Source: a virus
Lineage: Duplodnaviria; Caudoviricetes
Length of the DNA stretch: 64,000 nt
Direction: 5' to 3' (one strand)
IMG/VR virus record: IMGVR_UViG_2882674194_000007
Span: 64,001 to 128,000 of that record
Shown: piece after piece, positions 1 to 64,000 of the stretch
Layout: the number at the start of each line of letters is the position of its first letter
Position numbering within the stretch: position 1 is the first letter of the stretch
Position numbers and translations under genes: made by a program
Notes under the pieces: model-generated
What the model was told of the DNA's origin: nothing
Databases searched by the model: none
Seen by the model: only the letters and a program-made list of their open reading frames with translations

Positions 1-176
1 ATGGCAGAAAACCTGTTGATAATGGTGAATTTAGTAATGAATTTGAAATGTTTAATAATTTACGTATAGAATTTGATTTCAAAGAAGCAGTTCAATCTTT
101 TGTATATTTGGAAAATTTTATGGATAGAGTAATTGAGTTTCTTATGGATAAAGATTTGGATTGCGAAGCCAATTAA
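1..176 (+). CDS. Hypothetical protein, 5'-truncated by window edge
   Basis: Open frame ending in TAA 174-176, which lies inside the first repeat site. Confidence 0.55.
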   Translation, partial: GRKPVDNGEFSNEFEMFNNLRIEFDFKEAVQSFVYLENFMDRVIEFLMDKDLDCEAN

Positions 177-208
177 ATCTAAGTTTTAAGTTATATGGAG
201 GATGCAGA

Positions 209-736
209 ATGAAATATTATTTGTTTAATTATGATGATGTGAGTATGATGTATCATGATCGCGTTGTCCCTAAAGAAGAGATTATATGTGAATTTGAATT
301 TAATGGATTTACTTATTTTTTAAGCGATAAAGAAATTATTAATGTGAGTGCTACTCAACGGAGAAAATGCATTGAACAATTTTCAAAATGGATAAGACAA
401 TTTAATTTGAATAGAAAATATATTTTAAGATATAGTGATATTTGGCTATATGAGAGAGATTGTTATGAATTATTATCAGATTATTTAACTTGGGAAGCGA
501 ATAAGAATGGGGAGACTTATGCTGAAGTTATTTGCAAATCGGATAATTTGAAGGAAACTATTAATGAAATAATAAAATCTTTAGCAAAAGAGCGATTAGA
601 TGTACAGAGTAGGGATTTAATTATTGAAATAGAAAAAGGAATGAATGAAGATAAACTTGATGTTGAAAAAATAAGGGAAGAGGTACAGGAAGTAACCCAA
701 AAAATTTATAATAAAACTTTTGAATGGATTGATTAG
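209..736 (+). CDS. Hypothetical phage protein
   Basis: GGAGG RBS before ATG 209; bounded by sites 173 and 741. Confidence 0.7.
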   Translation: MKYYLFNYDDVSMMYHDRVVPKEEIICEFEFNGFTYFLSDKEIINVSATQRRKCIEQFSKWIRQFNLNRKYILRYSDIWLYERDCYELLSDYLTWEANKNGETYAEVICKSDNLKETINEIIKSLAKERLDVQSRDLIIEIEKGMNEDKLDVEKIREEVQEVTQKIYNKTFEWID

Positions 737-774
737 GCAATAAAATTAGATATTTAAGGAAGGGATGAGGATAA

Positions 775-1119
775 ATGGATAAAGAACAATTTATCAAATG
801 GAGAGAAAATGGTGGGAAAATTTATAAATATGTATATGAGGTCGAAGCAGGAAAAGAAGATTTAAGAAAAAGCGAATGTGAAGTAGACGCAGTTTATGAA
901 GACGGGTTTAAAACGTTCGGCTTTGGATATCATATCCCATTTGATTGCTTTGAAAAATGGAGAATGCAACATTGGAGTTCAAATTCATATGAATATTTTA
1001 TCTTCTTGACTAATGAACAGAACATATATGATTATTTGGGAGAAATAAAAAAATGTATTGCTGAAGGACTTCAAAAAGAAATAAGGGATTTGCAAAAATC
1101 ATTGGCATTAGTTGTATAA
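775..1119 (+). CDS. Hypothetical phage protein
   Basis: ORF with GAGG RBS after site 741. Confidence 0.7.
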   Translation: MDKEQFIKWRENGGKIYKYVYEVEAGKEDLRKSECEVDAVYEDGFKTFGFGYHIPFDCFEKWRMQHWSSNSYEYFIFLTNEQNIYDYLGEIKKCIAEGLQKEIRDLQKSLALVV

Positions 1120-1162
1120 TCAGCACGACAATGTGATATTTAACTAAATACATTAAGGTAGT

Positions 1163-1197
1163 AAAGCATTTGGAATTAAAATCCAGATGCTTTTTAT
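1163..1197 (+). terminator. Intrinsic terminator-like hairpin
   Basis: AAAGCATTTGGA / TCCAGATGCTTT followed by a T run. Confidence 0.6.
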
Positions 1198-1232
1198 TAT
1201 ATAAAAAATTACATATTTAAGGAGGTTTTAGT

Positions 1233-2162
1233 ATGAGCGCAGTAGTAGCAATGAATGAGGAAACAAGGAGGATGGAACAATTTAATGACATAGTGGCAAA
1301 TATCAAGCCACTTATGACTGTTGGAAAAGGTAAGAATCAAAGAGTGATTACAGGTAGTGCTGTAGTTCCTTTGTCTCTATGCTTTGTGGACGCCAGATAT
1401 CAAGGGATGAGGACACATAAACATTTAAACAGATTGAGAAACAAATGGGATGAGAGGAAACTAACACCGATAATTCTTGTATGGCATCTGGAGGAACATA
1501 GATTTGCTATTGTGGATGGACAGGGAAGATTCATTATTGCAGGAGAAAAAGGAATAGATAGATTAAATGCAATTATTCTTATGGATGCTCCTGAAGATCC
1601 AGATGAACGTCTAAAATTTGAAGCTGAATACTTTATCGGACAGGATTCGGAAGTGGAAAATGTCAAACCACTTGAAAAGCATCTTTCAAGAGTGATTATT
1701 GGAGACAGTGCTGCCGTTTCTCTGGATAAACTTTTAAACAAATATGGAATCAAATTTGTGGCAACAAAGGGAAACAGAGAGGAATCTGTACTTGGAAGTT
1801 ATACAGATACATATTCAATTGTAATAGTCCATGGAGAAAAATGCCTGGACTTTATTTTTTCTATTATCGACAACGCTGGATGGAATAAGGAAACAAACGG
1901 ATATGCAACCTTTGTAATGAGAGCGTTGAGAGAAGTATGGATTGCTCATCCAAATGATAGGAAAGAAATACATAGGTTTTTATCAAAGGAATTGAGACAG
2001 ATTGATCCTGCCTTATTCAGTGCAGAAGCAAAATCGAAATATCCAAAACGTGATCATAGAGTGTCCTGTGTTCTCTATGTGGAAGATTTGGTATGTGATG
2101 GACTTGGAATAGAGAAGAAGATATATGTAGAGAACGGGAAGAAAGTTAAAATCTCAGAATGA
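1233..2162 (+). CDS. ParB/Srx-like N-terminal domain protein
   Basis: VDARYQ...IVDGQGR motifs of the ParB/sulfiredoxin fold. Confidence 0.7.
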   Translation: MSAVVAMNEETRRMEQFNDIVANIKPLMTVGKGKNQRVITGSAVVPLSLCFVDARYQGMRTHKHLNRLRNKWDERKLTPIILVWHLEEHRFAIVDGQGRFIIAGEKGIDRLNAIILMDAPEDPDERLKFEAEYFIGQDSEVENVKPLEKHLSRVIIGDSAAVSLDKLLNKYGIKFVATKGNREESVLGSYTDTYSIVIVHGEKCLDFIFSIIDNAGWNKETNGYATFVMRALREVWIAHPNDRKEIHRFLSKELRQIDPALFSAEAKSKYPKRDHRVSCVLYVEDLVCDGLGIEKKIYVENGKKVKISE

Positions 2163-2185
2163 TTTGATGAAATGGAGGAAATGTC

Positions 2186-3223
2186 ATGAAGATTATTAAA
2201 GGTGCGGATCGTGGAAGAACAGAGTGGACGGCACGGAAACTTGTTGAATTAGTGGAAGATGGAACAGTAAATTTCAACATTGATATTCAAAGGGGTTATG
2301 TGTGGAAAGATAATGACAAGAGATCTGCTTTGATTCGCTCTTTGATATTGGATAGACATGTTCCTCCTCTGTATTTCAATAAAGTAGAAGATGTTTACGA
2401 GGGAGAAGATGGCAAGCAGAGAACCTTAACTATCATCAAATTCTTAAAAGATGAATTTGAATTGAGCGGACTTGAGGAATTTACAGTAATAAATGATGAA
2501 GGGGAAACAGAAGAAATTGACATCAACGGGTACAAGTTTAGTGATCTTCCTGAATGTTTCCAGAACGCTATTAAGGAGTATTCATTCACAATTTGCTATA
2601 CGGACAATGCGGATCAGGAAGAACAGGCGGATACATTCTATAATCTGAATAATGGTCAGGCATTAAACGCTGCTACGATGAACCGTGTAAAGGCGAAATC
2701 AAAGGAACAGATTATCAATCTTGGGAAGCATAAGCTGTTTGCTGATGCTTTAAGTCAGACAGCTTTAGATGGACATGTGAATGAAGATATGGTGGCCAAA
2801 GCACATGCAATTCTTAATGATAAGGAAGTTTCTACGGATGCCAAGTGGATTCGTCCATATATGAGAAAGGCAGATATTACAAAAGATGATGAACTTCTTT
2901 TAACAGAAGTATTTGATCGTATTTACAATATTCATACCATGATAGAGGATAAGAAAATTGCAAAAAGGATTTATGCCAGAACACATATGATTAGTATTGT
3001 GCCGATTGTTGCAGAGTCGCTTAATGAAGGATATTCAGACAAACAGATGATGGAGTGGTTTGTAAATTTCTTTAGTGGAAAGAAATCTGCCACAACTTCT
3101 AAGGCGTATAATGATGCTGCTGGACGTGGAACAGGGAAGAATTCTGCTGTTATGAAGAGGGTGGAGGAAATTAAGAAGGATTATGATAAATATTTTGGAA
3201 GTGTAAAGACTTTAGCAAGTTAA
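2186..3223 (+). CDS. DUF262 (GmrS-like, ParB-fold) protein
   Basis: IQRGYVW, DGKQR and LNNG motifs. Confidence 0.8.
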   Translation: MKIIKGADRGRTEWTARKLVELVEDGTVNFNIDIQRGYVWKDNDKRSALIRSLILDRHVPPLYFNKVEDVYEGEDGKQRTLTIIKFLKDEFELSGLEEFTVINDEGETEEIDINGYKFSDLPECFQNAIKEYSFTICYTDNADQEEQADTFYNLNNGQALNAATMNRVKAKSKEQIINLGKHKLFADALSQTALDGHVNEDMVAKAHAILNDKEVSTDAKWIRPYMRKADITKDDELLLTEVFDRIYNIHTMIEDKKIAKRIYARTHMISIVPIVAESLNEGYSDKQMMEWFVNFFSGKKSATTSKAYNDAAGRGTGKNSAVMKRVEEIKKDYDKYFGSVKTLAS

Positions 3224-3318
3224 TTTGTATATTCCACGCTGTATATGTGTTGGATCGTGCTCTATACTTCTTCACGAAAAAGAGAAGTAGTTTATATAAA
3301 ATGATTGGAGGAAATAAA

Positions 3319-3636
3319 ATGAAACAGAAAAAGAAACAATATGTAATTAAAGAAGCATATACGGATAATTACCATGTTTTACAGTATATTGATGGAAAAT
3401 TGGAAGGACATAATATTGTATCCTATTATGAATTAGATGGATATATTGCCGCTTTGAAAAATATGGGGTATATTCGGGCATATTACGAAAGAGAATATCA
3501 TGTAAAAATGCTGAGAGCGAAGGAAGATTATGAGTTTGCTCTTGCAGATTATGAAAAGGCAAAAGAAAGTCCGTTGAACCTATCAGATGAAGAAATTGAG
3601 AGATATAGGCGAATTACACATAGTGATGATGAGTAA
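3319..3636 (+). CDS. Hypothetical protein
   Basis: GGAGG RBS before ATG 3319; followed by site 3645. Confidence 0.6.
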   Translation: MKQKKKQYVIKEAYTDNYHVLQYIDGKLEGHNIVSYYELDGYIAALKNMGYIRAYYEREYHVKMLRAKEDYEFALADYEKAKESPLNLSDEEIERYRRITHSDDE

Positions 3637-3676
3637 TGTGTACTTGAAATCATCGTTTCAACTTGTGATACATAGT

Positions 3677-3728
3677 TGCACAGAATATTGTACAAAATAT
3701 TGACAAAACTATGAATATGACATATACT
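3677..3728 (+). promoter_or_regulatory. yefM-yoeB sigma-A promoter with YefM-type operator hexamers
   Basis: TTGACA(3700)-17-TATACT(3723); TGCACA 3677 and TGTACA 3689, 12 bp apart. Confidence 0.7.
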
Positions 3729-3750
3729 ATATTCAAAGGAGAGTGATTGT

Positions 3751-4002
3751 ATGATAGCAACAAATTTTTCAAATGTAAGGAATAACTTCAAAGAAGTTTG
3801 CGATCGGGTTGTACATGATTCTGATATCGCAATAATTACGAGAAAAAACGATGAAAATGTTGTGCTTATGTCTCAGGCACAGTATGATAATCTGATGGAA
3901 AATCTTCATATAAGGGAAAGTAAAGCGAATTATGAGTGGTTGAAAGAGTCTATCAAGCAAGCTGAAGATGGAAAACTTGTAAATTTTGATGTGGAGGATT
4001 AG
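3751..4002 (+). CDS. yefM: YefM/Phd antitoxin
   Basis: NFSNVRNNFK...IITRKNDENVVLMS...NLME; directly upstream of YoeB. Confidence 0.92.
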   Translation: MIATNFSNVRNNFKEVCDRVVHDSDIAIITRKNDENVVLMSQAQYDNLMENLHIRESKANYEWLKESIKQAEDGKLVNFDVED

Positions 4003-4005
4003 TCT

Positions 4006-4260
4006 ATGAATGTATCTTTCACGGAAAATGCTTGGGATGATTATCTTTATTGGCAGAAGATGGACAAGAAAATTGTAAAAAGAATAAATGAATTGATTAA
4101 AGATATAAAGAGAAATCCATTTGATGGACTTGGAAAGCCAGAACCGCTAAAATATGATTTAGCTGGAAAGTGGAGTAGAAGAATAACGGATGAACATAGA
4201 TTAGTTTATCAGGTGGAAGGAAACAATTTAATAGTGTATACTTGCAGATATCATTATTGA
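4006..4260 (+). CDS. yoeB: Txe/YoeB family toxin
   Basis: AWDDYLYW...GKPEPLK...WSRRITDEHRLVY...CRYHY. Confidence 0.95.
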   Translation: MNVSFTENAWDDYLYWQKMDKKIVKRINELIKDIKRNPFDGLGKPEPLKYDLAGKWSRRITDEHRLVYQVEGNNLIVYTCRYHY

Positions 4261-4276
4261 TAATTTAGAGTGGTCT

Positions 4277-4310
4277 GAGAAGCATTGACGGGAATCGTTA
4301 GTGCTTTTCT
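4277..4310 (+). terminator. Terminator after yoeB
   Basis: AGAAGCATTGACG / CGTTAGTGCTTTT hairpin plus T run. Confidence 0.65.
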
Positions 4311-4366
4311 GTTTTAAATGTAGAAATAATATGTAGAAGAAAAATTTGAAAGAAGGGATTTAAAAT

Positions 4367-5227
4367 ATGGGAAATAAAACAAAACAAACAGGTAAGACAG
4401 AGGTATATCCATTTTGGTATATGAAAGATATCAAAAATATGATGGATTATTTTAAAATGAAAGGGCAGTGGCACTGGTATTTAGTGTTTAATTTTGGCTT
4501 GCTTCTTGGAAGACGTATAAGCGATACACTTTATTTAAAATGGTCTGATTTTTATTATGAGAATGGAAGAATGAAGGATGAAACAGATATTGTTGAATGG
4601 AAAACAGGAAAGACTGTTAGATTGTATATTTGTCCAGCTTGTCAAGAAGCATTGAAATTATATATTGATAAAACCGGCACAGACCCGATGGATAATTATA
4701 ACGATTTTGTTTATGGAACTGCTCAAATGTCACAGTTGTTAGAAAATAAAGAAGAGTATCCTGAAGAAAATTGGAAGGAACTAATGATGAAAGCAATACA
4801 AAGTCATGCTGCAGCATTTAGAAAACAGTTTAAGTTAGCGGCAGATGCCTGTAATATACAATATGCGACTTCGACTCATAGTCTTAGGAAAAATTTTGGA
4901 TACTGGTCAGTTAAACTTCATCCATATGATGTGACAACTGTAGACAAATTGCAAGGGATATTTTCACATTCTGATCGCAATACAACTCTTCACTATATCG
5001 GAATTTCAAGAGAAGATGAAAAGAAATTATATTGTGATATGGGAGATTTTATTACTGATATTTCTAATGGGAAGAAACCGATAATCAAGAATAGCCCTGT
5101 AATCCCTTTAAAGGCAGAGGATTTCAGAGAAATTCTTAGTAAGTGTTGGGATATGGCGCAGAATGGAGAAGATAAGTTTGACGGGATTAATAATCTGATT
5201 GGTATGGCAGAAAAATGTATGGTATAA
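4367..5227 (+). CDS. Tyrosine recombinase (catalytic-domain-only type with C-terminal extension)
   Basis: LGRRISD (R), KTGK (K), HSLRK (HxxR), HS...TLHYIG (H, Y nucleophile). Confidence 0.9.
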   Translation: MGNKTKQTGKTEVYPFWYMKDIKNMMDYFKMKGQWHWYLVFNFGLLLGRRISDTLYLKWSDFYYENGRMKDETDIVEWKTGKTVRLYICPACQEALKLYIDKTGTDPMDNYNDFVYGTAQMSQLLENKEEYPEENWKELMMKAIQSHAAAFRKQFKLAADACNIQYATSTHSLRKNFGYWSVKLHPYDVTTVDKLQGIFSHSDRNTTLHYIGISREDEKKLYCDMGDFITDISNGKKPIIKNSPVIPLKAEDFREILSKCWDMAQNGEDKFDGINNLIGMAEKCMV

Positions 5228-5246
5228 TGTTGGAGGATAATTTGAC

Positions 5247-5810
5247 TTGTTAAGAGCAATAGAATTTACGGATAAACGTTTTAAAAAGGAAGAGGATTAT
5301 AATTTATTTAGTCCAATATCAAACAATTGTATTATTTTATGCAATAACTATAAATTGATGGATTCTCTTGCAAAAGAAATATTAGATACAGTCAATGGGA
5401 ATGCAGAGTATAATGTTTATGATTGTGATGATAAGGATATTGGAAATGCAAAAATGTGGTTGTCTTTCGGATTACAGAGAGTGATTGATATAAATGGTCA
5501 GAGAATTACATTATCGCTGGAACCGGCAATCATATATAAAGCTAATGATATAGAAGATATATGGTTGTTTTGCTATAGCGGAACAGATGAAATTGAAACA
5601 TTACCACCATATCAAGAATATATTTATCCTGTGTGCATCTTTAAAGGAAGTCGGAAGGTATGGGAAGATGGTAAAGATGAAGTTTATAAGATGATTTGTA
5701 ATGGAAGATATGGAACATATGATGGTAAATGGATTGATTTACATGGTGATCATTGGGAAGATGAAACTCATAATTGTATATCAAAAGTAAATATGCAATT
5801 AAATGATTGA
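5247..5810 (+). CDS. Hypothetical protein
   Basis: GGAGG RBS; stop codon lies in the spacer of site 5800. Confidence 0.65.
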   Translation: MLRAIEFTDKRFKKEEDYNLFSPISNNCIILCNNYKLMDSLAKEILDTVNGNAEYNVYDCDDKDIGNAKMWLSFGLQRVIDINGQRITLSLEPAIIYKANDIEDIWLFCYSGTDEIETLPPYQEYIYPVCIFKGSRKVWEDGKDEVYKMICNGRYGTYDGKWIDLHGDHWEDETHNCISKVNMQLND

Positions 5811-5828
5811 TTTTATTAGAACGGAGGA

Positions 5829-6356
5829 TTGAATATGAAATTTACAGATATACCTCAATTACTTACAAATAAGGCAAACTATAAAGTTGATGTTGGATTT
5901 AAATATTTTAGCAAAACAATAAATCAGTATATAGAAGAATATGGTCTGATTTTGAATCCAGAATTCCAACGTGGACATGTATGGACAGAAGAACAACAGG
6001 AGAAGTACATAGAATATGTTTTAAAGGGTGGTACTTCTGGTAAGGAAATATTTTTCAATAAACCAAGCTGGCATTGTAAGGCAAAGACAGAATATGATGA
6101 TTTTGTCTGTGTTGATGGATTGCAGAGAATTACAGCAATTATGAAGTTTCAATCGAATGATTTGAAGGTATTTGGGATATATTATGATGAATTTGAAGGA
6201 GATCCAAGAGAAGTTACGACAAGAATATCGATACGGATTAATGATTTACAGTATGAGAAGGATGTGCTGCAATGGTATATTGAAATGAATGAGGGTGGTA
6301 CTCCGCATACAAAAGAAGAAATACAGAAGGTTAAAGATATGGTTTCTAAATTGTAA
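5829..6356 (+). CDS. Short DUF262 domain protein
   Basis: NPEFQRGHVW, VDGLQR, MNEGGTPH. Confidence 0.8.
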   Translation: MNMKFTDIPQLLTNKANYKVDVGFKYFSKTINQYIEEYGLILNPEFQRGHVWTEEQQEKYIEYVLKGGTSGKEIFFNKPSWHCKAKTEYDDFVCVDGLQRITAIMKFQSNDLKVFGIYYDEFEGDPREVTTRISIRINDLQYEKDVLQWYIEMNEGGTPHTKEEIQKVKDMVSKL

Positions 6357-7061
6357 TTGATTGTGTCAAAGAAGGAGAGAAAATTTATGGCAAATTTATT
6401 TGAAAACAAGGATAAACATGATAGTTATGGTATGTTACAGTTTAGTAGGTCTTCTGGTGGAGCAAAATCATTATTTGGAAGCTCCATTCAACATAGAGAT
6501 ACTATAACGATGTATTTAAGAGAAGGAGAAGTTTCCAGAGAACTTAATAGAGATTTTTATTTTGGTGGAGATAGGATTATTGAGTGCGAAATGAGTTATT
6601 CACAATTCGCAGAAGCAATTACATCTATGAATATGGGAACTGGCGTACCTGTTACAATCAAATATATTAAGGGTAAGGGACATATTGAAGAATGTCCATT
6701 TATTGATAAGAAAAAACAATATGAAGAAGAGTTTAAAAATATTCTTGACGAAACAAATAAACAGGCAAATGATTTATTAGAGTCAGTGAGGCAGATGTTT
6801 GAAGAGAAAAAGTCTTTTACTAAGAAGAATAAGGAAGAAATTTTAGAAAAATTAAATCATCTTAGTATGGAGATGAACGGAAACAGAGAGTTTATTTATA
6901 AGCAATTTAATGAGCAAATGGATAAGACAACGTTGGAAGCAAAAGGAGAGATTGAGGCATTTATGCAAAATAAAATCAATTCTGTTGCAAACGCAGCTTT
7001 AGTAGAACATCGAGATGATATTCTAAAGTTGGAAAACCCTGTTGATATAAAAACAGAATAA
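6357..7061 (+). CDS. Hypothetical phage protein (coiled-coil C-terminus; likely start ATG 6387)
   Basis: Long ORF with AAGGAG RBS. Confidence 0.65.
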   Translation: MIVSKKERKFMANLFENKDKHDSYGMLQFSRSSGGAKSLFGSSIQHRDTITMYLREGEVSRELNRDFYFGGDRIIECEMSYSQFAEAITSMNMGTGVPVTIKYIKGKGHIEECPFIDKKKQYEEEFKNILDETNKQANDLLESVRQMFEEKKSFTKKNKEEILEKLNHLSMEMNGNREFIYKQFNEQMDKTTLEAKGEIEAFMQNKINSVANAALVEHRDDILKLENPVDIKTE

Positions 7062-7073
7062 ACAGTTGAATAC

Positions 7074-7544
7074 TTGATTTTATTGGAGGTTTTAATGGAA
7101 GATAATTATACTGGCGATATGATTCTGATAGATAGATTATCAGAATTTTATCCTGTTAATAGTTGGTCATGGAATGAAGGCGAGGTTGTAGAACTTGATG
7201 ACATTGCTTGTGCAATTCATGAAGGACATCCAGAGGAATCAGAGCCGTTTGGTGATACATGGAAACATCCTTGTATGGAGAATAAATCTACTGAGTGGCA
7301 TATAGGAAGGATTTTATATTTTATAAAACATCCAGAGGAAATTAGAGATATAGAGGTTGATAATCTATACAGTGGAGATTATATTTTCCCTGTACCTTCA
7401 ATCATTGATGGAAACCATAGATTCATGGCAGCTATGTGGTTACAGGATCAAGGAAAGATGGGAAAAGTTCATTGTAGATATGGTGGTAGAATGGATTTGT
7501 TGGATTATCTGGTTGGGAAAACGGATGTGTGTCCCGATGAATAA
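7074..7544 (+). CDS. ParB/Srx-like domain protein (likely start ATG 7095)
   Basis: IIDGNHRFMAA motif. Confidence 0.65.
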   Translation: MILLEVLMEDNYTGDMILIDRLSEFYPVNSWSWNEGEVVELDDIACAIHEGHPEESEPFGDTWKHPCMENKSTEWHIGRILYFIKHPEEIRDIEVDNLYSGDYIFPVPSIIDGNHRFMAAMWLQDQGKMGKVHCRYGGRMDLLDYLVGKTDVCPDE

Positions 7545-7561
7545 ATAGGTAAGGTGATGAT

Positions 7562-7993
7562 ATGGGAAAATATTTGGATCAATGTTGTGATGACGCATGG
7601 GATGTTATTCGAGGAAGAAAGAAAATTATTGGGAATAAGATTGTAAGTATCAAAGATACAGAAGAAATTGGGAATAAAGACAAAGAAGTATATGGTTGGT
7701 TAGCTCCTGATGGTACATTTTATCCTGTGGAATTTGGAAATCATCAAGCATGGGCATCTGAATATCTCTTGAAGTTGTATCATGATGGAGAAATATCTGA
7801 TGAACAAGCTAGACCTAAAGATAACGGAGATGTAGGTGATTTATTGACTGATATGGGTTGGATTTTGATTCATAATCCGCATGGTTATGATTTTAAGATT
7901 ACACGAAACCTATCAAAGAGAGTCACGAATAAACAGAAAGATTATTTGCGTAGTATTGGGAAGATTGATTTATTAGAGAAGGAATTTGTATAG
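7562..7993 (+). CDS. Hypothetical protein
   Basis: ORF with RBS; GWLAPDG...H motif. Confidence 0.6.
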   Translation: MGKYLDQCCDDAWDVIRGRKKIIGNKIVSIKDTEEIGNKDKEVYGWLAPDGTFYPVEFGNHQAWASEYLLKLYHDGEISDEQARPKDNGDVGDLLTDMGWILIHNPHGYDFKITRNLSKRVTNKQKDYLRSIGKIDLLEKEFV

Positions 7994-8298
7994 TAGGCAA
8001 TAAATGTCTGATTTCAAGGAAGAATTGAGGTAAAATATATGAACTTAGTTGGAAAAGATGTTGCAATAATGCGTTTATGCATGGTAGGTAATACACCAAC
8101 AAAAGTAGATGAAGAATATATTGGAACAGCACTAAGAAAAGTGGTTAAAATTGTTCATGAATTTGATGATGGATTATTTTTGACTGATTTCTTTATGCCA
8201 GAACATATTGATAAGAAAAATGACTATTGTCATTATGGCTTTTTGGTGTTGGATCGACATAATTTTGAAACAATTAATTCTTAGAGAAGGTGGATAAT

Positions 8299-8516
8299 AT
8301 GATTGAAATAAAAAGAAAAGCGAACTTAAAGGTGCAGAAAAGTATGGTGATTGTAATAGCTGCTCAAAAAGGAGTGGTGAAACGGATCTGTACCAGATAG
8401 AATTTCATTATGATGATTCTACAAAAAATCATACTGTCAATTTGTGCTTTAATTGTATGTGTGAATTAGGGAATATGATTTATGATATATATCAATCTGA
8501 AACGGAGAAAATATAA
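8299..8516 (+). pseudogene. Frameshifted CxxC...CxxC zinc-finger protein
   Basis: The ATG 8299 frame shifts within the A-rich run at ~8310-8320 into a frame encoding CNSC...NLCFNCM, similar to ORF 10097..10477. Confidence 0.5.
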
Positions 8517-9691
8517 AAATATTTTGGAGGAAACGAATATGAAAAGGACAATAGAAGAATGTTTACAACGATGTGAAACAAAAGACTTTGATGAAACGAT
8601 GGTATCAGTTTGTGAATTGAGACGGGCTGTCGAGTGTATAAAAAAGTTGGACGTAATAAAGGAAAAAATAATTGAAATGATGGAAGATTTAGAAAATACC
8701 ACAAAAGAAAGACACATGAATGATTTAGAGTATGGAAGATATTCTGCTATGAGTGATGTTTTGAACTTGATTGATTAGGCAAGGAAATTCGATTTTCATT
8801 GGGGAGGGAATGAAATGTTATACGGTGTATATGTAAAAAGTGGTGACGAAAACAGTAAGCCACAAATGAGGATGCGATCTTCAAGTGATGCAAATTTCCT
8901 TTTTCGTAAGGGATGTGAAGCAGTATTTTTAAGTGAGATAGATGCTTTTGGATATGGTTTTGAACAATCTAAAATGAGAAAAATAGATTTTGATAGAAAT
9001 ATTATTGATATAGATGAGGATTAATATATGGACATGAATTATAAACCTAAATTTTATGATTGTATATTAGATGGAATAAGGAAAGAGGGTAGTAAGAATT
9101 TATTTCATCTGACAGAAAAAGAAACAGAAGGAAGAAATCAAATGCAGATTGAGGTGGATCAGCCTTCAGAATTGATTTTAGAAAGAATGAAGGAATGCAT
9201 TCTTGGGAAAAGAAAAATACTATATTTAACCAATGGAATGAGAGATATTAATGTATCTTATCTTGGAGATAATAAATGGCAGTTATTTGATGAGTTTGAT
9301 ATTTTTGAGTTTGAGATGTCGGTATAAGAGAAGTTAATGTTTTTTCGGAGGCAATTGTTGAAATGATTACTTGGAAATGTTTATATAAATTAGATGGTGA
9401 AGAACTGAGAGGAATAGTAAATGACATAAAAAATGGTGAAAGTTATACTGTTTCTGGATGGGAAGATACATATCCAACAGATAATGATATTTTGAAGTAT
9501 GCTGCCAGATGTGGTGTGAGGTGATTAGTGTGGGACAAGATAGAAAAATGAATAATCCTTCTTGGTGTTGTGAAAAGATAGAAGAATTACTACAAGAATA
9601 TAAAAATAAGCAAGAAGATTCTCATGATCCGGCAGAATATGAGACATATAAAGAAGTTATTGAAGATATAGAGAAGATTTTATATGAATGA

Positions 9692-10087
9692 TTGGAGAAT
9701 GTGAGTATGGAGAAGAAATTTAAACATGGTGATAGAGTTTATCATAAAAATTTAAAGCAGTATGGATTCTTTATCGGATATGCGTGGGAGTCCGAAGAAG
9801 AATGTGATGTGGACTTTGAAACAGAAGATGGAGAAATGGAACAGAAGCATGTCAGTGTGAAGTGGCTGGAACCAGCACAGAAAACATATAACAAGAAAGT
9901 CATGGAAGCTCTTAGGCAACGTAGAGGATTAGAACCTGGAGACGCGTCCAAGGATACAGATATTATGAGTATGACAAAACAGGATGCATTCAATGAATAT
10001 TGCCAGTGGGAAGGACTGATTGGTGGATACGGATACTCATTACTAAATGTTGTGGAAAATATTTATGGTATAAATTTGCAACAGTAA
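9692..10087 (+). CDS. Hypothetical protein
   Basis: ORF with RBS. Confidence 0.6.
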   Translation: MENVSMEKKFKHGDRVYHKNLKQYGFFIGYAWESEEECDVDFETEDGEMEQKHVSVKWLEPAQKTYNKKVMEALRQRRGLEPGDASKDTDIMSMTKQDAFNEYCQWEGLIGGYGYSLLNVVENIYGINLQQ

Positions 10088-10096
10088 ATTTTTAGA

Positions 10097-10477
10097 TTGG
10101 AGGATATCATGCTTGATGTTGAGTTAGATAATGGTAAATATACTTCGTGTTTAAATTGTAACGAGAAGCAAGATGAATATAGAAAAATATATTCAATTAC
10201 TATAGGAAATTTGAATCCATTAAAAATAAATTTATGTACTGAATGCATGGGCGTGTTGGTTTCTAAAATGACATATGCGTTTAATATGGAATTTCCAAAT
10301 AATGATAAGACAGATTACGATACTGAATTGGAAATTGAAAGTAAATTAAGAATTTTACTTAATAAGAAAATTTCTGGAACTTGGAATGAAGATTGTCAAA
10401 AGGAATTAGATTCTCTTAACGAAGAAAAAATGTGCAATTCTCATAGATTGCTTTATAGAGATGTTTGTAATTGGTAA
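10097..10477 (+). CDS. CxxC...CxxC zinc-binding hypothetical protein
   Basis: SCLNC...NLCTEC. Confidence 0.55.
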   Translation: MEDIMLDVELDNGKYTSCLNCNEKQDEYRKIYSITIGNLNPLKINLCTECMGVLVSKMTYAFNMEFPNNDKTDYDTELEIESKLRILLNKKISGTWNEDCQKELDSLNEEKMCNSHRLLYRDVCNW

Positions 10478-10527
10478 ATGATAGTCTTGAAATCCGGTTT
10501 TCATAGCATGAATGGAGGAATAGGTAA

Positions 10528-10980
10528 ATGTCAATGAAGTATGAAATTGGTACAAAAGTTAGAATAAGAACTGACTTAGAGACAGATAAACTTTATAATG
10601 GAATTGATTTTAGTATAGATATGAAATCATACATGGGAAAAGAAGCGAAAATTGTAGACTGTAATGAAAATGCATATTTTCTTGATGTAGACAATAGATT
10701 CTGGTCTTGGGGAGAAACAATGTTGAAAGAGGTTTCTAATACACCAACATTAGATCGAATGTTAGAAATCCAAGAACAGTCAGAACTTTGTGGAGAATTT
10801 TTAGATTGGTTTTTACATAAATATGCAGTTTTTGAAAGAAGACAGAAAAGAGAATCACCATTTGTTAATCCAGATGGAGCCAGCGACTATATAAGTAAAG
10901 AGAGATTGCTTGCTGAATTTTTTGACATTGATTTGGATGAGGCTGAAAGAGAAAAAGAGTCTATCTTGAAATCTCTATAA
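10528..10980 (+). CDS. Hypothetical protein
   Basis: GGAGG RBS after site 10488. Confidence 0.65.
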   Translation: MSMKYEIGTKVRIRTDLETDKLYNGIDFSIDMKSYMGKEAKIVDCNENAYFLDVDNRFWSWGETMLKEVSNTPTLDRMLEIQEQSELCGEFLDWFLHKYAVFERRQKRESPFVNPDGASDYISKERLLAEFFDIDLDEAEREKESILKSL

Positions 10981-10991
10981 GAGAAAAGAGA

Positions 10992-11423
10992 GTGGCGATT
11001 ATGAAGATTATCTGCTATTCAGTAACAGCATTTGAACCACAGGAACAGACACATCTGGCAAAGAATATTCAGCATCATCTTTCTGGTGGATTTAACATAG
11101 AGGATTATCCTGAGTTTATGAGATGGCAGATTCAGCGTATCCATGAACAAAAGGTAGCTTTCTACAAAGAGCATTTAGAAGACTTGAAGCGTGGTATTTG
11201 GTGTTTTGTAGATGGACATAAGAGTAATCAATCACTAAATCATCTGAAGCATAAAGTTCCGTGTTGAGAAGCTGAGGTTCCTGATGATATAGAGTGTTAT
11301 GATTGTAATTGGGAAAAACTGATAACTATTTCTGATCCTGATGTGCTATGGGGAGGGTGTTATATTCCTGAGAGGGAAATGTGGAAAATCATGAATGTTA
11401 GGAGAAGAAGGAAAACTGCATAA
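10992..11423 (+). pseudogene. Hypothetical gene with in-frame TGA at 11265-11267
   Basis: The frame stays open for 51 more sense codons after the TGA (KVPC*EAEVPDD...). Confidence 0.55.
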
Positions 11424-12418
11424 TTATAATATTGGAGGTTAATAACATGAAAACAATTTGGTATGCTGTAGTTGATTCAATAGAAGTTCCAGATGATATG
11501 AGTGATCATGAAATCGATAATAAAATCAATGAAATAGCTGATGGTAAGGAAGTTATGTGGTCAGAAAAAGACGATCTTATTGATATTCGTCAATGGGATT
11601 AAAAATGCCAATAGAATGTTGCTTTTAAGAGGAAATGTGAGGTGTGATATGATGACTATTTTTGAAGCAAATAGTAAATTAATTGAAATTGGAAATGTAA
11701 TGATTGAAGAACATGGTTTACAATATTATATTGTTCCAAGAACAACACTTAAAGAGTCTAATATAGAATTATATAAACAGTCCTATGATAATGTGGAGGC
11801 TGCTTATGAGGTTGCATTGCAGTTGCCATCAAATTTTGGAATGGAGAGCGTCTAAATATGTTAATATTAAAAGGAAATGTAGGAAAATCGGTAGTATTAC
11901 AATCGCTTATAGAGTCTTATCCAGATTCATATACAATTGTGTATGACAAGGAACCTATTGCTACTATACCAACTTATTATGTATCATCAAAGGAATTTAA
12001 CTTAGAAGATTTGTGTGAGAGTATAAAAAGAGAAATCGAAAGTGAATGTAGATCAAGGTCAATGATTATTGTCTATACAAACCTTCATGAAAGTGAAATC
12101 GGTTGTATTAAATCCTTAGTGGAAAAATTTGAATCGGATCACTTCTGTAGGTGGGGTGTTGTAATGTGTAAGGAATAAATATAAGGAAAGTTGGTGATTC
12201 ATCTATGAATAAACTACCTAAAATTGGTGATTTATTATATGCTGAAAGTGGTTATTTAATTGTAAGGCATTTGAAAATCATAGCAATTGATAAAAAAGAA
12301 AATATCAGTGATAGTATTGTAACAGTAATTGGAAAATATGGAAGAAGATATAGTGAACCTTTATGGATGTTTGCTGGAATTGAGTAAATGAAATGCTGTT
12401 TTTAAGGAGCAGATTAAT

Positions 12419-12565
12419 ATGTTGGGAATATGGTTGTTAAGGAGACATGCAAAAAAATCAAAAGAAAAATTAAGGGATTATTTATCTATTGATGATTTTG
12501 CAATTTTGTTATCAGAATATGATGGTTACGCCAAAAGTTTACCAAGGTGGGTGTGGTGGTTTTAG
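12419..12565 (+). CDS. Small ORF (48 aa), single-gene unit between sites 12389 and 12570
   Basis: AAGGAG RBS, ATG 12419, TAG followed by GCAA and the site. Confidence 0.55.
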   Translation: MLGIWLLRRHAKKSKEKLRDYLSIDDFAILLSEYDGYAKSLPRWVWWF

Positions 12566-12601
12566 GCAATGAAAGGCTGGTTTTAAGAAGGGGAGGAGAA
12601 A

Positions 12602-12742
12602 ATGCAATATTGTAATACAAAAAAGAGTTGTAAATATAAACATGATTGTTATAATGAACAGACGGTTGTGGATGGAGATAAGTTATGTACATTTTCTGAT
12701 TGGTGTTTATATCAGGAAATAATTGAAGATGATAAAGATTAA
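12602..12742 (+). CDS. Small Cys-rich ORF (46 aa), single-gene unit between sites 12570 and 12746
   Basis: GGAGG RBS, ATG 12602. Confidence 0.55.
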   Translation: MQYCNTKKSCKYKHDCYNEQTVVDGDKLCTFSDWCLYQEIIEDDKD

Positions 12743-12784
12743 CTTCGAAATTCAAGTTTTAAGTAATGGACTGGTGGTGATATA

Positions 12785-13306
12785 ATGAAATGGGATGAGA
12801 TACCTAAATTTAAAGAATTTGGAATAGTCAATCCTGTAAATTATGGCTTTGCGTTATATGTGGAGTTTATAAATGAACAAATTGATAAATATGATTTGCA
12901 GCTTAATCCAGAGTTTCAGCGTGGTCATGTATGGGTAGAAGAACAGCAGATAAAATATATTGAATTTATTCTTCGTGGCGGAAAAACAGGAAGAGATTTT
13001 TATTTTAATTGGAACCAAAAAACCAATGAATATGTATGTGTTGATGGATTACAGCGTACTAAGGCATTTATGCGATTTATTACTGGTGAAATAATGGTAT
13101 TTGGACAATATTATGATGACTTTGGTTTTACTAAGAGAGTAGCGGGTTATAACCCATTACCAGAGTTTCGGATTAATGTATATATGAATCATTTGGAGAA
13201 TAAGAAAGAGATTTTAGAATGGTATGTAGATATGAATTCTGGTGGAACACCACATACAAATGCTGAGATTGAAAGAGTTAAGAAAATGATTTTGGAACTG
13301 GGATGA
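12785..13306 (+). CDS. Short DUF262 domain protein (paralogue of 5829..6356)
   Basis: NPEFQRGHVW, VDGLQR, MNSGGTPH. Confidence 0.8.
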   Translation: MKWDEIPKFKEFGIVNPVNYGFALYVEFINEQIDKYDLQLNPEFQRGHVWVEEQQIKYIEFILRGGKTGRDFYFNWNQKTNEYVCVDGLQRTKAFMRFITGEIMVFGQYYDDFGFTKRVAGYNPLPEFRINVYMNHLENKKEILEWYVDMNSGGTPHTNAEIERVKKMILELG

Positions 13307-13331
13307 TTAAAATATATGTGAGGGTATAGAG

Positions 13332-14072
13332 ATGAATAGTCCTAAGAATAATGATATTTTAGATTTTCTTTTGGAAAGATTCAAAATAGAAAGAGAGAAG
13401 TTTGACAGATCTGGTGTGTATGCATATACGCAGCGTTTGTTTGCCTATAATTCAAATAAAATTGAGGGAAGTACGCTTACTGAGGAACAGACGGCATCTT
13501 TGTTTGACAATGGTACACTTCCAAAATCAGATGATTATTACAGAGCAAAGGATGTTGAGGAAATGAATGGGCATTTTCTCATGTTTAATAAGATGTTGGA
13601 CACGCTGGATGAGCCATTGACACAGGAACTAATAAAGAAATTTCATTATGAGTTGAAGTCTGGAGTATTTGAGGATCGTGCTAACGGATATGCAATCGGC
13701 GATTATAAGCAACGTCCTAATATGATCGGAATGTATCAGACTGTAAGACCAGAAGACGTTGAAAAAGAGATGAATGTTCTCATGGGATGGTATTTTAGAC
13801 AGAAAGTAAATATTTCTGTATTATCTGAGTTTCATGCAAGATACGAAAGTATTCATCCATTCCAGGACGGAAACGGTAGGACGGGAAGGTTGATTCTCTT
13901 TAGGGAGTGCCTAAAGAATGGTATTGTGCCGGTTGTGATTGAAGATGCAAATAGAAATGAGTATCTGGAGGCATTAAAAGAATATAGAGAAGAAAAAAGT
14001 CTGGATAAATTAATTACACTTTTTGAAAAAGAGCAGCAGTTTTATTTTGGGAAGTGCAAATATTTTATGTGA
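13332..14072 (+). CDS. Fic domain protein (class II, autoinhibited)
   Basis: HPFQDGNGRTGR active site; N-terminal SNKIEG inhibitory motif. Confidence 0.92.
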   Translation: MNSPKNNDILDFLLERFKIEREKFDRSGVYAYTQRLFAYNSNKIEGSTLTEEQTASLFDNGTLPKSDDYYRAKDVEEMNGHFLMFNKMLDTLDEPLTQELIKKFHYELKSGVFEDRANGYAIGDYKQRPNMIGMYQTVRPEDVEKEMNVLMGWYFRQKVNISVLSEFHARYESIHPFQDGNGRTGRLILFRECLKNGIVPVVIEDANRNEYLEALKEYREEKSLDKLITLFEKEQQFYFGKCKYFM

Positions 14073-14305
14073 GAGGAAATCTATATGGCAAAGAAAAATT
14101 ATTATTGTATTAAAGCGAGTAAAGGAAATGCATGTGATACTATTTCTTTTGAGAAAGATGAAGATGATATGATTTGTATTTGCATGGAAGGTGAAGAATT
14201 AAGGTTTACTGTAAAAGAAGCAAAAGAAATTGCGGATAAACTGAGAAAATGTGCGAATGAATAGAAATGAATGTTCAGTTTTATGATATATAGGAGAAAA
14301 TTAAT

Positions 14306-14722
14306 TTGAAAACATTATATATGTGTGAAATTTGTGGAAGACAATCTGAAGATAAAGATGATATTGAAAAGTGTGAAAATGTAGGTGTACCAGCTCCGTT
14401 GGTAAATATAGGAGATATAATATATTTTAATGATTGCAAAGAAACGCCCATATTATTTGGAAATGAAAAACTTATTACAAAAATTTCTAATACAGGCAGT
14501 TTATATGATACCATGAGAAAAGCAAGAGTATTTTTAAATCAATTGTTGAGGTATAAAGTTCAAAATATTATCGTAGATGGTCATGAGATAGAATATAGAT
14601 TACAAGGTATAAAAGGTGAATCTATTAATTTTTCAGCATCAGATGATTTAAAAACTTTTTGGAGATATCCTGTTATTTATGGGAATGATTTTATGCAAGA
14701 AATATTAGATAAGTATAATTGA
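14306..14722 (+). CDS. Hypothetical protein with N-terminal CxxC
   Basis: Single-gene unit between sites 14268 and 14727. Confidence 0.6.
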   Translation: MKTLYMCEICGRQSEDKDDIEKCENVGVPAPLVNIGDIIYFNDCKETPILFGNEKLITKISNTGSLYDTMRKARVFLNQLLRYKVQNIIVDGHEIEYRLQGIKGESINFSASDDLKTFWRYPVIYGNDFMQEILDKYN

Positions 14723-14765
14723 CAGATAAAAGTGAAATTTTAAGGATAAATATAGAGGTAGAAAT

Positions 14766-14987
14766 ATGACAGGAGATAAGTATAGAGTAAAATGTGATTG
14801 TCAGATTAGCAGATTTAAGTTAAAGCAAGGTGATATATTGATTGAATTTGGTGCATATAACTTTGAAACAGAAGAATATGAAGATGGTGGCGAATACAAC
14901 GATCTTAGAAATAATAATTATGAATATATATGTGATGTTGGCAGTCAATTCTCAAAAGAGAATTTAGAGAAAATGGAAATAAAATAA
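14766..14987 (+). CDS. Hypothetical protein
   Basis: Single-gene unit between sites 14727 and 14980. Confidence 0.6.
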   Translation: MTGDKYRVKCDCQISRFKLKQGDILIEFGAYNFETEEYEDGGEYNDLRNNNYEYICDVGSQFSKENLEKMEIK

Positions 14988-15389
14988 CTATTTCAGGAGG
15001 AATGAGCATGTTCGAAATCATAAATGTAAGAGTCCACATATGTATCCTGTAAACATTTCCAGCCTTGATAGGTGTTTACAGGGTGCAAATAATATCAAGG
15101 AGGACTCTTCTATGGAGAAAGAACAAAGAGGTACAGAATATCGGAGGTATATAAGAAGTAAGGCAATATTAAGAAAGAAGCGTATAAGTAACTCAGTATA
15201 TGGACTTGATTGGTATAAACATGATGGACAATATTCAAAGGGGAAAATACATTGTGGCTGCGGATTGTGTAAATTTGGCAAGAGATATGGATTGCCGACA
15301 ACTAGGGATATGCGAGAGAAATTAAGAGAGCGCATATTATTAGATGATTATAAAAAGACACAATGAAAAATTTTTTGCAAAGAACACTG

Positions 15390-15420
15390 AAAGCGATACA
15401 AATAAATGTATCGCTTTTAT
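15390..15420 (+). terminator. Intrinsic terminator ending the first accessory block
   Basis: AAAGCGATACA / TGTATCGCTTTT. Confidence 0.7.
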
Positions 15421-15751
15421 TAATATAGAAACCATAATTTTATCTTTTATAGTAGATAGTATAACATAGAAAAAGCCTTATTTCTACATTAAGAATATGG
15501 AAGTAATGGATAAAACTGTAATATGAACCGACACTCAAAAAATATAAAAGTGTGCAAAATAGGCACTTTCTCATACGGAAAACAAGATAAAATTATGGTT
15601 TCATTTTTTTAAAATATATGATTTCCTGAAAATGACGAAATGATGATTAAAATATGAAATAGGATATCAATAGTAAGATTTTTTGTAGAATAATTTGGTA
15701 GTGAAGTTTTAATTAAGAGTCCAGTTTAATGTACATGAAAAACGTTATTAT

Positions 15752-15994
15752 TTATTCAGTTGAATTGCCTTTATTTATAAAATGAATTGGATCAATAATG
15801 TTTTCGCTTTCGATAACTTCATTTACACTACATTCAAGTGCTGTACAAATTTTTTGCAAAACATCAAATTGAATAGCTGAAGTTTTACCATTACATAAAT
15901 TATTAATAGTAGATGCAGCAATTCCAGTTGTTTGAGCAAGCCAATATTGTGAATGTCCCTTTTGTTGTAAAGTATTATTTAAAGTAATTTGCAT
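15752..15994 (-). CDS. XRE/Cro-CI family HTH regulator
   Basis: SQYWLAQTTGIAASTINNLCNG...LQKICTALEC; RBS on the minus strand; the only convincing minus-strand gene. Confidence 0.88.
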   Translation of the reverse strand: MQITLNNTLQQKGHSQYWLAQTTGIAASTINNLCNGKTSAIQFDVLQKICTALECSVNEVIESENIIDPIHFINKGNSTE

Positions 15995-16023
15995 TAAAGA
16001 TATTCTCCTTATTATATAGAATT

Positions 16024-16090
16024 ATATTAACAAAAATATTTGCTTTTTGCAATAATTAGTGTTGACAATAATTAGTGCATAAACTATAAT
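16024..16090. promoter_or_regulatory. Divergent promoters with tandem operator CAATAATTAGTG x2
   Basis: Plus strand TTGACA(16062)-17-TATAAT(16085); minus strand TTGCAA-17-TAATAT; repeats at 16050-16061 and 16066-16077. Confidence 0.75.
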
Positions 16091-16146
16091 ATGAAGTATC
16101 AAGAGTAAATGTAGGACATACATAAAGCTATGAGAGGAGGAAAGCT

Positions 16147-16575
16147 ATGAGGATGTTTGATATTTTTTATGCTAATTTATCAAAAAATGCCGTACAATCT
16201 GAGCAAGGCGGCATTCGTCCAGTTATTGTCATCCAAAATGATGTTGGAAATAAATATAGTCCTACAGTGATTGTGCTTCCTATAACTTCGGAAATTAAAA
16301 AGGAGAATATGCCAACTCATTGTATATTACACAAAACTTATAGAAATGGATTAGAAGTGGATTCTATGGTGTTAGCTGAACAAATTCGGGTTATTGATAA
16401 AAGCAGATTGTTAAATAAAATTGGTTACTTAGACGATGCTAATGAGCAAAATGATGTTATAAACACATATCTTGCCAATATTACAGGAAAGAAGAGATAT
16501 ACATCTATGTGGTCTAAAGTAGTTAATATGATTTTCAAATTAGTTAAGGAGGGTGAGTATGGGAGAGCAGCTTAG
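16147..16575 (+). CDS. PemK/MazF family endoribonuclease-like protein (no adjacent MazE)
   Basis: SEQGGIRPVIVIQNDVGNKYSPTVIVLPITS...LAEQIRVIDKSRL. Confidence 0.88.
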   Translation: MRMFDIFYANLSKNAVQSEQGGIRPVIVIQNDVGNKYSPTVIVLPITSEIKKENMPTHCILHKTYRNGLEVDSMVLAEQIRVIDKSRLLNKIGYLDDANEQNDVINTYLANITGKKRYTSMWSKVVNMIFKLVKEGEYGRAA

Positions 16576-16857
16576 ATTTGTGAGCAAAGAAGAAGCACAT
16601 AAATTGATTGATGCAATGCCAGGCAATTGTGTATTAGTTATAAAATATAATAATATTATTGGAATGTCTGATAATGAAAAATATGTTAAGAAAAAGAGAG
16701 GTAAAAGATATGTAGATAAATCTGAGACGTTAGTATTAGTTGATAGTAGACCTATATTAACCTTGAATCTACATGATAAATTTATTAAGGATTTTTCAGA
16801 ATACAATAGAGAAAATATAGTAAGGAGTATAATGTTAGCAAAACTGGAATAAAATAA

Positions 16858-16909
16858 CGAACGCTTGTTCGAGAAAATTATTGACAAATAAAAACACATG
16901 TTCTATACT
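16858..16909 (+). promoter_or_regulatory. Sigma-A promoter with Gram-positive LexA (SOS) boxes
   Basis: CGAACGCTTGTTCG 16858-16871; TTGACA(16881)-17-TATACT(16904); degenerate AAAACACATGTTCT in the spacer. Confidence 0.75.
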
Positions 16910-16931
16910 TATGATTGTTAAAAGCAATTAA

Positions 16932-17075
16932 ACATAAAAGACCCATCCTCAAGCGGTGCTACCAACACCATCGGATAGGTCTTCTACATACACACAAATT
17001 CGATGCCATAAGGCTAGAATTTGAAACGCAGAATGCGCTTAAAGTTATTTTACATATTTGAAAGATTAAAGTCAA
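16932..17075 (-). ncRNA. Putative small antisense RNA with its own promoter and terminator
   Basis: Minus-strand TTGACT(17075)-17-TAAAAT(17052); hairpin at ~16938-16985 followed by a U tract on the minus strand. Confidence 0.5.
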
Positions 17076-17136
17076 GCAATTTCAAGCGATTCTGCAAAAA
17101 AATTCAAATTAGAAAATAACTAAATATTGTGTTTAA

Positions 17137-17208
17137 TGGGCTATTGCCAAGCGGCAAGGCACAGGACTTTGACTCCTGCATTCGCTGGTTCGAATCCAGC
17201 TAGCCCAG
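17137..17208 (+). tRNA. tRNA-Gln(TTG), no encoded CCA
   Basis: TGGGCTA/TAGCCCA acceptor stem; CAGGA-CTTTGAC-TCCTG anticodon arm; GGTTCGAATCC. Confidence 0.95.
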
Positions 17209-17212
17209 TTAT

Positions 17213-17286
17213 GGATCCTTATTTCAGTTGGTTAGAAATCTCGGCTCATAACCGAGCAGTCCTGGGTTCGAGTCCCAGAGGATCCA
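17213..17286 (+). tRNA. tRNA with CAT anticodon, probably tRNA-Ile2 (lysidine type), otherwise elongator Met
   Basis: GGATCCT/AGGATCC acceptor stem; CTCGG-CTCATAA-CCGAG; resembles Firmicute Ile2 (CGGCTCATAACCG). Confidence 0.88.
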
Positions 17287-17360
17287 TTAAATCAGTGTTT
17301 TAAGCACACTGTATTTTTTATACCCATTTTTAGGGAATCAATAAGAAAGGATGAAGAAAA

Positions 17361-17978
17361 ATGGACTATGTAATTAAAAATTATAAGAATCTGTACATTC
17401 GACTCAATAAAAACGGAACACCTGTTACATGTGCAGAACATGAAAAAACATTATTTGAGCAGTCAAAAGCAAAGAATATTTTTGATAGTTTGCCAAAAAC
17501 ATTGAAAAGATTAAATTTTAAGGTAGAACCTATTTTGGATGTTGGGCAAAATAAATTAAATTCATCCGAGGATAGAAAAACAATAAAAAATGAAAATTAC
17601 ATAATTCCTGATCAAATCACACAATGGATTGAGAAATTTGGAATATGTGATGACATATTGAAAGAAGCGCAAAAGAGAAAAGAAGAACTGGTCAGATTAT
17701 TATCTGATGCAGATAAAGAATTTAGTAATATGGTACATAAAGTTGAACTCGAAGAAAAAATAGATATGTACGGTGCTTGGGAAGAGAGAAATAAGTGGAG
17801 AAAGAATAGAAGAAAGAGAAGAGAAATAAAAGATGAGTTACTAATTATTTCAAATGTATTGAAAATGGATTTTAGAAATCTTGATAGAAGTACAATTGAT
17901 AAAGTTGTTAGAGGATTAGCAAAAAGAAAATTTACATACCGAGTAGTCGAAGAGGAGGAAACAGAAAATGTTGTGTAA
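17361..17978 (+). CDS. Hypothetical phage protein
   Basis: 205-aa ORF with RBS. Confidence 0.65.
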   Translation: MDYVIKNYKNLYIRLNKNGTPVTCAEHEKTLFEQSKAKNIFDSLPKTLKRLNFKVEPILDVGQNKLNSSEDRKTIKNENYIIPDQITQWIEKFGICDDILKEAQKRKEELVRLLSDADKEFSNMVHKVELEEKIDMYGAWEERNKWRKNRRKRREIKDELLIISNVLKMDFRNLDRSTIDKVVRGLAKRKFTYRVVEEEETENVV

Positions 17979-18179
17979 AAGATGTATGACTGTAATGGCA
18001 ACTGGCACTACATACGAGCAAAGAAGAGATGGTAAATCTTCAGCAAGAAGGTTTCACGAATGTAAAAGGTGTCATGATAAGGTTTATACTAAAGAACCAA
18101 ATTTTCAGGAATGTATGAATAAGGCATCAAATAGATGTAGAAATAAATAATACATAAAATCATAGAGAGGTGTATCATT

Positions 18180-18815
18180 ATGGATCAGATAATCATACCT
18201 GAATATATGGAGCCAATAGTAGTTTCATATTATCAGAATAATGCAAAGAAATTAAATAATGTGGTGGACAAAATTTTACTTAAACTTCATTTTGTTGATA
18301 TTGACAAGAATGACTTTTATTCTTTGGCAAATGAGGTTTTTATGTATACGGTTAGGGATTATGACAAATCACAATCATTTGATGGTTTTTTATATTCTTG
18401 CTTATATAAGAGATTTTGTACAGAAATGACAAGTAGAAAAAGAGATAAGAGGTGTACTAAAGTAAAAGTTAAAGAAAAAAATGAAAAAGGAGAAGTAATT
18501 GAGAAGATTGTAATTATACCTGATGTAAGTATATATTCACCAATTGGAGAAGATGAAAGTTCTACTATTGAAGATATGATAGCAGATGAAACCACTATTG
18601 AAAAAGAAGTTTTTGATAAAAATGAAGAAGGATATAGTAAGAAAATGCTTTTGTATTTGAACAGACTTTCAAATCTTCAGAAAGAGGTATTAAGGCTTAA
18701 TATAGCGGGCTATCTTCCAAATGAGATTAGAGAAGAATTACATATAAGTGAAAAACAATATGCAGATTGTTATGCTGCTATTCATTCATATAGAAATGTT
18801 TCAGTGTTGTTTTAA
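18180..18815 (+). CDS. Sigma-70-like RNA polymerase sigma factor / region-4 HTH protein
   Basis: DFYSLA...YDKSQSFDGF (region 2-like); LSNLQKEVL...GY..NEIREEL (region 4-like). Confidence 0.65.
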   Translation: MDQIIIPEYMEPIVVSYYQNNAKKLNNVVDKILLKLHFVDIDKNDFYSLANEVFMYTVRDYDKSQSFDGFLYSCLYKRFCTEMTSRKRDKRCTKVKVKEKNEKGEVIEKIVIIPDVSIYSPIGEDESSTIEDMIADETTIEKEVFDKNEEGYSKKMLLYLNRLSNLQKEVLRLNIAGYLPNEIREELHISEKQYADCYAAIHSYRNVSVLF

Positions 18816-18849
18816 TTGATATAAAAGAGAATAATGGGAGGAATTTAAA

Positions 18850-20223
18850 ATGGCAAGACCTAGAAAACAAACCTATACTTTGGACATGTATCTAAAGAAG
18901 AACCGGAAGGGAGACATTGATAACAATGCAGATGTTCAGAGAAATTTTGTCTGGAATAATGAGCAGATCAATGAACTGATCGTCACCGTACTGACAGATG
19001 ACTATATTCCTCCCATTATTCTCGGAGAAGAATCTAATTCAAGATTACATATTGTGGATGGCGGTCAAAGGACAGCAGCGTTAATAAAATATAGATATGG
19101 AAATCATAAGATAACATCTTCTATAGAAAACTCTATTATACCTTACAAGAAAAAGACATTGGACAAAGATGGAAAAACAATATATGAGGATACTGTATTT
19201 GATATAAAAAACAAGACTTTTGAAAAACTTCCTGATGAATTAAAGGAAAAGTTTGATGAATATCAGATTGAAACAGTTATTCATGAATCTTGTGATAGCT
19301 TTATAATTTCCAGATATATCAAAAGATATAATAATCATGTAGCCATGAATACTGAACAGAAAGCTTTTACATACATTGATAAATTTGCAAGTCGAATCAG
19401 AGAAATCGTTAATAGTAAATTCTTTGTTGAGTGTAACAATTATTCTGAAAAGGATAAGACAAAGGGTGTTGTTGAGAGAATAGTTGTAGAATCTATGATG
19501 TGTATGAATCATTTCGACAATTGGAAAACGCAGCCAAAACCGGCCTTTAAATATCTTAACGACCATGCTGCTGAGGAAGAATTTGATATGTTTGCTGATA
19601 ATCTGCATAGGCTTGAAAATATCATAACCGTCGATATTAAGAACATATTTAATAAAAAAGATTCCTTTGTATTCCTTACGCTGTTTGATAAATTTACACG
19701 GCTTGAATTAGATGATGAGAAGTTTGTTGGGTTTCTAAGAGAGTTTCAATGCAAATTGCGTCCAGTCAAAAGAAATGATAAAGGGTTATTGTTTGATGAA
19801 ATTGATAAAGATGCAAGTACAAAGGATAAGCAGGTAATAACTGATAAATTGCATATGCTTGAGAATCTGATGTTGGATTTTTTGCATATTGATAACACTA
19901 ATTCCGCGCAAAGTAATATAGAGTCATTTATAGCTCAAAATCTTGATATGGATGTAGAAACTGTTCAAGTTGATATGGATTTTTATAATGAGTCATTGAA
20001 CGAATTATTAGATCATACAGTCAAGATTGATTCTAAATTGCGTAATGAAGCAAATAGACCTTCGTTGTTAGCAATGATGGTTTATTCATATAAAGAAGAT
20101 AAGGATTTAGATAAATGGATGACCGAATACGCAAGGCAGAATAATACATATTTTGTTGACCAGAAAAAGAATTTCTTACATATGAAAAATGATTTTGAAC
20201 ATTATCTTAAAAAATGTGCATAA
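18850..20223 (+). CDS. Long DUF262 domain protein
   Basis: VQRNFVW, IPPIILGE, IVDGGQR. Confidence 0.8.
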   Translation: MARPRKQTYTLDMYLKKNRKGDIDNNADVQRNFVWNNEQINELIVTVLTDDYIPPIILGEESNSRLHIVDGGQRTAALIKYRYGNHKITSSIENSIIPYKKKTLDKDGKTIYEDTVFDIKNKTFEKLPDELKEKFDEYQIETVIHESCDSFIISRYIKRYNNHVAMNTEQKAFTYIDKFASRIREIVNSKFFVECNNYSEKDKTKGVVERIVVESMMCMNHFDNWKTQPKPAFKYLNDHAAEEEFDMFADNLHRLENIITVDIKNIFNKKDSFVFLTLFDKFTRLELDDEKFVGFLREFQCKLRPVKRNDKGLLFDEIDKDASTKDKQVITDKLHMLENLMLDFLHIDNTNSAQSNIESFIAQNLDMDVETVQVDMDFYNESLNELLDHTVKIDSKLRNEANRPSLLAMMVYSYKEDKDLDKWMTEYARQNNTYFVDQKKNFLHMKNDFEHYLKKCA

Positions 20224-20790
20224 AGGAGGCTAAAATTATGTTGTATATGAGTAATGACAGAAAAGGTATTTTTAAAACTGAACAGGAATGTTATGAGTAT
20301 GAGCAACGGATCAAAAGAGAAAAAGAGAATGAAGAAAAATTGGAGAAGAAACGTCAGAGTAGATTGAATTCTATCAATAAAAAGTACGAAGATTTGCAGA
20401 AGGATATAGCTGAATATAAGAAAGATTATGGTACGAGGTTGGAAGGATATTTCACACCATTTCATGAACTTTTGAATATGCTGTATCGGTAAGTTAAAAG
20501 CCGCATTTCATCGGGAAATATGGAGGAAAAATGAAACAATACATAATTTATGAATGTGAAAATTGTGGTAAAAAATCCAAAGACAAAACTGAAATTATCA
20601 AGTGTGAAGCTGCTCATTTAAATCTTTCTGAAGATGAATATCAGAAATGGGAGGATTTGAAACAAAATGTTAGATATGCGTCCCATATTGTAAGTACCTG
20701 TAAGAATGAGCAGACTGATAAAGAATTTGACTATGCAATTGCTGAATTAATGAATTTTGAGAAGCTGCATAGGATAGAGGAGAATTAGTT

Positions 20791-21669
20791 ATGAGCGATA
20801 AGAAAATGAAAAGAGACGATTTGGGAAATCGTATGAAAACATTTTATGAGGAGATTCCTAAAACAAGGTTAATGAGACGTTGCCCAGTTATATGTCGGAT
20901 TGATGGCAAAGCATTTCATACGTTTACAGATAAATTTAAAAGACCATTTGATAATATTCTCATAAAAACTATGCAAGAGACAGCAAAATATCTTTGTGAG
21001 AATATCCAGGGATGTCAATTAGCGTATACACAATCAGATGAAATTTCCCTGTTATTGATTGATTATCAGCGATTTGAAACCTCAGCTTGGTTTGACTATG
21101 AAATTCAGAAAATGTGTAGTATTTCTGCAAGCATGGCAACTATGGCATTTAATAAATTCTTTGTTACAAATGTATCAAGTTTTATTTGTAAAATTCATTC
21201 AACGAGAGATGAAAAAGTCATTGCAGAAAATAAAGGATATATAAATGTGTTACAAGATTCTATTTTTAAGGGTGCTATGCTTGATGCCAGAGTCTTCAAT
21301 ATTCCCAAAGAAGAAATAACTAATTATTTCTACTGGCGGCAATTAGATGCCTCAAGAAATAGTATTCAGATGGTAGGACAAGCAAATTTCAGTCATAAGG
21401 AGTTACAGTTTAAATCTTGTAATGACATTCAGGATATGCTCATGACTCAGAAAGGTATTAATTGGAATGACTTTCCTATATATCAGAAGCGTGGGAGCTG
21501 TGTGGTTAGAAATCGAATTATTCTTGAATCAGATGGCGTAAAGGAAAAGTGTATATTGCGTGATCCGAAACAGGGTGAGAATAATTGGATTGTTGATTAT
21601 GATATTCCAATTTTCAAAGGTGATGGCAGAGAATATATTGAACGGTTGGTTAATGTAGGAGAGATGTAA
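20791..21669 (+). CDS. tRNA(His) guanylyltransferase Thg1-like 3'-5' polymerase
   Basis: RIDGKAFHTFT, YTQSDEISL, DARVF, YFYWRQ.DA. Confidence 0.92.
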   Translation: MSDKKMKRDDLGNRMKTFYEEIPKTRLMRRCPVICRIDGKAFHTFTDKFKRPFDNILIKTMQETAKYLCENIQGCQLAYTQSDEISLLLIDYQRFETSAWFDYEIQKMCSISASMATMAFNKFFVTNVSSFICKIHSTRDEKVIAENKGYINVLQDSIFKGAMLDARVFNIPKEEITNYFYWRQLDASRNSIQMVGQANFSHKELQFKSCNDIQDMLMTQKGINWNDFPIYQKRGSCVVRNRIILESDGVKEKCILRDPKQGENNWIVDYDIPIFKGDGREYIERLVNVGEM

Positions 21670-22789
21670 TATGAATGAGTTTGATAAGTGTTATTTCTGT
21701 ACATGTTATGATAAATATGAAGGTTGTGAATGTGGATGTAATAATAAGTCTGGTTTCGATCCAGACCATGACAAAATTATTGCAAAGGCAAAAGAGAAGC
21801 ATATATCGGTGGCAGATGTAATTGCTTTAATGAATATTTGAGGTGGAAGAGTGAAAAGTGGAGATATTGTTATATACAGAGACGATGTAGGAACTGTGGT
21901 TACAGATTTTGAAAATAGAAAGATATTAAGATTTTTGCCTTGTAATTATGGTGTATATTCTACTTCAAGACTCAAAGTAATAACTGAGAACGATGTTAGA
22001 GAAGCAACACATGAGGAAAAACTTGACCTAATAAAAAGAGAATACCATTGGGGAAAAGTCTTAGAGATTCATTGTATTGGTGAATATCAGATTGTTGAGG
22101 CTATTAAAGATGATGGAAAAGTTCATTATCACGGATATATCAATTACAAAGATACCAATACAAGTTATTGTTCGTTGGATTCTGCTTTGGTTGGATGTAT
22201 AGGAAGAAAACATGAGGGTGGAAATGGAAATGCGGCAATGTATTTTTGCAAAATGATAGGCATTGGATAGTGATGAAACTAACATTTTAAGTTGGCGGCT
22301 GAAAGTTTGGTGTAAAGAGAAAGTTTTTAATGAAGAAGGTGTGGAATAGCCTAAAGTCATCCAGTTTTGAAAAATTAATTTCAACCGGAGAAAGGGATAT
22401 ATAGGATGAAAAAATCAGAATTGAAATCTGGAATGATTATTCAAACAACGCATAACAGATTTGGTGTAATAGAGTTAGAAAATAATCGTATTGATATTTG
22501 TTATGACCCAGATTCTATAGATAAAGTTTTAGAAAAGATTTCATTGGATGATATTTTTGAATATGGGGATGGACAATTAGGTATTGGATGTATTTTAGAT
22601 AAAGAAACAAAAGAGAGTTATCCTAATATGTATCGTAATTATGAAGTTGGCGAAAAGGTTATTTTTTATGAAATTGTAGCAATCTATAATTTGCAACAAA
22701 TATATTATAATGGTGAGGGGATATACCCATCAATAAAATTGCAATAATTATAGGAATGAAAATTTGATTTTGTGGTGTGAGGTGATAAG

Positions 22790-23146
22790 ATGACAGAGAA
22801 TGAAGCAATCGCAAGAATGAGGTACAGGATAGATACAGCAACAGAAGTAATTGGAAAGGGTTCTGATGGTAAGGCTTATGAGGATATGGAAATGGCAATC
22901 AAAGCACTTGAAGAAATTCAACAGTACAGAGTAATTGGGACAGTTGAGGAATGTCGAGAGGCACGGGAAAGGCAGATTGGGAAGAACCCCATAATTTTAA
23001 GTGAGCAATCTGTAGAATCAGAGAGAAAATTATATATAGCAAAGTATTTCAAATGTCCTACTTGTGGAAACACATCTACATATTTCGGAGGACTACCTAA
23101 TAATTGTCATAATTGTGGTCAGAGGTTGGAGAGTGATACTACATGA
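22790..23146 (+). CDS. Zinc-ribbon phage protein
   Basis: CPTCG...CHNCGQRL. Confidence 0.6.
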   Translation: MTENEAIARMRYRIDTATEVIGKGSDGKAYEDMEMAIKALEEIQQYRVIGTVEECREARERQIGKNPIILSEQSVESERKLYIAKYFKCPTCGNTSTYFGGLPNNCHNCGQRLESDTT

Positions 23147-23409
23147 TCTACCAAATAGCAGATCAAAAGCATCCATTTATGGGACTATACAACAAGGTTT
23201 GTAAAACCCCTGTTTATTGGTGTCGATTACATCAAGTCTGGTTGTCTGATGATGATGTAAAGAAGAAACAATGTAAATGTAAACAGACTTTTGACATGGT
23301 TGGTACATATTGTTGCGGAAATTTAGTCAAGAAATCAATAAAATGAAACTTTTAAGAGGAGAAAAGAGAAATATTAAATTATAAAACAAAATGAAAAAGG
23401 AGAAAAATT

Positions 23410-24177
23410 ATGTGTAATTTTAAAAGCGGAATTATTTTAAAGAACAAAGTGGTTTTAGCACCAGAAGGAAATGAGAGTCATTCAGATTTATTGGAGAGTC
23501 TTGGTATTGAAGATAATCATATAAATGCAACAAAAACATTTGTAAGAGCAGAATTGATTCCAAAAAACAATGACAAAATGACGGATGTAAAAGAGTGGAG
23601 ATATAAAGTTGATCAGGATATTGTACCTGATTGGTATGAGAAAGATCCAGAGAGATATGAAAAGGAATTCAGAGATGCAGTTGAAAAGTATATGGAAGAT
23701 TGGAGGAAGAAATTCAAATATATTTGTGGGTATTATTGGACAAGTGTACAGGATGGAGATCGTACATATTATTTTATGAATAGTATCCTTAAAAAGTCTG
23801 AGTTTGGTAAGACAAATAATTACGCAGAATCTTATGTACGCAAGGAGCTTGTTAATAGTGAGTTAGCTGAATCTTTAAAGAAAGAATTTGGAGACAAATT
23901 ACTTCCTATTTCGCTGGATTTGACATCAATGGATGGATTTAAGGATTATGATATGGTAGAAGGCGACATTCTCGCGATTACTAATATTCAGTTGTTAATG
24001 AAATTCGGAGAAAGCATTCCATTGATTGATAATTGGTATTGGCTTGCTACACCTAATCAGACACCCAAAAGAGGAGATGCCCGCTGTGTTCAGTTTGTTA
24101 ACTCCTGTGGCTATGTGTGCTACAACGTCTGTGGCTATGACGGGGGCGTGCGTCCGTTTTTTATCCTTAAATCTTAA
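23410..24177 (+). CDS. DGR target protein with C-terminal CLec-like variable domain
   Basis: WYWLATP...GGVRPFF C-terminus encoded by the VR. Confidence 0.9.
   Translation: MCNFKSGIILKNKVVLAPEGNESHSDLLESLGIEDNHINATKTFVRAELIPKNNDKMTDVKEWRYKVDQDIVPDWYEKDPERYEKEFRDAVEKYMEDWRKKFKYICGYYWTSVQDGDRTYYFMNSILKKSEFGKTNNYAESYVRKELVNSELAESLKKEFGDKLLPISLDLTSMDGFKDYDMVEGDILAITNIQLLMKFGESIPLIDNWYWLATPNQTPKRGDARCVQFVNSCGYVCYNVCGYDGGVRPFFILKS
24078..24158 (+). repeat. DGR variable repeat (VR)
   Basis: Aligns to TR at +590 nt; 15 mismatches at TR adenines, 2 at non-A positions. Confidence 0.93.
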
Positions 24178-24219
24178 ATCTTTGAATCTTGCGAGAATCT
24201 TTCGGATAGCCAGGAATTA

Positions 24220-24238
24220 GGCGCTGCGTAGCAGTGCC
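24220..24238 (+). promoter_or_regulatory. DGR target-recognition hairpin
   Basis: GGCGCTGC-GTA-GCAGTGCC downstream of the VR. Confidence 0.7.
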
Positions 24239-24278
24239 GTGGCTTGTCGATGAGCGACTGAAAGGAGCGGAGTAGCCA

Positions 24279-24647
24279 GTGAGCGAAGCGAAACTGGATG
24301 TTATTGTAAAATCAATTAATCTTATGGAATATACCATGACAATTACATCAAACCGAAAGAGGTATCCAGTTAAGCATTTGACATTGGTAAAACGCATCCA
24401 AAATCGCTGTATGGATATATATGAATATTTGCTTGATGCGAATAGGCTGAAATTGGATACTTCAAAATTAGAACGTCAGGAATTACAAACAAAAGCAATT
24501 TCGTGTTGTGATAAATTGTCCTGTTATGTAGAACTTTCTATGAAGTTAAATTTGATTGGAAGTGATACAGTTGAATATTGGCAGAAACAAATAAATGATG
24601 TGAAATATATGAGCATTGCTTGGCGTTCAAAAGATAAAGAGAGATAA
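24279..24647 (+). CDS. avd: DGR accessory variability determinant (four-helix bundle)
   Basis: 122-aa helical, basic protein (RYPVKH...W...I..V...W) between target and TR. Confidence 0.85.
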   Translation: MSEAKLDVIVKSINLMEYTMTITSNRKRYPVKHLTLVKRIQNRCMDIYEYLLDANRLKLDTSKLERQELQTKAISCCDKLSCYVELSMKLNLIGSDTVEYWQKQINDVKYMSIAWRSKDKER

Positions 24648-24667
24648 TTTTAGGTTGTTTGTTGTAT

Positions 24668-24748
24668 AACCCACTATGTTCAGTACGTTAACTCCAATGG
24701 CAATGTGAACTACAACGACTGTGACTATGACAAAGGTGTGCGTCCGTT
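24668..24748 (+). repeat. DGR template repeat (TR)
   Basis: AAC/AAT-rich copy of the VR, flanked by a 12-bp inverted repeat 24652-24663 / 24810-24821 with one G-U pair. Confidence 0.93.
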
Positions 24749-24867
24749 CTGGATCGGAAGACGAAAGAAAGTAAGAGAAACACTGAAATTAGAGTCCCGA
24801 TATCAAAAGAATAAACAACCTTTCCTAGCTCAAAAATGTCAGGATAAATACAAAGGAACAAAATTTT

Positions 24868-25905
24868 ATGATAGAAGATAAATCAGATTTTGAAAAAGTA
24901 GTAGATTTCGGTAATTTGTATCAAGCATATTTAAAATCTAAATCAGGCAAAGGGTTTTCAAAAAGCAGTCAGAAATTTCAAGTGGCAACTCTTGATGGTA
25001 TCCATCAGATAAAGAGAAGATTAGAAACAAAAACATATCAAGTATCAAAATACAATGAATTTACAATATACGAACCGAAAGAAAGAGTCATTAAAGCATG
25101 TTCGTTTGTAGATAAAATTGTACAACATAGTTTGTGTGATAATGTACTTATTCCCAAATTGAGTAAAGAGTTTATTCAAACAAATTATGCTGGGCAGATT
25201 GATAAAGGTACATTATATGGTTTGGATTGTCTGAAATCACAAATGTATTTAGCATATCAGAAATATGGATATGATTGTTGGATTGTAAAAGCTGATATAA
25301 GTAAATTCTTTTATAATATTGACCACAATATTTTGAAGGATATTGTTGGTTATTTTATAGAAGATAAGGATGTGTATTGGTTGTGTGAGAAATTCATTGA
25401 TAGTACAGAAGGGTTAGGGCTTCCTCTGGGGAATCAGATTAGCCAAGTGTATGCGCTTTTATATTTATCAGGTTTGGATCATTTTATTACTGGTGAACTT
25501 GGAGTGAAATACTATGGAAGGTACATGGATGATTTTTATTTGATTGTCCAATGTAAAGAATATGCAAAATGGTGTTTATCTGCGATTTATGAATTTGTAT
25601 ATACATTAGGACTTGAATTAAATGATAAGACACAAATTATTCCGTTTAAGAATGGAATTAAGTTTTGCGGATTTCATACATATGTCACTTTAGATGGCAA
25701 AGTTATCCGAAAGCTGAAGAACGAAAATAAGCGTGTTGCTAAAAAGAAATTTAAGAAAATGGTTGGATTAGTGAGGTGTGGTAAACTTAGCAAAGATAAA
25801 TTTTATGAGAGTTACAATGCTTGGAAAAATCATATATCACATGGCAATTGTGTGAAATTAGGATATGAGATGGATAGATATGTAGAAGAGTTATTTGGAA
25901 AATAA
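24868..25905 (+). CDS. DGR reverse transcriptase
   Basis: LPLGNQISQ (DGR-type LGxxxSQ), RYMDD, KADISKFF. Confidence 0.95.
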   Translation: MIEDKSDFEKVVDFGNLYQAYLKSKSGKGFSKSSQKFQVATLDGIHQIKRRLETKTYQVSKYNEFTIYEPKERVIKACSFVDKIVQHSLCDNVLIPKLSKEFIQTNYAGQIDKGTLYGLDCLKSQMYLAYQKYGYDCWIVKADISKFFYNIDHNILKDIVGYFIEDKDVYWLCEKFIDSTEGLGLPLGNQISQVYALLYLSGLDHFITGELGVKYYGRYMDDFYLIVQCKEYAKWCLSAIYEFVYTLGLELNDKTQIIPFKNGIKFCGFHTYVTLDGKVIRKLKNENKRVAKKKFKKMVGLVRCGKLSKDKFYESYNAWKNHISHGNCVKLGYEMDRYVEELFGK

Positions 25906-26244
25906 AAGAGAGGTTCATTATGAATTACGAGGTAGAAGATCAGTATAACGTTTTTATCAAAGATGTAGAAACAGGTTTACTTTCTCACGAATTATATTTA
26001 AGAGAAGACGAGTACGAAGATGAATATTCTCACAGTGTGATTGATAGAGGACATGTATTATTATCTGAAAGAATTAGAAAATATCTACATGATAAATTAC
26101 CCAATCAGTATTGTGTATTTGTAGATTGGTGTGTTCGTGTTATGTCAGTAGAGATGGCAGAAAAGAAAAATATTAGCAATTATAAAAACTATATTGTTAA
26201 GTAGTTGAAACACGAGTTTCATAGATGAGGAGTGAGAAAGATAA

Positions 26245-26736
26245 ATGTTAAAGCCAGCACAATTATATAAAGATGAATTGCAGAAGAGAAACATTGAAAC
26301 ATGGTATGACCAGAGATATATGTATTATCACAGCGGAACAGGCGCATATGATATTCAGTTTGCGGATAATAATTGCGATAAGCACCAGTTTGTGTCTGTA
26401 GACAAAGATGATAATGTACTTGGTTATATATCTTACAAAATTGATTGGTGCGCTTTAAATGCTGACAACTTTGGAATTATAAGCTATGACATGGGAAATG
26501 TTGAATTTGCAAAAGACTGTTATAAAGTGGTATGTGATTTATTTGAAAAGTATCACATGAATAGAGTTGGATGGTTTGCTTTTGCTGATAATCCTGCAAT
26601 TAGAGGGTATAGAAGTTTTATAAAGAAACATGGAGGTAGGGAATGTGCTTATTTGCGGCAGATTTCTAAACTTACAGACGGAAATTTACATGACGCTGTT
26701 GAATTTGAAATATTGGCAGAGGAATTTATTCGATAA
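26245..26736 (+). CDS. GNAT/RimL-like acetyltransferase-fold protein
   Basis: LGYISY...FEKYHMNRV...DNPA...HGG...DGNLHD pattern; single-gene unit between sites 26206 and 26734. Confidence 0.6.
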   Translation: MLKPAQLYKDELQKRNIETWYDQRYMYYHSGTGAYDIQFADNNCDKHQFVSVDKDDNVLGYISYKIDWCALNADNFGIISYDMGNVEFAKDCYKVVCDLFEKYHMNRVGWFAFADNPAIRGYRSFIKKHGGRECAYLRQISKLTDGNLHDAVEFEILAEEFIR

Positions 26737-27222
26737 ATCGAAGGTTTCAAGGAAGGAGCGTGAGTAATATTAAAGAAAATATGATTAAAACGCAAATAGG
26801 TAAAAATATATTTCATGAATATGATTCAAATTCACTTTTTGATCGAAATATAGAAGAATTTCATAATATGACAAAAGACCATACTGAAATTTTAGGTCAA
26901 TTTCTTGATTTTACAGCAATGAGTATAGAACAACTTAAAGAGTGTTTGTTAAGTGGTTATATACACATGGATAGAGGTAAGTTTATTAGCAGATGAATGA
27001 AACATTTCAACTGAGGAGGTAGATAAAGTGAAGCCTTGGGGAGGCAATGAACTTGATTATCGTGGATGTAAAATAAAGAATAATAAAAGAGAAAAATGCC
27101 TTTATATTTATGATAGTAAAGGAAATTTTCTCTTTAAAGTAGATAATTATAATCATGGAGCCATATCAAGTGCTAAAGAGTCTATTGATATTTTGATTAA
27201 AAGATATGAACAATTATAGAAT

Positions 27223-27333
27223 AGTAAAATAAGCACTCTGATAACTTTGGCGAGCTGCAGAGTGCTTATCCAACACAAAACGGTAATCCGTCTTGATGAA
27301 TCTTATTATAACAATTCTAAAAGACTTATTCAA
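27223..27333 (-). ncRNA. Putative small antisense RNA with promoter and terminator
   Basis: Minus-strand TTGAAT(27333)-17-TATAAT(27310); 11-bp hairpin TAAGCACTCTG/CAGAGTGCTTA (27230-27268) plus U tract. Confidence 0.5.
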
Positions 27334-27791
27334 GTCGGTTTTCACTACAAAAATAAAACGGAGGATAATTTGAAATTAGAAAGACGTAAAAGTGTATGTG
27401 AGGAATACAGATGTGATTTGACTAAAGAATTAGATGATATGTCTGGTATCTCAAAACAACATTATTATGATATGTTCCATCATTATATATTAGCAGATGA
27501 ATGGTGTAAAAAAGAAAAATGTCTTGCTATCAGGGTTCCAGGAGGAACAGTTGGTGGTATTCATTTTAATGATAACAATACTATTACCAAAATAGTAATT
27601 GATATAGATTATGTTGTAAAAACATATCCATCTAATGTAAATGATCTAATTCAAAAGTATATTGGAGAAGTAATAGAGTGGTAAGCGGTTGAAATAAATC
27701 TTTCAAAGAAATAGAAATAGTAACTATAAAAACGAAAGGAGTAAGAGGTTTGCTGGCCAGCATGAAAGACTGTCTTTACTCCAAAATGTAA

Positions 27792-29414
27792 TTGAGAGAA
27801 AGAGTAAAATTAACAGCAAATATTTTGTTCTCTGGTATTGGATGCCAGGAACGTGGCTTTAGAGATTCAGGATTATTTGATATAGAAGTGCTAAATACAT
27901 CAGATATAAACAAAGAATCAGTCTTGTCATATGCAGCCATTCATTGTGGAATGACAAATGAAATGGTTGATACATATACAGATTATCCTTCAAGAGAGGA
28001 AATGGCGCAGTATTTAACTGATATCAATTTAGGATATAAACCAGAAAAGGATAAATATTTTGATTGGTTTAAGCTAATAGAGAGAAAGAAAAATGATTTA
28101 GAGAAGTATTGGTTAGCTTGCAAATTGACACATAATCTTGGAGATATTACTAAAATTGAAGATTTACCATATGCAGATTTTTGTACTGTTAGCTTTCCTT
28201 GCCAGTCGATTTCTGTTGCCGGCAAAATGAAAGGGTTAAAACCAGATAGCGGAACAAGAAGCAGCTTGTTGTGGGATAATATTAGACTTCTAAGCAAAGC
28301 AAAAGAAAATAATAAACTTCCACAATACATAATGTTTGAGAATGTAAAAAATCTTGTAAGCAAGAAATTTATTGCTGATTTTAATGATCTACTGGATGTA
28401 TTAGATGAGTTGGGATTTAATTCTTATTGGTCTGTGATAAACGGAAAAGATTGTGGAATTCCTCAATCAAGAGAAAGAGTATTTGTAATTTCAATCAGAA
28501 AAGACATTGATAAAGGTAAGTATGAGTTTCCTGTTCCGTTTGATACTGGTATTCGTTTGAAAGATGTTTTAGAGAATCAGGTTGACGAAAAATATTATTT
28601 ACCAGATGAAAAAGTTCAGGAATTTCTTAAAACTATTGATTTATCACAGTTTCGTAAAGAAGATAATAAACTTCATCAACTTGGATATATAAATGATTAC
28701 AATGGAGATGCGAACAGAATATATTCGGATAATGTGGCTAGGACTTTGAAATCTGAAGCTGGTGGAGGGGCAAAAACAGGATGGTATGCAACAAAAAATG
28801 AAATTTTAAAAGTTGGAAAAATTAGTTCGTCTCAGGATGGAATTGTTGCATCGCCAGAGGGAGTATCAAAGACACATACCGCAGGACATAATAATATGCC
28901 CAAAATTATTTGTGGAATAGATAAGTCGATTAATGATCCGCAGATACTTGAAAGTGCAAATTGTATAACTTCGAGAGAAGATAGGGGAGTAAGCAATAGA
29001 AAAGCTGAAGGAACGGCAATACTTGAATATAATACCAATAAAATTCTAGCAATTGGTCAGGTGTCAAATGAAGGATCTCAAGCAGGAAAAGTATATAGTA
29101 TGGAAGGAGTCAGTCAAACTATTTGTGCATGTACACATGGATATGCAATAGGAAATATATTTGATTATACCAGAATTCGTAAATTAACTCCAAGGGAGTG
29201 TTATAGACTTATGGGACTTACATTTGAAGATTGTGACAAAGCTACAGAATTAGGTGTTGTTGATACTCATTTGTATAAGCAAGCTGGCAATGGTATAATT
29301 ACAAATTCCTGCGCATTGTTGGCTGAACATTTATATAAGGCACAATATGATGATACATATATCTGTACAGATGAGAGGTTACAAGGAAATTTTACCAAAC
29401 CACAAGCGGAGTGA
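27792..29414 (+). CDS. C5-cytosine DNA methyltransferase, probably multispecific
   Basis: LFSGIG (I), SFPCQ (IV), ENV (VI), PQSRER (VIII), QAGNG (X); long repeated variable region. Confidence 0.93.
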   Translation: MRERVKLTANILFSGIGCQERGFRDSGLFDIEVLNTSDINKESVLSYAAIHCGMTNEMVDTYTDYPSREEMAQYLTDINLGYKPEKDKYFDWFKLIERKKNDLEKYWLACKLTHNLGDITKIEDLPYADFCTVSFPCQSISVAGKMKGLKPDSGTRSSLLWDNIRLLSKAKENNKLPQYIMFENVKNLVSKKFIADFNDLLDVLDELGFNSYWSVINGKDCGIPQSRERVFVISIRKDIDKGKYEFPVPFDTGIRLKDVLENQVDEKYYLPDEKVQEFLKTIDLSQFRKEDNKLHQLGYINDYNGDANRIYSDNVARTLKSEAGGGAKTGWYATKNEILKVGKISSSQDGIVASPEGVSKTHTAGHNNMPKIICGIDKSINDPQILESANCITSREDRGVSNRKAEGTAILEYNTNKILAIGQVSNEGSQAGKVYSMEGVSQTICACTHGYAIGNIFDYTRIRKLTPRECYRLMGLTFEDCDKATELGVVDTHLYKQAGNGIITNSCALLAEHLYKAQYDDTYICTDERLQGNFTKPQAE

Positions 29415-29923
29415 ATTCTGCTTGTGGTGAAGAAGATATATTGCTGGCAGCACTTAAATATCAACGCACAGAATACGCAAAGAAAATCAGAAAGGACTAT
29501 GAAGCAGGTAGAATTCAGGAACGTAGATGTAACATGAGAGAATATACTCTTAGGACAGATGGGCTTTGCAATACGATAACTACTGTTACGAAAGACAATT
29601 ATATAGCTGTTGGTGCTGCTATGCGTGGTAGATATAATTCTGATGGAAAAATAGAACAGCAGATAGAAGTAAGAGAAGATGAATTGTCTAATGCTATTAC
29701 AACTGTTCAGAAGGATAGTTTGGTTGTAGAGAAGAAGTCATGACTTGAAAAGAAATATGCAGAATTTTATGAAAAGCATGGTTATATTCCTGAGTATTTT
29801 GTTCCTTACAATGGAACTGAATGTACAGATTATGCACCAACTTTAACTGCAAATTCTAATACAAGTCCAACACATTCTGGAACAGTTTTGATTATGGAGA
29901 TTGGCAAAGAAAACAAGTCTTAA
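29411..29923 (+). pseudogene. Stand-alone methyltransferase TRD-like ORF with in-frame TGA at 29741-29743
   Basis: CNTITTVTKD, SNAITTVQKD, then APTLTANS after the TGA; ends at TAA in site 29921. Confidence 0.55.
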
Positions 29924-30328
29924 AACCCACGATTCAAGGATGGAGGAGGAAAGAAATTGAAAAAACTTGTTACAACACCGCTCCCTAATACGATTTGGTG
30001 GGCGAATGTAAATGAAGAAAAAGGAATTATAACTGGTGATAAAAAAGATGTTACTGATAATGCTATTGATGCTGTTTTTCAGCACTTAATAGGACAAGAA
30101 AAATTCAAGGAAACTGGATTTACTGGTTATCAAATACCCAAAAAGAATAGTGAAGAATATATAACTATGGCAGTTTTTAAGAGTAATACTCATGTGTGTC
30201 TCACAAAAGAAGTGTATGAGGAACTGAAGAATTATATGAGAATGTATGATGAATTGGTGACAAAAACAGGAATTACATAAATAGTCTTGAAATCTGCGAT
30301 TTATCGTGTGTGGAGGTGAATTTAGTGG

Positions 30329-30622
30329 ATGGACATTACAGAACATGCAGAACAAAGACTGAAAGAAAGATGTGGATTTGTCAAAAAATCACGAGATAGA
30401 ATGGCAGAGAAAGCGTTTAATGAAGGAATAACTCACAGTCAAACAAAAGGGAGACTAAACAAGTGGATCACAAGTTTATATTTTAAAAACTGTGCTGCAA
30501 ACAACATTAGAATTTATGGAGACAATGCGTACATATTTTGTGGAGAAACACTTGTAACGATTATTCCTGTACCTGTCAGTTTGAAAAAAGATATGAACAA
30601 GATGATTAAGGTGAAGGGATAG
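30329..30622 (+). CDS. RelE-like/DUF4258-type small protein
   Basis: ITEHAEQRLKER...LVTI. Confidence 0.45.
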   Translation: MDITEHAEQRLKERCGFVKKSRDRMAEKAFNEGITHSQTKGRLNKWITSLYFKNCAANNIRIYGDNAYIFCGETLVTIIPVPVSLKKDMNKMIKVKG

Positions 30623-30629
30623 ATAAACA

Positions 30630-31271
30630 ATGAAGAAATTAAAAAATAAAACACTACAAGCATTTTTAGATAATCTTGTAGAAGCATTAAAAGACGAAAA
30701 TGAAAATAGGGGATGGGATAATAAAAATGAAGAAAATAAGGAATCAATTTTTGATATTCCATTTTTAGTATCTTCTTTGTGGCAAGCATTTAGAGAAAAA
30801 CTAGATACATATACAGATTTTATTAAATGTTTAAATCATACATTCTACCAAATTCATATTGTAAAATCGGATGATAATTATTATGGAATCTGTAAAGCCA
30901 TAGTAACTTTTTATGATTCAAAAGAAACTAAAGATTTTCAGTATGAAATAGATTTTTTGTACAATCAGAGAGATTGGGGATATTGTCAATGTACTCCTGA
31001 CATGAAAGATTATCGTGAAGACAAGCATTGTTGCGGTCATGGTTGTGACTGGTGGGCACCATCTTTTGAAATTAGGAAAAGCTATCGCATTAACATTCAA
31101 TCATGGGATGGTGATGAACACGATTATTGGGATTTTGAAGATGAATTTTATTTGAGCGATAAGGAACTTGCTGAGAAAAAGGAGAATGAAGATAGAGAAA
31201 GAGAGATTTGGGAATTAAAGAGTAGAATTGAAGCGGATCAGAAACGATTGGCTGAGTTGGAGAATAAATAA
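30630..31271 (+). CDS. Hypothetical Cys/His-rich protein
   Basis: 213-aa ORF. Confidence 0.6.
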   Translation: MKKLKNKTLQAFLDNLVEALKDENENRGWDNKNEENKESIFDIPFLVSSLWQAFREKLDTYTDFIKCLNHTFYQIHIVKSDDNYYGICKAIVTFYDSKETKDFQYEIDFLYNQRDWGYCQCTPDMKDYREDKHCCGHGCDWWAPSFEIRKSYRINIQSWDGDEHDYWDFEDEFYLSDKELAEKKENEDREREIWELKSRIEADQKRLAELENK

Positions 31272-32983
31272 TGCGCAGAAGAATAACGGGAAATATTTGT
31301 ACTGGTCTTGGTAATCCATCACCAGTAATTTTTGACAACGGATGGACAGGTAATGAAAAGTTCAATGAGACTGCGAAGCTATTTTTTGAAGACGCTCTAA
31401 ATTCATTAAAAGACGAAACTGTCAATGATGTTGGCGGTTTCGATTTTAAAATAGAATTAGAAGATAACAGATTTAGAATCTTATTTGGTATTGAACCATC
31501 ATATATGTATGATCCGTATATTTGTTATTACTTCGATAGCCAAAAAGAGAAAAGTTATATACATAAGGGACAGGCACTTGGATATTATGGTGCTGACATC
31601 AAAATTAAATCGAAGAAAAATTATAAAAAATGTGACAAAGAATTTAAAGAATGTATAGATGAGCATTGGGATAATTTGATGAGGTGTTTAAGTGAATAAT
31701 GGAATATTTGCAAATTATACAGGGATTCCAATAATAGTTGTTCCTGATAGCAAAAAGCAAAATAGAACGCATAAGAAAAAGAGAATAAATAAGAAGTGGG
31801 CCAAGAGATATGGTTATACAGTATACAATTCAATTGAAGATGAAAAGGTGATTACGATGAATGGAAGCATGTATGTAAATCCGAGAACTTATTATAAGCT
31901 AAAATCTCTTGAATTATATACTTAGAAATTCATTCTGTGTGGGAGGTGAATAATGAACTCAAAATATGAAAATATGTCTTTAAAAGAAATTATTAGACAG
32001 ATAGAAAAGAAGGATAAAAGAATTGCTGAGTTGGAGAAAAAAGTTTCTGATATGAATGACACCATCAGAACAATCGGTAATCAGAATCGTAAACTGAAAA
32101 GAAATAATGAAAGATATCAGGAACGATTAACAGAAGTTTTATATAAAGGTGAGATTAAGAATTGCTCAACATGTAAAAATAATGTTAAATTTCCTCCTCC
32201 TCATACTTGTGATATTTGTACCAGTTTAGACCAGGAAGAAGAATATGAGATGTGGGAGGAAAGGATTGAGATTAATTGATGCAGATAATTTAACAAAAGA
32301 AACAGAAAAATCTATGCATGACAATCCTCATAAAAATAGACAAATTTCTCAAAATCATTTAACAGAACATATTCATTTTTTGTCATTAATTGGAAGACAA
32401 TCAACAGTAACAGACGATAGAATTACGAAAGCATTGGAGTTTGTATGGAATTATGGTCAAATTGATGGAGATCATCATAAGACATGGGTTATTGATCAAA
32501 TTGTTAGAATTTTGTGTGGTAGTAATGAGGAATATAAAAAGTGGGTTGATAAATATGAAGAACCTTTAGAAGATGGTGATTATTACAGTTGGAATCAAGG
32601 TATCAATCCTTAAATCTTGCATTTTATAGGAGGAGAAAAAGAAGTTATGAGCATGGAAAGTCATTATTACGTTATAGCTGGTTATGATTTGACTGGAAAC
32701 GAAACAGATAAATTTAAGGATTGGAAGTGGTCAGATGAAGGAGAAGATTATATTTGCAACCAGTGCAAAGGCGAGATTCAATTTTTCGATGATCCAATGA
32801 GTGGTTCACATTTATATTTTGGATATGTTTTGGCTTCTGGTAATGAGTATAGTTTAGATACAGAAATGTTTGATGTGTCTGATATTGAAAAATGTTCTGG
32901 TAAGGTGAAAGCAGAATTGGTAAATCTTCAAGAACTGGGAGTGATTACAAAAAATCCACATTTTAAACCTGTGTTTAAGATTA

Positions 32984-33532
32984 TTGTATTTGAAGAATGT
33001 AGATAGAGGGGAGAAGATTCATATAACACATAATTACATAAATCTTACGAATGGTGTTGAAGCCATTCCAATGTTGAAATTTTGGAATGAAGATTATAGA
33101 TTTGTTCGCATTCAGTCAACTATCTGCGAACAAAAGAACTGGGACAGACTTATTCAGGATTTGGATTATGATTTCCTTATGAATTTAGCACTTGGACACA
33201 AATGCATTGTATATGATTTTGGAGCGAGAAAGCCTGTTCCTAGAGCAGTATATCAGGGTTTAGAGTTTTTGAAATATGTTCTGAGTCGTAGGTGGTTAGA
33301 TCAAGAATATATCACGAATGTAAACAGAAGTAAGAATCAAGAGAAAAAGAATAACTGTAATGACTATTTTTATAGGTGTTATCAGAGATTAGAAGACAGA
33401 ACTAAAAAGAAATTGGATTATTTCTTACCATATGTAATCACAAAAGAAATAAATTTGGGATGTGTTACTGATTGTACACAGCATGATAATGATAAAGAAT
33501 TTTATAGAGAAATATTGAAACAGGTGAGTTAA
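32984..33532 (+). CDS. Hypothetical phage protein
   Basis: 182-aa ORF. Confidence 0.6.
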   Translation: MYLKNVDRGEKIHITHNYINLTNGVEAIPMLKFWNEDYRFVRIQSTICEQKNWDRLIQDLDYDFLMNLALGHKCIVYDFGARKPVPRAVYQGLEFLKYVLSRRWLDQEYITNVNRSKNQEKKNNCNDYFYRCYQRLEDRTKKKLDYFLPYVITKEINLGCVTDCTQHDNDKEFYREILKQVS

Positions 33533-33553
33533 ATTTGGAAGGAGATACTGATT

Positions 33554-34222
33554 ATGAGTAAAGCGAAAAGATATAAAGGTCTGAAATTTAATTATAGAGT
33601 CAAAGGACAAAACAAAATCTTTATGGATAAATATTTAACCATAGAAGATTTTCTCAAAACTCAATTTCCTAAAAATAATAATCTGGTATCTCCTTCATAT
33701 GATACAGAAATATTCAATATAAATTGGAACTCGCATGAAGTTAGTATCAACGAAGATGTAAAAACTCTTTCTGATTTAATAGAAATTTTATCTGGTGAAT
33801 GTTTTATCAGTAATACGGATATTAGATTAACTGAATCCGCATTGGAGAGAAAATCTGTTCATTATATTGAAGATGTAAGAGAAACAGTAAAAGATGTTTT
33901 ATTTGAGAAACTTAAAAAAGATGCAAAAGTAAAATTAGATGGCGACATCATAAAGGGTAATAGCCAAAGGTATCAGCTATTTTTTACAAAAGGTACAAAA
34001 TGTGTCTGTTGTGGAATTGAGGGAAAATATTTTGCAAAAGAGAAGAGAATAAAAGATAAATCGTACCATTTGAATTTGTATGGTATTGATAATAGCGGAA
34101 AAGAAGTCTTAATTACAAAAGATCACATAATTCCAAAATCAAAAGGTGGGAAAGATGAATTAGAAAATTATCAAACAATGTGTGTTAGATGTAATAAAAG
34201 AAAAGGTAATAAAACAGAATAA
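33554..34222 (+). CDS. HNH endonuclease
   Basis: CVCCG...DHIIPKSKGG...NYQTMCVRCNKRK. Confidence 0.88.
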   Translation: MSKAKRYKGLKFNYRVKGQNKIFMDKYLTIEDFLKTQFPKNNNLVSPSYDTEIFNINWNSHEVSINEDVKTLSDLIEILSGECFISNTDIRLTESALERKSVHYIEDVRETVKDVLFEKLKKDAKVKLDGDIIKGNSQRYQLFFTKGTKCVCCGIEGKYFAKEKRIKDKSYHLNLYGIDNSGKEVLITKDHIIPKSKGGKDELENYQTMCVRCNKRKGNKTE

Positions 34223-34295
34223 TTAATAAAGAAAGGATAAAATCAGAAGTTCCTATAGGTGAAAAGTGCGCACAGCTTATGACGGTAAGCGAGGA

Positions 34296-36494
34296 ATGAG
34301 AATTTTACTTTTATTAAGAGGATCTGCCGGATGTGGGAAATCTACATGGATTGAGAAAAATGGATTAAAACCATATACATTGTCGGCTGATGATATAAGG
34401 CTTCTGTGTCAGAGTCCTATTATGCAAGTAGATGGCGCTGAAGGCATCAGCCAGGTAAACGATAATGTCACATGGAAGACTTTATTTAATTTGTTAGAAG
34501 TCAGAATGCAGAAGGGTGAATTTACTGTAATTGACGCTACAAATTCTAAGACTTCTGAAATGAACAGATATAAGGAAATGTGCAATACATATAGATACAG
34601 GATTTATTGTGTTGATTTTACGGATATTTCTATTGATGAAGTTAAGAGAAGGAATGCAAACAGAGAAGTATTAAAGAGAGTCCCTGAAGAAGTGATTGAT
34701 AAGATGTATTCAAGATTTGCAACTCAGAAAATACCATCAGGTATCAAAGTTATCAAACCTGATGAATTAGATACTATCTGGATGAGAATGATCGATATGT
34801 CTGAATACAAAAAGATTCATCATATTGGAGATATTCATGGATGTAATACAGTTTTGCAGAAGTACTTATCAGATAATGGTGGTATGAAAGATGATGAGTT
34901 TTATATTTTTACAGGTGATTATATTGATAGAGGACTTGAAAATGCCGATGTTGTAAAATTTCTCATTTCCATTAAGGATAAGAAAAATGTTCTTATGTTG
35001 GAGGGGAATCATGAGAGATGGTTGTGGCTATATGCAAATGGATGTACAGGTAAATCAAAAGAATTTGAATTAATTACAAAACCAGCTCTGGAAGAAGCGA
35101 GAATTGATAAGAAGGATATAAGGCAGCTTTATAGAAGATTTGGTCAGTGTGTTTATTATAAATATGGCGATAATGTTTATTTGGTTACTCATGCTGGACT
35201 TAGTACGCTTCCAAAGAATTTGTCATTTGTAGCAACGGATCAGATGATTAGAGGTGTTGGTGGTTACAATGATTTTGAGAAAATCGCAGAAACATTTGTC
35301 AACACTACACCAGACAATGTTTATCAGATTCATGGACACAGAAATACAAAGAGATTAGATACAAAGGTAAATGACAGGGTATTCAATTTGGAAGGTCGTG
35401 TGGAATTTGGTGGAGAATTAAGATGTGTACAGGTTGATAAAAATGGTATTCACACAATCGAAATTCAAAATGAAGTATTCAAGACACCGGAAATGCAGAG
35501 TGAACAGACTGTTACAAGTAGTTCAGTTACAGACACGATTATCTCTTTAAGGGCTAATAGATATATTCAGGAAAAGAAATTTGGCAATATCTCTTCCTTT
35601 AATTTTACTGAAAAGGCATTTTATGACAAGGTTTGGGATGAACAGACCACAAAATCAAGAGGGTTATATCTTGATACCCTAAAAGGAAAAGTAGTTGCAA
35701 GGGCATATGATAAGTTCTTTAATATCAACGAAAGACCAGAAACGAAGTTTGATATGCTGCAATACAAACTGCAATTTCCTGTAACAGCTTATGTTAAAGA
35801 AAATGGTTTCTTGGGCATTGTAAGTTACAACGAATATGAAGATGATTTGTTGATTGCAAGTAAGTCTACTCTTGATAGCCAGTTTGCACAGTGGTTTAGA
35901 GAAATGTTATATGAAAAGATTTCTGCTGACAATATTCAGGAAATGAAGAAATATATTAAAGAGCATAATGTTTCATTTGTATTTGAGTGTGTTGACATGA
36001 AGAATGACCCACATATTATCGAATATCCAAACAGTGAATTATTCTTACTTGATATTGTTCAGAATGATATGAACTTTTCTAAATATGAATATGACACAAT
36101 GGTTGATGTTGCTAATCAGTTTGGAATTACAACGAAAGAAAAGGCATTTGAGATTGCAACATGGCAGGAGTTCTTTGATTGGTACTATGACATTTTGGAA
36201 GAAGATTATGAGTATGATGGACGCAAGATTGAAGGATTTGTCATTGAGGACAGTGTAGGCTACATGACAAAACTGAAACTGACATACTACAATTTCTGGA
36301 AGTTTATGAGAAGTATTTCACATGAAGCGATCAGGAATGGATATATCAGGAAGACATCGGCTTTAACTACTCCAACAGCAAATGAATATTATGCTTGGGT
36401 TAGAAAATTGCACGATGTAGAAGATAAAGATAGTATTCCGAGAGATATTTGTACGCTGAGAAGACTGTTTTATAAGGACAAGGAGAAAAATTGA
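34296..36494 (+). CDS. Polynucleotide kinase-metallophosphatase-RNA ligase (Rnl1-like) fusion
   Basis: GSAGCGKS P-loop; GDIHG/GDYIDRG/GNHE phosphoesterase; KENGFLG ligase motif I and EGFV. Confidence 0.9.
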   Translation: MRILLLLRGSAGCGKSTWIEKNGLKPYTLSADDIRLLCQSPIMQVDGAEGISQVNDNVTWKTLFNLLEVRMQKGEFTVIDATNSKTSEMNRYKEMCNTYRYRIYCVDFTDISIDEVKRRNANREVLKRVPEEVIDKMYSRFATQKIPSGIKVIKPDELDTIWMRMIDMSEYKKIHHIGDIHGCNTVLQKYLSDNGGMKDDEFYIFTGDYIDRGLENADVVKFLISIKDKKNVLMLEGNHERWLWLYANGCTGKSKEFELITKPALEEARIDKKDIRQLYRRFGQCVYYKYGDNVYLVTHAGLSTLPKNLSFVATDQMIRGVGGYNDFEKIAETFVNTTPDNVYQIHGHRNTKRLDTKVNDRVFNLEGRVEFGGELRCVQVDKNGIHTIEIQNEVFKTPEMQSEQTVTSSSVTDTIISLRANRYIQEKKFGNISSFNFTEKAFYDKVWDEQTTKSRGLYLDTLKGKVVARAYDKFFNINERPETKFDMLQYKLQFPVTAYVKENGFLGIVSYNEYEDDLLIASKSTLDSQFAQWFREMLYEKISADNIQEMKKYIKEHNVSFVFECVDMKNDPHIIEYPNSELFLLDIVQNDMNFSKYEYDTMVDVANQFGITTKEKAFEIATWQEFFDWYYDILEEDYEYDGRKIEGFVIEDSVGYMTKLKLTYYNFWKFMRSISHEAIRNGYIRKTSALTTPTANEYYAWVRKLHDVEDKDSIPRDICTLRRLFYKDKEKN

Positions 36495-36502
36495 TAAAAA
36501 TA

Positions 36503-36548
36503 TACCATATATAGTAGTTTGCTGTATTTGAAATTGCTATATATGGTA
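36503..36548. terminator. Long hairpin after the RNA repair gene
   Basis: TACCATATATAGTAGTTT / AAATTGCTATATATGGTA, 10-nt loop. Confidence 0.5.
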
Positions 36549-36590
36549 CAGACATGAAATCGAGATTTTAAGGTAGAAAAGAGGTGATAG

Positions 36591-37712
36591 ATAACGAGAG
36601 TTTACAAGGAAAAACAGTTTCTGATTTTTGATTTCGAAGATGGAAGGACTGTCAAATATGATTTTGCCACAAAAACTTGTATAGGGATCAAAGGTAAACC
36701 AGTAAAAGGATTGCAGAGCCAATTATCAGGCATAACAATGAATCAGATAATTGAGTATTGTGCTGATGAAAAATATGCTAAATTTCTCAAATTTGTACAG
36801 AATAGATACCCAAATTACATATCAAATATAGGTACAATTCTTTCAAAAGTTCCACAGTATTCAAAATTTGAACAGATATTTTCAGCAGGATTCGATAGTA
36901 TTGTAGATAGAAATTTTACAAAAACAATCAATGATATTCCAAAATCTTTAATCAAAATAGCGAGAGATAGACAAATAAAAATATCAGATAGATTTTGTGA
37001 TTATTGGAAAAGAAATCCTAATGCTCATTTTCTGGCGTATCAGCTTGATTATATATCTTTAACAGATGAAGACATCAATAAAATTTTAATGAGAGAAAGT
37101 TATGATTATGTTGATGGGATTAGTAATTACTATTCCTATTTTAATAAGTTGATTGAAGAATACGGATATAATCCGAAAGCATTGTTGCTGTATCTTGACA
37201 CTCTAAAAACTTTTGAAGCAATAGAAGATATGTGTCATTTACTTGGTGAATTGGTAGATTATGCAAGAATGATGAATACAATCAGTCCAAAATTTGATAA
37301 ATATCCACAGAATTTTCTTACTACACATAAGATTGCATGTAGAAATTACAACAGATTAAAGAAAGAGTTTTCAGAGGAAACATTTAGGACAAGAATAAAT
37401 AAAAAGTTAGAATATTCATTTGGGGAGTATCAGTTTATTTATCCTGATAGTACCCAAGACATTAAGGACGAGGCAGTATCACAAAATAATTGTGTGGCTT
37501 CTTACATAGATAAAGTTATTGATGGAGAATGTCATATTATGTTCTTGCGTAAGAAATCTAATCCTAAAGAGAGCCTTGTCACTATTGAGATACGAAACAA
37601 TCATATTGTACAAGCCAGAAGAAGGTTTAATGATCCTGTTACTCCAGAGGATCAGGAAGCAATTGATAAATGGAATAAGAAATTTGCAGATAAAGAAAGG
37701 AAAGCAGCATGA
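36591..37712 (+). CDS. PcfJ-like domain protein (probable ATA start at 36591)
   Basis: DIKDEAVSQNNCVASY...LVTIEI...QAR; frame open from ATA after GAGGTG. Confidence 0.75.
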   Translation: MTRVYKEKQFLIFDFEDGRTVKYDFATKTCIGIKGKPVKGLQSQLSGITMNQIIEYCADEKYAKFLKFVQNRYPNYISNIGTILSKVPQYSKFEQIFSAGFDSIVDRNFTKTINDIPKSLIKIARDRQIKISDRFCDYWKRNPNAHFLAYQLDYISLTDEDINKILMRESYDYVDGISNYYSYFNKLIEEYGYNPKALLLYLDTLKTFEAIEDMCHLLGELVDYARMMNTISPKFDKYPQNFLTTHKIACRNYNRLKKEFSEETFRTRINKKLEYSFGEYQFIYPDSTQDIKDEAVSQNNCVASYIDKVIDGECHIMFLRKKSNPKESLVTIEIRNNHIVQARRRFNDPVTPEDQEAIDKWNKKFADKERKAA

Positions 37713-38724
37713 TTACAAAAGGAAATGAGATTAGGCTGATTAAGCCGATGGGAGTATTTGATAATATCGGAGAAGTTTGCGAAGTAACAGATGTATCAGA
37801 AGATGGTGTTATAAGTTTTAAATTTGGTGGCTGTCATCTTGGGTGTATGTCTTATAACGAATTTGAAAAGTATTTTGAATTAGTAAAGAAGGAAGTACCA
37901 GAAGAAAAAAGTGATGAAGATGCTGATTCTATGACAGAAAATAAAGAAGTGTATGAATTAATTGAGTGGTGTAAAGAGAATGATAAACCATTTTATCCAA
38001 AGTTGTATTTGAATGTACTGGAAAAGAGAAATAGTATTACACAGTCGATTCTTGGAATGTATAAAAATAGATTGTGTTTGGTGCAATTTAAGAATAAAAC
38101 TTTTAAGGATTCAGATTTTAGCGGATTAAAGATTTTGATTTAATTAGAAAAACATACACTTGACTATCTACCAGAGTGTTCAATCACTCAATCAGATAAA
38201 TTTCGTTGTTTTCATTTTAACCTCTTTTTTGGGAATGTTCAAGTTTGTGGCTTGAGCATTCTGATAGATGGTCAAGTGTGGAAGATGAAGGTGAAAAATA
38301 TGAACAAAGCTAAGAAATATTATGTAGATGAAAGAAAAAATATGATTGGTTATATAAGAAATTATGGGTTTGAAAAAGTAGAAAAGCCAGCAAAAATGTT
38401 TCATGCTAAATTAAAAATTAGCAAAGTTGGATGGTTGAATGAAGGTTTCTATTTTATATTAGAAGATGAAAATGGCAAAACGTATTCTATGAATGATGTT
38501 TTATTTAGAGAGTACATTGAAGTAAACGATGTTTTTATTGAAGGAGATTGGAACTTTTATCAGCAAGGAACGGCATTTAGTATTGGGTTATGACACGTTG
38601 AAAAATCTGTTTCAAAGGGAGTTATCAACTCATAACTGGTGATCTCCATTCGTGAGATAGTTGCCTTACCAATTCTAACGACTCACTTCAAACGGTAGAA
38701 AATCAGCGTTTACGACAGGCGGTA

Positions 38725-39543
38725 GTGAAGATCTTTCCTTGTACGAGAACAAGGGCAAACTACACTGAAAGGTTGGTGATAGATATCCGAAAAGGGTTTG
38801 AAAAGCGTTTTAATCATGGAGATATTGTTTATTGGTGTAATAGAAACGGAAATGAATATAGTGTGAAATATGGACGAGTAGATGAGCAGTTTTCGGATGC
38901 TGTATGTATAGATTTATTGGAGTCGAAAGAAACAAGATATATAGATGGAGTTCCAATTGATGAATTTAAGGATAATCAAAAATATAGAAAGCTTCCTAAA
39001 GGCTGGACATATAATACAAAACTATTTGATTTGGAATGGAGAACTGATCCTGAAGATGAAAAATTATTTAAAGAATTATGTGTGCGAATAGATGATCCAG
39101 AGTCAATTAAGAAAGCATATGAATCAGGATTGCTTGTTAAATCAGATAAGATTTTTCATGGACATATTGAAACAGATATTATTAAAGAAGGGTTTCGTAT
39201 TATCAAGAAATATCCTATGTGGCAACATCATATAACTCATGTGAGCATCAGACCAGATAAAGTTTATTTTACATATCAAGAGGCAAAGGCTGAAGTAGAA
39301 GAGTATCTTGAAGAATTTAGGAGACAAGCTGCATTATCTGATTATGAATGGGCAGTAGAGGAGATTGACAAAACTCTTAATCATTGGAAAGTATTTCAGG
39401 ATGCTACAGACGAGGAAGTGAATGCGTATCGTGAGTGGTTGCTTTCTATGAAAAATGTAGAAGAAATTGAAACGAGAATCAGTCTTGGAAACATTCAGTG
39501 GAAATATGAAAAGAACAAGAAATGGAATAATATTGTTTTGTGA
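38725..39543 (+). CDS. Hypothetical phage protein
   Basis: 272-aa ORF. Confidence 0.6.
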   Translation: MKIFPCTRTRANYTERLVIDIRKGFEKRFNHGDIVYWCNRNGNEYSVKYGRVDEQFSDAVCIDLLESKETRYIDGVPIDEFKDNQKYRKLPKGWTYNTKLFDLEWRTDPEDEKLFKELCVRIDDPESIKKAYESGLLVKSDKIFHGHIETDIIKEGFRIIKKYPMWQHHITHVSIRPDKVYFTYQEAKAEVEEYLEEFRRQAALSDYEWAVEEIDKTLNHWKVFQDATDEEVNAYREWLLSMKNVEEIETRISLGNIQWKYEKNKKWNNIVL

Positions 39544-39878
39544 GGAGAAATAGAATGAGTAGTATTATTAACGGTGTCGCATCTGAGTATGATATGCAGA
39601 AAGTATCAAGAACTTATGAAAGTAATAGTAAACTACCACAAACAAGCTGTAGAGTACCAATGCCGAAAACAAAAGAATTTGGAGAAAAAATTTGTGAGAA
39701 CTGTGATAAAGAAGACGTGTGTATGTACAAAGAAGAGTGTATGAAAGCAGTAAAAGATATTTTAGATATTGAAAGTAGGGCTGACGTATTTATCAGGACT
39801 CATATTGATTGTAAAAAGTGGAGTAAAAAATCTGTTGGAATTAATATGAATGATATTTTATACAGACAAAAAGGTTAG
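39540..39878 (+). CDS. Cys-rich hypothetical protein, paralogue of 51222..51482
   Basis: KEFGEKICENCDKEDVCMYKEECMKA is identical in both copies. Confidence 0.7.
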   Translation: MRRNRMSSIINGVASEYDMQKVSRTYESNSKLPQTSCRVPMPKTKEFGEKICENCDKEDVCMYKEECMKAVKDILDIESRADVFIRTHIDCKKWSKKSVGINMNDILYRQKG

Positions 39879-40925
39879 CATTGTAATGAAAAAATACAAA
39901 GAGAAATATAAAACAGGAATGATCTTCAGAAGTAAGAAATACCCCTGGGCAGACATTATAATTGATTATGTTAGTTATAATCGTATGGCTGAAAATTCTT
40001 ATGAGTTCAATACATATTCGATTATTGACTGGCATAGAGCGAATGGTATTGAGTTTGACAAATTCGTATGTAGAAGAAAAGGTTATGATTATAATCCAGA
40101 AGAAGATGGACGAATGGACTTTAGAGATAAAACAACATTCCCATATCCTTCTTGGGGAGAGATGAAACCTAAGTCAATGGATGCTTATATCAAAAAGTAT
40201 GAACTTGAATATGTAGGAATGAGTGATAGAGAAATAACAATATATCAAGATGACGAAGTTGAGTATTCATCTGGATTTAAGAATAAATAAGCAAGAAAAT
40301 TTTCATTTTATTAGTTTAGGAGAAGAAAAAAGATGAATATAGATAGGGATGATCCGAATAGAAATTATTTTCTAAATTTGTTTAGAAATATTGTTAAAAA
40401 GGATGATGGTTATTGTCTACAAAAGGTTTACGAAGAAGATGAAAACGGAAATATTAGGCAAACAGATGTGAGTAAATCTAATAGATATGAAAACCAATAT
40501 TCCAAGAATTGCTATCGTTGTACATACAGTAATAATAAAAGTTGTTTACTTAGAACAAAGTTAGAAGGTTGCTCTGAAAATAATTTTATTCCTTTTGATT
40601 GGGTAGGAAACTGTGATGCTTATTCTCCTATATATCCCTTAAGAATAATTAAATCAGAAAAAGAGATGATTGACTTTATTGAAATAGTGAAAACCTTCTT
40701 TGAATGTCCAGAAGAATATGAATCTTATTTTGGTTTTAAAAGAAAATGGGATGAAGAAACTGGTGAGATTTTAGAAACAACAAAAGAATATTACGATAGA
40801 GGCGGTAGGTTTAATAATATTCCTGATAAGTTTCCTTGTGTAATTTATTTTGGTATTGTAGATTTTAATGGAGAAAGAATGAGTAATAAGAAATTGAATT
40901 GGATTTATGTGGGAGAAGAGAGTTA

Positions 40926-41321
40926 ATGATATATACAAGTTATTTTGCAAAATTAAAAGAATTAGAAAAACACAATATCATACCAATATCAATCTGTGGC
41001 AAAGCACCTGATTGGTATAAGGGGATACAGTATAAGAAACTGGCTCCGAAGTATGGATTCTTTATGGAGTGGAAGAAAAATCATGATAATGACTATTATA
41101 TAGAACATTTTAAAGCTGAGGTTCTGGATGGATTGGATGCTACTAATGTAATTAAGGAATTAAATTATTTAGTTCCGAATGTAAATGGCAAAGATATTGC
41201 GCTGATCTGTTATGAGAAACCGTCAGATTTTTGTCATAGACATTTGGTGGCTGAGTGGTTAAATCAGAATGGATTTAAGTGTGAGGAATGGAGGAAACAA
41301 CAATTAGAGAAGAAGAATTAG
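40926..41321 (+). CDS. DUF488 family protein
   Basis: MIYTSYF...LAP...LICYEKPSDFCHRHLVA. Confidence 0.8.
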   Translation: MIYTSYFAKLKELEKHNIIPISICGKAPDWYKGIQYKKLAPKYGFFMEWKKNHDNDYYIEHFKAEVLDGLDATNVIKELNYLVPNVNGKDIALICYEKPSDFCHRHLVAEWLNQNGFKCEEWRKQQLEKKN

Positions 41322-41797
41322 TAAAAAATTTGAAACGATTAGGTAAAGAAGCTACATGGTGTAGAACTTGCCTCAGAAGGAATAAATGCGACATTAAAGA
41401 AACCGTTGCTATGGAGCAGAAATTAGTAGCTCCCTATCCAGTGAAATATGTAGATGTGAAAATAAAATGTAGAAAATATATAAAAGATAGCAAATTACCA
41501 AACACACCAGATGTTTTTGCATCAATATTTTCTGTATAGGATAGGAGAAACAAATAATGCAAAACAAATATTCAAAGAAACAGTTAGAAGAGTTATATAA
41601 TTGCGAGATTTTTAAAGACTCAGGGTTTGATAATAGTCACTTGTTTTGGACAGCCCATGGTCTACCGTTGACACAAGATGGAGAAGATATTTTGTTTGCA
41701 TATGCAGATGGATGGGATTTGAATGAGCTGCATGAAAATATTAGAGAAGCTATTCGAGAACATTGTATTGTGTTTGATGGGGAATCGGAGGTGTAAA

Positions 41798-42541
41798 ATA
41801 GATAGATTAGGAGAAGTTAATAAGAATTCACATGGCACATTAATGAAGATAATTCGTTATGATGGTTGGGAAGATATTGATGTGCAATTCCAAGATGAGT
41901 TTTATTATATAAAAGAACGTCAGACATATAGTAATTTCAAAAAGGGAGAAATTAAAAATCCATATGACAGAACCGTATTTGGAGTAGGGTATGTTGGAGT
42001 GGGAGAATATAAAACTAAAGAAAATGGTCGTTTCACAATATATTATCAGCAGTGGAAAAATATGCTTCTAAGATGTTATGTAAAAGCAGAACGCCATCAT
42101 GCATATGAAAACGCGAAAGTTTGTAAAGAGTGGTTAAATTTTCAAGTATTTGCAAAGTGGTATGATGAACATTATTACAAAATAAAAGAAAGTTTGCAGA
42201 TTGATAAGGATATTAAATATTCATGTAATACAATATATAGCCCTCAAACTTGTATACTAATTCCGCAAAGAATAAATTTAATGTTTACAAATAAACCAAA
42301 TAATTGTGGATTGCCGAATGGGATAGTTAGACAAGGAAATGGTTATCTTGCAAAATATAATCATGAATGTTTAGGTAAATTTGATACAGTTGAGGAAGCA
42401 TACCATTATCAGACTAAAAAGAAAAAGGAAGTAATTGTAGAATTAGCAAATGAGTATAAAAATATCATGCCTGAATATGTTTACGATATTGTTGTAAAAT
42501 ATGAATTTGATATTAGGAACGATAAAAATTATGTGGCATAA
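41798..42541 (+). CDS. HNH-like homing endonuclease family protein (probable ATA start)
   Basis: WKNMLLRCY...VCKEWLNFQVFAKW...IDKDI...YSPQTC. Confidence 0.65.
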   Translation: MDRLGEVNKNSHGTLMKIIRYDGWEDIDVQFQDEFYYIKERQTYSNFKKGEIKNPYDRTVFGVGYVGVGEYKTKENGRFTIYYQQWKNMLLRCYVKAERHHAYENAKVCKEWLNFQVFAKWYDEHYYKIKESLQIDKDIKYSCNTIYSPQTCILIPQRINLMFTNKPNNCGLPNGIVRQGNGYLAKYNHECLGKFDTVEEAYHYQTKKKKEVIVELANEYKNIMPEYVYDIVVKYEFDIRNDKNYVA

Positions 42542-43659
42542 TTTCCCTTGGAAACAACTCTTTTATTGCCAAAATGGGAGGTAATATGTGTAAATTATCT
42601 GATGATGAATTGTGGGAGAAATGTAAAGAAGGTGGCAGTATTACACCAGAAGATTTAGGGTTAAAAAATCTTAATTCTAACGATTCATTTTACTGGACGG
42701 AGGGTATAAGGTATGAAGACAAGTGAACAGATTTTAAATGAAATACAATCAGCAATACAATTAAATAAAAATGCAAAAGCAAAATGTAATACAGCTTTAA
42801 CAGATGCAATTAGTTTGATTTTACATAATGAAAAAGAATTGCAAAATCGTTTAGATGAAGAATATAAACGTGGTTTGAATGATGCATGGGAGATTGCTAA
42901 AGAAGTATTTGACGATCGTAACTATTGTGCAATTTTAAATGTTTTTGAGTATGATTCGACTCTTGCTGAAGTGATTAGAAATCATAATCCTATAGAAGTT
43001 AAAAAGAAAATTTTAGCATATAAGGAAGAGCAAGAAAAGATTCGTGCTGGCGATGTGGTACAGGATAATAATGATGGTACAAAAGCAACCATACTTGATT
43101 ATGATGCAGAGACTTCCTTAGAAGATGAGCGATATTGGATGGTGTACACAGAAAATAGATGTGTTGAAAGTTGGTGTGAGAATACTTTTACTAAAACTGG
43201 TGAATCGGTAGATGTATGTAATGCTTTAATTAAATAATATAAAATTGAGGTGGTTAAATGAAACAGACAAGAACAAGAGTAAAGAAATTGATTAGCCCAA
43301 GTGATTTTAGATATGCAGCAAGGCAATATAGGGATTATGCAATAGCCAAAGAAATGCAAGATGATTTAAAAATAATGGCATATACAGCACTTGGAAATCT
43401 TGAATTTGATATTCAAGAATCTAAAGAAAAAACAAATTTTGGAGTTGTAGGAAAAGAGAAAAAATATAATTGGTTTTGTTATGTAAAAGAAAGAGGATAT
43501 ATGTTCTTTTCTGAATCAGAAATAGGATTGTATTGCCAAATTATTGAACATATTGTAGGTAATCAGTTATATATACCATTTAACTAATAGTCTTGAAATT
43601 TTGCTTTTATCGGTTGAGCAAGAAATATAAAAAATAAATCAAAAAGGAGAAAGAAATTT

Positions 43660-44211
43660 ATGAACAAGAAAACAAATTGGAAGTTACCGTTAATCATTGT
43701 GGCAGGTGTTATTGCTATTATCCTACTTTGTGTATTTGGTGTACAGAGTTCCCAGAACAGGGCGTTTGCTTTGGAGGAACAGGTAAACACAGCACAGTCG
43801 GATATCAAAGTTCAGGAGAAACGAAGAGTAGATTTGGTGTACAACCTTGCAGATTGTGTAAAGCAGTATGACAAACATGAGTCTGAAACTCTTACAGCCA
43901 TTGCAGAGGGGCGTGGATCAGCAGGCGATATTGAAAATGTTACTACAGCAATTACAGCCGTTTCAGAGGCGTATCCTGAGTTGAAGTCAAATGAAAATTA
44001 TAAGCAGCTTATGAATGAACTGGCGATGACTGAAAATCTGATTGCTGAATATAGAAGCAATTATAATAAACAGGTTAAAGAATATAACAGATATGTTCGC
44101 AAGTTTCCAACCAGAATGTTTCTGAATATGCTTGGATATGAAACACAAGATTATACATACCTGGATTATGATGCGCCTGTCGATGCACCACAGAATTTAT
44201 TTGGAGAATAA
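43660..44211 (+). CDS. lemA: LemA family protein
   Basis: N-terminal TM helix; RRVDLVYNL; EAYPELKSNENY; YNKQV..YN. Confidence 0.9.
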   Translation: MNKKTNWKLPLIIVAGVIAIILLCVFGVQSSQNRAFALEEQVNTAQSDIKVQEKRRVDLVYNLADCVKQYDKHESETLTAIAEGRGSAGDIENVTTAITAVSEAYPELKSNENYKQLMNELAMTENLIAEYRSNYNKQVKEYNRYVRKFPTRMFLNMLGYETQDYTYLDYDAPVDAPQNLFGE

Positions 44212-44213
44212 GT

Positions 44214-44984
44214 ATGAGTAGATACAGTTATAGAAAACATGGATTTGATTTTGGAGATTTTGAAATCACCAAGAGAGAAATTTTAGCAAGTATTTCTATT
44301 ATAGCTGTAATGTTATTAATCGGTGTTCTGATTTCTAGTAAGATTTCAGAACACCAGCTAGACGCAAATGAAATCTATAACAAGGCAGTGAAAATAGATA
44401 ATATGGATCTGTTTCAATATGGTATGGACACAAATGTAGGATATGCTTTTGTATATGGTGATTTAATTGCAGTTGATACAGTTACTTATCCTGAAATTGG
44501 TGGAGAATATATGTCTGTTAGAAAAGGAACAGAAGAATATACAAGGCATACTAAAACAGTATATGAATATGATAAAGACGGTAATGTAACTGGTTCACAC
44601 GAAGAAGTGTATTGGACATGGGATGAGATTAGAAGAGATTCTATTGATTGTGAAAAGGTTACATTTTTAGGAATAGAATTTAATTATGGACAGATTTATA
44701 AACCAAGTAAAAGTTATATAAAAACAATCTATGATAATTTTAATAGTGATATCCGTTACGTTTATTATGGAGCAGAAACAAATTATAAAGGTACAATATT
44801 TACAAATTTGAGAGATCATACTATTTCTGACAACACGAAATTTTATAATAATAAAAATATAGAGGAAACAGTTGAAACTTTGCAATCTAGTGGTGGAGTA
44901 ATTATATTTTGGATATTTTGGATTGTATTGATTTGTGGTTGTGTATTTGGATTTTATTACGCAGAGAATAAGTGGTTAGAGTAG
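44214..44984 (+). CDS. Two-TM membrane protein co-transcribed with lemA
   Basis: Hydrophobic segments at the N- and C-termini. Confidence 0.7.
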   Translation: MSRYSYRKHGFDFGDFEITKREILASISIIAVMLLIGVLISSKISEHQLDANEIYNKAVKIDNMDLFQYGMDTNVGYAFVYGDLIAVDTVTYPEIGGEYMSVRKGTEEYTRHTKTVYEYDKDGNVTGSHEEVYWTWDEIRRDSIDCEKVTFLGIEFNYGQIYKPSKSYIKTIYDNFNSDIRYVYYGAETNYKGTIFTNLRDHTISDNTKFYNNKNIEETVETLQSSGGVIIFWIFWIVLICGCVFGFYYAENKWLE

Positions 44985-45032
44985 GTCTTAAAACCAGAGT
45001 TTCATTGGCAAAAATTTGATAGAAAGGACAAT

Positions 45033-45764
45033 ATGTACACAGAAAATAATAAAGGATTTACGATTATAACTAATTTTGGATGCGACAATCATTGTAAATA
45101 TTGTATAACAAGAAGCCATCCAATTTTGCAAAATGCAGTTACGGATAAATCAAAGATAGATTGGGAGTATTTAGAGAAATGTATTTCTGAGTCAGAAGCA
45201 CCAACTATCAATTTATCAGGAGGTGGTGATCCATTTTATGATTGGAGAAATAACATAGATTTTTATAATCGAGTTTATGATTTGGCAGTTAAATATCATA
45301 AAAAGATGGATATACATACAAGAGTTCTTCCAGATGATATAGAACTAATTGCAAAATTCAGAAAAATTGCATTAAGTATAGAGAATAATGATATTGAAGC
45401 AGTTAAAAAGTTGAAATACATGCTGCCGATTATAGAGAAAACAACAATGATAAGAATCATCAATGTCCTTGATGAACGAATGACAAGAGAAAGTTGTATT
45501 CAGTACATAAATCAAATGCACGATATTGGTGTAAAACAAATCACTTTTAGGCAGATGTTTGGTAACAGGAAAGCATATCAGAATTTCTTGAAAATTAAAG
45601 ATACTATCAATATGCCTGGTGTTCTATTTCTTCCTGATGGAGAATATCACAATTACTATTTTACAACTAATAATAAACTTTATCCATATTTCTTTGGTTA
45701 CACAGAAGAAGATAGAAAGGTATGGATGAAAAAATATGAAGACATTGAACAGTATTGTGGTTGA
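45033..45764 (+). CDS. Radical SAM protein
   Basis: CDNHCKYC; SGGGDP. Confidence 0.85.
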   Translation: MYTENNKGFTIITNFGCDNHCKYCITRSHPILQNAVTDKSKIDWEYLEKCISESEAPTINLSGGGDPFYDWRNNIDFYNRVYDLAVKYHKKMDIHTRVLPDDIELIAKFRKIALSIENNDIEAVKKLKYMLPIIEKTTMIRIINVLDERMTRESCIQYINQMHDIGVKQITFRQMFGNRKAYQNFLKIKDTINMPGVLFLPDGEYHNYYFTTNNKLYPYFFGYTEEDRKVWMKKYEDIEQYCG

Positions 45765-46164
45765 TCCGTATTTAGACAATCAAAGATGTATTGATAGGCT
45801 TGTTGAAAATTGGAAGTTACATGATGGAATCATTATTGCTTTTGATTTTGATAATACTGTATTTGATTATTATGGCATGGGTTATCAGTATGATAAGGTT
45901 ATCGAATTATTGAAAGAATGTAAGAGTATGGGTTGTACATTGATACTTAGTACCTGCTGTGATGAGACAAAATTTGCATTTATGAAAAGTAAATGTGAAG
46001 AAAAAGGTATTGAAATTGATTATATCAATGAGTCACCGCCATATATTCCATTCACAGGAAATAAGCTATATTACAATATTTTACTTGATGACAGGGCGGG
46101 TTTGAGTGCTGCATATGAGATTTTATATAAAACGAAAGAGAGGATAAAATTTGAAACATTTTGA
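45736..46164 (+). CDS. HAD-superfamily phosphatase-like protein
   Basis: AFDFDNT; K...LLDDRAG. Confidence 0.75.
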   Translation: MKTLNSIVVDPYLDNQRCIDRLVENWKLHDGIIIAFDFDNTVFDYYGMGYQYDKVIELLKECKSMGCTLILSTCCDETKFAFMKSKCEEKGIEIDYINESPPYIPFTGNKLYYNILLDDRAGLSAAYEILYKTKERIKFETF

Positions 46165-47131
46165 GCTGGTGAAAGAATATACATATCCAAGTGGAAGTGT
46201 GTATGTGTTATATAACAAAGAAAAGAATTTCTACATAGAGACAACATCTATGCAGGATGTAAATACTAAAGGTAAGTCACAAGAAATTATTATGACTGAT
46301 GATGTAGATTTAATAAAGAAAAATCTGGTTCTGTTTGAAGAAAAATGGCTTACAGCAATTAGTACGCAATATGGATGTCCACAACATTGTCAGTTCTGCT
46401 TGGTTCCAGAATTAGGTTTTCATGGGAATCTTACAACAGAAGAAATGTGGGAACAGCTTGAATTCGTATTCAATCAACATAAGGAAGTAACAAAAAGCGA
46501 TAAAATTAAAGTCGGTTTTGCTCGTATGGGAGAACCACAATATAATTGGAAGAATATTTTGCAAGTTATGAGAGATATGAAAACATATAGAGATGGTTTT
46601 ACATTTCTACCATGTTACAATACCATTCTTCCAAAAGTAAAAGTATTTGGTAAGAATCCGGTAGATGTTATAAAAGAAGAAGTAATGTCTGTAAAAGAAT
46701 ATCTTGATGGATTTATGCACATTCAGATTTCTACTAACAGTACAAATGAAGACGAAAGAAAATATCTTTTTGGTGGAGCAGATGTAGTAACCATAGAAGA
46801 GATGAAGCGAGAATTTAATAATATGCCAAATAACAACAGGCTTATTACATTGAATTTCATTTGTGGAGCCGGATGGGAACTTGATCCTGATAAATTATAT
46901 GGCTTAGATCCCAATGTGTTCTGCGTAAAAATTACACCTCTAAACACTACAAACGCTACTAAGGAACATGGTCTTGAAGATGCTATCCAGTGGAATTGGA
47001 ACAATATGAATAAAATCAAAGAGAAAGTTGAAAGTTGTGGTCTGAAGGTGATTGTAGATGTTGCAGCAAAAGCAGAATTGCCGTTATGTTGTGGTAATTT
47101 GGTACAAGACTATAAGAAAAATAGGCAATAA
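46151..47131 (+). CDS. RlmN/Cfr-like radical SAM methyltransferase
   Basis: ISTQYGCPQHCQFC; RMGEP; C-terminal CCGNL (compare RlmN ACGQL). Confidence 0.72.
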   Translation: MKHFELVKEYTYPSGSVYVLYNKEKNFYIETTSMQDVNTKGKSQEIIMTDDVDLIKKNLVLFEEKWLTAISTQYGCPQHCQFCLVPELGFHGNLTTEEMWEQLEFVFNQHKEVTKSDKIKVGFARMGEPQYNWKNILQVMRDMKTYRDGFTFLPCYNTILPKVKVFGKNPVDVIKEEVMSVKEYLDGFMHIQISTNSTNEDERKYLFGGADVVTIEEMKREFNNMPNNNRLITLNFICGAGWELDPDKLYGLDPNVFCVKITPLNTTNATKEHGLEDAIQWNWNNMNKIKEKVESCGLKVIVDVAAKAELPLCCGNLVQDYKKNRQ

Positions 47132-47172
47132 AAGGTTAATTTTATGGTTTTGTAAGAAAGAGAGGAATTAAG

Positions 47173-47733
47173 TTGTCAATTAGAGAAGATATTTTACTAA
47201 ATACAGATAAGAGATTATTTTATATATCTAATGATATTGATAATGAAACAATGGGAAAGATGTGTTTTAATTTGCTTTATTTATTACAGGAAGATGATAA
47301 TAAGGAAGCAAAAGAAAAAGATTTTAAAAGAGAACCAATAAAAATTTATATTAATTCTTATGGTGGAAGCGTTTATGATATGTGGTCGTTAATTGATATA
47401 ATTCTGAATGCAAAATCTCCAATTTATACATATTGCACTGGATACGCTATGAGTGCTGCTTTTCAGATATTTTTAGCTGGTAGTAAGAGATTTGCTACAA
47501 AACATTCCACTTTTATGTATCATCAAATGTCTTGCTGGAGACAGGGAAAATATCAAGATTTAGTAGAGGATAGAGAACAAATGGACTCCTTGCAAAAGAC
47601 TATTGAAGAATATGTTATTGATAGAACAGAGCTAACAAAAGCCGATTTAGATGATATCAGAGAAAGAAAAAAAGATTTCTTCATTAATCCACAAAATGCT
47701 TTAAAGTGGGGAATTATTAATGAGATTTTGTAG
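47173..47733 (+). CDS. ClpP-like protease subunit
   Basis: YINSYGGSV, GYAMSAA (Ser), FMYHQ (His). Confidence 0.88.
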   Translation: MSIREDILLNTDKRLFYISNDIDNETMGKMCFNLLYLLQEDDNKEAKEKDFKREPIKIYINSYGGSVYDMWSLIDIILNAKSPIYTYCTGYAMSAAFQIFLAGSKRFATKHSTFMYHQMSCWRQGKYQDLVEDREQMDSLQKTIEEYVIDRTELTKADLDDIRERKKDFFINPQNALKWGIINEIL

Positions 47734-48375
47734 TTAAAATCTTGGTTTCATTTGATGGGAGATGATAAGTATTAAAATAATATTTTTCTCAATTTTACAT
47801 ATTGCTTGTGTTGTAATTTATAGTCTTAATGCAAAATTAAGTAATAAAAAATCAGGAAAAATTTTATGGACAATTGGTGCATTGTGTTGGGGTGTAAATA
47901 TAATTTGGGATATTGTAAAAATTTATTTAATGATTAATGGATAAGGAGAACTGATATATATGGCATTAACAAAGAAGCAAGAGAAACAAATTAAAAAATC
48001 AATTCAAAAGATATTAGAAGAAGTTAAATTTCAAGGATTGAAGTCTGGTGCTGCTGGTATACTTGGAGCGGTTTTAGAAATGTGCAATAGTGGCAAGTCG
48101 GACGAGGATATTGTTAAGGAAATTAAGGGATTCTGTGAGAAATCGTTGAATATGGATGGGATGAAAACTAATTGAAAAGGAGAACAATATATTGAAAGTA
48201 AAATTTATAGATAATGTAGATATCAGTGGCAAGATCAATATTAATAAAGGTGAAACTTTTGAAGCAAGAGAAGATGGTGATTTCATCATGATTCGCATGA
48301 AAGATGATAGCACAGTTAAAGCACCGAAATCTGAAATCGAAGGAATTTTGGAAATTGTGGAAGGAGAATAAATAA

Positions 48376-48594
48376 TTGGAGTGGATCAAATGTATTTCTG
48401 GTCAAATGCCAGAAGATGATGAAAGATATAAAGGTAAAAAAGTTATTAATGTTATTGCCACCACTAATAAAGGGGTTGTTACGAAGGTACAAAGGATTTT
48501 TAATGATTATGCTAACATTTGGTATTGGGGAAGGATATGTGGAGGTATGAGGGCATGGATGCCGTTGCCTGAGCCATACAAAGAGAAGCATTGA
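48376..48594 (+). CDS. DUF551 family phage protein
   Basis: MEWI...AWMPLPEP. Confidence 0.8.
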   Translation: MEWIKCISGQMPEDDERYKGKKVINVIATTNKGVVTKVQRIFNDYANIWYWGRICGGMRAWMPLPEPYKEKH

Positions 48595-49557
48595 ATGCAC
48601 GATTTCAAGGTTAAAAAAGAGGTGAAAAATATAAATTTATTCAAATTAATTAAAGAATACATAAGTAAAGAAATTAAAGTTTTGGATAAACAACTTGATT
48701 ATTATAATAGACTATCAGAAGAAGAAAAGTATCACATTGAAACAGGTAAAGAATTCAATAAACTAGTTGCAGAATATCCGATTTCACAAGAAGAATTATT
48801 TGATATGAATAAAGTGTTATGTGAATATGTTTTGAGAACACGAAATACTGACATAAAAAAATATTTTTTCATTAATGATGATATGGTAAGACTTCCATTC
48901 ATGCTCAATGGTTTATGTTATGACCAAATCAATATGATTATTTCTGATTTGCTTAGAGAAATGAATATTGATGAAAAAGGTAATAATGTTTTGATTGGTG
49001 GTACTGAGGAATATGAAAATAACTGGAAATATGAAATCGGAGAAAATTATGGTCTTCAAAAGGCAATTAGAATAATTAAAAAGTATTGGAAGGAGAATAT
49101 ATAAATGGATTGTAAATATCCGGTTAAAAGTAGAAGTTATAAAGCGTGTGTATTGTGTTCTGATAAAAATATATGTGAAAATTCAACTATCGTAAATAAT
49201 GCAACAACACTACTGTCTGCAAGTGAAGCGCATAAAAAGACAACAGATAATATTAGAGATTGTTTAACAAAAGAATTATCAGAAATCAGTAAAAGAATCA
49301 GTGATGCTATCGCAAATGGTAAGTTCTATATTAATGGTGATGGCTGCTTACAATATGAAACAACTCAAAGATTAGAAGAACTTGGCTATAAAGTCAAAAC
49401 TGGAAATCAATATAACGAAGATCATTGGAATATTAGTTGGAATAACGGTTGAAACCGAAATTTTATGGAAGAAAATGTTTGCAAAACAGAAAAATAAGTA
49501 ATGAAAGGTAAAGATAATCCTAGGTAAAAAGTAATGTACATTACACTCAGGTAAAGA

Positions 49558-50880
49558 GTGAATCCAATTTTTAATGAATATCTCACATTTTTGCGAGATA
49601 CAAGTGGTAAACAATTATTTGAACTAAAAGAAGGCTACTTTTGGTTAGATAATCAGATTATAAAAGGGTTTGATAAGCAAGGGAATATACATAAGTTCTA
49701 TCGTATTAAAATTTCGGATTTGTTAGTGGTGACAATTGATAAACCCCAAAATGGATACGAAAACATTAAAGATATAGACTTGGCGAGTTGGAATGATTTG
49801 ATTGAGATGAATAAATCTCATTTGGAGAATATAGAAAACGAAGCAAAGCAACTCATCATAGATAAGATGAATAAATTTGATGAATATACACCATTGGTTC
49901 CTGTGAGCATGGGTAAAGATTCGCAAGTTACTTGTCATTTAGTGAGAGAATGTTGTCCAGATACAAAAGCCATTTTCAATAATACAACCCTTGACTGCGC
50001 TGATACATATTCTATGGCTAAGAAATTTCCAAACTGTGAAATGATGACTCCAAAGCAAGGATTTTATCAATATATAAAAGAAGCTCAGATGATACCTACA
50101 AGGTTTTCAAGATTCTGTTGCCGAATTTTTAAGGTTGGAGAAATGGTAAATCAGTTGGATCACAATGCTCTATATTTGATGTTTATGGGTATGAGAAATG
50201 AAGAAAGTAATACCAGAAGTGGATATGGTGATGAATGGGTGAATGAAGCCGAATGGGGAGATACAAAATGGCAAGGAATTTTACCTATTAGAACATGGTC
50301 AGAATTAGATGTGTGGTTATATACATTATGGCGTGGTATTGAGATAAATCCAAAATATAAGAAGGGATATGCGAGAGTTGGTTGCCATATAGCCTGTCCA
50401 TACTACACGAAATCTACATGGGTTCTTGATAAATATTGGTATCCTACCATGAGGACAAGGTGGGAAGACATTTTGAGAGACGATTTTATTAAGAATAAGA
50501 AGTGGATCGTAATAAATTGTACTCTTGAAGAATATCTAAATGTGGCTTGGAATGGTGGTGCTTACAGAGAAGAACCTACTAAGGAAGTTATAGAGGAATT
50601 CGCAAGATATAACGGATTAGATGTAGGAGATACGAAGGTAGCAGCACAGTATTTTAATAAATATTGTTCTAATGGATGTAAATCTAGGTCTGGGAAACTA
50701 AAGAAAATTAAAGACAGAGATACCATTTCTATGAATATGAAATTCCACGGAAGAGAAATTGATAAGTTTTTGTGTAAGAAGTGTTTTATGGAACTTTATA
50801 AGATGGATGAGAATAAGTGGAACTGGTGGATAGAAAGATTTAAGCAAGACAGATGTGCTTTGTTTACAGATATAGAATAG
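49558..50880 (+). CDS. PAPS reductase family (PP-loop) protein
   Basis: SMGKDS; RFCCRIFK; GMRNEES..R; RVGC..CP; single-gene unit between sites 49450 and 50893. Confidence 0.85.
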   Translation: MNPIFNEYLTFLRDTSGKQLFELKEGYFWLDNQIIKGFDKQGNIHKFYRIKISDLLVVTIDKPQNGYENIKDIDLASWNDLIEMNKSHLENIENEAKQLIIDKMNKFDEYTPLVPVSMGKDSQVTCHLVRECCPDTKAIFNNTTLDCADTYSMAKKFPNCEMMTPKQGFYQYIKEAQMIPTRFSRFCCRIFKVGEMVNQLDHNALYLMFMGMRNEESNTRSGYGDEWVNEAEWGDTKWQGILPIRTWSELDVWLYTLWRGIEINPKYKKGYARVGCHIACPYYTKSTWVLDKYWYPTMRTRWEDILRDDFIKNKKWIVINCTLEEYLNVAWNGGAYREEPTKEVIEEFARYNGLDVGDTKVAAQYFNKYCSNGCKSRSGKLKKIKDRDTISMNMKFHGREIDKFLCKKCFMELYKMDENKWNWWIERFKQDRCALFTDIE

Positions 50881-51221
50881 TAAAAATATCAATGAAAGCG
50901 TTCTTTCATTGGGATAAGTTGGAGGTAAATTAGTGTTCAGAAATAAATATATAAAACCATTAACAAAGGGTCAGCTTAGTAAATTACATGGACAAGACAT
51001 AAGAGTACATTTTTTGAGTAATGAGTATACAAGCGATAGAATTTGGAAAGTTAGGTTGGATAAAAACACTGTTGTGATTACAGATAATAAAGGTGATTAC
51101 AGAGCATTTGATAATTATAAAAAACATTATAATGAATCTACAGTAGGATCAGGCGTGTTAGTTTATAGGTTGCCACAAATTCCACATGATATTGAATGGT
51201 AGGAGGTAAAAATAAATTAAA

Positions 51222-51482
51222 ATGAATAGAGATATAGGTGCTAAATTACCACAAACAAATTGTAGAACACCAATGCCACCTGTAAAGGAATTTGGTGAAA
51301 AAATTTGTGAGAATTGTGATAAAGAAGATGTGTGTATGTATAAAGAAGAGTGCATGAAAGCTATAAAGGATATTTTGGATATTGAGAGTAGAACTAATGT
51401 GTTTATTAAAACACATATTGATTGTAAGAAGTGGAGCAAGAAATCATCTGCGGTTAATATGAATGATATTTTATACAGATGA
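51222..51482 (+). CDS. Cys-rich hypothetical protein, paralogue of 39540..39878
   Basis: Shared sequence; stop codon lies in site 51480. Confidence 0.7.
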   Translation: MNRDIGAKLPQTNCRTPMPPVKEFGEKICENCDKEDVCMYKEECMKAIKDILDIESRTNVFIKTHIDCKKWSKKSSAVNMNDILYR

Positions 51483-51803
51483 ATTGTCACTTTCGTTGAA
51501 AAATTTGAGGTATAAAACAATGAGTAAACTATCAAAAAAGGATATAGAAGAATTAAGAGATATTCTTTCTCTTGTATGTGATTACGCAGATACAAAAACA
51601 GTTGTTTATGAGACTGTTGATAAAACACTCCAAGAGTTAGGTTCTGATTTAGGCATAGAATGTATGTTGATAACTGATGGAGAATACGAAGGAAGTATTG
51701 GCTTGGAAGAGTTTGTTGATAAATTTTATTCAAATATAATTGAAAATGTTTTAAATGTTGTTGCTACACAGTGAAATCAAAACAAAAAAGGAGAAAAGAT
51801 ATA

Positions 51804-52172
51804 ATGAGAAAATTAAACACAATTCAGAAGGTAGAGAACTTAAACATCGTAAAGGCAATTGATGAAAGAGGAAGTGGTAATGCAAATCATCTTTATAAAA
51901 TTGAAGCAATTGTTCCTGATGATGAAGATATTCCATTTACACTTATCCAGTTTCAGAATGGAGCTAGAAAAGATCCAGAAGCAATTACAGGAATTATTGA
52001 TACAGATTTGTTAGAGATTGTTCGTGATCGTTTAAAAGGATTCCAGAGTGGTAATTTTGCAACTGAAGATAATGCAGAGGCTTTAAAACATATCGAAATT
52101 GCTCTTATGTATATGAATAAGAGAGTTATGGATCGGTATGAGAGAAATGTTTTAGGAACATATGAGAAGTAA
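51804..52172 (+). CDS. tad1: Tad1 anti-Thoeris/anti-CBASS nucleotide sponge homologue
   Basis: MRKLNTIQK..., IQFQNGARK, DLLEIVRDRL..FQ.G.F, RNVLGT match the clostridial Tad1 sequence as I recall it. Confidence 0.82.
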   Translation: MRKLNTIQKVENLNIVKAIDERGSGNANHLYKIEAIVPDDEDIPFTLIQFQNGARKDPEAITGIIDTDLLEIVRDRLKGFQSGNFATEDNAEALKHIEIALMYMNKRVMDRYERNVLGTYEK

Positions 52173-53046
52173 AAAAGAGATAGATGATAAAATAATGAAA
52201 TATACAAAATCTAATGTAGAAATTACTTGTAGTAATGTTGGTGTAAAAGCTGGTTCGTGGCAATGTGATTTGTGTATATTAAAAAATAATTGTGGTGCTT
52301 TAAAGGAAGTGAAGCGTAAAAATATGTCTTGAAATTCTTATTTTATTGGGTGAGTTTGGAGGTGATATAAAATAGTTTGGAAAGCATTATATATGGCTAT
52401 GCAATATGTTCCTGATGATAAAAAGGAAGAAATAAGAAGAAAAATCTGTGAAAATTGCAAATATAACAATGGAGAAGAACAGTTAGCTTGTTGTTATTGT
52501 CAGGAAGGTAGTTTGTTTGAAGAAAGAGAGAAAAAGAAAATACCTCGTGGTAATAGAAGGAAAGCGCCGATCATTGAGCAGAATGAATCAGATTGTAGTC
52601 CAGAACTTAAATGGGATTGTAAATCTTGTATTTGTAGAGATTGCGAAGATAGATTTGAATGTGATGGAGGCAATACAGTAATGGGATGTGGAATGTGATG
52701 TGATACATAATAGAATTTAAAACAAGCAAAAGAATAGATAAATGGGTAGAAAAACATATAAAACAAAGTTGTGTATCTCGTGCAACAGCAGGTGAACAGT
52801 TTGTATATGAATTTTTACCAAGTGGCATTGTAGAGTGTCAAACAGTCAAATGTATGTGTTGTAATGAAGAATTTACTGATTATGTAGATTGAAAAGAGAA
52901 AAGGAGAAATATACATATGGGATTAACATGTAAACCAGTAGGCAAAATGAGAAGTATCACAAGAAAGTTAGAGAATCAGTTGGCAGAGGAAGCAAAGTTA
53001 CAGAAAGAGAAAAAAGGAAAAGAAAGCAGATAAGAGGTAGGTAGTT

Positions 53047-53817
53047 ATGGCGGTTTGGATCACAGGTGATATACACGGAAATCCACAAAGTTTTTCAACA
53101 GATATTTTTCCAGAGCAGAAAGCAATGACAAAAGATGATGTAGTTATTATTCTTGGTGATTTCGGACTCGTGTGGGATTACAAGGGAGAAAATAGAACTG
53201 AGAAGTATTGGCTAGACTGGCTTGAAAATAAACCGTTCACAACACTGTTTGTTGATGGCAACCATGATAATTTTGATAGACTTGATAATTACCCAATAGA
53301 ACAGTGGCACGGAGGAAATGTGCATTTCATTCGTCCATCAGTCATTCATCTTATGAGAGGTCAGATTTTCAGTATTGAAGATAAGTCATTCTTTGCTTTT
53401 GGTGGTGCAAGCAGCCATGATATATCTGCTGGAATATTGGAACCTGATGATCCAGGACTCAAAGAAAAGAAGAAAAAGTTAGACAAAAATCCATACGCTT
53501 TATACAGAATCAATCATGTAAGCTGGTGGGAAAGAGAACTTCCAAATGAAGAAGAAATGAATGAGGGATTGGTGAATCTCAAAAAATATAATAATAAGGT
53601 AGATTATATCATTACTCATAGTCCATATACTTCATTGCTTAGGCAGATGGACGGTGGCTCAGAATTATATCAGAGAGATAGATTGACTGATTATTTGCAA
53701 AGTATTAAACAGAGTGTCGATTATAAGGCATGGATTTTCGGACATATGCACCAGAACAAAACTTTTCACTGGGAAAGAAGTAGTTGCTTATATGAGCAGA
53801 TTATAAGGATTCTGTAG
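53047..53817 (+). CDS. Metallophosphoesterase (calcineurin-like)
   Basis: GDIHG, GDFG, GNHD, THSP, GHMH. Confidence 0.88.
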   Translation: MAVWITGDIHGNPQSFSTDIFPEQKAMTKDDVVIILGDFGLVWDYKGENRTEKYWLDWLENKPFTTLFVDGNHDNFDRLDNYPIEQWHGGNVHFIRPSVIHLMRGQIFSIEDKSFFAFGGASSHDISAGILEPDDPGLKEKKKKLDKNPYALYRINHVSWWERELPNEEEMNEGLVNLKKYNNKVDYIITHSPYTSLLRQMDGGSELYQRDRLTDYLQSIKQSVDYKAWIFGHMHQNKTFHWERSSCLYEQIIRIL

Positions 53818-54370
53818 AAAGGAATAGTGATTAAAATGAATCAATATCCAAAAGTCAAGTGCCTAAATTGCAGAAAAGAAATTGGGGAGTGTAATTTTAA
53901 AACCTTTACAGTCAATTTGAAAGGTTATGATAAGAATGGTAAAAGAAAATTATTTTGCAGTCAAGAGTGTTATGAACAATATAAAAAGCAGTTTGAAGTA
54001 GAAGTATATAATGGGTGTTCAATTTACGCAGTTGAGCATTTGGGAGAAATAAGGTATATGCCTTGGTGGTTCTCAAGTTACTATTTTACAAATATCGAAG
54101 ACTGTAGAAAGAGAATAGATAGAAAAGAAGTAGGTATTTATCCTTCATATTTGTTTGGATTATTAGTTAGATAGAGAATAATCAATCAGGTACACAGTAA
54201 CAAGTAAACATTTCGCACGGTTATCCGTAGACAAATCCAATAATTACAACTGAACAGTTATGTCCGTTTTGGGTGGTGAACAGCATACCCTTGGCTTAAA
54301 TTACGCAAAATTTAGCCATAAACCACTGATGACATAGATTTTATTATAGATTTGTTCTGATCTAATTTCT

Positions 54371-55396
54371 ATGTTCCAGTCTGAGAAGGCTGTTGATGTT
54401 ATATATGATGTGAAAATATTTTTAATGAATTTATTTACAGGAGGAACAAATTTGGGATTTCAGGTAAAGAAAGCAGTAAGAGAAAAGATTTATGTAAAGG
54501 TAGCATTGATGAGTCCTAGTGGTGGCGGTAAGACGTATTCGGCATTGAAACTGGCTACTGGCATGGCAAATAAGATTGAGCAGCAGACAGGTAATAGACC
54601 GAAGATCCTGCTTGGCAACACAGAGGCAAAGCGTGGATATTACTACGCTAATGAGTTTGATTATGACATTGTTGATATTGACGCTCCGCATAATCCAGAG
54701 AAGTATGTAGAATTCATTGAGTTTGCGGTCAAGGAAGGATATGGAATTCTTATTATTGACAGTTCTTCTCACGAATGGGAAGGCAAAGGCGGATGTCTTG
54801 AACTTCAGCAGCAAGCAGGTGGTACATATCAGGCATGGGGTAAGGTAACTCCTAGACATAATAAGTTTATTGAAGCTATCGCAGACAGTCCTATTCATCT
54901 GATTGCTACTATGAGGGGCAAGGATCAGTATGAACTTGAAAAGGATGAAAAGGGTAAGACAAGCGTTAAGAAACTTGGTGTTGGCGCAAAGCAGAGAGAT
55001 GGTTTTGAGTATGAGTTTACTTGTACGTTCTTGATTGACCAGAAGACACATATGGCAGAGGTTCAGAAAGATAATACCCATATCTTTGAAAATGAGACAG
55101 CTACATTGTTGAATGAGTCTTATGGCGAAAAGATTATGGAATGGGCAGATTCAGGAGAGGGTTATACACCCGTTGTAAGGAACAAAGATACTGGTTCCGA
55201 TGTTGCAAGTGATGATATTTCTGCTGTTAAGAAAGAAATTATTGCAATGTGTACCAAACTTGGTGGCACAAAGAATGAAGAACTGATGACTACATTAAAA
55301 GAGTTCGTGCCTAGCGGGAACCCAAATGCACTGAAAGATATCGAGAAAGCTAATAATTGTTTAGAAAAGATTAAGGCTATCAAGCCTATTGCATAA
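54371..55396 (+). CDS. AAA_24 / Sak4-like ssDNA-annealing ATPase (likely start TTG ~54452)
   Basis: SPSGGGKT Walker A; LIIDS; EYEF; adjacent to ssb. Confidence 0.8.
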   Translation: MFQSEKAVDVIYDVKIFLMNLFTGGTNLGFQVKKAVREKIYVKVALMSPSGGGKTYSALKLATGMANKIEQQTGNRPKILLGNTEAKRGYYYANEFDYDIVDIDAPHNPEKYVEFIEFAVKEGYGILIIDSSSHEWEGKGGCLELQQQAGGTYQAWGKVTPRHNKFIEAIADSPIHLIATMRGKDQYELEKDEKGKTSVKKLGVGAKQRDGFEYEFTCTFLIDQKTHMAEVQKDNTHIFENETATLLNESYGEKIMEWADSGEGYTPVVRNKDTGSDVASDDISAVKKEIIAMCTKLGGTKNEELMTTLKEFVPSGNPNALKDIEKANNCLEKIKAIKPIA

Positions 55397-55416
55397 TCAG
55401 AGGAGGATAAGAAAGA

Positions 55417-55851
55417 ATGAATAAAGTAGAACTTGTAGGAAGATTAACTCGTGATCCAGAGGTTAGATACACACAGGGAGAAAACGCAAGTGCGATTGCA
55501 CGTTTCTCCGTTGCTGTAAACAGACGTTTTAAGAACAATGAAGGTAATTATGATGCAGATTTTATCAACTGTGTTGCATTTAGTAAATCTGCTGAGTTTA
55601 TTGAGAAGTATTTTAAGAAGGGTATGGCTATCGGTATTTCGGGTCGTATTCAGACAGGTAACTATACAAACAAGGACGGTGTAAAGGTTTATACGACAGA
55701 TGTTGTTGTAGAAGAAGCGGAGTTTGTTGAGAGTAAAAATAGCGGTGGGGCATCTGCACCTTCAAATACGTCAGCAAGCAACAATGCACCTTCTGCTGAT
55801 GGTTTTATGAATATTCCTGATGGCATAGATGAAGAACTTCCATTTTCATAA
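55417..55851 (+). CDS. ssb: Single-stranded DNA-binding protein
   Basis: MNKVELVGRLTRDPE...DEELPF. Confidence 0.96.
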   Translation: MNKVELVGRLTRDPEVRYTQGENASAIARFSVAVNRRFKNNEGNYDADFINCVAFSKSAEFIEKYFKKGMAIGISGRIQTGNYTNKDGVKVYTTDVVVEEAEFVESKNSGGASAPSNTSASNNAPSADGFMNIPDGIDEELPFS

Positions 55852-55854
55852 GAG

Positions 55855-56484
55855 GTGATAAAAATAGGACATTCACATGGTACATGTTGGACTAATGAAA
55901 TGGTAGTGTCTGAAATTGATAGGGTTGTTCAATCGCTTGAGTTGGATAGATTTCCAACTCATAGCGAGATTGAACAGTTTTATGGAAACAAATCATTGAC
56001 AAATAAGATATCAAAAAGTGGTGGTACAAAATATTGGGCTTCCAGATTAGGATATGGAGTTAAAGATTGTGAAAGTGAGTTTGGTGATTATTTTGAAAGA
56101 TATGCGATAGATGATATTTATCAACACACTGGACTTAGTAGTTACAAAAATAAAGTTGGATATCCATATGACATTACTACAAATAGGCACATTAAAGTTG
56201 ATATAAAGAGTTCAACAATTATAGAAAATAATTATGGCTACAAGTTTCATTCATTTAATTTAGAGAAGAAAGAACCAACATGTGATATTTATATTTTGTA
56301 TTGTCTAAATGATAATGACGAAATTCATAAGACAATGATTATTCCATCTTGTCATGTATATGGACAGACTCAGATAGGTATATCAGCATATGGAAATAGT
56401 AAATGGGATAAATATAGAGATCAATGGAAGTGGTTTGAAAAATATAATGATTTTTACATAAAATTGGAGAAAAATTCAATATGA
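55855..56484 (+). CDS. Putative PD-(D/E)XK endonuclease, possibly homing
   Basis: PYD...VDIKSS pattern; sits within the replication operon. Confidence 0.4.
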   Translation: MIKIGHSHGTCWTNEMVVSEIDRVVQSLELDRFPTHSEIEQFYGNKSLTNKISKSGGTKYWASRLGYGVKDCESEFGDYFERYAIDDIYQHTGLSSYKNKVGYPYDITTNRHIKVDIKSSTIIENNYGYKFHSFNLEKKEPTCDIYILYCLNDNDEIHKTMIIPSCHVYGQTQIGISAYGNSKWDKYRDQWKWFEKYNDFYIKLEKNSI

Positions 56485-56942
56485 GAAATCAATCAATAGT
56501 TACTTGTAAATATTCTGGGTGTTTGCATCCAGACAAAACATTGGATAAGGAACAGGCGGTTAAATCGGGTAATTCATATTATCATCCAGACTGTTTTCAA
56601 ACAAAGGAAGATATCAAAAAGATTATTGATCTGTTCAAGAATCATATAAATCCTAATCCCGTATATTCAACCTTGCAAAGTGTAATCAAGAATATCGTTT
56701 TTACAAAAGGACTTGGTAGCGATTTTCTATTGTTTGGATTGCAGTATTATATTGACCACAAAATACCATTGAATTATCCGCAAGGACTTTACTATGTAAT
56801 ACAAAATAAACAAGTGTTGGATGCTTATAATAAATCAAAAGTGAAGAACATGAAAAGCAACATTGAAATTAAAGAAGATTCTGGCTCGGAATTTACTCAT
56901 GTTCCGATTCAAAATAAAAGTTTTGCAGATATTATAAAGTGA
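56481..56942 (+). CDS. Zn-binding hypothetical protein upstream of helicase (possible loader)
   Basis: C....C...HPDC; gene position. Confidence 0.45.
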   Translation: MRNQSIVTCKYSGCLHPDKTLDKEQAVKSGNSYYHPDCFQTKEDIKKIIDLFKNHINPNPVYSTLQSVIKNIVFTKGLGSDFLLFGLQYYIDHKIPLNYPQGLYYVIQNKQVLDAYNKSKVKNMKSNIEIKEDSGSEFTHVPIQNKSFADIIK

Positions 56943-58306
56943 GGGGTGATAGCTATTTGGCATTAGACATTTCATTAATCTCAGACAATCAGGCTGAAGC
57001 AGGAGTAATTGCCACTTTGGTATATCATCCTGAATTTATATTGCATACAGACTATTTAAGACCTTCATATTTTTATAATGTAGAAAATGGCTGTATTTAT
57101 TGGGCGATACAGGAATTATACAAAAACGGTGTTGAGACAATAGACGCTATCAACATTACTAATATGCTCAACTCCAATAAGGCTGTAAAGAAAAAGATAG
57201 AAGAATATAATTTGACGGATATGCAAGAGTTCATTTCGATGAGCCAGTTCGCTTGCAGACATACATTGGAAGAATACAAATTGCTTGTGAATAATGTAGT
57301 TACAATGTCATTTAAGAGAGACTTAAACAAGGTTGTTTTGGAAGTACAGTCTGCTTGCTTCAATAGCGATTCTGACTTGAATAAACTCAATTCTCTGGTG
57401 AATACGAAAATCAACAAATTGACGGAGCAGTATATTACATCAAATGAAATAGAATTATTTGGCAGTCGTGTGGATGACTTGTGGAAAGAAATTTGCAGTC
57501 GTAGGACAGAAGATGGAGTTTATGGAATCCCTTCAAAATATGAAAGGCTAAATGAGTATTTTACATATGAGCCTGGGGAACTTGTATTGCTGAAAGCAAG
57601 AATGAAAAAGGGTAAATCTGCATTTTTTATGAATGAAGCAATTCATAAGATTAAAAATGGTGTTCCAACACTCTTTTTTGACACAGAAATGCAGGACAGA
57701 TTATTTTATGAGAGGATGCTTGCGAACTTAACAGGAATTGAAGTAAAGAGAATTAAAAACGGTAGATATTCTCATGAAGAAGGTCAGAAATTAGAGAAAA
57801 CAAATGAGTGGATCAAGAAGCAGCCATTCGTTCATATCTACACTCCACAAACAACAGATGAAGAAATATATGCTATACATAAAATTTTGAAATATAAAAT
57901 GGGATTGGAGTTTAGTATTTTCGATTACATCAAAAGCAACATTCTGTCTTCTTCTGAAAATTATAATGCTCTTGGTGCAAGATGCGATTTCCTAAAAAAC
58001 AATATAGCTGGCGAATTGAACATTGCAATGTTGGCTGGCGCACAGCTTAACAGGGCAAACCAAGTTGCAGATTCAGATAAGCTAGAGCGTTATGTAAGTG
58101 CAAGTATGCTATGGAGAGATAAAACAACAGAGGAACTTGCAAAAGATACATTGGATTGTGGTAATTTTGCTTTGACTGTAGATCTCAACCGCATGGGCGA
58201 ACAGATGGGAGAAGATGAGTATATAGATTTTAAATTTGATGGTAACAGGATGAGGATTGAACAGGCAAAACAACATGATTCATCGTCTAATCCGTTTGAA
58301 AAGTGA
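56939..58306 (+). CDS. dnaB: Replicative DnaB-like helicase
   Basis: ARMKKGKS Walker A; DTEM; FDY; AQLNR. Confidence 0.92.
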   Translation: MRGDSYLALDISLISDNQAEAGVIATLVYHPEFILHTDYLRPSYFYNVENGCIYWAIQELYKNGVETIDAINITNMLNSNKAVKKKIEEYNLTDMQEFISMSQFACRHTLEEYKLLVNNVVTMSFKRDLNKVVLEVQSACFNSDSDLNKLNSLVNTKINKLTEQYITSNEIELFGSRVDDLWKEICSRRTEDGVYGIPSKYERLNEYFTYEPGELVLLKARMKKGKSAFFMNEAIHKIKNGVPTLFFDTEMQDRLFYERMLANLTGIEVKRIKNGRYSHEEGQKLEKTNEWIKKQPFVHIYTPQTTDEEIYAIHKILKYKMGLEFSIFDYIKSNILSSSENYNALGARCDFLKNNIAGELNIAMLAGAQLNRANQVADSDKLERYVSASMLWRDKTTEELAKDTLDCGNFALTVDLNRMGEQMGEDEYIDFKFDGNRMRIEQAKQHDSSSNPFEK

Positions 58307-58317
58307 GGTGATAAAGG

Positions 58318-59337
58318 GTGGCTAACGACTACGATAATGAAGCTCTTATAGAGTTATGTTCAAAAGTAGATTTGTTTGAATATGCAAGTAAGGATATAGA
58401 CTTTGAAGGTCGCGGAGATAGTTATGCTGCCCATTGCCCAAAACATATTGACAAGACACCTTCTCTTGTAATTACTCCAAGCAAAAATTTGTTCCATTGC
58501 TTTTCCTGCGGTGTTGGTGGAAATATTATCAACTGGCTAATGACATTTGAGAATATGTTATTTAATGATGCAGTTAAAAAAGTTGGTGTATTAGCAGGAG
58601 TAGATGTAAAGAACCTGAAGCAATGCAGCGCATTAAAGGTGTATAAAAATCTTGCACAAATTACAGAAGCTAAAAAGAAAAATGTGGTTGATAGAGTTAT
58701 ACTGAATGATTCTGAAATAGATAAATATGAAGATAAAGTTCCTGAAGAGTGGATAGATGAGGGGATTAATCCAGATATTATGAAAAAATATAATGTTAGG
58801 ATTGACAACATGGCAAATAGAATAGTCTACCCTGTATATGATAGCGAATTACGATTGATCGGATTTAAGGGGCGCACAAGATATAAGAACTATAAGGAAA
58901 TGAAAATCAAGAAGTACCAAAATTATCAGAAGATTGGTACAACAGATTTCTTTGTAGGGATGAAAGAAAACTACGAAAATATTATAAATCACGATGAAGT
59001 TATCATCTTTGAAGGTATCAAGTCTGGCATGAAAGTAGGGGGGTGGGGGTATAATTATTGGCTTTCAAGTGAGACGGGGTGGTTAAATGATGATCAAGTG
59101 TTATTGCTCATTAAATTAGGAGTAAAAAACATAGTTATTGCTTATGACAATGATGTTGATATTAAAAAGATACAAGAATGTACAAAAAAACTTAGGAAGT
59201 TTACAAATGTATATGTTGTGACTGACAGGAAGTTTGTAAAAGAAAGATTATTAGGAAAAATAGAAGATAAAATGTCTCCCTGTGATAAAGGCAAGGAAGT
59301 ATGGGAGATTTTATATAGAGAGAAAAGGAGGTTATAA
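58318..59337 (+). CDS. dnaG: DNA primase (CHC2 zinc finger + Toprim)
   Basis: CPKH.DKTPS...HCFSC; FEG; YDND. Confidence 0.9.
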   Translation: MANDYDNEALIELCSKVDLFEYASKDIDFEGRGDSYAAHCPKHIDKTPSLVITPSKNLFHCFSCGVGGNIINWLMTFENMLFNDAVKKVGVLAGVDVKNLKQCSALKVYKNLAQITEAKKKNVVDRVILNDSEIDKYEDKVPEEWIDEGINPDIMKKYNVRIDNMANRIVYPVYDSELRLIGFKGRTRYKNYKEMKIKKYQNYQKIGTTDFFVGMKENYENIINHDEVIIFEGIKSGMKVGGWGYNYWLSSETGWLNDDQVLLLIKLGVKNIVIAYDNDVDIKKIQECTKKLRKFTNVYVVTDRKFVKERLLGKIEDKMSPCDKGKEVWEILYREKRRL

Positions 59338-59343
59338 TAATAT

Positions 59344-60183
59344 TTGACTGAAGAAGAATTATTTGTAATGGATACTATGACATGGAGTTTTTCACGATTA
59401 AATTCATATTATAATTGTGCTTATGAATGGTATTTACATTACTTGGAATGTAATAAATCAGAAAATGGATTTTTTGGAGAGTACGGATCTTTTATACATA
59501 AAATACTTGAAAAATATATAAGTGGTGAATTGTCGTTGTTTGACTTAAATCAATACTATGAGGAAAACTTCAATGAATCAGTTCCACACGATGCGCCGCC
59601 AAATAAATACGTTGATATTAGACAGTCATATTATGACAAAGGGATCGAGTATTTGAATAATATAGATTTGGATTTAGACAGATATGAAATCCTTGGAGTA
59701 GAAAAAGAAATACACTTTACAATAGAAGATAAAGACTTTGTAGGATATATAGACTTGTTGGTTAAGGATAGAGAAACAGATGAAATAATTATTATTGACC
59801 ACAAATCGGCAAGTATTAAGATTTTGAAAAATGGGAGTATCAGTAAAACGGATCAGAAACATTTCTTAGAGTTTAAAAGGCAGCTTTATCTATATTCAAT
59901 CCCCATTGTAAAAGAATATGGTAGTGTTTCCAAATTAAAGTGGAATATGTTTAAAGATCAGAAATGGATTGAAATACCTTGGAAACAAGAAGAATATGAT
60001 GAGGCTATCCAGTGGGCGAAAGATACTTTGAAACTTATTGAGAATGAATCTTTGTGGCTACCAAATCAGGATTACTATTATTGCAATTATTTATGTGGAC
60101 AGAGAAATAATGCTTGTGAATTTAAGCCACAGCCAATTAGTAAGAAAAGCAATGATGATGAATATTACAATCCAAACGAATAG
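59344..60183 (+). CDS. PD-(D/E)XK (RecB/Cas4-like) exonuclease
   Basis: WSFSRL...C; GYIDL; IDHKS; QLYLY; C-terminal Cys cluster. Confidence 0.85.
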   Translation: MTEEELFVMDTMTWSFSRLNSYYNCAYEWYLHYLECNKSENGFFGEYGSFIHKILEKYISGELSLFDLNQYYEENFNESVPHDAPPNKYVDIRQSYYDKGIEYLNNIDLDLDRYEILGVEKEIHFTIEDKDFVGYIDLLVKDRETDEIIIIDHKSASIKILKNGSISKTDQKHFLEFKRQLYLYSIPIVKEYGSVSKLKWNMFKDQKWIEIPWKQEEYDEAIQWAKDTLKLIENESLWLPNQDYYYCNYLCGQRNNACEFKPQPISKKSNDDEYYNPNE

Positions 60184-60198
60184 ACCAATGTAAGCGAG

Positions 60199-63100
60199 GT
60201 GATAAATATTAATGATAATTTGATTACATATGCGCAGCAAGCATCAGAAAGGCTCAAATTTGATTTTCCATATGATATACCAACATGGATAAATAATATG
60301 AACATGATGATGGAAAACTACCACAAACATACTACATGGTCAGATTTAGTTCAAATTGACTCTCCGACAAGTGTAGATGATTTTATCAAACTTTCAGATA
60401 ATTATGGGTGTAAGTGTTATTTTTCTGGTGAGCATGGATTCCCTGGCGAATGGCTATATTGTTACGATGTATGTAAAAATACTTTTGATAAGGATGTTAG
60501 GGAAAAGAAAGGTCTTAATAATCCTATTAAGTTCAGATATTCCGTAGAAGCATATTGGGTGAAAGATGCAAACGAAATTTTATATGAACAATATGAAGAT
60601 AAAAAGACTGGTGAAATAAAAACAAGAGAAAAAAAAGATAATACGAATTGTCATATGGTAATTGTCGCTAGGAATTACAATGCGATGCGAAAGTTGAATT
60701 ATATATTATCATGTGCACACGATGAAGGATTTTATTATAAGCCAAGAATTGATTTGAAGTCATTATTTACTTTGGATAAAGATGATGTATATATTACTTC
60801 TGCGTGTATTGCAGGATGGAAATATGAAGATGCGACAGAAATTTGGCTAAATATATGGAAACATTTTGGAGATAGTTTTTTCCTTGAATATCAGGCTAAT
60901 AATACGGAACCACAAAAGGAACTGAATAAAAGAATATACGAAATATCTAAAACATTTGGTATACAAACTATTATTGGACTTGATACTCATTACATAAATG
61001 ATGAAGACTGCGCAAAAAGAAATAATCTTTTATTAAGAAAAAAACTCATTTATGAGGGTGAAGACGGATGGTATATGGACTTTCCAACAGGAAATATCGT
61101 ATATCAAAGAATGGTTGAACAGGATTGTTTGCCAAAAGAAGAAATTATTTATGCAATGATGAACACCCATGTTTTTGTGAATGGTTGTGAGGAACTTTCA
61201 TATAATACAGACTTTAAGATTCCGATACTTGACGAATACAAACAAGAAAGTTATGAAACACGATCCCAAATTTTGAAACAGATATTAAATGAAAAATACA
61301 ATAATGAAGATGAAGAACATCACACACCAGATAGGTTTGAAGGAATGGAATACGAGTATGGTGAGATAGATGGAAGTCATACGGCAGATTATTTCCTCAG
61401 TAACCATGCGTTAGTTGACTTGGCAGTAACAAAATATAATGGACAATTAACTACCACATCAAGAGGAAGTGCGAGTTCTTATTATACAAGTAAACTACTT
61501 GGTTTCACAACGATGGATAGGTTTGAAGCAGAAGTTCCAATTTATCCTGAACGATTTGTTACAAAAGAACGTATCCTTGCTTCTCATCAGATGCCAGATA
61601 TTGACTTTAATGTTGCTGATCAAAAACCATTTGTAGATGCGGCAAAAGAATTATTTGGTGAACATGGTTGTTATCCACTTCTCTCAGTGGGTAAATTAGG
61701 TGAAAAGTCTGGTTTTAAACTTTATGCAGATATAAGAGGACTTGAGCCGAGTGTTGCAAATGATATTTCAAAATGTATTGACCAATATAATGAAGCACTA
61801 AAACAGGTTGATGACGAAGAAGATAAAAAGGATATTCATATCGAAGATTACATCACTGATCCAAAATATCTTGAAATATTCAATGATAGTAAACCATATC
61901 AGGGGATTATTGAACAAGCGAAATGTCATGCCTGTGGATTTTTATTATTTAATGGAAATCCAAACCAGAAAGATGTAATAGGATATGGAGATATTAGATA
62001 TGAAATCGGTTTGATTCGATGCCAGTCCGAAAGTACAGGGAAATCAACGATTGTAGCAAACATAGAAGGCGGCTTGCTTGATTCATATGGTTATGTAAAA
62101 GATGACTTTCTAATTGTAGATGTGGTGGGTATCATTTATAAATTGTATCAAAACATTGGTATGAAGGTTCCTACGGTGTCACAGCTTAGAAAGATGGTAC
62201 AGGAAGATGAATTGACGTGGAGAATGTATGAAATCGGAGCTACATGTTGTTTAAATCAGTGTGAAAAACCAACAACAACCAAAAGGGTTATGAAATACAA
62301 ACCAACAGAAATAAAGGAATTGGCAGCTTTTATTGCCGCAATTCGTCCTGGCTTTAAATCACTGATTGATGGATTTTTGAACCGTGTTGAATATACAAAC
62401 GGAGAAAAGGCAATAGATGATCTTCTTCAAGATTGTTTTCACTATATGCTGTATCAGGAAGCGGTTATGAAGATTTTTTCGTGGCTTGGTATAAAAATGA
62501 AAGACAGCTACGACACAATCAAAAAAATCAGCAAGAAAAAACTTAAAGGTGAAGCATTAAAGCATGTAGAAGATACTTTGGCATATCACTGGTCAAGCAA
62601 TATTGGAAACTTAGATAATTTTAAACCGGTATATAAAGTTATAAAAGATAGTTCTCGTTACTCATTCAATGCTCCCCATGCGTTAGCTATGGCGAATGAT
62701 TCATTATATGAGGCATGGGCTAAAGCACATCATCCTTCAATATTTTATGAGACAACCCTTAACCATTATCAGGAGAAAGGGAATAAAAATAAAGTTGCAG
62801 ACTTAGAAAAAGAAGCAATGACAATCTTTGGTTATTCTATTGGTTCTTACGAATATGGAAAAGATAACACAAAGTTTACTGTTGATGATGATACAAAAAC
62901 GATTTATCCCAATCTTGCCAGTGTAAAAGATATAGGTGAAAAAGCAGTAGAAGATATGGTGAATATCTACAAGGCTGGAAATGATAATATTATAGATACT
63001 TATTTGGCTATTAAAGGTACAAAGATAAACGCTTCTGTATTTAGGAAGATGGTTAAGATTGAATATTTTAAGAAATTTGGAACTGTGAAAAAGTTGCTTC

Positions 63101-63705
63101 AGTGTGTGGATATTGTTGAATATTGGAGAGGAAAAAGTAAAGATGTAAGAAAAACTATATCTAAAGAAGGTGTGGCAAAACTTGGATTGGATAAAATTGA
63201 TTATCTAAAATATGTGACAGATAAAACAAAGTCTGGAAACGAAAGTAAGCAGTATAGAATTACTGATTGGAGGGGATTAGTAACTGCATTATGTAATAGC
63301 ATTCCAAATGAAGAATTTGAATCTACTCAGTTAGCAAATTATCAATATGAAGTTTTAGGATATGTTGATCGCATAGATCCGAAACTGGAATGGAGATATG
63401 TTTGCATAACAAATTTAAATAAAACATATTCACCAAAATTCAGCGCATATTGTATTCAAAATGGGAAAATTACCGAGATGAAAGTTCATAAGACTATACC
63501 ACGTAATGATAAGAGATGTAAGGTTAGTTTCAAACAAGTTCCATTTGAAGAAGGAGAAATTATCTACATAAAAGATTGTAAAAAAGAACCTAAGAAAATA
63601 AAGGTAGATGATGAATGGCAGATTGTCCCAGACACTTATGAGTGGTGGATTAAAGACTATTATAAGGTCGTAGCGAATGAGAAGAAAGAGGTGAGCGATT
63701 CATAA
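60199..63705 (+). CDS. dnaE: DNA polymerase III alpha subunit (DnaE-like)
   Basis: PHP HKHT; SRGSA; PDIDF; HACG; YQE; YSFNAPHA. Confidence 0.93.
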   Translation: MININDNLITYAQQASERLKFDFPYDIPTWINNMNMMMENYHKHTTWSDLVQIDSPTSVDDFIKLSDNYGCKCYFSGEHGFPGEWLYCYDVCKNTFDKDVREKKGLNNPIKFRYSVEAYWVKDANEILYEQYEDKKTGEIKTREKKDNTNCHMVIVARNYNAMRKLNYILSCAHDEGFYYKPRIDLKSLFTLDKDDVYITSACIAGWKYEDATEIWLNIWKHFGDSFFLEYQANNTEPQKELNKRIYEISKTFGIQTIIGLDTHYINDEDCAKRNNLLLRKKLIYEGEDGWYMDFPTGNIVYQRMVEQDCLPKEEIIYAMMNTHVFVNGCEELSYNTDFKIPILDEYKQESYETRSQILKQILNEKYNNEDEEHHTPDRFEGMEYEYGEIDGSHTADYFLSNHALVDLAVTKYNGQLTTTSRGSASSYYTSKLLGFTTMDRFEAEVPIYPERFVTKERILASHQMPDIDFNVADQKPFVDAAKELFGEHGCYPLLSVGKLGEKSGFKLYADIRGLEPSVANDISKCIDQYNEALKQVDDEEDKKDIHIEDYITDPKYLEIFNDSKPYQGIIEQAKCHACGFLLFNGNPNQKDVIGYGDIRYEIGLIRCQSESTGKSTIVANIEGGLLDSYGYVKDDFLIVDVVGIIYKLYQNIGMKVPTVSQLRKMVQEDELTWRMYEIGATCCLNQCEKPTTTKRVMKYKPTEIKELAAFIAAIRPGFKSLIDGFLNRVEYTNGEKAIDDLLQDCFHYMLYQEAVMKIFSWLGIKMKDSYDTIKKISKKKLKGEALKHVEDTLAYHWSSNIGNLDNFKPVYKVIKDSSRYSFNAPHALAMANDSLYEAWAKAHHPSIFYETTLNHYQEKGNKNKVADLEKEAMTIFGYSIGSYEYGKDNTKFTVDDDTKTIYPNLASVKDIGEKAVEDMVNIYKAGNDNIIDTYLAIKGTKINASVFRKMVKIEYFKKFGTVKKLLQCVDIVEYWRGKSKDVRKTISKEGVAKLGLDKIDYLKYVTDKTKSGNESKQYRITDWRGLVTALCNSIPNEEFESTQLANYQYEVLGYVDRIDPKLEWRYVCITNLNKTYSPKFSAYCIQNGKITEMKVHKTIPRNDKRCKVSFKQVPFEEGEIIYIKDCKKEPKKIKVDDEWQIVPDTYEWWIKDYYKVVANEKKEVSDS

Positions 63706-64000
63706 TTAGTTGTTACAAATATACAGACAAAGAAATTGACGAACTGGTGTCTTCCATGATTATTTTGGTTGACACCAGAGAGAAGGTCAACGATCACATC
63801 ATTTCCAGTTTTGATAAAAATGGAATTTGCTATAAGAAGAAAGCACTGGAATACGGAGATTACAGTTTTGCATTACCAAGGAACGAAGAATTATCCATAC
63901 CAAGGGATATGTATTTCAATAAAAAGGTTTGCATTGAGAGGAAAGCAAGTCTTGAAGAAATCAGTGGTAATTTAACAAAAGAGCGAGATAGATTTGAAAA
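63702..64000 (+). CDS. ERCC4-domain nuclease, 3'-truncated (absent from ORF track; probable ATA start)
   Basis: Own translation: ILVDTREK...GDYSF...IERKASLEE. Confidence 0.82.
   Translation, partial: MISCYKYTDKEIDELVSSMIILVDTREKVNDHIISSFDKNGICYKKKALEYGDYSFALPRNEELSIPRDMYFNKKVCIERKASLEEISGNLTKERDRFE

Follow-up and report, generated by a model that had tools for sequence, protein, structure and literature searches.

Short inverted sites with conserved six-base centres as recombination joints, and perhaps crossover addresses, in a gut prophage

How does a phage replace its accessory genes again and again while keeping everything in order? The question is raised by a 64,000-nucleotide stretch of DNA (the window) from a large SPbeta-like gut prophage of Lachnospiraceae, where about 40 copies of a short inverted site bracket accessory gene units. 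The cargo consists mostly of conflict genes: toxin-antitoxin pairs, GmrSD-like proteins, an Acb2/Tad1-like sponge, tRNA repair enzymes, a methylase, a DGR and, in a relative, a NACHT protein. An earlier note, made from the letters alone, saw the sites and proposed an integron-like system of cassette capture. Here, we ask what the sites do and what might act on them, and the first of these questions has the clearer answer.

The motif itself is easily established. The exact 16-base palindrome TGAAA-N6-TTTCA occurs eight times in the window vs. 0.53 expected from dinucleotide shuffles (largest count, three), and the same arms around an N5 or N7 centre give no match at all in the window, so the six-base spacing is strict. 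Of the 27 exact copies in the whole 4.82-Mb assembly, 14 lie on the 177-kb contig to which the window belongs. A weight matrix built up from the copies, W-T[G/A]AA[A/T]-N6-[T/A]TT[C/T]A-W, describes half-sites of 5-7 bp in inverted orientation about a centre of strictly 6 bp, with a symmetric constraint at the centre's edges: A is rare at position 6 (5/55), as is T at position 11 (3/55). The ~150-kb prophage has 161 co-oriented junctions, of which 50 have a site at a threshold of at least 10 bits vs. 1.9 in shuffled junction DNA (largest 5), a count that is partly circular because the matrix was trained on the same sites; the count of exact palindromes is independent of that training. Forty of these junction sites lie in the window (features in Table 1), against the roughly 41 first reported; the sites are real, and their enrichment over background holds up.

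Where do they sit? Thirty-two of the 40 start between -3 and +12 nt from the stop of a plus-strand open reading frame of at least 46 aa, positions that make up 4.3% of the window (binomial p about 1e-36), and the next start codon follows at anything from 0 to about 110 nt. The site is thus tied to the upstream stop and not to the next start or ribosome-binding site (RBS). Two of the listed sites need correction: the one at 1673 is an exact palindrome inside an open reading frame, with flanks conserved in relatives, and the one at 4347, rather than being anchored to a stop, covers the RBS of the gene at 4367-5227. The latter is not a joint, its flanks being kept in relatives. The series also runs past the 173-52345 first given for it, with further sites on the same contig between -11.6 kb and 0 and between +65 and +76 kb in window coordinates, and in the late, minus-strand block sites stand at 6 of 54 junctions vs. 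0.9 expected. It was correctly noted that consecutive sites bracket gene units and that the regulatory block and replication operon lack junction sites; 16-20.4 kb and 54-64 kb hold just weak matches inside reading frames.

Table 1. Sites and neighbouring genes in the window. Bits are matrix scores; distances past a stop are to the site's start; "n relatives" counts relatives sharing the centre; names beginning with L are individual related sequences.
Feature	Position	Strand	Basis
TCATCG	3645..3660	.	18.6 bits; 8 nt past stop; 7 relatives, at least 4 left flanks
GAAGGG	4347..4362	.	11.8 bits; overlaps recombinase-gene RBS; ends 4 nt ahead of ATG 4367
Catalytic-domain-only tyrosine recombinase, 286 aa (P0001), candidate enzyme	4367..5227	+	Pfam Phage_integrase, 39 bits
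GATTGA	5800..5815	.	10.7 bits; 10 relatives; flank types 5 left/8 right, 12 genomes
ACTTGA	7067..7082	.	12.6 bits; 5 nt past stop; 11 relatives; flank types 7 left/7 right
GTCTGA	8001..8016	.	13.4 bits; 7 nt past stop; 8 relatives
TTCGAT	8783..8798	.	12.8 bits; 4 nt past stop; 5 relatives
TCCGGT	10488..10503	.	Exact palindrome, 16.5 bits; 10 relatives; flank types 9 left/10 right
TGTTGC	11612..11627	.	11.1 bits; 9 nt past stop of 56-aa ORF; 8 relatives
TGCTGT	12389..12404	.	14.9 bits; 1 nt past stop; 5 relatives
GGCTGG	12570..12585	.	16.9 bits; 4 nt past stop of 48-aa ORF; 5 relatives
TTCAAG	12746..12761	.	10.8 bits; TTCTAG at this slot in relatives, one of few one-base centre variants
GTTCAG	14268..14283	.	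13.2 bits; 3 nt past stop; 2 relatives
GTGAAA	14727..14742	.	11.3 bits; 4 nt past stop; 5 relatives
CCATAA, left member of inverted pair	15427..15442	.	Within perfect 19-nt inverted repeat 15428-15446/15584-15602
TTATGG (reverse complement of CCATAA), right member	15588..15603	.	
XRE-type HTH_3 repressor-like gene, 80 aa	15752..15994	-	PHROG repressor families and Pfam HTH_3
GCCGCA	20495..20510	.	16.2 bits; 2 nt past stop
CTAACA	22274..22289	.	14.2 bits; 3 nt past stop
AATTAA	22368..22383	.	Exact palindrome; next start 22 nt on
ATTTGA	22757..22772	.	10.8 bits; 9 nt past stop
TGAAAC, upstream boundary of DGR unit	23339..23354	.	12.7 bits
CACGAG, downstream boundary of DGR unit	26206..26221	.	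Exact palindrome, 16.9 bits; 1 nt past stop
CGAAGG, stop in left arm	26734..26749	.	12.5 bits; 3 relatives; flank types 4 left/4 right
GAAACA, stop in left arm	26994..27009	.	12.7 bits; 3 relatives, every flank different
TAAATC, upstream of DNA methylase unit	27690..27705	.	Exact palindrome; same centre ahead of methylase in L055 and L148
CCCACG, downstream of methylase unit	29921..29936	.	L055 homology stops within right arm; centre also in L148, L168
TCTGCG	30288..30303	.	13.8 bits; 6 relatives; flank types 4 left/4 right
CTTGCA, stop in left arm	32611..32626	.	11.7 bits; 1 relative
TCGAGA, after PNK/RNA-ligase gene	36555..36570	.	15.2 bits; 6 relatives
AATCTG	38599..38614	.	Exact palindrome; 5 nt past stop; next start 110 nt on; 2 relatives
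TTTTCA	40295..40310	.	11.4 bits; 4 nt past stop
CAACTC	42550..42565	.	13.1 bits; 5 relatives
TTTTGC	43594..43609	.	16.1 bits; 6 nt past stop; 1 relative
CCAGAG	44989..45004	.	15.8 bits; 5 relatives
GGTTAA, stop in left arm	47129..47144	.	L021 homology begins 2 nt ahead of site; genes upstream unrelated
TCTTGG	47735..47750	.	L021 homology stops a few nt past site (first break: site position 21)
GCACGA	48592..48607	.	Centre shared with L021; cargo differs on both sides
CCGAAA	49450..49465	.	Left edge of PAPS-reductase homology block common to L021
GCGTTC	50893..50908	.	Exact palindrome; right edge of PAPS-reductase block
TGTCAC	51480..51495	.	Centre shared with L021; different cargo
TTCTTA	52330..52345	.	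Centre shared with L021 and more distant L028
Sak4-like AAA_24 annealing protein and SSB	54371..55851	+	Pfam matches

Among the 118 prophage sites of at least 9 bits, none has a palindromic centre and all centres are distinct, with the exception of one inverted pair, CCATAA/TTATGG. The pair, the genome's only one with a common centre, lies 161 bp apart in inverted orientation and is kept in relatives; the segment between is a candidate for inversion, and no inverted allele appeared in seven informative contigs.

The centres acquire meaning when related phages are compared, which we did with over 25 phage and prophage sequences from Lachnospiraceae isolates and from mouse and human gut metagenomes. 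Of 95 sites in nine relatives, 63 share their exact centre with a site here (null, 3.2%), and the matches are collinear; a replication over 26-47 kb, in relatives at least 90% identical, added 39 more. One-base variants of a centre are barely above chance, and centres diverge by about 1.6% vs. 14% for the arms (88/630), a roughly 10-fold difference (Fisher p 2.5e-14). No other part of a site is as well conserved between relatives as its centre, which suggests that the centre's identity matters. At 52 of the 63 matched sites the DNA is unrelated on both sides, so that just some 20 nt, the site itself, stand alone as an island of similarity, and at 44 of 52 slots there are at least two types of left flank and at least two of right flank (one slot has 10 of each in 10 genomes). 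When only one side is homologous, the break falls at site positions -4 to +5 or 14 to 21 in 51 of 61 junctions, and an arm differs in 5 of 60 cases beside a homologous flank vs. 19 of 60 beside a foreign one (p 0.0025). Variable arm positions thus travel with the adjacent flank, so crossovers often lie between the two arms. In a second clade, too, cargo varies along a collinear series of centres, one that is the clade's own.

In other words, the slots are fixed, their order is conserved and the cargo changes, and where relatives have gained, lost or replaced genes, the breakpoints lie at the 16-bp site or within it, which supports the earlier note on this point. Because centres are conserved in order, flanks are replaced and arms follow their flanks, the sites are recurrent, nucleotide-precise recombination joints. 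Same-address exchange is not the sole process, since the same cargo gene is found in different slots in different phages, and one breakpoint, at a start codon (window 5245), has no site.

Are these, then, integron cassettes? In the strict sense, they are not. Integrons have attC hairpins, IntI and mobile cassettes, whereas here the arms do not covary, and there is therefore no attC-type hairpin; the best IntI match reaches 17 bits vs. cut-offs of 265-435; no single attI/Pc platform was seen; and the sites do not travel on mobile cassettes, being fixed slots. The analogy to Tn916, which tolerates heterologous coupling sequences, also fails, in that the opposite is seen: relatives conserve the 6-bp centres.

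A serious rival is that the sites belong to a regulator and recombine merely by virtue of short homology. Inverted 4-5-bp arms around N6 are also typical of operators for small HTH repressors, the HTH_3 repressor-like gene near 15.8 kb is a candidate binder of the palindrome and the Sak4-like AAA_24 protein with its SSB comprises the enzymes that a short-homology route would use. We favor a tyrosine recombinase, for whose core sites the layout is as expected, and whose most likely representative, we predict somewhat hesitantly and at rather less than even odds, is P0001, the product of the gene at 4367-5227. Its model (AF2 pLDDT 84; best PDB folds XerA, IntI, XerH and lambda Int) has the tyrosine-recombinase fold, and its catalytic set is complete: R49, K79/K82, H171, R174, H201 and Y210 are invariant in nine homologues (39-90% identity). 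The protein is without a core-binding domain and so would fit very short arms. Across what are few independent lineages, enrichment of the TGAAA motif is seen in every phage with a homologue, down to 37% identity and including one found independently through its polymerase, and such enrichment is absent in four large relatives without one. One homologue (68% identity) lies in 53%-GC DNA without sites. The actor may instead be a different phage recombinase or a Xer-type enzyme of the host: SPbeta has 34 TAAAA-N6-TTTTA sites vs. 1.8 expected and no detectable member of the P0001 family, so the enzyme is possibly something else common to phages or hosts.

How might a tyrosine recombinase use such sites? 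We give about an even chance to the explanation that they are points of site-specific exchange, through a recombinase of this kind, between same-centre sites of co-resident phages. A recombinase dimer would bind the inverted arms, W-TGAAA and TTTCA-W, and would cut and exchange strands in the 6-bp overlap between them. If identity of the overlap is needed, then, because overlaps within one genome are all different and nonpalindromic, the sites of one genome could not recombine together, and there would be no deletions or inversions. The partner would be a site with the same overlap in a related phage that shares the cell, whether a superinfecting phage meeting a prophage or two phages in coinfection. 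After a single exchange, the two phages would have traded entire genome arms; a pair of exchanges, at adjacent addresses, would replace one gene unit without disturbing gene order. Such a system would do in nature what recombinase-mediated cassette exchange does with heterospecific lox or FRT sites, and we found no published description of sites like these. Relatives keep the six-base centres in order while the genes between them are swapped, and for this reason, the copies have the look of crossover points, fixed in place and coded by address, along an accessory arm, at which phages exchange genes with one another.

The recurrent, stop-linked palindrome that the earlier note described along this arm is real. 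In its exact form, TGAAA-N6-TTTCA (two inverted 5-bp arms around a centre of six free bases), it occurs eight times in the window, where dinucleotide shuffles lead one to expect 0.53, and the same arms around a 5- or 7-base centre gave 0 matches; on these results and on the junction count given below, chance or composition is rejected as the origin of the sites. The window's contig carries 14 of the 27 exact copies in the assembly, and the host chromosome, with 13 in 4.65 Mb, is not enriched. Less perfect copies follow the weight-matrix consensus W-T[G/A]AA[A/T]-N6-[T/A]TT[C/T]A-W. The enrichment that the note anticipated over shuffled DNA is also found: a matrix score of at least 10 bits is reached at 50 of 161 plus-strand junctions and at 1.9 in shuffled junction DNA, a test that is partly circular (the matrix was grown from the sites), as the exact-match test is not. 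Of the window's 40 junction sites, 32 have their first base between -3 and +12 nt from a stop codon that ends an ORF of 46 aa or more, a range into which only 4.3% of positions fall (p ~1e-36). The gap from a site to the next start ranges from 0 to ~110 nt, and because that distance varies, we assign the site to the 3' end of a gene unit. Two further claims held: every centre is different, with the sole exception of one inverted pair, and there are no junction sites at 16-20.4 kb, the regulatory block, or in the replication operon (54-64 kb). The late arm has sites at 6 of its 54 junctions, 0.9 being expected. Position 6 of the site avoids A and position 11 avoids T, a bias that reads as a symmetric constraint, as would be expected of a protein dimer on duplex DNA. 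Inverted arms of 5-7 bp around a strictly 6-bp centre are the layout of a tyrosine-recombinase core site.

The setting is a prophage. The window corresponds to bases 64153-128152 of a 177-kb contig whose G+C is 30-34% over the first ~150 kb and 50-53% in the last 27 kb; that last part matches in G+C the rest of the 4.8-Mb assembly (47.6% GC), and a large prophage makes up the low-GC stretch. Its late genes occupy the minus strand (contig 1-47 kb), and a long co-oriented plus-strand arm follows (contig 49-141 kb). A 409-aa tyrosine integrase stands at the host junction, the right prophage end, and G+C steps from ~32% to ~51% at contig ~149-150 kb, outside the window; a second recombinase, of 317 aa, sits amid the late genes. 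In gene content it resembles SPbeta, with DnaB, a PolIII-alpha-type polymerase, a Sak4-like protein, SSB and YonG/PcfJ-type proteins. Relatives are Lachnospiraceae prophages, such as those of Acetatifactor muris DSM 23669 and of strains A4 and MD308, and they are present too in mouse- and human-gut metagenomes; a search of GenBank for near-identical phages found none.

Features of the prophage (window coordinates unless marked contig)
Feature	Coordinates	Strand	Remarks
GmrSD_N (DUF262) domain, three separate proteins	2186-3223; 5829-6356; 18850-20223		all in one accessory arm
Phd/YefM-YoeB toxin-antitoxin pair	3751-4260		directly 5' of the candidate recombinase gene; missing in some relatives (such as locus L079)
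Candidate tyrosine recombinase, 286 aa	4367-5227	+	
Inverted same-centre pair	CCATAA 15427; TTATGG 15588		sole centre shared within the genome
Perfect 19-nt inverted repeat around the pair	15428-15446; 15584-15602		flanks 137 bp (15447-15583)
HTH_3 repressor-like gene, 80 aa	15752-15994	-	
MazF/PemK-like toxin gene	16147-16575		divergent from the repressor-like gene
Two tRNA genes, side by side	17137-17286		Rfam 62 and 66 bits; inside a block without junction sites
Thg1-like tRNA-His guanylyltransferase	20791-21669		
Diversity-generating element (DGR)	23339-26221		bracketed by two junction sites
DGR 79-nt repeat pair	24080-24158; 24670-24748		81% identity
DGR reverse transcriptase (RVT_1)	24868-25905		
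Kinase + phosphatase + T4-type RNA-ligase fusion, 742 aa	34266-36494		
238-nt segment duplicated in two slots	39629-39866; 51242-51479		83% identity; gives paralogous small genes
Acb2/Tad1-hairpin-like small protein	51771-52172		occupies one slot; candidate anti-defence sponge
Sak4-like and SSB genes	54371..55851	+	
Second recombinase, 317 aa	contig 30.9-31.4 kb	-	
Tyrosine integrase, 409 aa	contig C133 147801-148973		

Two of the enzymes listed, the Thg1-like protein and the 742-aa fusion, look like a tRNA-repair kit, one probably directed against host anticodon nucleases. The 80-aa repressor protein is unchanged in 119 blocks of a public contig collection, mouse-gut metagenomes included.

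The centres reveal their pattern when genomes are compared. We assembled more than 25 related loci from exact-protein look-ups and from scans of IMG/VR or GTDB, sampled over window -12 to +17 kb and 26-53 kb, with flanks compared ungapped; most of the exact-protein look-ups were uninformative because they led back, at 100% identity, to the same strain, and one returned only its own contig. Across nine relatives, 63 of 95 sites share an identical centre with this prophage, the expectation being 3.2%, and the order of centres is kept (...TCATCG, GATTGA, ACTTGA, GTCTGA, TTCGAT, TCCGGT, TGTTGC, TGCTGT, GGCTGG...). An independent set from 26-47 kb, taken from relatives whose PNK/ligase is at least 90% identical, added 39 further centre matches. 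In the ranges compared with the related loci L021 and L037/L054 every window site has a same-centre counterpart, so that matching by centre hid no diverged orthologues, and one-base variants of a centre are hardly above chance. Divergence amounts to ~1.6% in the centres as against 14% in the arms (88/630; Fisher p 2.5e-14). The part of the site that varies most within a genome is the part that is most conserved between genomes.

Just outside the sites, the likeness ends. Over the 63 matched sites, identity is at the random level (35-40%) leftwards from position -3 and rightwards from +19, and at 52 of them the sequence is unrelated on both sides. What lies between a given pair of centres changes from genome to genome in gene number, gene size and sequence; from GATTGA to ACTTGA, for example, this prophage has two genes (175 and 234 aa) and L037 a single one (91 aa), and their proteins are not similar. 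If we speak of a site with a given centre as a slot, then at 44 of the 52 slots seen in at least three genomes the flanks are of two or more types on the left and likewise on the right (at slot TAATAG, ten genomes show ten types on each side), and an internal control, the matrix hits inside ORFs at 1673 and 7410, has a single flank type. At slot GATTGA a single left flank is followed by three different right flanks, and these right flanks also occur next to other left flanks. A strict four-gamete test on the present sampling found all four combinations at no slot and three of the four at 12 slots. Gene-exchange breakpoints in relatives, which the earlier note had proposed to look for within the spacer, do fall at the sites: 51 of 61 one-sided homology junctions break at site positions -4..+5 or 14..21. 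Arm mismatches number 5 of 60 beside a homologous flank and 19 of 60 beside a foreign one (p 0.0025), and this excess on the foreign side means that many crossovers lie between the two arms.

One such replacement deserves mention for its content: after slot TTCTTA, L021 (4737-6737) encodes a 666-aa NACHT/NB-ARC-like protein in place of the window's genes. Exchange at the same address cannot be the sole process: the slot of some cargo genes varies from phage to phage, slots themselves come and go, and one breakpoint falls at a start codon where there is no site. A second clade (IMG/VR contigs and GenBank MT835469, from human faeces), with a recombinase ~38-40% identical to our candidate, has its own collinear series of centres, in which the cargo varies and a given slot may be there or missing. 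Relatives at a greater distance retain the motif and not the centres, and in still more distant ones the motif is absent. In one distant relative lacking the palindrome (L030, IMGVR_UViG_2920951204_000001), GAGAATA recurs right after many stops, and it may be that lineage's counterpart element.

Might the palindrome work in the message rather than in the DNA? It would then be an mRNA hairpin in a polycistronic transcript, serving as a processing, stabilising or translational signal, and both its sense-strand position between a stop and the next ribosome-binding site and the ability of perfect copies to fold (weakly, at -3 to -9 kcal/mol) are in keeping with that. Degenerate copies, however, stay unfolded at ~-0.5 kcal/mol; the arms vary independently, the uncompensated combination A2-C15 occurring at 12 sites against 7 for the compensated A2-T15 (Fisher p 0.39), and T5-T12 at 11 against 1 for T5-A12; no Rfam family was matched at the sites, the only Rfam matches being the two tRNAs elsewhere; and there would be no reason for a hairpin loop to be conserved slot by slot. 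We judge an RNA element very improbable. Two other signals were considered and rejected. A sigma-70-type promoter has no -10 element at a fixed distance to show for itself, and often there is no room for one, the ribosome-binding site in many cases following the palindrome by 3-12 nt; an intrinsic terminator lacks a G+C-rich stem and a T-run, and the hairpins are weak.

Tyrosine recombinases (Cre, FLP, lambda Int, Xer) require that the overlap region match between partners. We argue that a site-directed, centre-matching process has been at work here, because the sites have the core-site layout, the centres vary within and not between genomes, and the arms travel with their flanks; the pattern points to a need for identical centres in the two partners at what we predict to be the overlap. 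Unique, non-palindromic centres would keep the sites within a genome from recombining with one another and would permit exchange between corresponding slots when two phages are co-resident; two such exchanges would swap one gene unit in register. We put the chances of site-specific exchange between same-centre sites of co-resident phages at about even. The fuller proposal is that SPbeta-like phages have a dedicated and previously undescribed system for exchanging accessory genes slot by slot, a heterospecific series of core sites together with a minimal tyrosine recombinase, and this we hold to be a shade less probable than that. Dozens of ordered core sites would share their arms and each have a private 6-bp overlap, and exchange would need no flanking homology and would leave gene order undisturbed. 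In function, the nearest parallel is the engineered exchange of cassettes between heterospecific lox/FRT sites, a man-made arrangement of 13-bp arms and 8-bp spacers in which only same-spacer sites recombine. Identical arms, different spacers and exchange of a segment in register without deletion would be common to both, whereas here the dependence on centre identity is deduced from conservation. In our literature searches we met no account of sites like these in SPbeta-like phages.

Which protein would do this? The candidate recombinase has a Phage_integrase domain (Pfam PF00589, 39 bits), and the catalytic R-K-H-x-x-R-H/W-Y set is complete: R49, K79/K82, H171-x-x-R174, H201 and Y210 are all there, and none of them varies among nine homologues (39-90% identity). 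Its AF2 model (pLDDT 84) has the catalytic-domain fold, with XerA, IntI, XerH(-difH), lambda Int and Tn1549 Int as top Foldseek matches (probability 1.0, TM ~0.45); among PDB chains there was no match to its sequence. An N-terminal core-binding domain is absent, only ~45 residues preceding the first catalytic Arg, and arms of only 5-7 bp would fit a recombinase without one. Some homologues have an unrelated N-terminal extension of ~90 aa. The recombinase of locus L091 (8362-9363), which also has an additional ~90-aa N-terminal domain, is a mosaic in its own right: it matches our candidate almost exactly in the C-terminal tail and at only ~40% identity in the catalytic core.

The TGAAA motif was found in 15 of 15 homologue-encoding IMG/VR loci (at densities of 2.9-11 sites per 10 kb, with up to 10 exact palindromes in 21 kb), in low-GC prophage loci of isolate genomes and MAGs with a 67-95% homologue, and, together with a homologue, in MT835469, which had been found through its polymerase and thus independently of the recombinase gene. 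Four large relatives found through their PAPS reductase have neither the recombinase gene nor motif enrichment. These co-occurrences favour the candidate as the enzyme for TGAAA-type phages. The assignment is weakened because SPbeta has sites without this protein family, because one locus (L100) has a 68% homologue in 53%-GC DNA and no sites, and because the lineages are few; we therefore make it tentatively, at rather less than even confidence. Another locus, L102, is a 4-kb low-GC remnant with a 71% homologue and two sites still kept. The homologue in Acetatifactor muris DSM 23669 is 95% identical. The HTH_3 repressor-like protein is the alternative predicted binder of the palindrome.

FimB/FimE-type recombinases, which are ~200 aa long and lack a large N-terminal domain, work on short inverted repeats, and one part of the window has the same layout. 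The inverted same-centre pair is embedded in its perfect repeat within a 780-bp non-coding region beside the repressor-like gene, and it is kept in relatives; on its arrangement it is a candidate invertible switch. The likeness goes only so far, since most of the sites here are not in inverted pairs and inversion was not observed: of 34 contigs holding the repeat seven were informative, and all seven have the window's orientation. Two junction-spanning patterns for the inversion gave 0 matches in IMG/VR, as did the control. A 180-kb contig ending near the repeat shows another mosaic joint there and no inversion.

The SPbeta exception keeps the assignment in doubt. SPbeta (SPBc2, NC_001884; our loci L005-L007) has 34 exact copies of TAAAA-N6-TTTTA, 1.8 being expected, mostly right after gene ends. 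They are sites of the kind found here, yet SPbeta has no detectable member of the candidate's family, and BLASTP of the candidate against SPbeta YopR, YopP and YomM found no similarity. SPbeta also has yorG, a gene whose annotation is Sak4-like ssDNA-annealing protein. SPbeta does have MrpR (YopR), a protein of tyrosine-recombinase fold bound to a repeated intergenic element, SPBRE (PMC10516654). It comes from the same phage group; it differs in having lost its catalytic residues and in not being detectably similar to our candidate. Nor are the sites SPBRE, which is non-palindromic, ~22 nt long and located at ~10 promoters: the element that we recovered upstream of ten MrpR-bound genes (ACAAATACAAA..AATATGTATA) is unrelated to the palindrome, and the TAAAA-N6-TTTTA sites of SPbeta are distinct from it as well.

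One might imagine that a dimeric DNA-binding protein has its operator in the palindrome, either the 80-aa HTH repressor or the recombinase-fold protein acting as MrpR does, and that its 16-20 bp of identity are reused for relaxed homologous exchange. A site after each gene unit would block read-through, in the manner of mycobacteriophage L5 stoperators, and the Sak4-like annealing recombinase and SSB, whose genes are present, would exploit the only sequence common to unrelated neighbours, as has been proposed for the PeSLs of T4-type phages. This reading accounts for the placement of sites behind stop codons, which is common at early-arm junctions and uncommon in the late arm, and for SPbeta, where such sites occur without this recombinase family and where the repeated intergenic element is the target of a repressor with a recombinase fold (PMC10516654). 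Repressors of the L5 type bind more than 20 intergenic sites (PMC9283540), and PeSLs mediate module shuffling (PMC2839356, PMC4122927). Identity over 16-20 bp exists only between same-slot sites, so that homology-based exchange would keep register and favour conserved centres.

Against this, a dimeric regulator ignores the 6-bp centre, and yet the centre is ~10-fold better conserved than the arms; the common identity is often only ~18-20 bp, short for homologous exchange at dozens of slots; the replication operon, which would also need silencing, is without junction sites; the co-occurring recombinase has invariant catalytic residues, unlike MrpR (PMC10516654); and the site has neither promoter nor terminator, unlike PeSLs. 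Stoperators in mycobacteriophage L5 and Cluster A also come as more than 20 copies of a short site in the short intergenic gaps of a temperate phage, but each is an asymmetric 13-mer that follows the direction of transcription and is recognised by a monomeric repressor, with no variable centre and no described role as conserved crossover addresses (PMC9283540, PMC6550527); we rejected a stoperator-type asymmetric site, ours being a palindrome with symmetric constraints. PeSLs, like our sites, are short intergenic repeats in hyperplastic regions of large phages, where they mark the spots at which non-essential genes are inserted, deleted or replaced. They are composite promoter and terminator cassettes, all alike, that recombine together by homology and can form mini-circles (PMC2839356, PMC4122927). 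The sites here, by comparison, measure 16-20 bp and have a private centre kept by relatives, and the PeSL hallmark, a sigma-70-like promoter joined to a terminator stem-loop, was not found at them. We consider a regulator site reused for homology unlikely, though far from negligible.

A recombinase need not be the phage's own. A host Xer-type enzyme could use the sites, as XerC/XerD are thought to use the pdif sites of dif modules on Acinetobacter plasmids (PMC6449649), and the phage recombinase would then be unrelated to them. The 6-bp centre with inverted arms resembles dif-type sites, arm sequence goes with host group (TAAAA in the Bacillus phage SPbeta, TGAAA in Lachnospiraceae phages), and SPbeta lacks the phage recombinase family. 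In pdif, as here, many short sites of this build flank adaptive modules in an accessory region, and the same modules turn up in different replicons. But pdif has XerC and XerD arms of ~11 bp, host enzymes, and modules that are regarded as mobile units, whereas here the sites are in a phage, their arms of 5-7 bp are both alike, their unique centres are fixed, ordered and kept in relatives, and it is the cargo that changes rather than the site. To our knowledge, the arms do not resemble the Firmicutes dif sequence. Related IMG/VR phages without the phage gene (from comparable samples, their hosts not identified) are also without the motif, and the host chromosome is not enriched in the palindrome. 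A host enzyme seems to us improbable.

The earlier note had taken the whole arrangement for a candidate integron-like cassette array, and this we have had to give up, because three defining features, IntI, an attC hairpin and mobile cassettes at one attI, were looked for and not found. The resemblance is easy to see: in both there are arrays of small, co-oriented, mostly promoterless accessory genes (in integrons often defence cargo), with recombination-type sites, here overlapped by stops, and a tyrosine recombinase nearby; an integron integrase is among the structural matches of ours, and phage-borne integrons have been claimed (PMC9892861). A true integron would have an IntI-type integrase, attI, and cassettes each with its attC, a folded single strand that travels with the cassette for insertion at one attI. 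Here our candidate reaches only 16.7-17.6 bits with the NCBIfam integron-integrase models, whose cut-offs are 265 and 435, hairpin covariation is absent, no attI/Pc platform was seen, and sites stay put in conserved order as the cargo changes. We give an integron almost no credence. The closest natural analogues of the centre-matched sites are pdif/dif modules and PeSLs.

Phage genomes are mosaic, and the clean swaps of unrelated genes at gene boundaries have been debated since the modular theory: were they chance illegitimate joints filtered by selection, or did conserved 'linker' sequences guide them? In these phages the joints are visible at nucleotide resolution, as the same ~20-bp islands in dozens of genomes, each with a conserved address. 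If centre-matched exchange by a dedicated system is what happens, it would amount to recombinase-mediated cassette exchange in nature, and it would give the 'linker' idea of modular phage evolution a molecular basis. If the recombinase reads the sites, they would represent a new class of gene-exchange device for defence and counter-defence genes in gut phages, one that is apparently in the model phage SPbeta too, where it could be tested genetically, and that would offer dozens of orthogonal recombination sites ready for genome engineering. And if, instead, a regulator's site doubles as a minimal patch of homology, these phages would still be the clearest case yet for linker-mediated modular exchange.

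Follow-up and report, generated by a model that had tools for sequence, protein, structure and literature searches.

Among the targets of phage DGRs, most are proteins of the tail or of head decoration (bioRxiv 10.64898/2026.01.26.701711, PMC12934698). The DGR described here, whose carrier is a giant gut-bacterial prophage, raises the question of whether its target is a protein of that kind or one that acts within the cell, and of whether the DGR and its target travel together between phages. The window (the whole stretch of DNA that was analysed, 64,000 nucleotides long) was first read from its letters alone, and that sequence-only reading proposed an intracellular hypervariable binder, possibly with an anti-defence role, together with a route by which the DGR could spread as a cassette between short flanking sites. 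The features of the locus are listed below in order; handles beginning with L denote relatives of the phage, and G401 is a phage with a very divergent replication module.

23339 to 23354, no strand: site L, 16 bp, TRAAW-N6-WTTYA (TAAAATGAAACTTTTA), overlapping the stop codon with which the 67-aa gene upstream ends
23355 to 23409, plus strand: A-rich leader with the RBS of the target gene, retained in L006 and G401 along with the DGR block
23410 to 23709, plus strand: N-terminal domain of the target (residues 1-100), compact alpha/beta, without a recognisable known fold (AF2 pLDDT 95)
23710 to 24177, plus strand: C-terminal C-type-lectin (DUF6273-like) domain of the target, with its last beta-hairpin encoded by the VR
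24078 to 24158, plus strand: VR (variable repeat); its final 14 nt (24145-24158) form the beginning of the IMH and are GC-rich
24220 to 24238, plus strand: hairpin 3' of the VR, with an 8-bp stem and a GTA loop, and with compensatory changes in L006 and L117
24279 to 24647, plus strand: avd (accessory variability determinant), 122 aa, with matches to phrog_3206 and NF033474
24668 to 24748, plus strand: TR (template repeat), with 24 adenines and five AAY codons
24749 to 24867, plus strand: spacer between TR and RT, presumably within the TR-containing RNA by analogy with BPP-1
24868 to 25905, plus strand: DGR reverse transcriptase (RT), 345 aa, with LGNQISQ, YMDD, and a match to phrog_1423
25920 to 26204, plus strand: small ORF of unknown function, 94 aa, within the slot and outside the DGR, with no family match
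26206 to 26221, no strand: site R, 16 bp (TGAAACACGAGTTTCA), which matches TRAAW-N6-WTTYA

The DGR and its activity

Judged by its sequence, the locus is a complete, canonical DGR. An ungapped comparison of VR with TR (offset 590, 81 nt) reproduces the differences that the sequence-only reading had reported between 24078-24158 and 24668-24748: 15 at TR adenines (9 A>G and 6 A>T) and 2 at other bases (24096 C>T and 24147 T>C). The two copies part ways after 24158, as is expected for an IMH in VR (GGCGTGCGTCCGTT) and its IMH* counterpart in TR (GGTGTGCGTCCGTT), and the 3' end of the repeat is GC-rich, as in other DGRs. The GTA-loop hairpin, avd, and the RT with LGNQISQ and YMDD that were named in the same reading are all present, by sequence and by profile matches. 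The hairpin (GGCGCTGC-GTA-GCAGTGCC) has the form GGAATGC-GTCA-GCATTCC in relatives, where compensatory changes preserve the stem, and the same hairpin is found 3' of both targets in G401. (Its folding stability was dropped as evidence, as the energy is unexceptional, with z 0.08; covariation was used in its place.) The avd gene, which has the canonical position between target and TR, matches phrog_3206 ("Avd protein of DGR") at 1.9e-17 and NF033474 at 2.8e-7, the latter with 30.8 bits, under that model's 80-bit cut-off. The RT has both motifs of the DGR clade, (I/L/V)GxxxSQ as LGNQISQ and YxDD as YMDD. Its match to phrog_1423 is at 3.5e-103; among solved structures it is closest to the BPP-1 DGR RT (bRT; 8ub7, 1.1e-31), with a group II intron RT at 4e-14. 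A 58-aa ORF that spans TR and the spacer was rejected as a gene; it is a read-through of the repeat.

Comparison of homologous sequences indicates that the DGR is evidently active on evolutionary timescales. Among 112 close homologues of the target (81-96% identity), column entropy averages 1.05 bits over the VR part versus 0.37 elsewhere, and it peaks at 2.8-3.1 bits at the five AAY codons (231, 233, 235, 237, and 239). Amino-acid variation across these homologues is highest at the A-containing TR codons, so that the VR variation anticipated by the sequence-only reading is seen as variability between samples, which is not within-strain evidence. Beyond the window, VR was compared with its own TR at six loci (five distinct sequences); at five of the six (four distinct), VR differs from its TR at 12-18 adenines versus 1-2 other bases. 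The non-A differences between lineages appear in TR and VR alike. The TR allows ~10^13 protein variants. The genome has a single VR: a search of the rest of the 4.8-Mb genome, which the first reading had proposed, found no further VRs, and no paralogues of the target were found in its own genome.

The target protein and its likely place of action

The target gene (23410-24177) encodes 255 aa. Its AF2 model (pLDDT 94.7) supplies the structure prediction that the sequence-only reading had called for, and it resolves the protein into a C-type-lectin domain that carries the VR and an N-domain without a recognisable fold. The model and its structural matches place the VR on the C-terminal beta-hairpin within a C-type-lectin fold; among the matches are the 9qa6 NTD (Z 13.9), Lcl (8q4e, Z 9.3), and TvpA (2y3c, Z 8.3), itself a DGR target, and those in BFVD are DUF6273 phage proteins. 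By sequence, the lectin domain matches phrog_9958 at 1.4e-24. The target matches Pfam DUF6273 (PF19789) with 17.7 bits (E 0.0034) over residues 208-255 only, where the cut-off is 23.5, and a precomputed PF19789 hit is present in two cluster relatives; NCBIfam gave no match for it.

The N-domain is common to many proteins with different C-termini. A search for a known fold in the PDB gave a best Z of 5.4 (RNase PH-like), which is within noise, and a PDB sequence profile search likewise gave noise only (frataxin at E 0.2). BFVD yielded a single homologous fragment, a protein-atlas search gave only sub-0.9 leads, and no Pfam family was found either for this part of the target or for N-domain proteins with other C-termini.

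A non-virion role of the target is likely, because no TM segment is predicted (the maximum 19-residue Kyte-Doolittle hydropathy is 1.15), because no structural gene was found among the annotated genes of the window, and because relatives of the N-domain lie in early or replication regions. The annotated window genes include Thg1, Dcm, RNA ligase/PNK, DNA polymerase, helicase, and primase. The N-domain relatives occupy early or replication regions in all three of the other (temperate) phages examined, and never a tail module: homologues (42-57% identity) closely follow the repressor/cro switch in Dulem virus 35 and in MT835516, and the homologue in MT836499 adjoins exonuclease, DnaD, and DnaB. 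Close relatives of the phage lack the target protein, and the whole unit is dispensable there. Map position is weak evidence, as the structural genes of large phages are scattered; three phages are the whole basis of the early-gene argument, and the fold of the N-domain offers no functional clue. Domains of the DUF6273 and C-type-lectin kinds are usually found outside the cell or exposed on the virion, and most phage DGR targets belong to the tail or to head decoration; both observations speak against a non-virion reading.

Two other roles have to be weighed. The target might be a virion-associated adhesin, that is, an accessory receptor-binding or decoration protein encoded outside the structural module, whose N-domain docks onto the particle while the DGR adjusts how it binds host or mucus, in the manner of BPP-1 Mtd, tentaclins, and Hoc-like targets. 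The lectin domain does match the DGR target TvpA as well as DUF6273 phage proteins, some of which are annotated as receptor-binding or tail; small DUF6273-only gut-phage targets have been read as Mtd-like RBPs (PMC10743442, bioRxiv 10.1101/2024.10.15.618418); and tail fibres, too, usually combine an N-terminal module that is conserved with C-terminal binding parts that are interchangeable. However, an adhesin of this sort is unlikely given that the annotated genes of the window include no structural gene, that in three of three phages the N-domain relatives lie outside the tail modules, that the gene is missing from near-identical relatives, and that neither fibre repeats nor a trimerisation helix appear in the AF2 model. 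(The sequence-only reading had likewise seen no TM segment or fibre repeats in the protein, and both observations stand.) Quite improbable is a prophage defence or superinfection-exclusion sensor that is expressed in the lysogen, where it would be a hypervariable receptor for incoming phage proteins and would signal via the N-domain, acting in defence and not in counter-defence. This idea draws on the defence-type genes in the accessory arms of the phage group (GmrSD_N, PemK toxin, and HD-CE in L006), on the gene with a DUF262/GmrSD-like motif that adjoins the second target of G401, and on bacterial DGR targets, which work cited in PMC8008677 ties to signalling and defence. Yet the homologues of the N-domain are placed to the lytic side of the repressor/cro switch, a position that suggests that they are expressed upon infection or induction rather than in the lysogen, and no effector-type domain is recognisable in the target.

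A non-structural, intracellular target is the better-supported reading, compared with a structural one. Of the intracellular hypervariable binder proposed at the outset, the non-structural part is favoured by the N-domain relatives (in early or replication regions in three of three phages), by the annotated window genes, none of them structural, and by the dispensability of the unit in close relatives; the anti-defence part remains a guess, based only on neighbouring genes.

The slot and its junction sites

Both flanking sites, which consist of 5-bp arms around a 6-bp centre, match TRAAW-N6-WTTYA, and the DGR plus one small ORF does lie between those at 23339 and 26206, as was first noticed from the sequence. 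This motif occurs 45 times in the window versus 12.8 expected, a count that 0 of 100 shuffles reached. Gene junctions account for 13% of the sequence and for 34 of the 45 copies; sites are placed after a stop codon and before the RBS that follows. Bracketing of the DGR by sites was rejected as a statistic: with a site at 33 of 101 junctions, a row of 3-4 site-free junctions is unremarkable. The weight of the slot claim therefore comes from comparative data and not from bracketing alone.

Relatives retain sites L and R, and the slot between them is filled by the DGR or by unrelated genes. In L107, whose upstream genes o118 and o67 are at 97-98% identity, site L and site R are 377 bp apart with only a 104-120-aa ORF between them. 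(BLAST extends the L107 homology up to the target ATG; this is a spurious A-rich extension by the alignment, and the true break is at the site.) L112, L113, and L116 have a 70-aa CxxC ORF and others after site L, and the homology of L112 and L113 ends at 23356. The leader at 23355 to 23409 is replaced in DGR-less relatives. The core of site L (AAATGRAACTTTYAAG) is the sole sequence common to five different combinations of upstream and downstream flanks, and the centre of site R, CACGAG, is kept in L006, L010, L107, and L117, where the genes on both flanks differ. In independent comparisons the left-side breakpoints are within 2 nt of site L, and at site L (breaks 23337 and 23356) as well as at site R the endpoints of indels or replacements coincide with the element. 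The small ORF after RT is swapped with no site on its left, an unrelated 76-aa membrane-type ORF replacing the 94-aa ORF in L006 and L117; the flanking small ORFs have no match in Pfam or NCBIfam.

The same block is present in G401. The DNA polymerase of this phage is 26% identical to that of the window and other shared genes are 21-77% identical; for Avd, RT, and the target, the values are 96.7%, 90.1%, and 74.6%. The block of nucleotide homology corresponds to window 23337 to 25907, with its left start exactly at site L and its right edge at the RT stop codon, where there is no site; in G401 the sites are barely enriched (12 in 40 kb). The comparison with G401 supports movement of the DGR block between very different phages. 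In the L237 lineage, avd-TR-RT is either present or absent, with no site at the break (an indel between L237 and L238), and in L238 and L239 the targets remain while the DGR is absent. A blastn search of the locus against GenBank phages found nothing, a family-wide DNA search of 400 genomes gave fragmentary hits only, and a related-loci search with P0160 gave no results.

Cassette spread of the DGR, as proposed in the sequence-only reading, is supported by the alternative contents of the slot and by the recurrence of the block in the divergent G401; the right end of that block is the RT stop and not site 26206. The suggestion in the same reading that the DGR boundaries in relatives would be related to the sites holds for the left edge, at site L, and fails at the RT stop and at the L237/L238 break, both of which are site-free. 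In part, then, the slot between sites L and R appears to be swappable; no recombinase is implicated.

A chance only a little short of even can be given to a different account, in which the 16-bp sites are ordinary regulatory elements (operator, promoter-associated, or RNA-processing), the DGR is no mechanistic cassette, and the slot pattern comes merely from homologous recombination at short conserved intergenic islands. A 5-N6-5 palindrome has the geometry of the operator of a dimeric regulator, the position of the sites between a stop codon and the following RBS is in keeping with such elements, and several breakpoints, namely the RT stop and the avd-TR-RT indel, fall off any site. Regulatory elements would nevertheless have to accommodate left breakpoints that fall no more than 2 nt from site L in independent comparisons, and site centres that are slot-specific and conserved though both flanks change. 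In addition, scans of 22300-27000 for sigma-70 promoters and terminators showed no enrichment and none at the sites, where phage or host promoters may differ from those scanned for.

A proposed model and known systems

Taken together, these comparisons moderately favour a reading in which a canonical, evolutionarily active DGR diversifies a target that is most likely cytoplasmic, early, and non-virion, and in which the unit occupies an exchangeable slot and the DGR block has moved between phages. By the BPP-1 paradigm, RT and Avd would copy the TR-containing RNA with adenine-specific errors, and the cDNA, guided by the GC-rich IMH and the downstream hairpin, would replace VR. In this way ~16 codons on the ligand-binding face of the lectin domain would be re-randomised, with roughly 10^13 variants. 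The target would most likely be cytoplasmic and be made early in infection or induction, not as part of the virion; its N-domain may be a shared functional or docking module, and its lectin domain an adjustable binder of a variable partner in phage-host or phage-phage conflict. The unit, which runs from site L and the leader through target, avd, TR, and RT to one small ORF, fills one slot of the accessory arm, bounded by two 16-bp sites with slot-specific centres that relatives keep, with other genes between them. The DGR block has, in addition, moved into G401, a phage whose replication module is very divergent. Exchange would most likely occur by recombination at short conserved junction islands, as with the PeSLs of T4-type phages. 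A bolder version is doubtful, though it deserves mention: a portable, self-diversifying intracellular binder, an antibody-like early protein with a lectin tip that its own DGR re-randomises, that tracks a variable host defence or rival-phage protein and whose kit moves via address-coded 16-bp junction sites from the accessory arm of one large phage to that of an unrelated one.

To our knowledge, almost all that is known experimentally of phage DGRs concerns receptor binding by tail proteins. If the only target of this DGR is early and probably cytoplasmic, programmed hypermutation would extend to intracellular phage-host conflict, an idea that, as far as we know, has been raised once for a DGR, in the case of Quimbyvirus, and never tested. 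The locus provides a clean test case: there is one VR, the target is small, soluble, and two-domain with a confidently modelled structure, natural variants number more than 1,400 (1,489 homologues of the target), and close relatives with and without the unit are available for comparison. A DGR and its target can behave as a transferable module among large Lachnospiraceae phages, which helps to explain the high density of DGRs in the gut.

Among known systems, the BPP-1 DGR (mtd-avd-TR-brt) has the same order of target, avd, TR, and RT, a VR at the C-terminus of a C-type-lectin fold, adenine-specific substitutions, a GC-rich IMH at the 3' end, and a hairpin after VR. However, Mtd is a trimeric tail-fibre tip protein encoded in the structural module, whereas the present target has two domains, one of them (the N-domain) without a recognisable fold, is encoded in an accessory/early arm, and is dispensable in relatives.

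For the sites, the nearest parallel is provided by the PeSLs of T4-type phages (PMC2839356, PMC4122927). There, as here, non-essential genes of hyperplastic regions have short repeated elements in the intergenic gaps on their flanks, and it is at these elements that insertions, deletions, and replacements stop when relatives are compared. PeSLs, however, are promoter-plus-terminator cassettes in near-identical copies, whereas the present sites, palindromes of 16 bp, have slot-specific centres, and the 22300-27000 scans detected neither a promoter nor a terminator signal at them. Integron gene cassettes (attC/IntI) also have promoter-less genes in series, short palindromic separators, and contents that vary between relatives; but attC sites are imperfect inverted repeats of at least 50 nt that fold in single-stranded form, and the sites here have 16 bp, with several breakpoints lying off them.

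For the target, small DUF6273-only DGR targets are known (PMC10743442, PMC11792537). In nd4/nd12 target2, the Faecalibacterium prophages Lelie/CP11, and Toutatisvirus, small proteins have a DUF6273/C-lec domain with a C-terminal VR (PMC10743442, PMC11792537, bioRxiv 10.1101/2024.10.15.618418), and target2 of nd4 and of nd12 match the present target at 29-30% identity. In these gut-phage systems, too, the DGR is sometimes absent while targets remain, as in L238 and L239. Unlike the present target, they are read as RBPs or decoration proteins and lack its N-domain, and the match to Pfam DUF6273 here falls short of the gathering threshold. The second target of Quimbyvirus, for which a non-structural nature and a location in a defence island were proposed (Benler et al. 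2021, PMC8008677), is a C-type-lectin protein distal to the structural genes, beside methyltransferases and a tRNA ligase, for which a part in phage-host conflict was proposed (PMC8008677); the neighbourhood here similarly holds Dcm, Thg1, and RNA ligase/PNK. The classical view, against which the sequence-only reading set this locus, that phage DGRs diversify tail proteins, is out of date as an exclusive rule (PMC8008677, PMC10743442, PMC11792537). In Quimbyvirus, however, a phage of Bacteroides with a frameshifted RT, that second target is remote and the main target lies beside tail fibres (PMC8008677), whereas here the genome's only target is the one read as non-structural, and it adjoins its DGR.

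The retroelement and signs of its natural activity

The window is a portion of contig C133 in a 4.8-Mb genome, and between its positions 20 and 30 kb every gene lies on the + strand. The parts of the diversity-generating retroelement (DGR), and of the slot that holds it between the 16-bp junction sites L and R, are as follows.

Features of the slot
23339-23354: site L
23410-24177 (+): target gene, 255 aa
24078-24158: variable repeat (VR)
24220-24238: hairpin, GGCGCTGC-GTA-GCAGTGCC
24279-24647 (+): avd; hits the PHROG Avd family (1.9e-17) and, with a sub-threshold score, the NCBIfam Avd model
24668-24748: template repeat (TR)
24868-25905 (+): reverse transcriptase (RT) with LGNQISQ and YMDD; matches phrog_1423 at 3.5e-103
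25920-26204 (+): small ORF o94
26206-26221: site R

VR and TR form an ungapped alignment in which the copies are offset by 590 nt, and the differences described in the sequence-only reading proved exact: 15 TR adenines and 2 non-A positions. Similarity is lost past 24158, and the final common stretch is GC-rich, with GGCGTGCGTCCGTT in VR and GGTGTGCGTCCGTT in TR; this is the usual IMH/IMH* layout. The folding energy of the hairpin is not out of the ordinary. At the same position two relatives' loci, L006 and L117, have GGAATGC-GTCA-GCATTCC, and thus the stem has been preserved through changes in both arms. The solved structure nearest to the RT is the Bordetella phage DGR RT (8ub7; 1.1e-31), far above group II intron and retron RTs. 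The hairpin, avd and RT that had been noted earlier are confirmed, and by all features testable the locus belongs to the DGR family. A search of the entire 4.8-Mb genome revealed no second VR partner for the TR.

Variation among relatives follows the TR. There are 1,489 homologues of the target in the database, and the close ones come from Lachnospiraceae. Among 112 of these (81-96% identity), mean column entropy is 0.37 bits over columns 1-220 versus 1.05 bits over the final 36. The maxima, 2.8-3.1 bits, occur at residues 231, 233, 235, 237, and 239, which are the five AAY codons of the TR (in the target frame, THYVQYVNSNGNVNYNDCDYDKGVRP), and the remaining A-containing codons yield smaller peaks; the repertoire encoded by the TR is ~10^13 proteins. 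VR and TR were also compared at the DNA level in six further loci, representing five distinct sequences (L006 = L010). In L006, L010, L111, L117, and the isolate genome G401, the VR departs from the TR of its own locus at 12-18 adenines and 1-2 further positions. Lineage-specific non-A changes are present in TR and VR alike, and the TR therefore repeatedly overwrites the VR. Locus L106 (9288-9970 of metagenome contig Ga0137307_102337) combines an 81-nt TR with an 84-nt-type VR; its 10 non-adenine differences, versus 1-2 in all other loci, suggest a recombinant DGR in which either TR or VR came from a different lineage.

The 16-bp sites and movement of the DGR block

The motif TRAAW-N6-WTTYA is present 45 times in the window (12.8 expected), with 34 of the copies at gene junctions. 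Because just a third of junctions carry a site, finding a four-gene operon between two sites is unremarkable per se; it is the comparison with relatives, not the bracketing, that carries the weight. A DGR immediately follows the equivalent of site L in L006, L010, L106, L109, L110, L111, and L117. In L107, which is DGR-less, the upstream genes o118 and o67 are kept at 97-98% identity, and 377 bp run from site L to site R (centre CACGAG) with an unrelated 104-120-aa ORF inside. L112 and L113, also DGR-less, have a 70-aa CxxC ORF, a small membrane ORF, and further ORFs after site L; L116 has this same content, but o67 is missing and site L comes straight after o118. In junction alignments, the site L core AAATGRAACTTTYAAG is the sole sequence common to five left/right flank combinations, and site R is a shared island amid four. 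Along the arm, the order of site centres is kept in relatives while the intervening genes differ.

On the right, the conserved DGR block stops at the RT stop codon (25896-25907), a position that has no site. Beyond it, the ORF preceding site R has been swapped: the window has o94 (soluble, 94 aa), whereas the ORF in L006 and L117 is unrelated to it, is 76 aa long and contains hydrophobic segments. The earlier proposal of a DGR cassette delimited by both sites stands for its left edge and for the alternation of slot contents, but not for the right edge of the conserved block. From these alignments, the sites appear to account for some but not all breakpoints.

Features compared in relatives
Window 25896-26204; L006:12505-12738; L117:11227-11457: swapped small gene between RT and site R; left break at the RT stop codon, without a 16-bp site
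L237:7792-9513 versus L238:7792-7821 and L239:7860-7871: presence or absence of avd-TR-RT
L230:1498-2109 (-) = G401:C5:135690-136301: second target of G401, 203 aa, ~18 kb from the DGR
L232:9480-9760 (-): hairpin region of the G401 second target

G401 is a 6.1-Mb Lachnospiraceae isolate whose phage, on a 243-kb contig, has the overall layout of the window. Its DNA polymerase gene, which shares the strand of the DGR and lies ~38 kb downstream, encodes a protein just 26% identical to that of the window, no RNA-ligase homologue was found in G401 with the window's protein as query, and the genes common to both over 40 kb are 21-77% identical. The DGR is far more alike (Avd, 96.7%; RT, 90.1%; target, 74.6%), and a block of 82% nucleotide homology spans window positions 23337-25907, with site L at one end and the stop codon of the RT at the other, and its flanks cannot be aligned. 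Because of this disparity, the block would seem to have moved recently between diverged phages, and the pattern is hard to explain otherwise. The second target of G401 has a lectin domain 37% identical to that of the window and a short N-terminus of a different type; it is followed by an IMH and hairpin as in the window-type DGR, and it adjoins a 346-aa gene with a putative DUF262/GmrSD-like motif, seen by eye in the translation. The window's genome has no remote second target of this type.

The 153-kb viral contig L237 represents a further lineage (identities: target, 54%; Avd, 70%; RT, 74%). In the near-identical L238 and L239, the target with its VR is retained while avd-TR-RT is exactly missing, with no sites at the breakpoints; in L239 the target homologue is present twice (1763-2527 and 7001-7759). 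Taken together, the G401 and L237-lineage comparisons indicate that diversifier and target can be gained or lost jointly or separately.

The target protein and its possible role

An AlphaFold2 model of the target, built from a 60-sequence alignment, is confident (pLDDT 94.7) and has two domains. Residues 101-255 are predicted to adopt a C-type-lectin fold. Among its structure matches, the IgA peptidase of Thomasclavelia ramosa scores Z 13.9 through its lectin-like N-terminal domain, a domain of uncharacterised function (PMC12237041); Legionella Lcl scores Z 9.3 through its C-terminal domain, TvpA, a DGR target from Treponema, scores Z 8.3, and numerous ordinary C-type lectins score Z ~7. In BFVD the matches include phage proteins annotated DUF6273. 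The score against Pfam DUF6273 is under threshold and phrog_9958 is matched at 1.4e-24; structurally, the modeled domain is of the DUF6273 type. In gut phages, DUF6273/C-lec domains that carry the VR at the C-terminus form a well-recognised group of DGR targets (PMC10743442, PMC11792537, bioRxiv 10.1101/2024.10.15.618418). The target has no hydrophobic segment, in agreement with the earlier observation that a TM segment is absent, and no paralogue was found in the genome.

Residues 1-100 are a separate module. In an exhaustive profile-free search, this N-domain was found alone in many 200-445-aa proteins with unrelated C-termini, and the lectin part alone or behind other N-termini. In several N-domain proteins the domain is followed by an extended array with a nine-residue unit (DNSTVQNMx); P0155, P0160, P0166, P0196, and P0261 have 15-30 tandem copies. 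These repeat proteins have no Pfam match, and the array is probably a beta-solenoid, so that one early-gene N-domain is apparently coupled to two kinds of binding scaffold. Folded by itself, the N-domain is again confident (pLDDT 95.2) and shows no likeness above noise to solved structures (best Z 5.4).

Is the target part of the virion? DGR targets with a lectin fold are mostly exposed proteins, and structural genes are scattered in large phages; both points count against a non-virion target. No structural gene was found among the annotated genes of the window, the recognisable ones being a Thg1-type tRNA-His guanylyltransferase, Dcm methylase, RNA ligase/polynucleotide kinase, PAPS-reductase-like protein, DnaB helicase, primase, and DNA polymerase. 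In three other phages, N-domain relatives located by tblastn occupy early-gene positions. In Dulem virus 35 the N-domain gene comes after a divergent repressor pair and before replication genes, with tail, lysis, and integrase genes on the other side; in MT835516 endolysin, integrase, and repressor are followed, on the opposite strand, by a small ORF and the N-domain gene; in MT836499 it precedes an exonuclease, DnaD-like loader, DnaB, and methyltransferase. Because of these positions and the dispensability of the target in sister phages, a non-virion, early, cytoplasmic protein is the best-supported reading and a reasonably probable one; the earlier claim of a non-structural target is thereby favored, short of proof.

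The same arm contains the Thg1-type enzyme (20791-21669), the Dcm cytosine methylase (27792-29414), and the RNA ligase, a fusion with polynucleotide kinase-phosphatase (34266-36494), a tRNA-repair/DNA-modification kit typical of counter-defence. In the sister phage L006 (ENA contig NODE_66_length_124501), positions 1-5400, upstream of the DGR slot, encode HD-CE, a GmrSD_N protein, and a pair made up of an HTH protein and a PemK toxin, so that such slots commonly hold defence-type cargo. From this neighbourhood, the target may have an anti-defence role.

Comparison with known systems

The locus is unusual in that the genome's only target is a protein that seems to be non-structural and has an uncharacterised early-gene domain, in that a very large prophage has the DGR unit in an accessory arm, and in that this unit is demonstrably modular and has moved between phages. 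It is of interest because it offers a clean case, open to testing, of a phage DGR whose target is probably not the cell surface. An integron was rejected as a model for the slot, since the sites measure 16 bp and nothing implicates an integrase; the exchange that PeSLs mediate in T4-type phages is the nearest analogue of the shuffling (PMC2839356, PMC4122927). For the target itself the likeness is to Quimbyvirus, whose second target, situated among methyltransferases and a tRNA ligase, has been tied to anti-defence by the same argument from neighbouring genes (PMC8008677).
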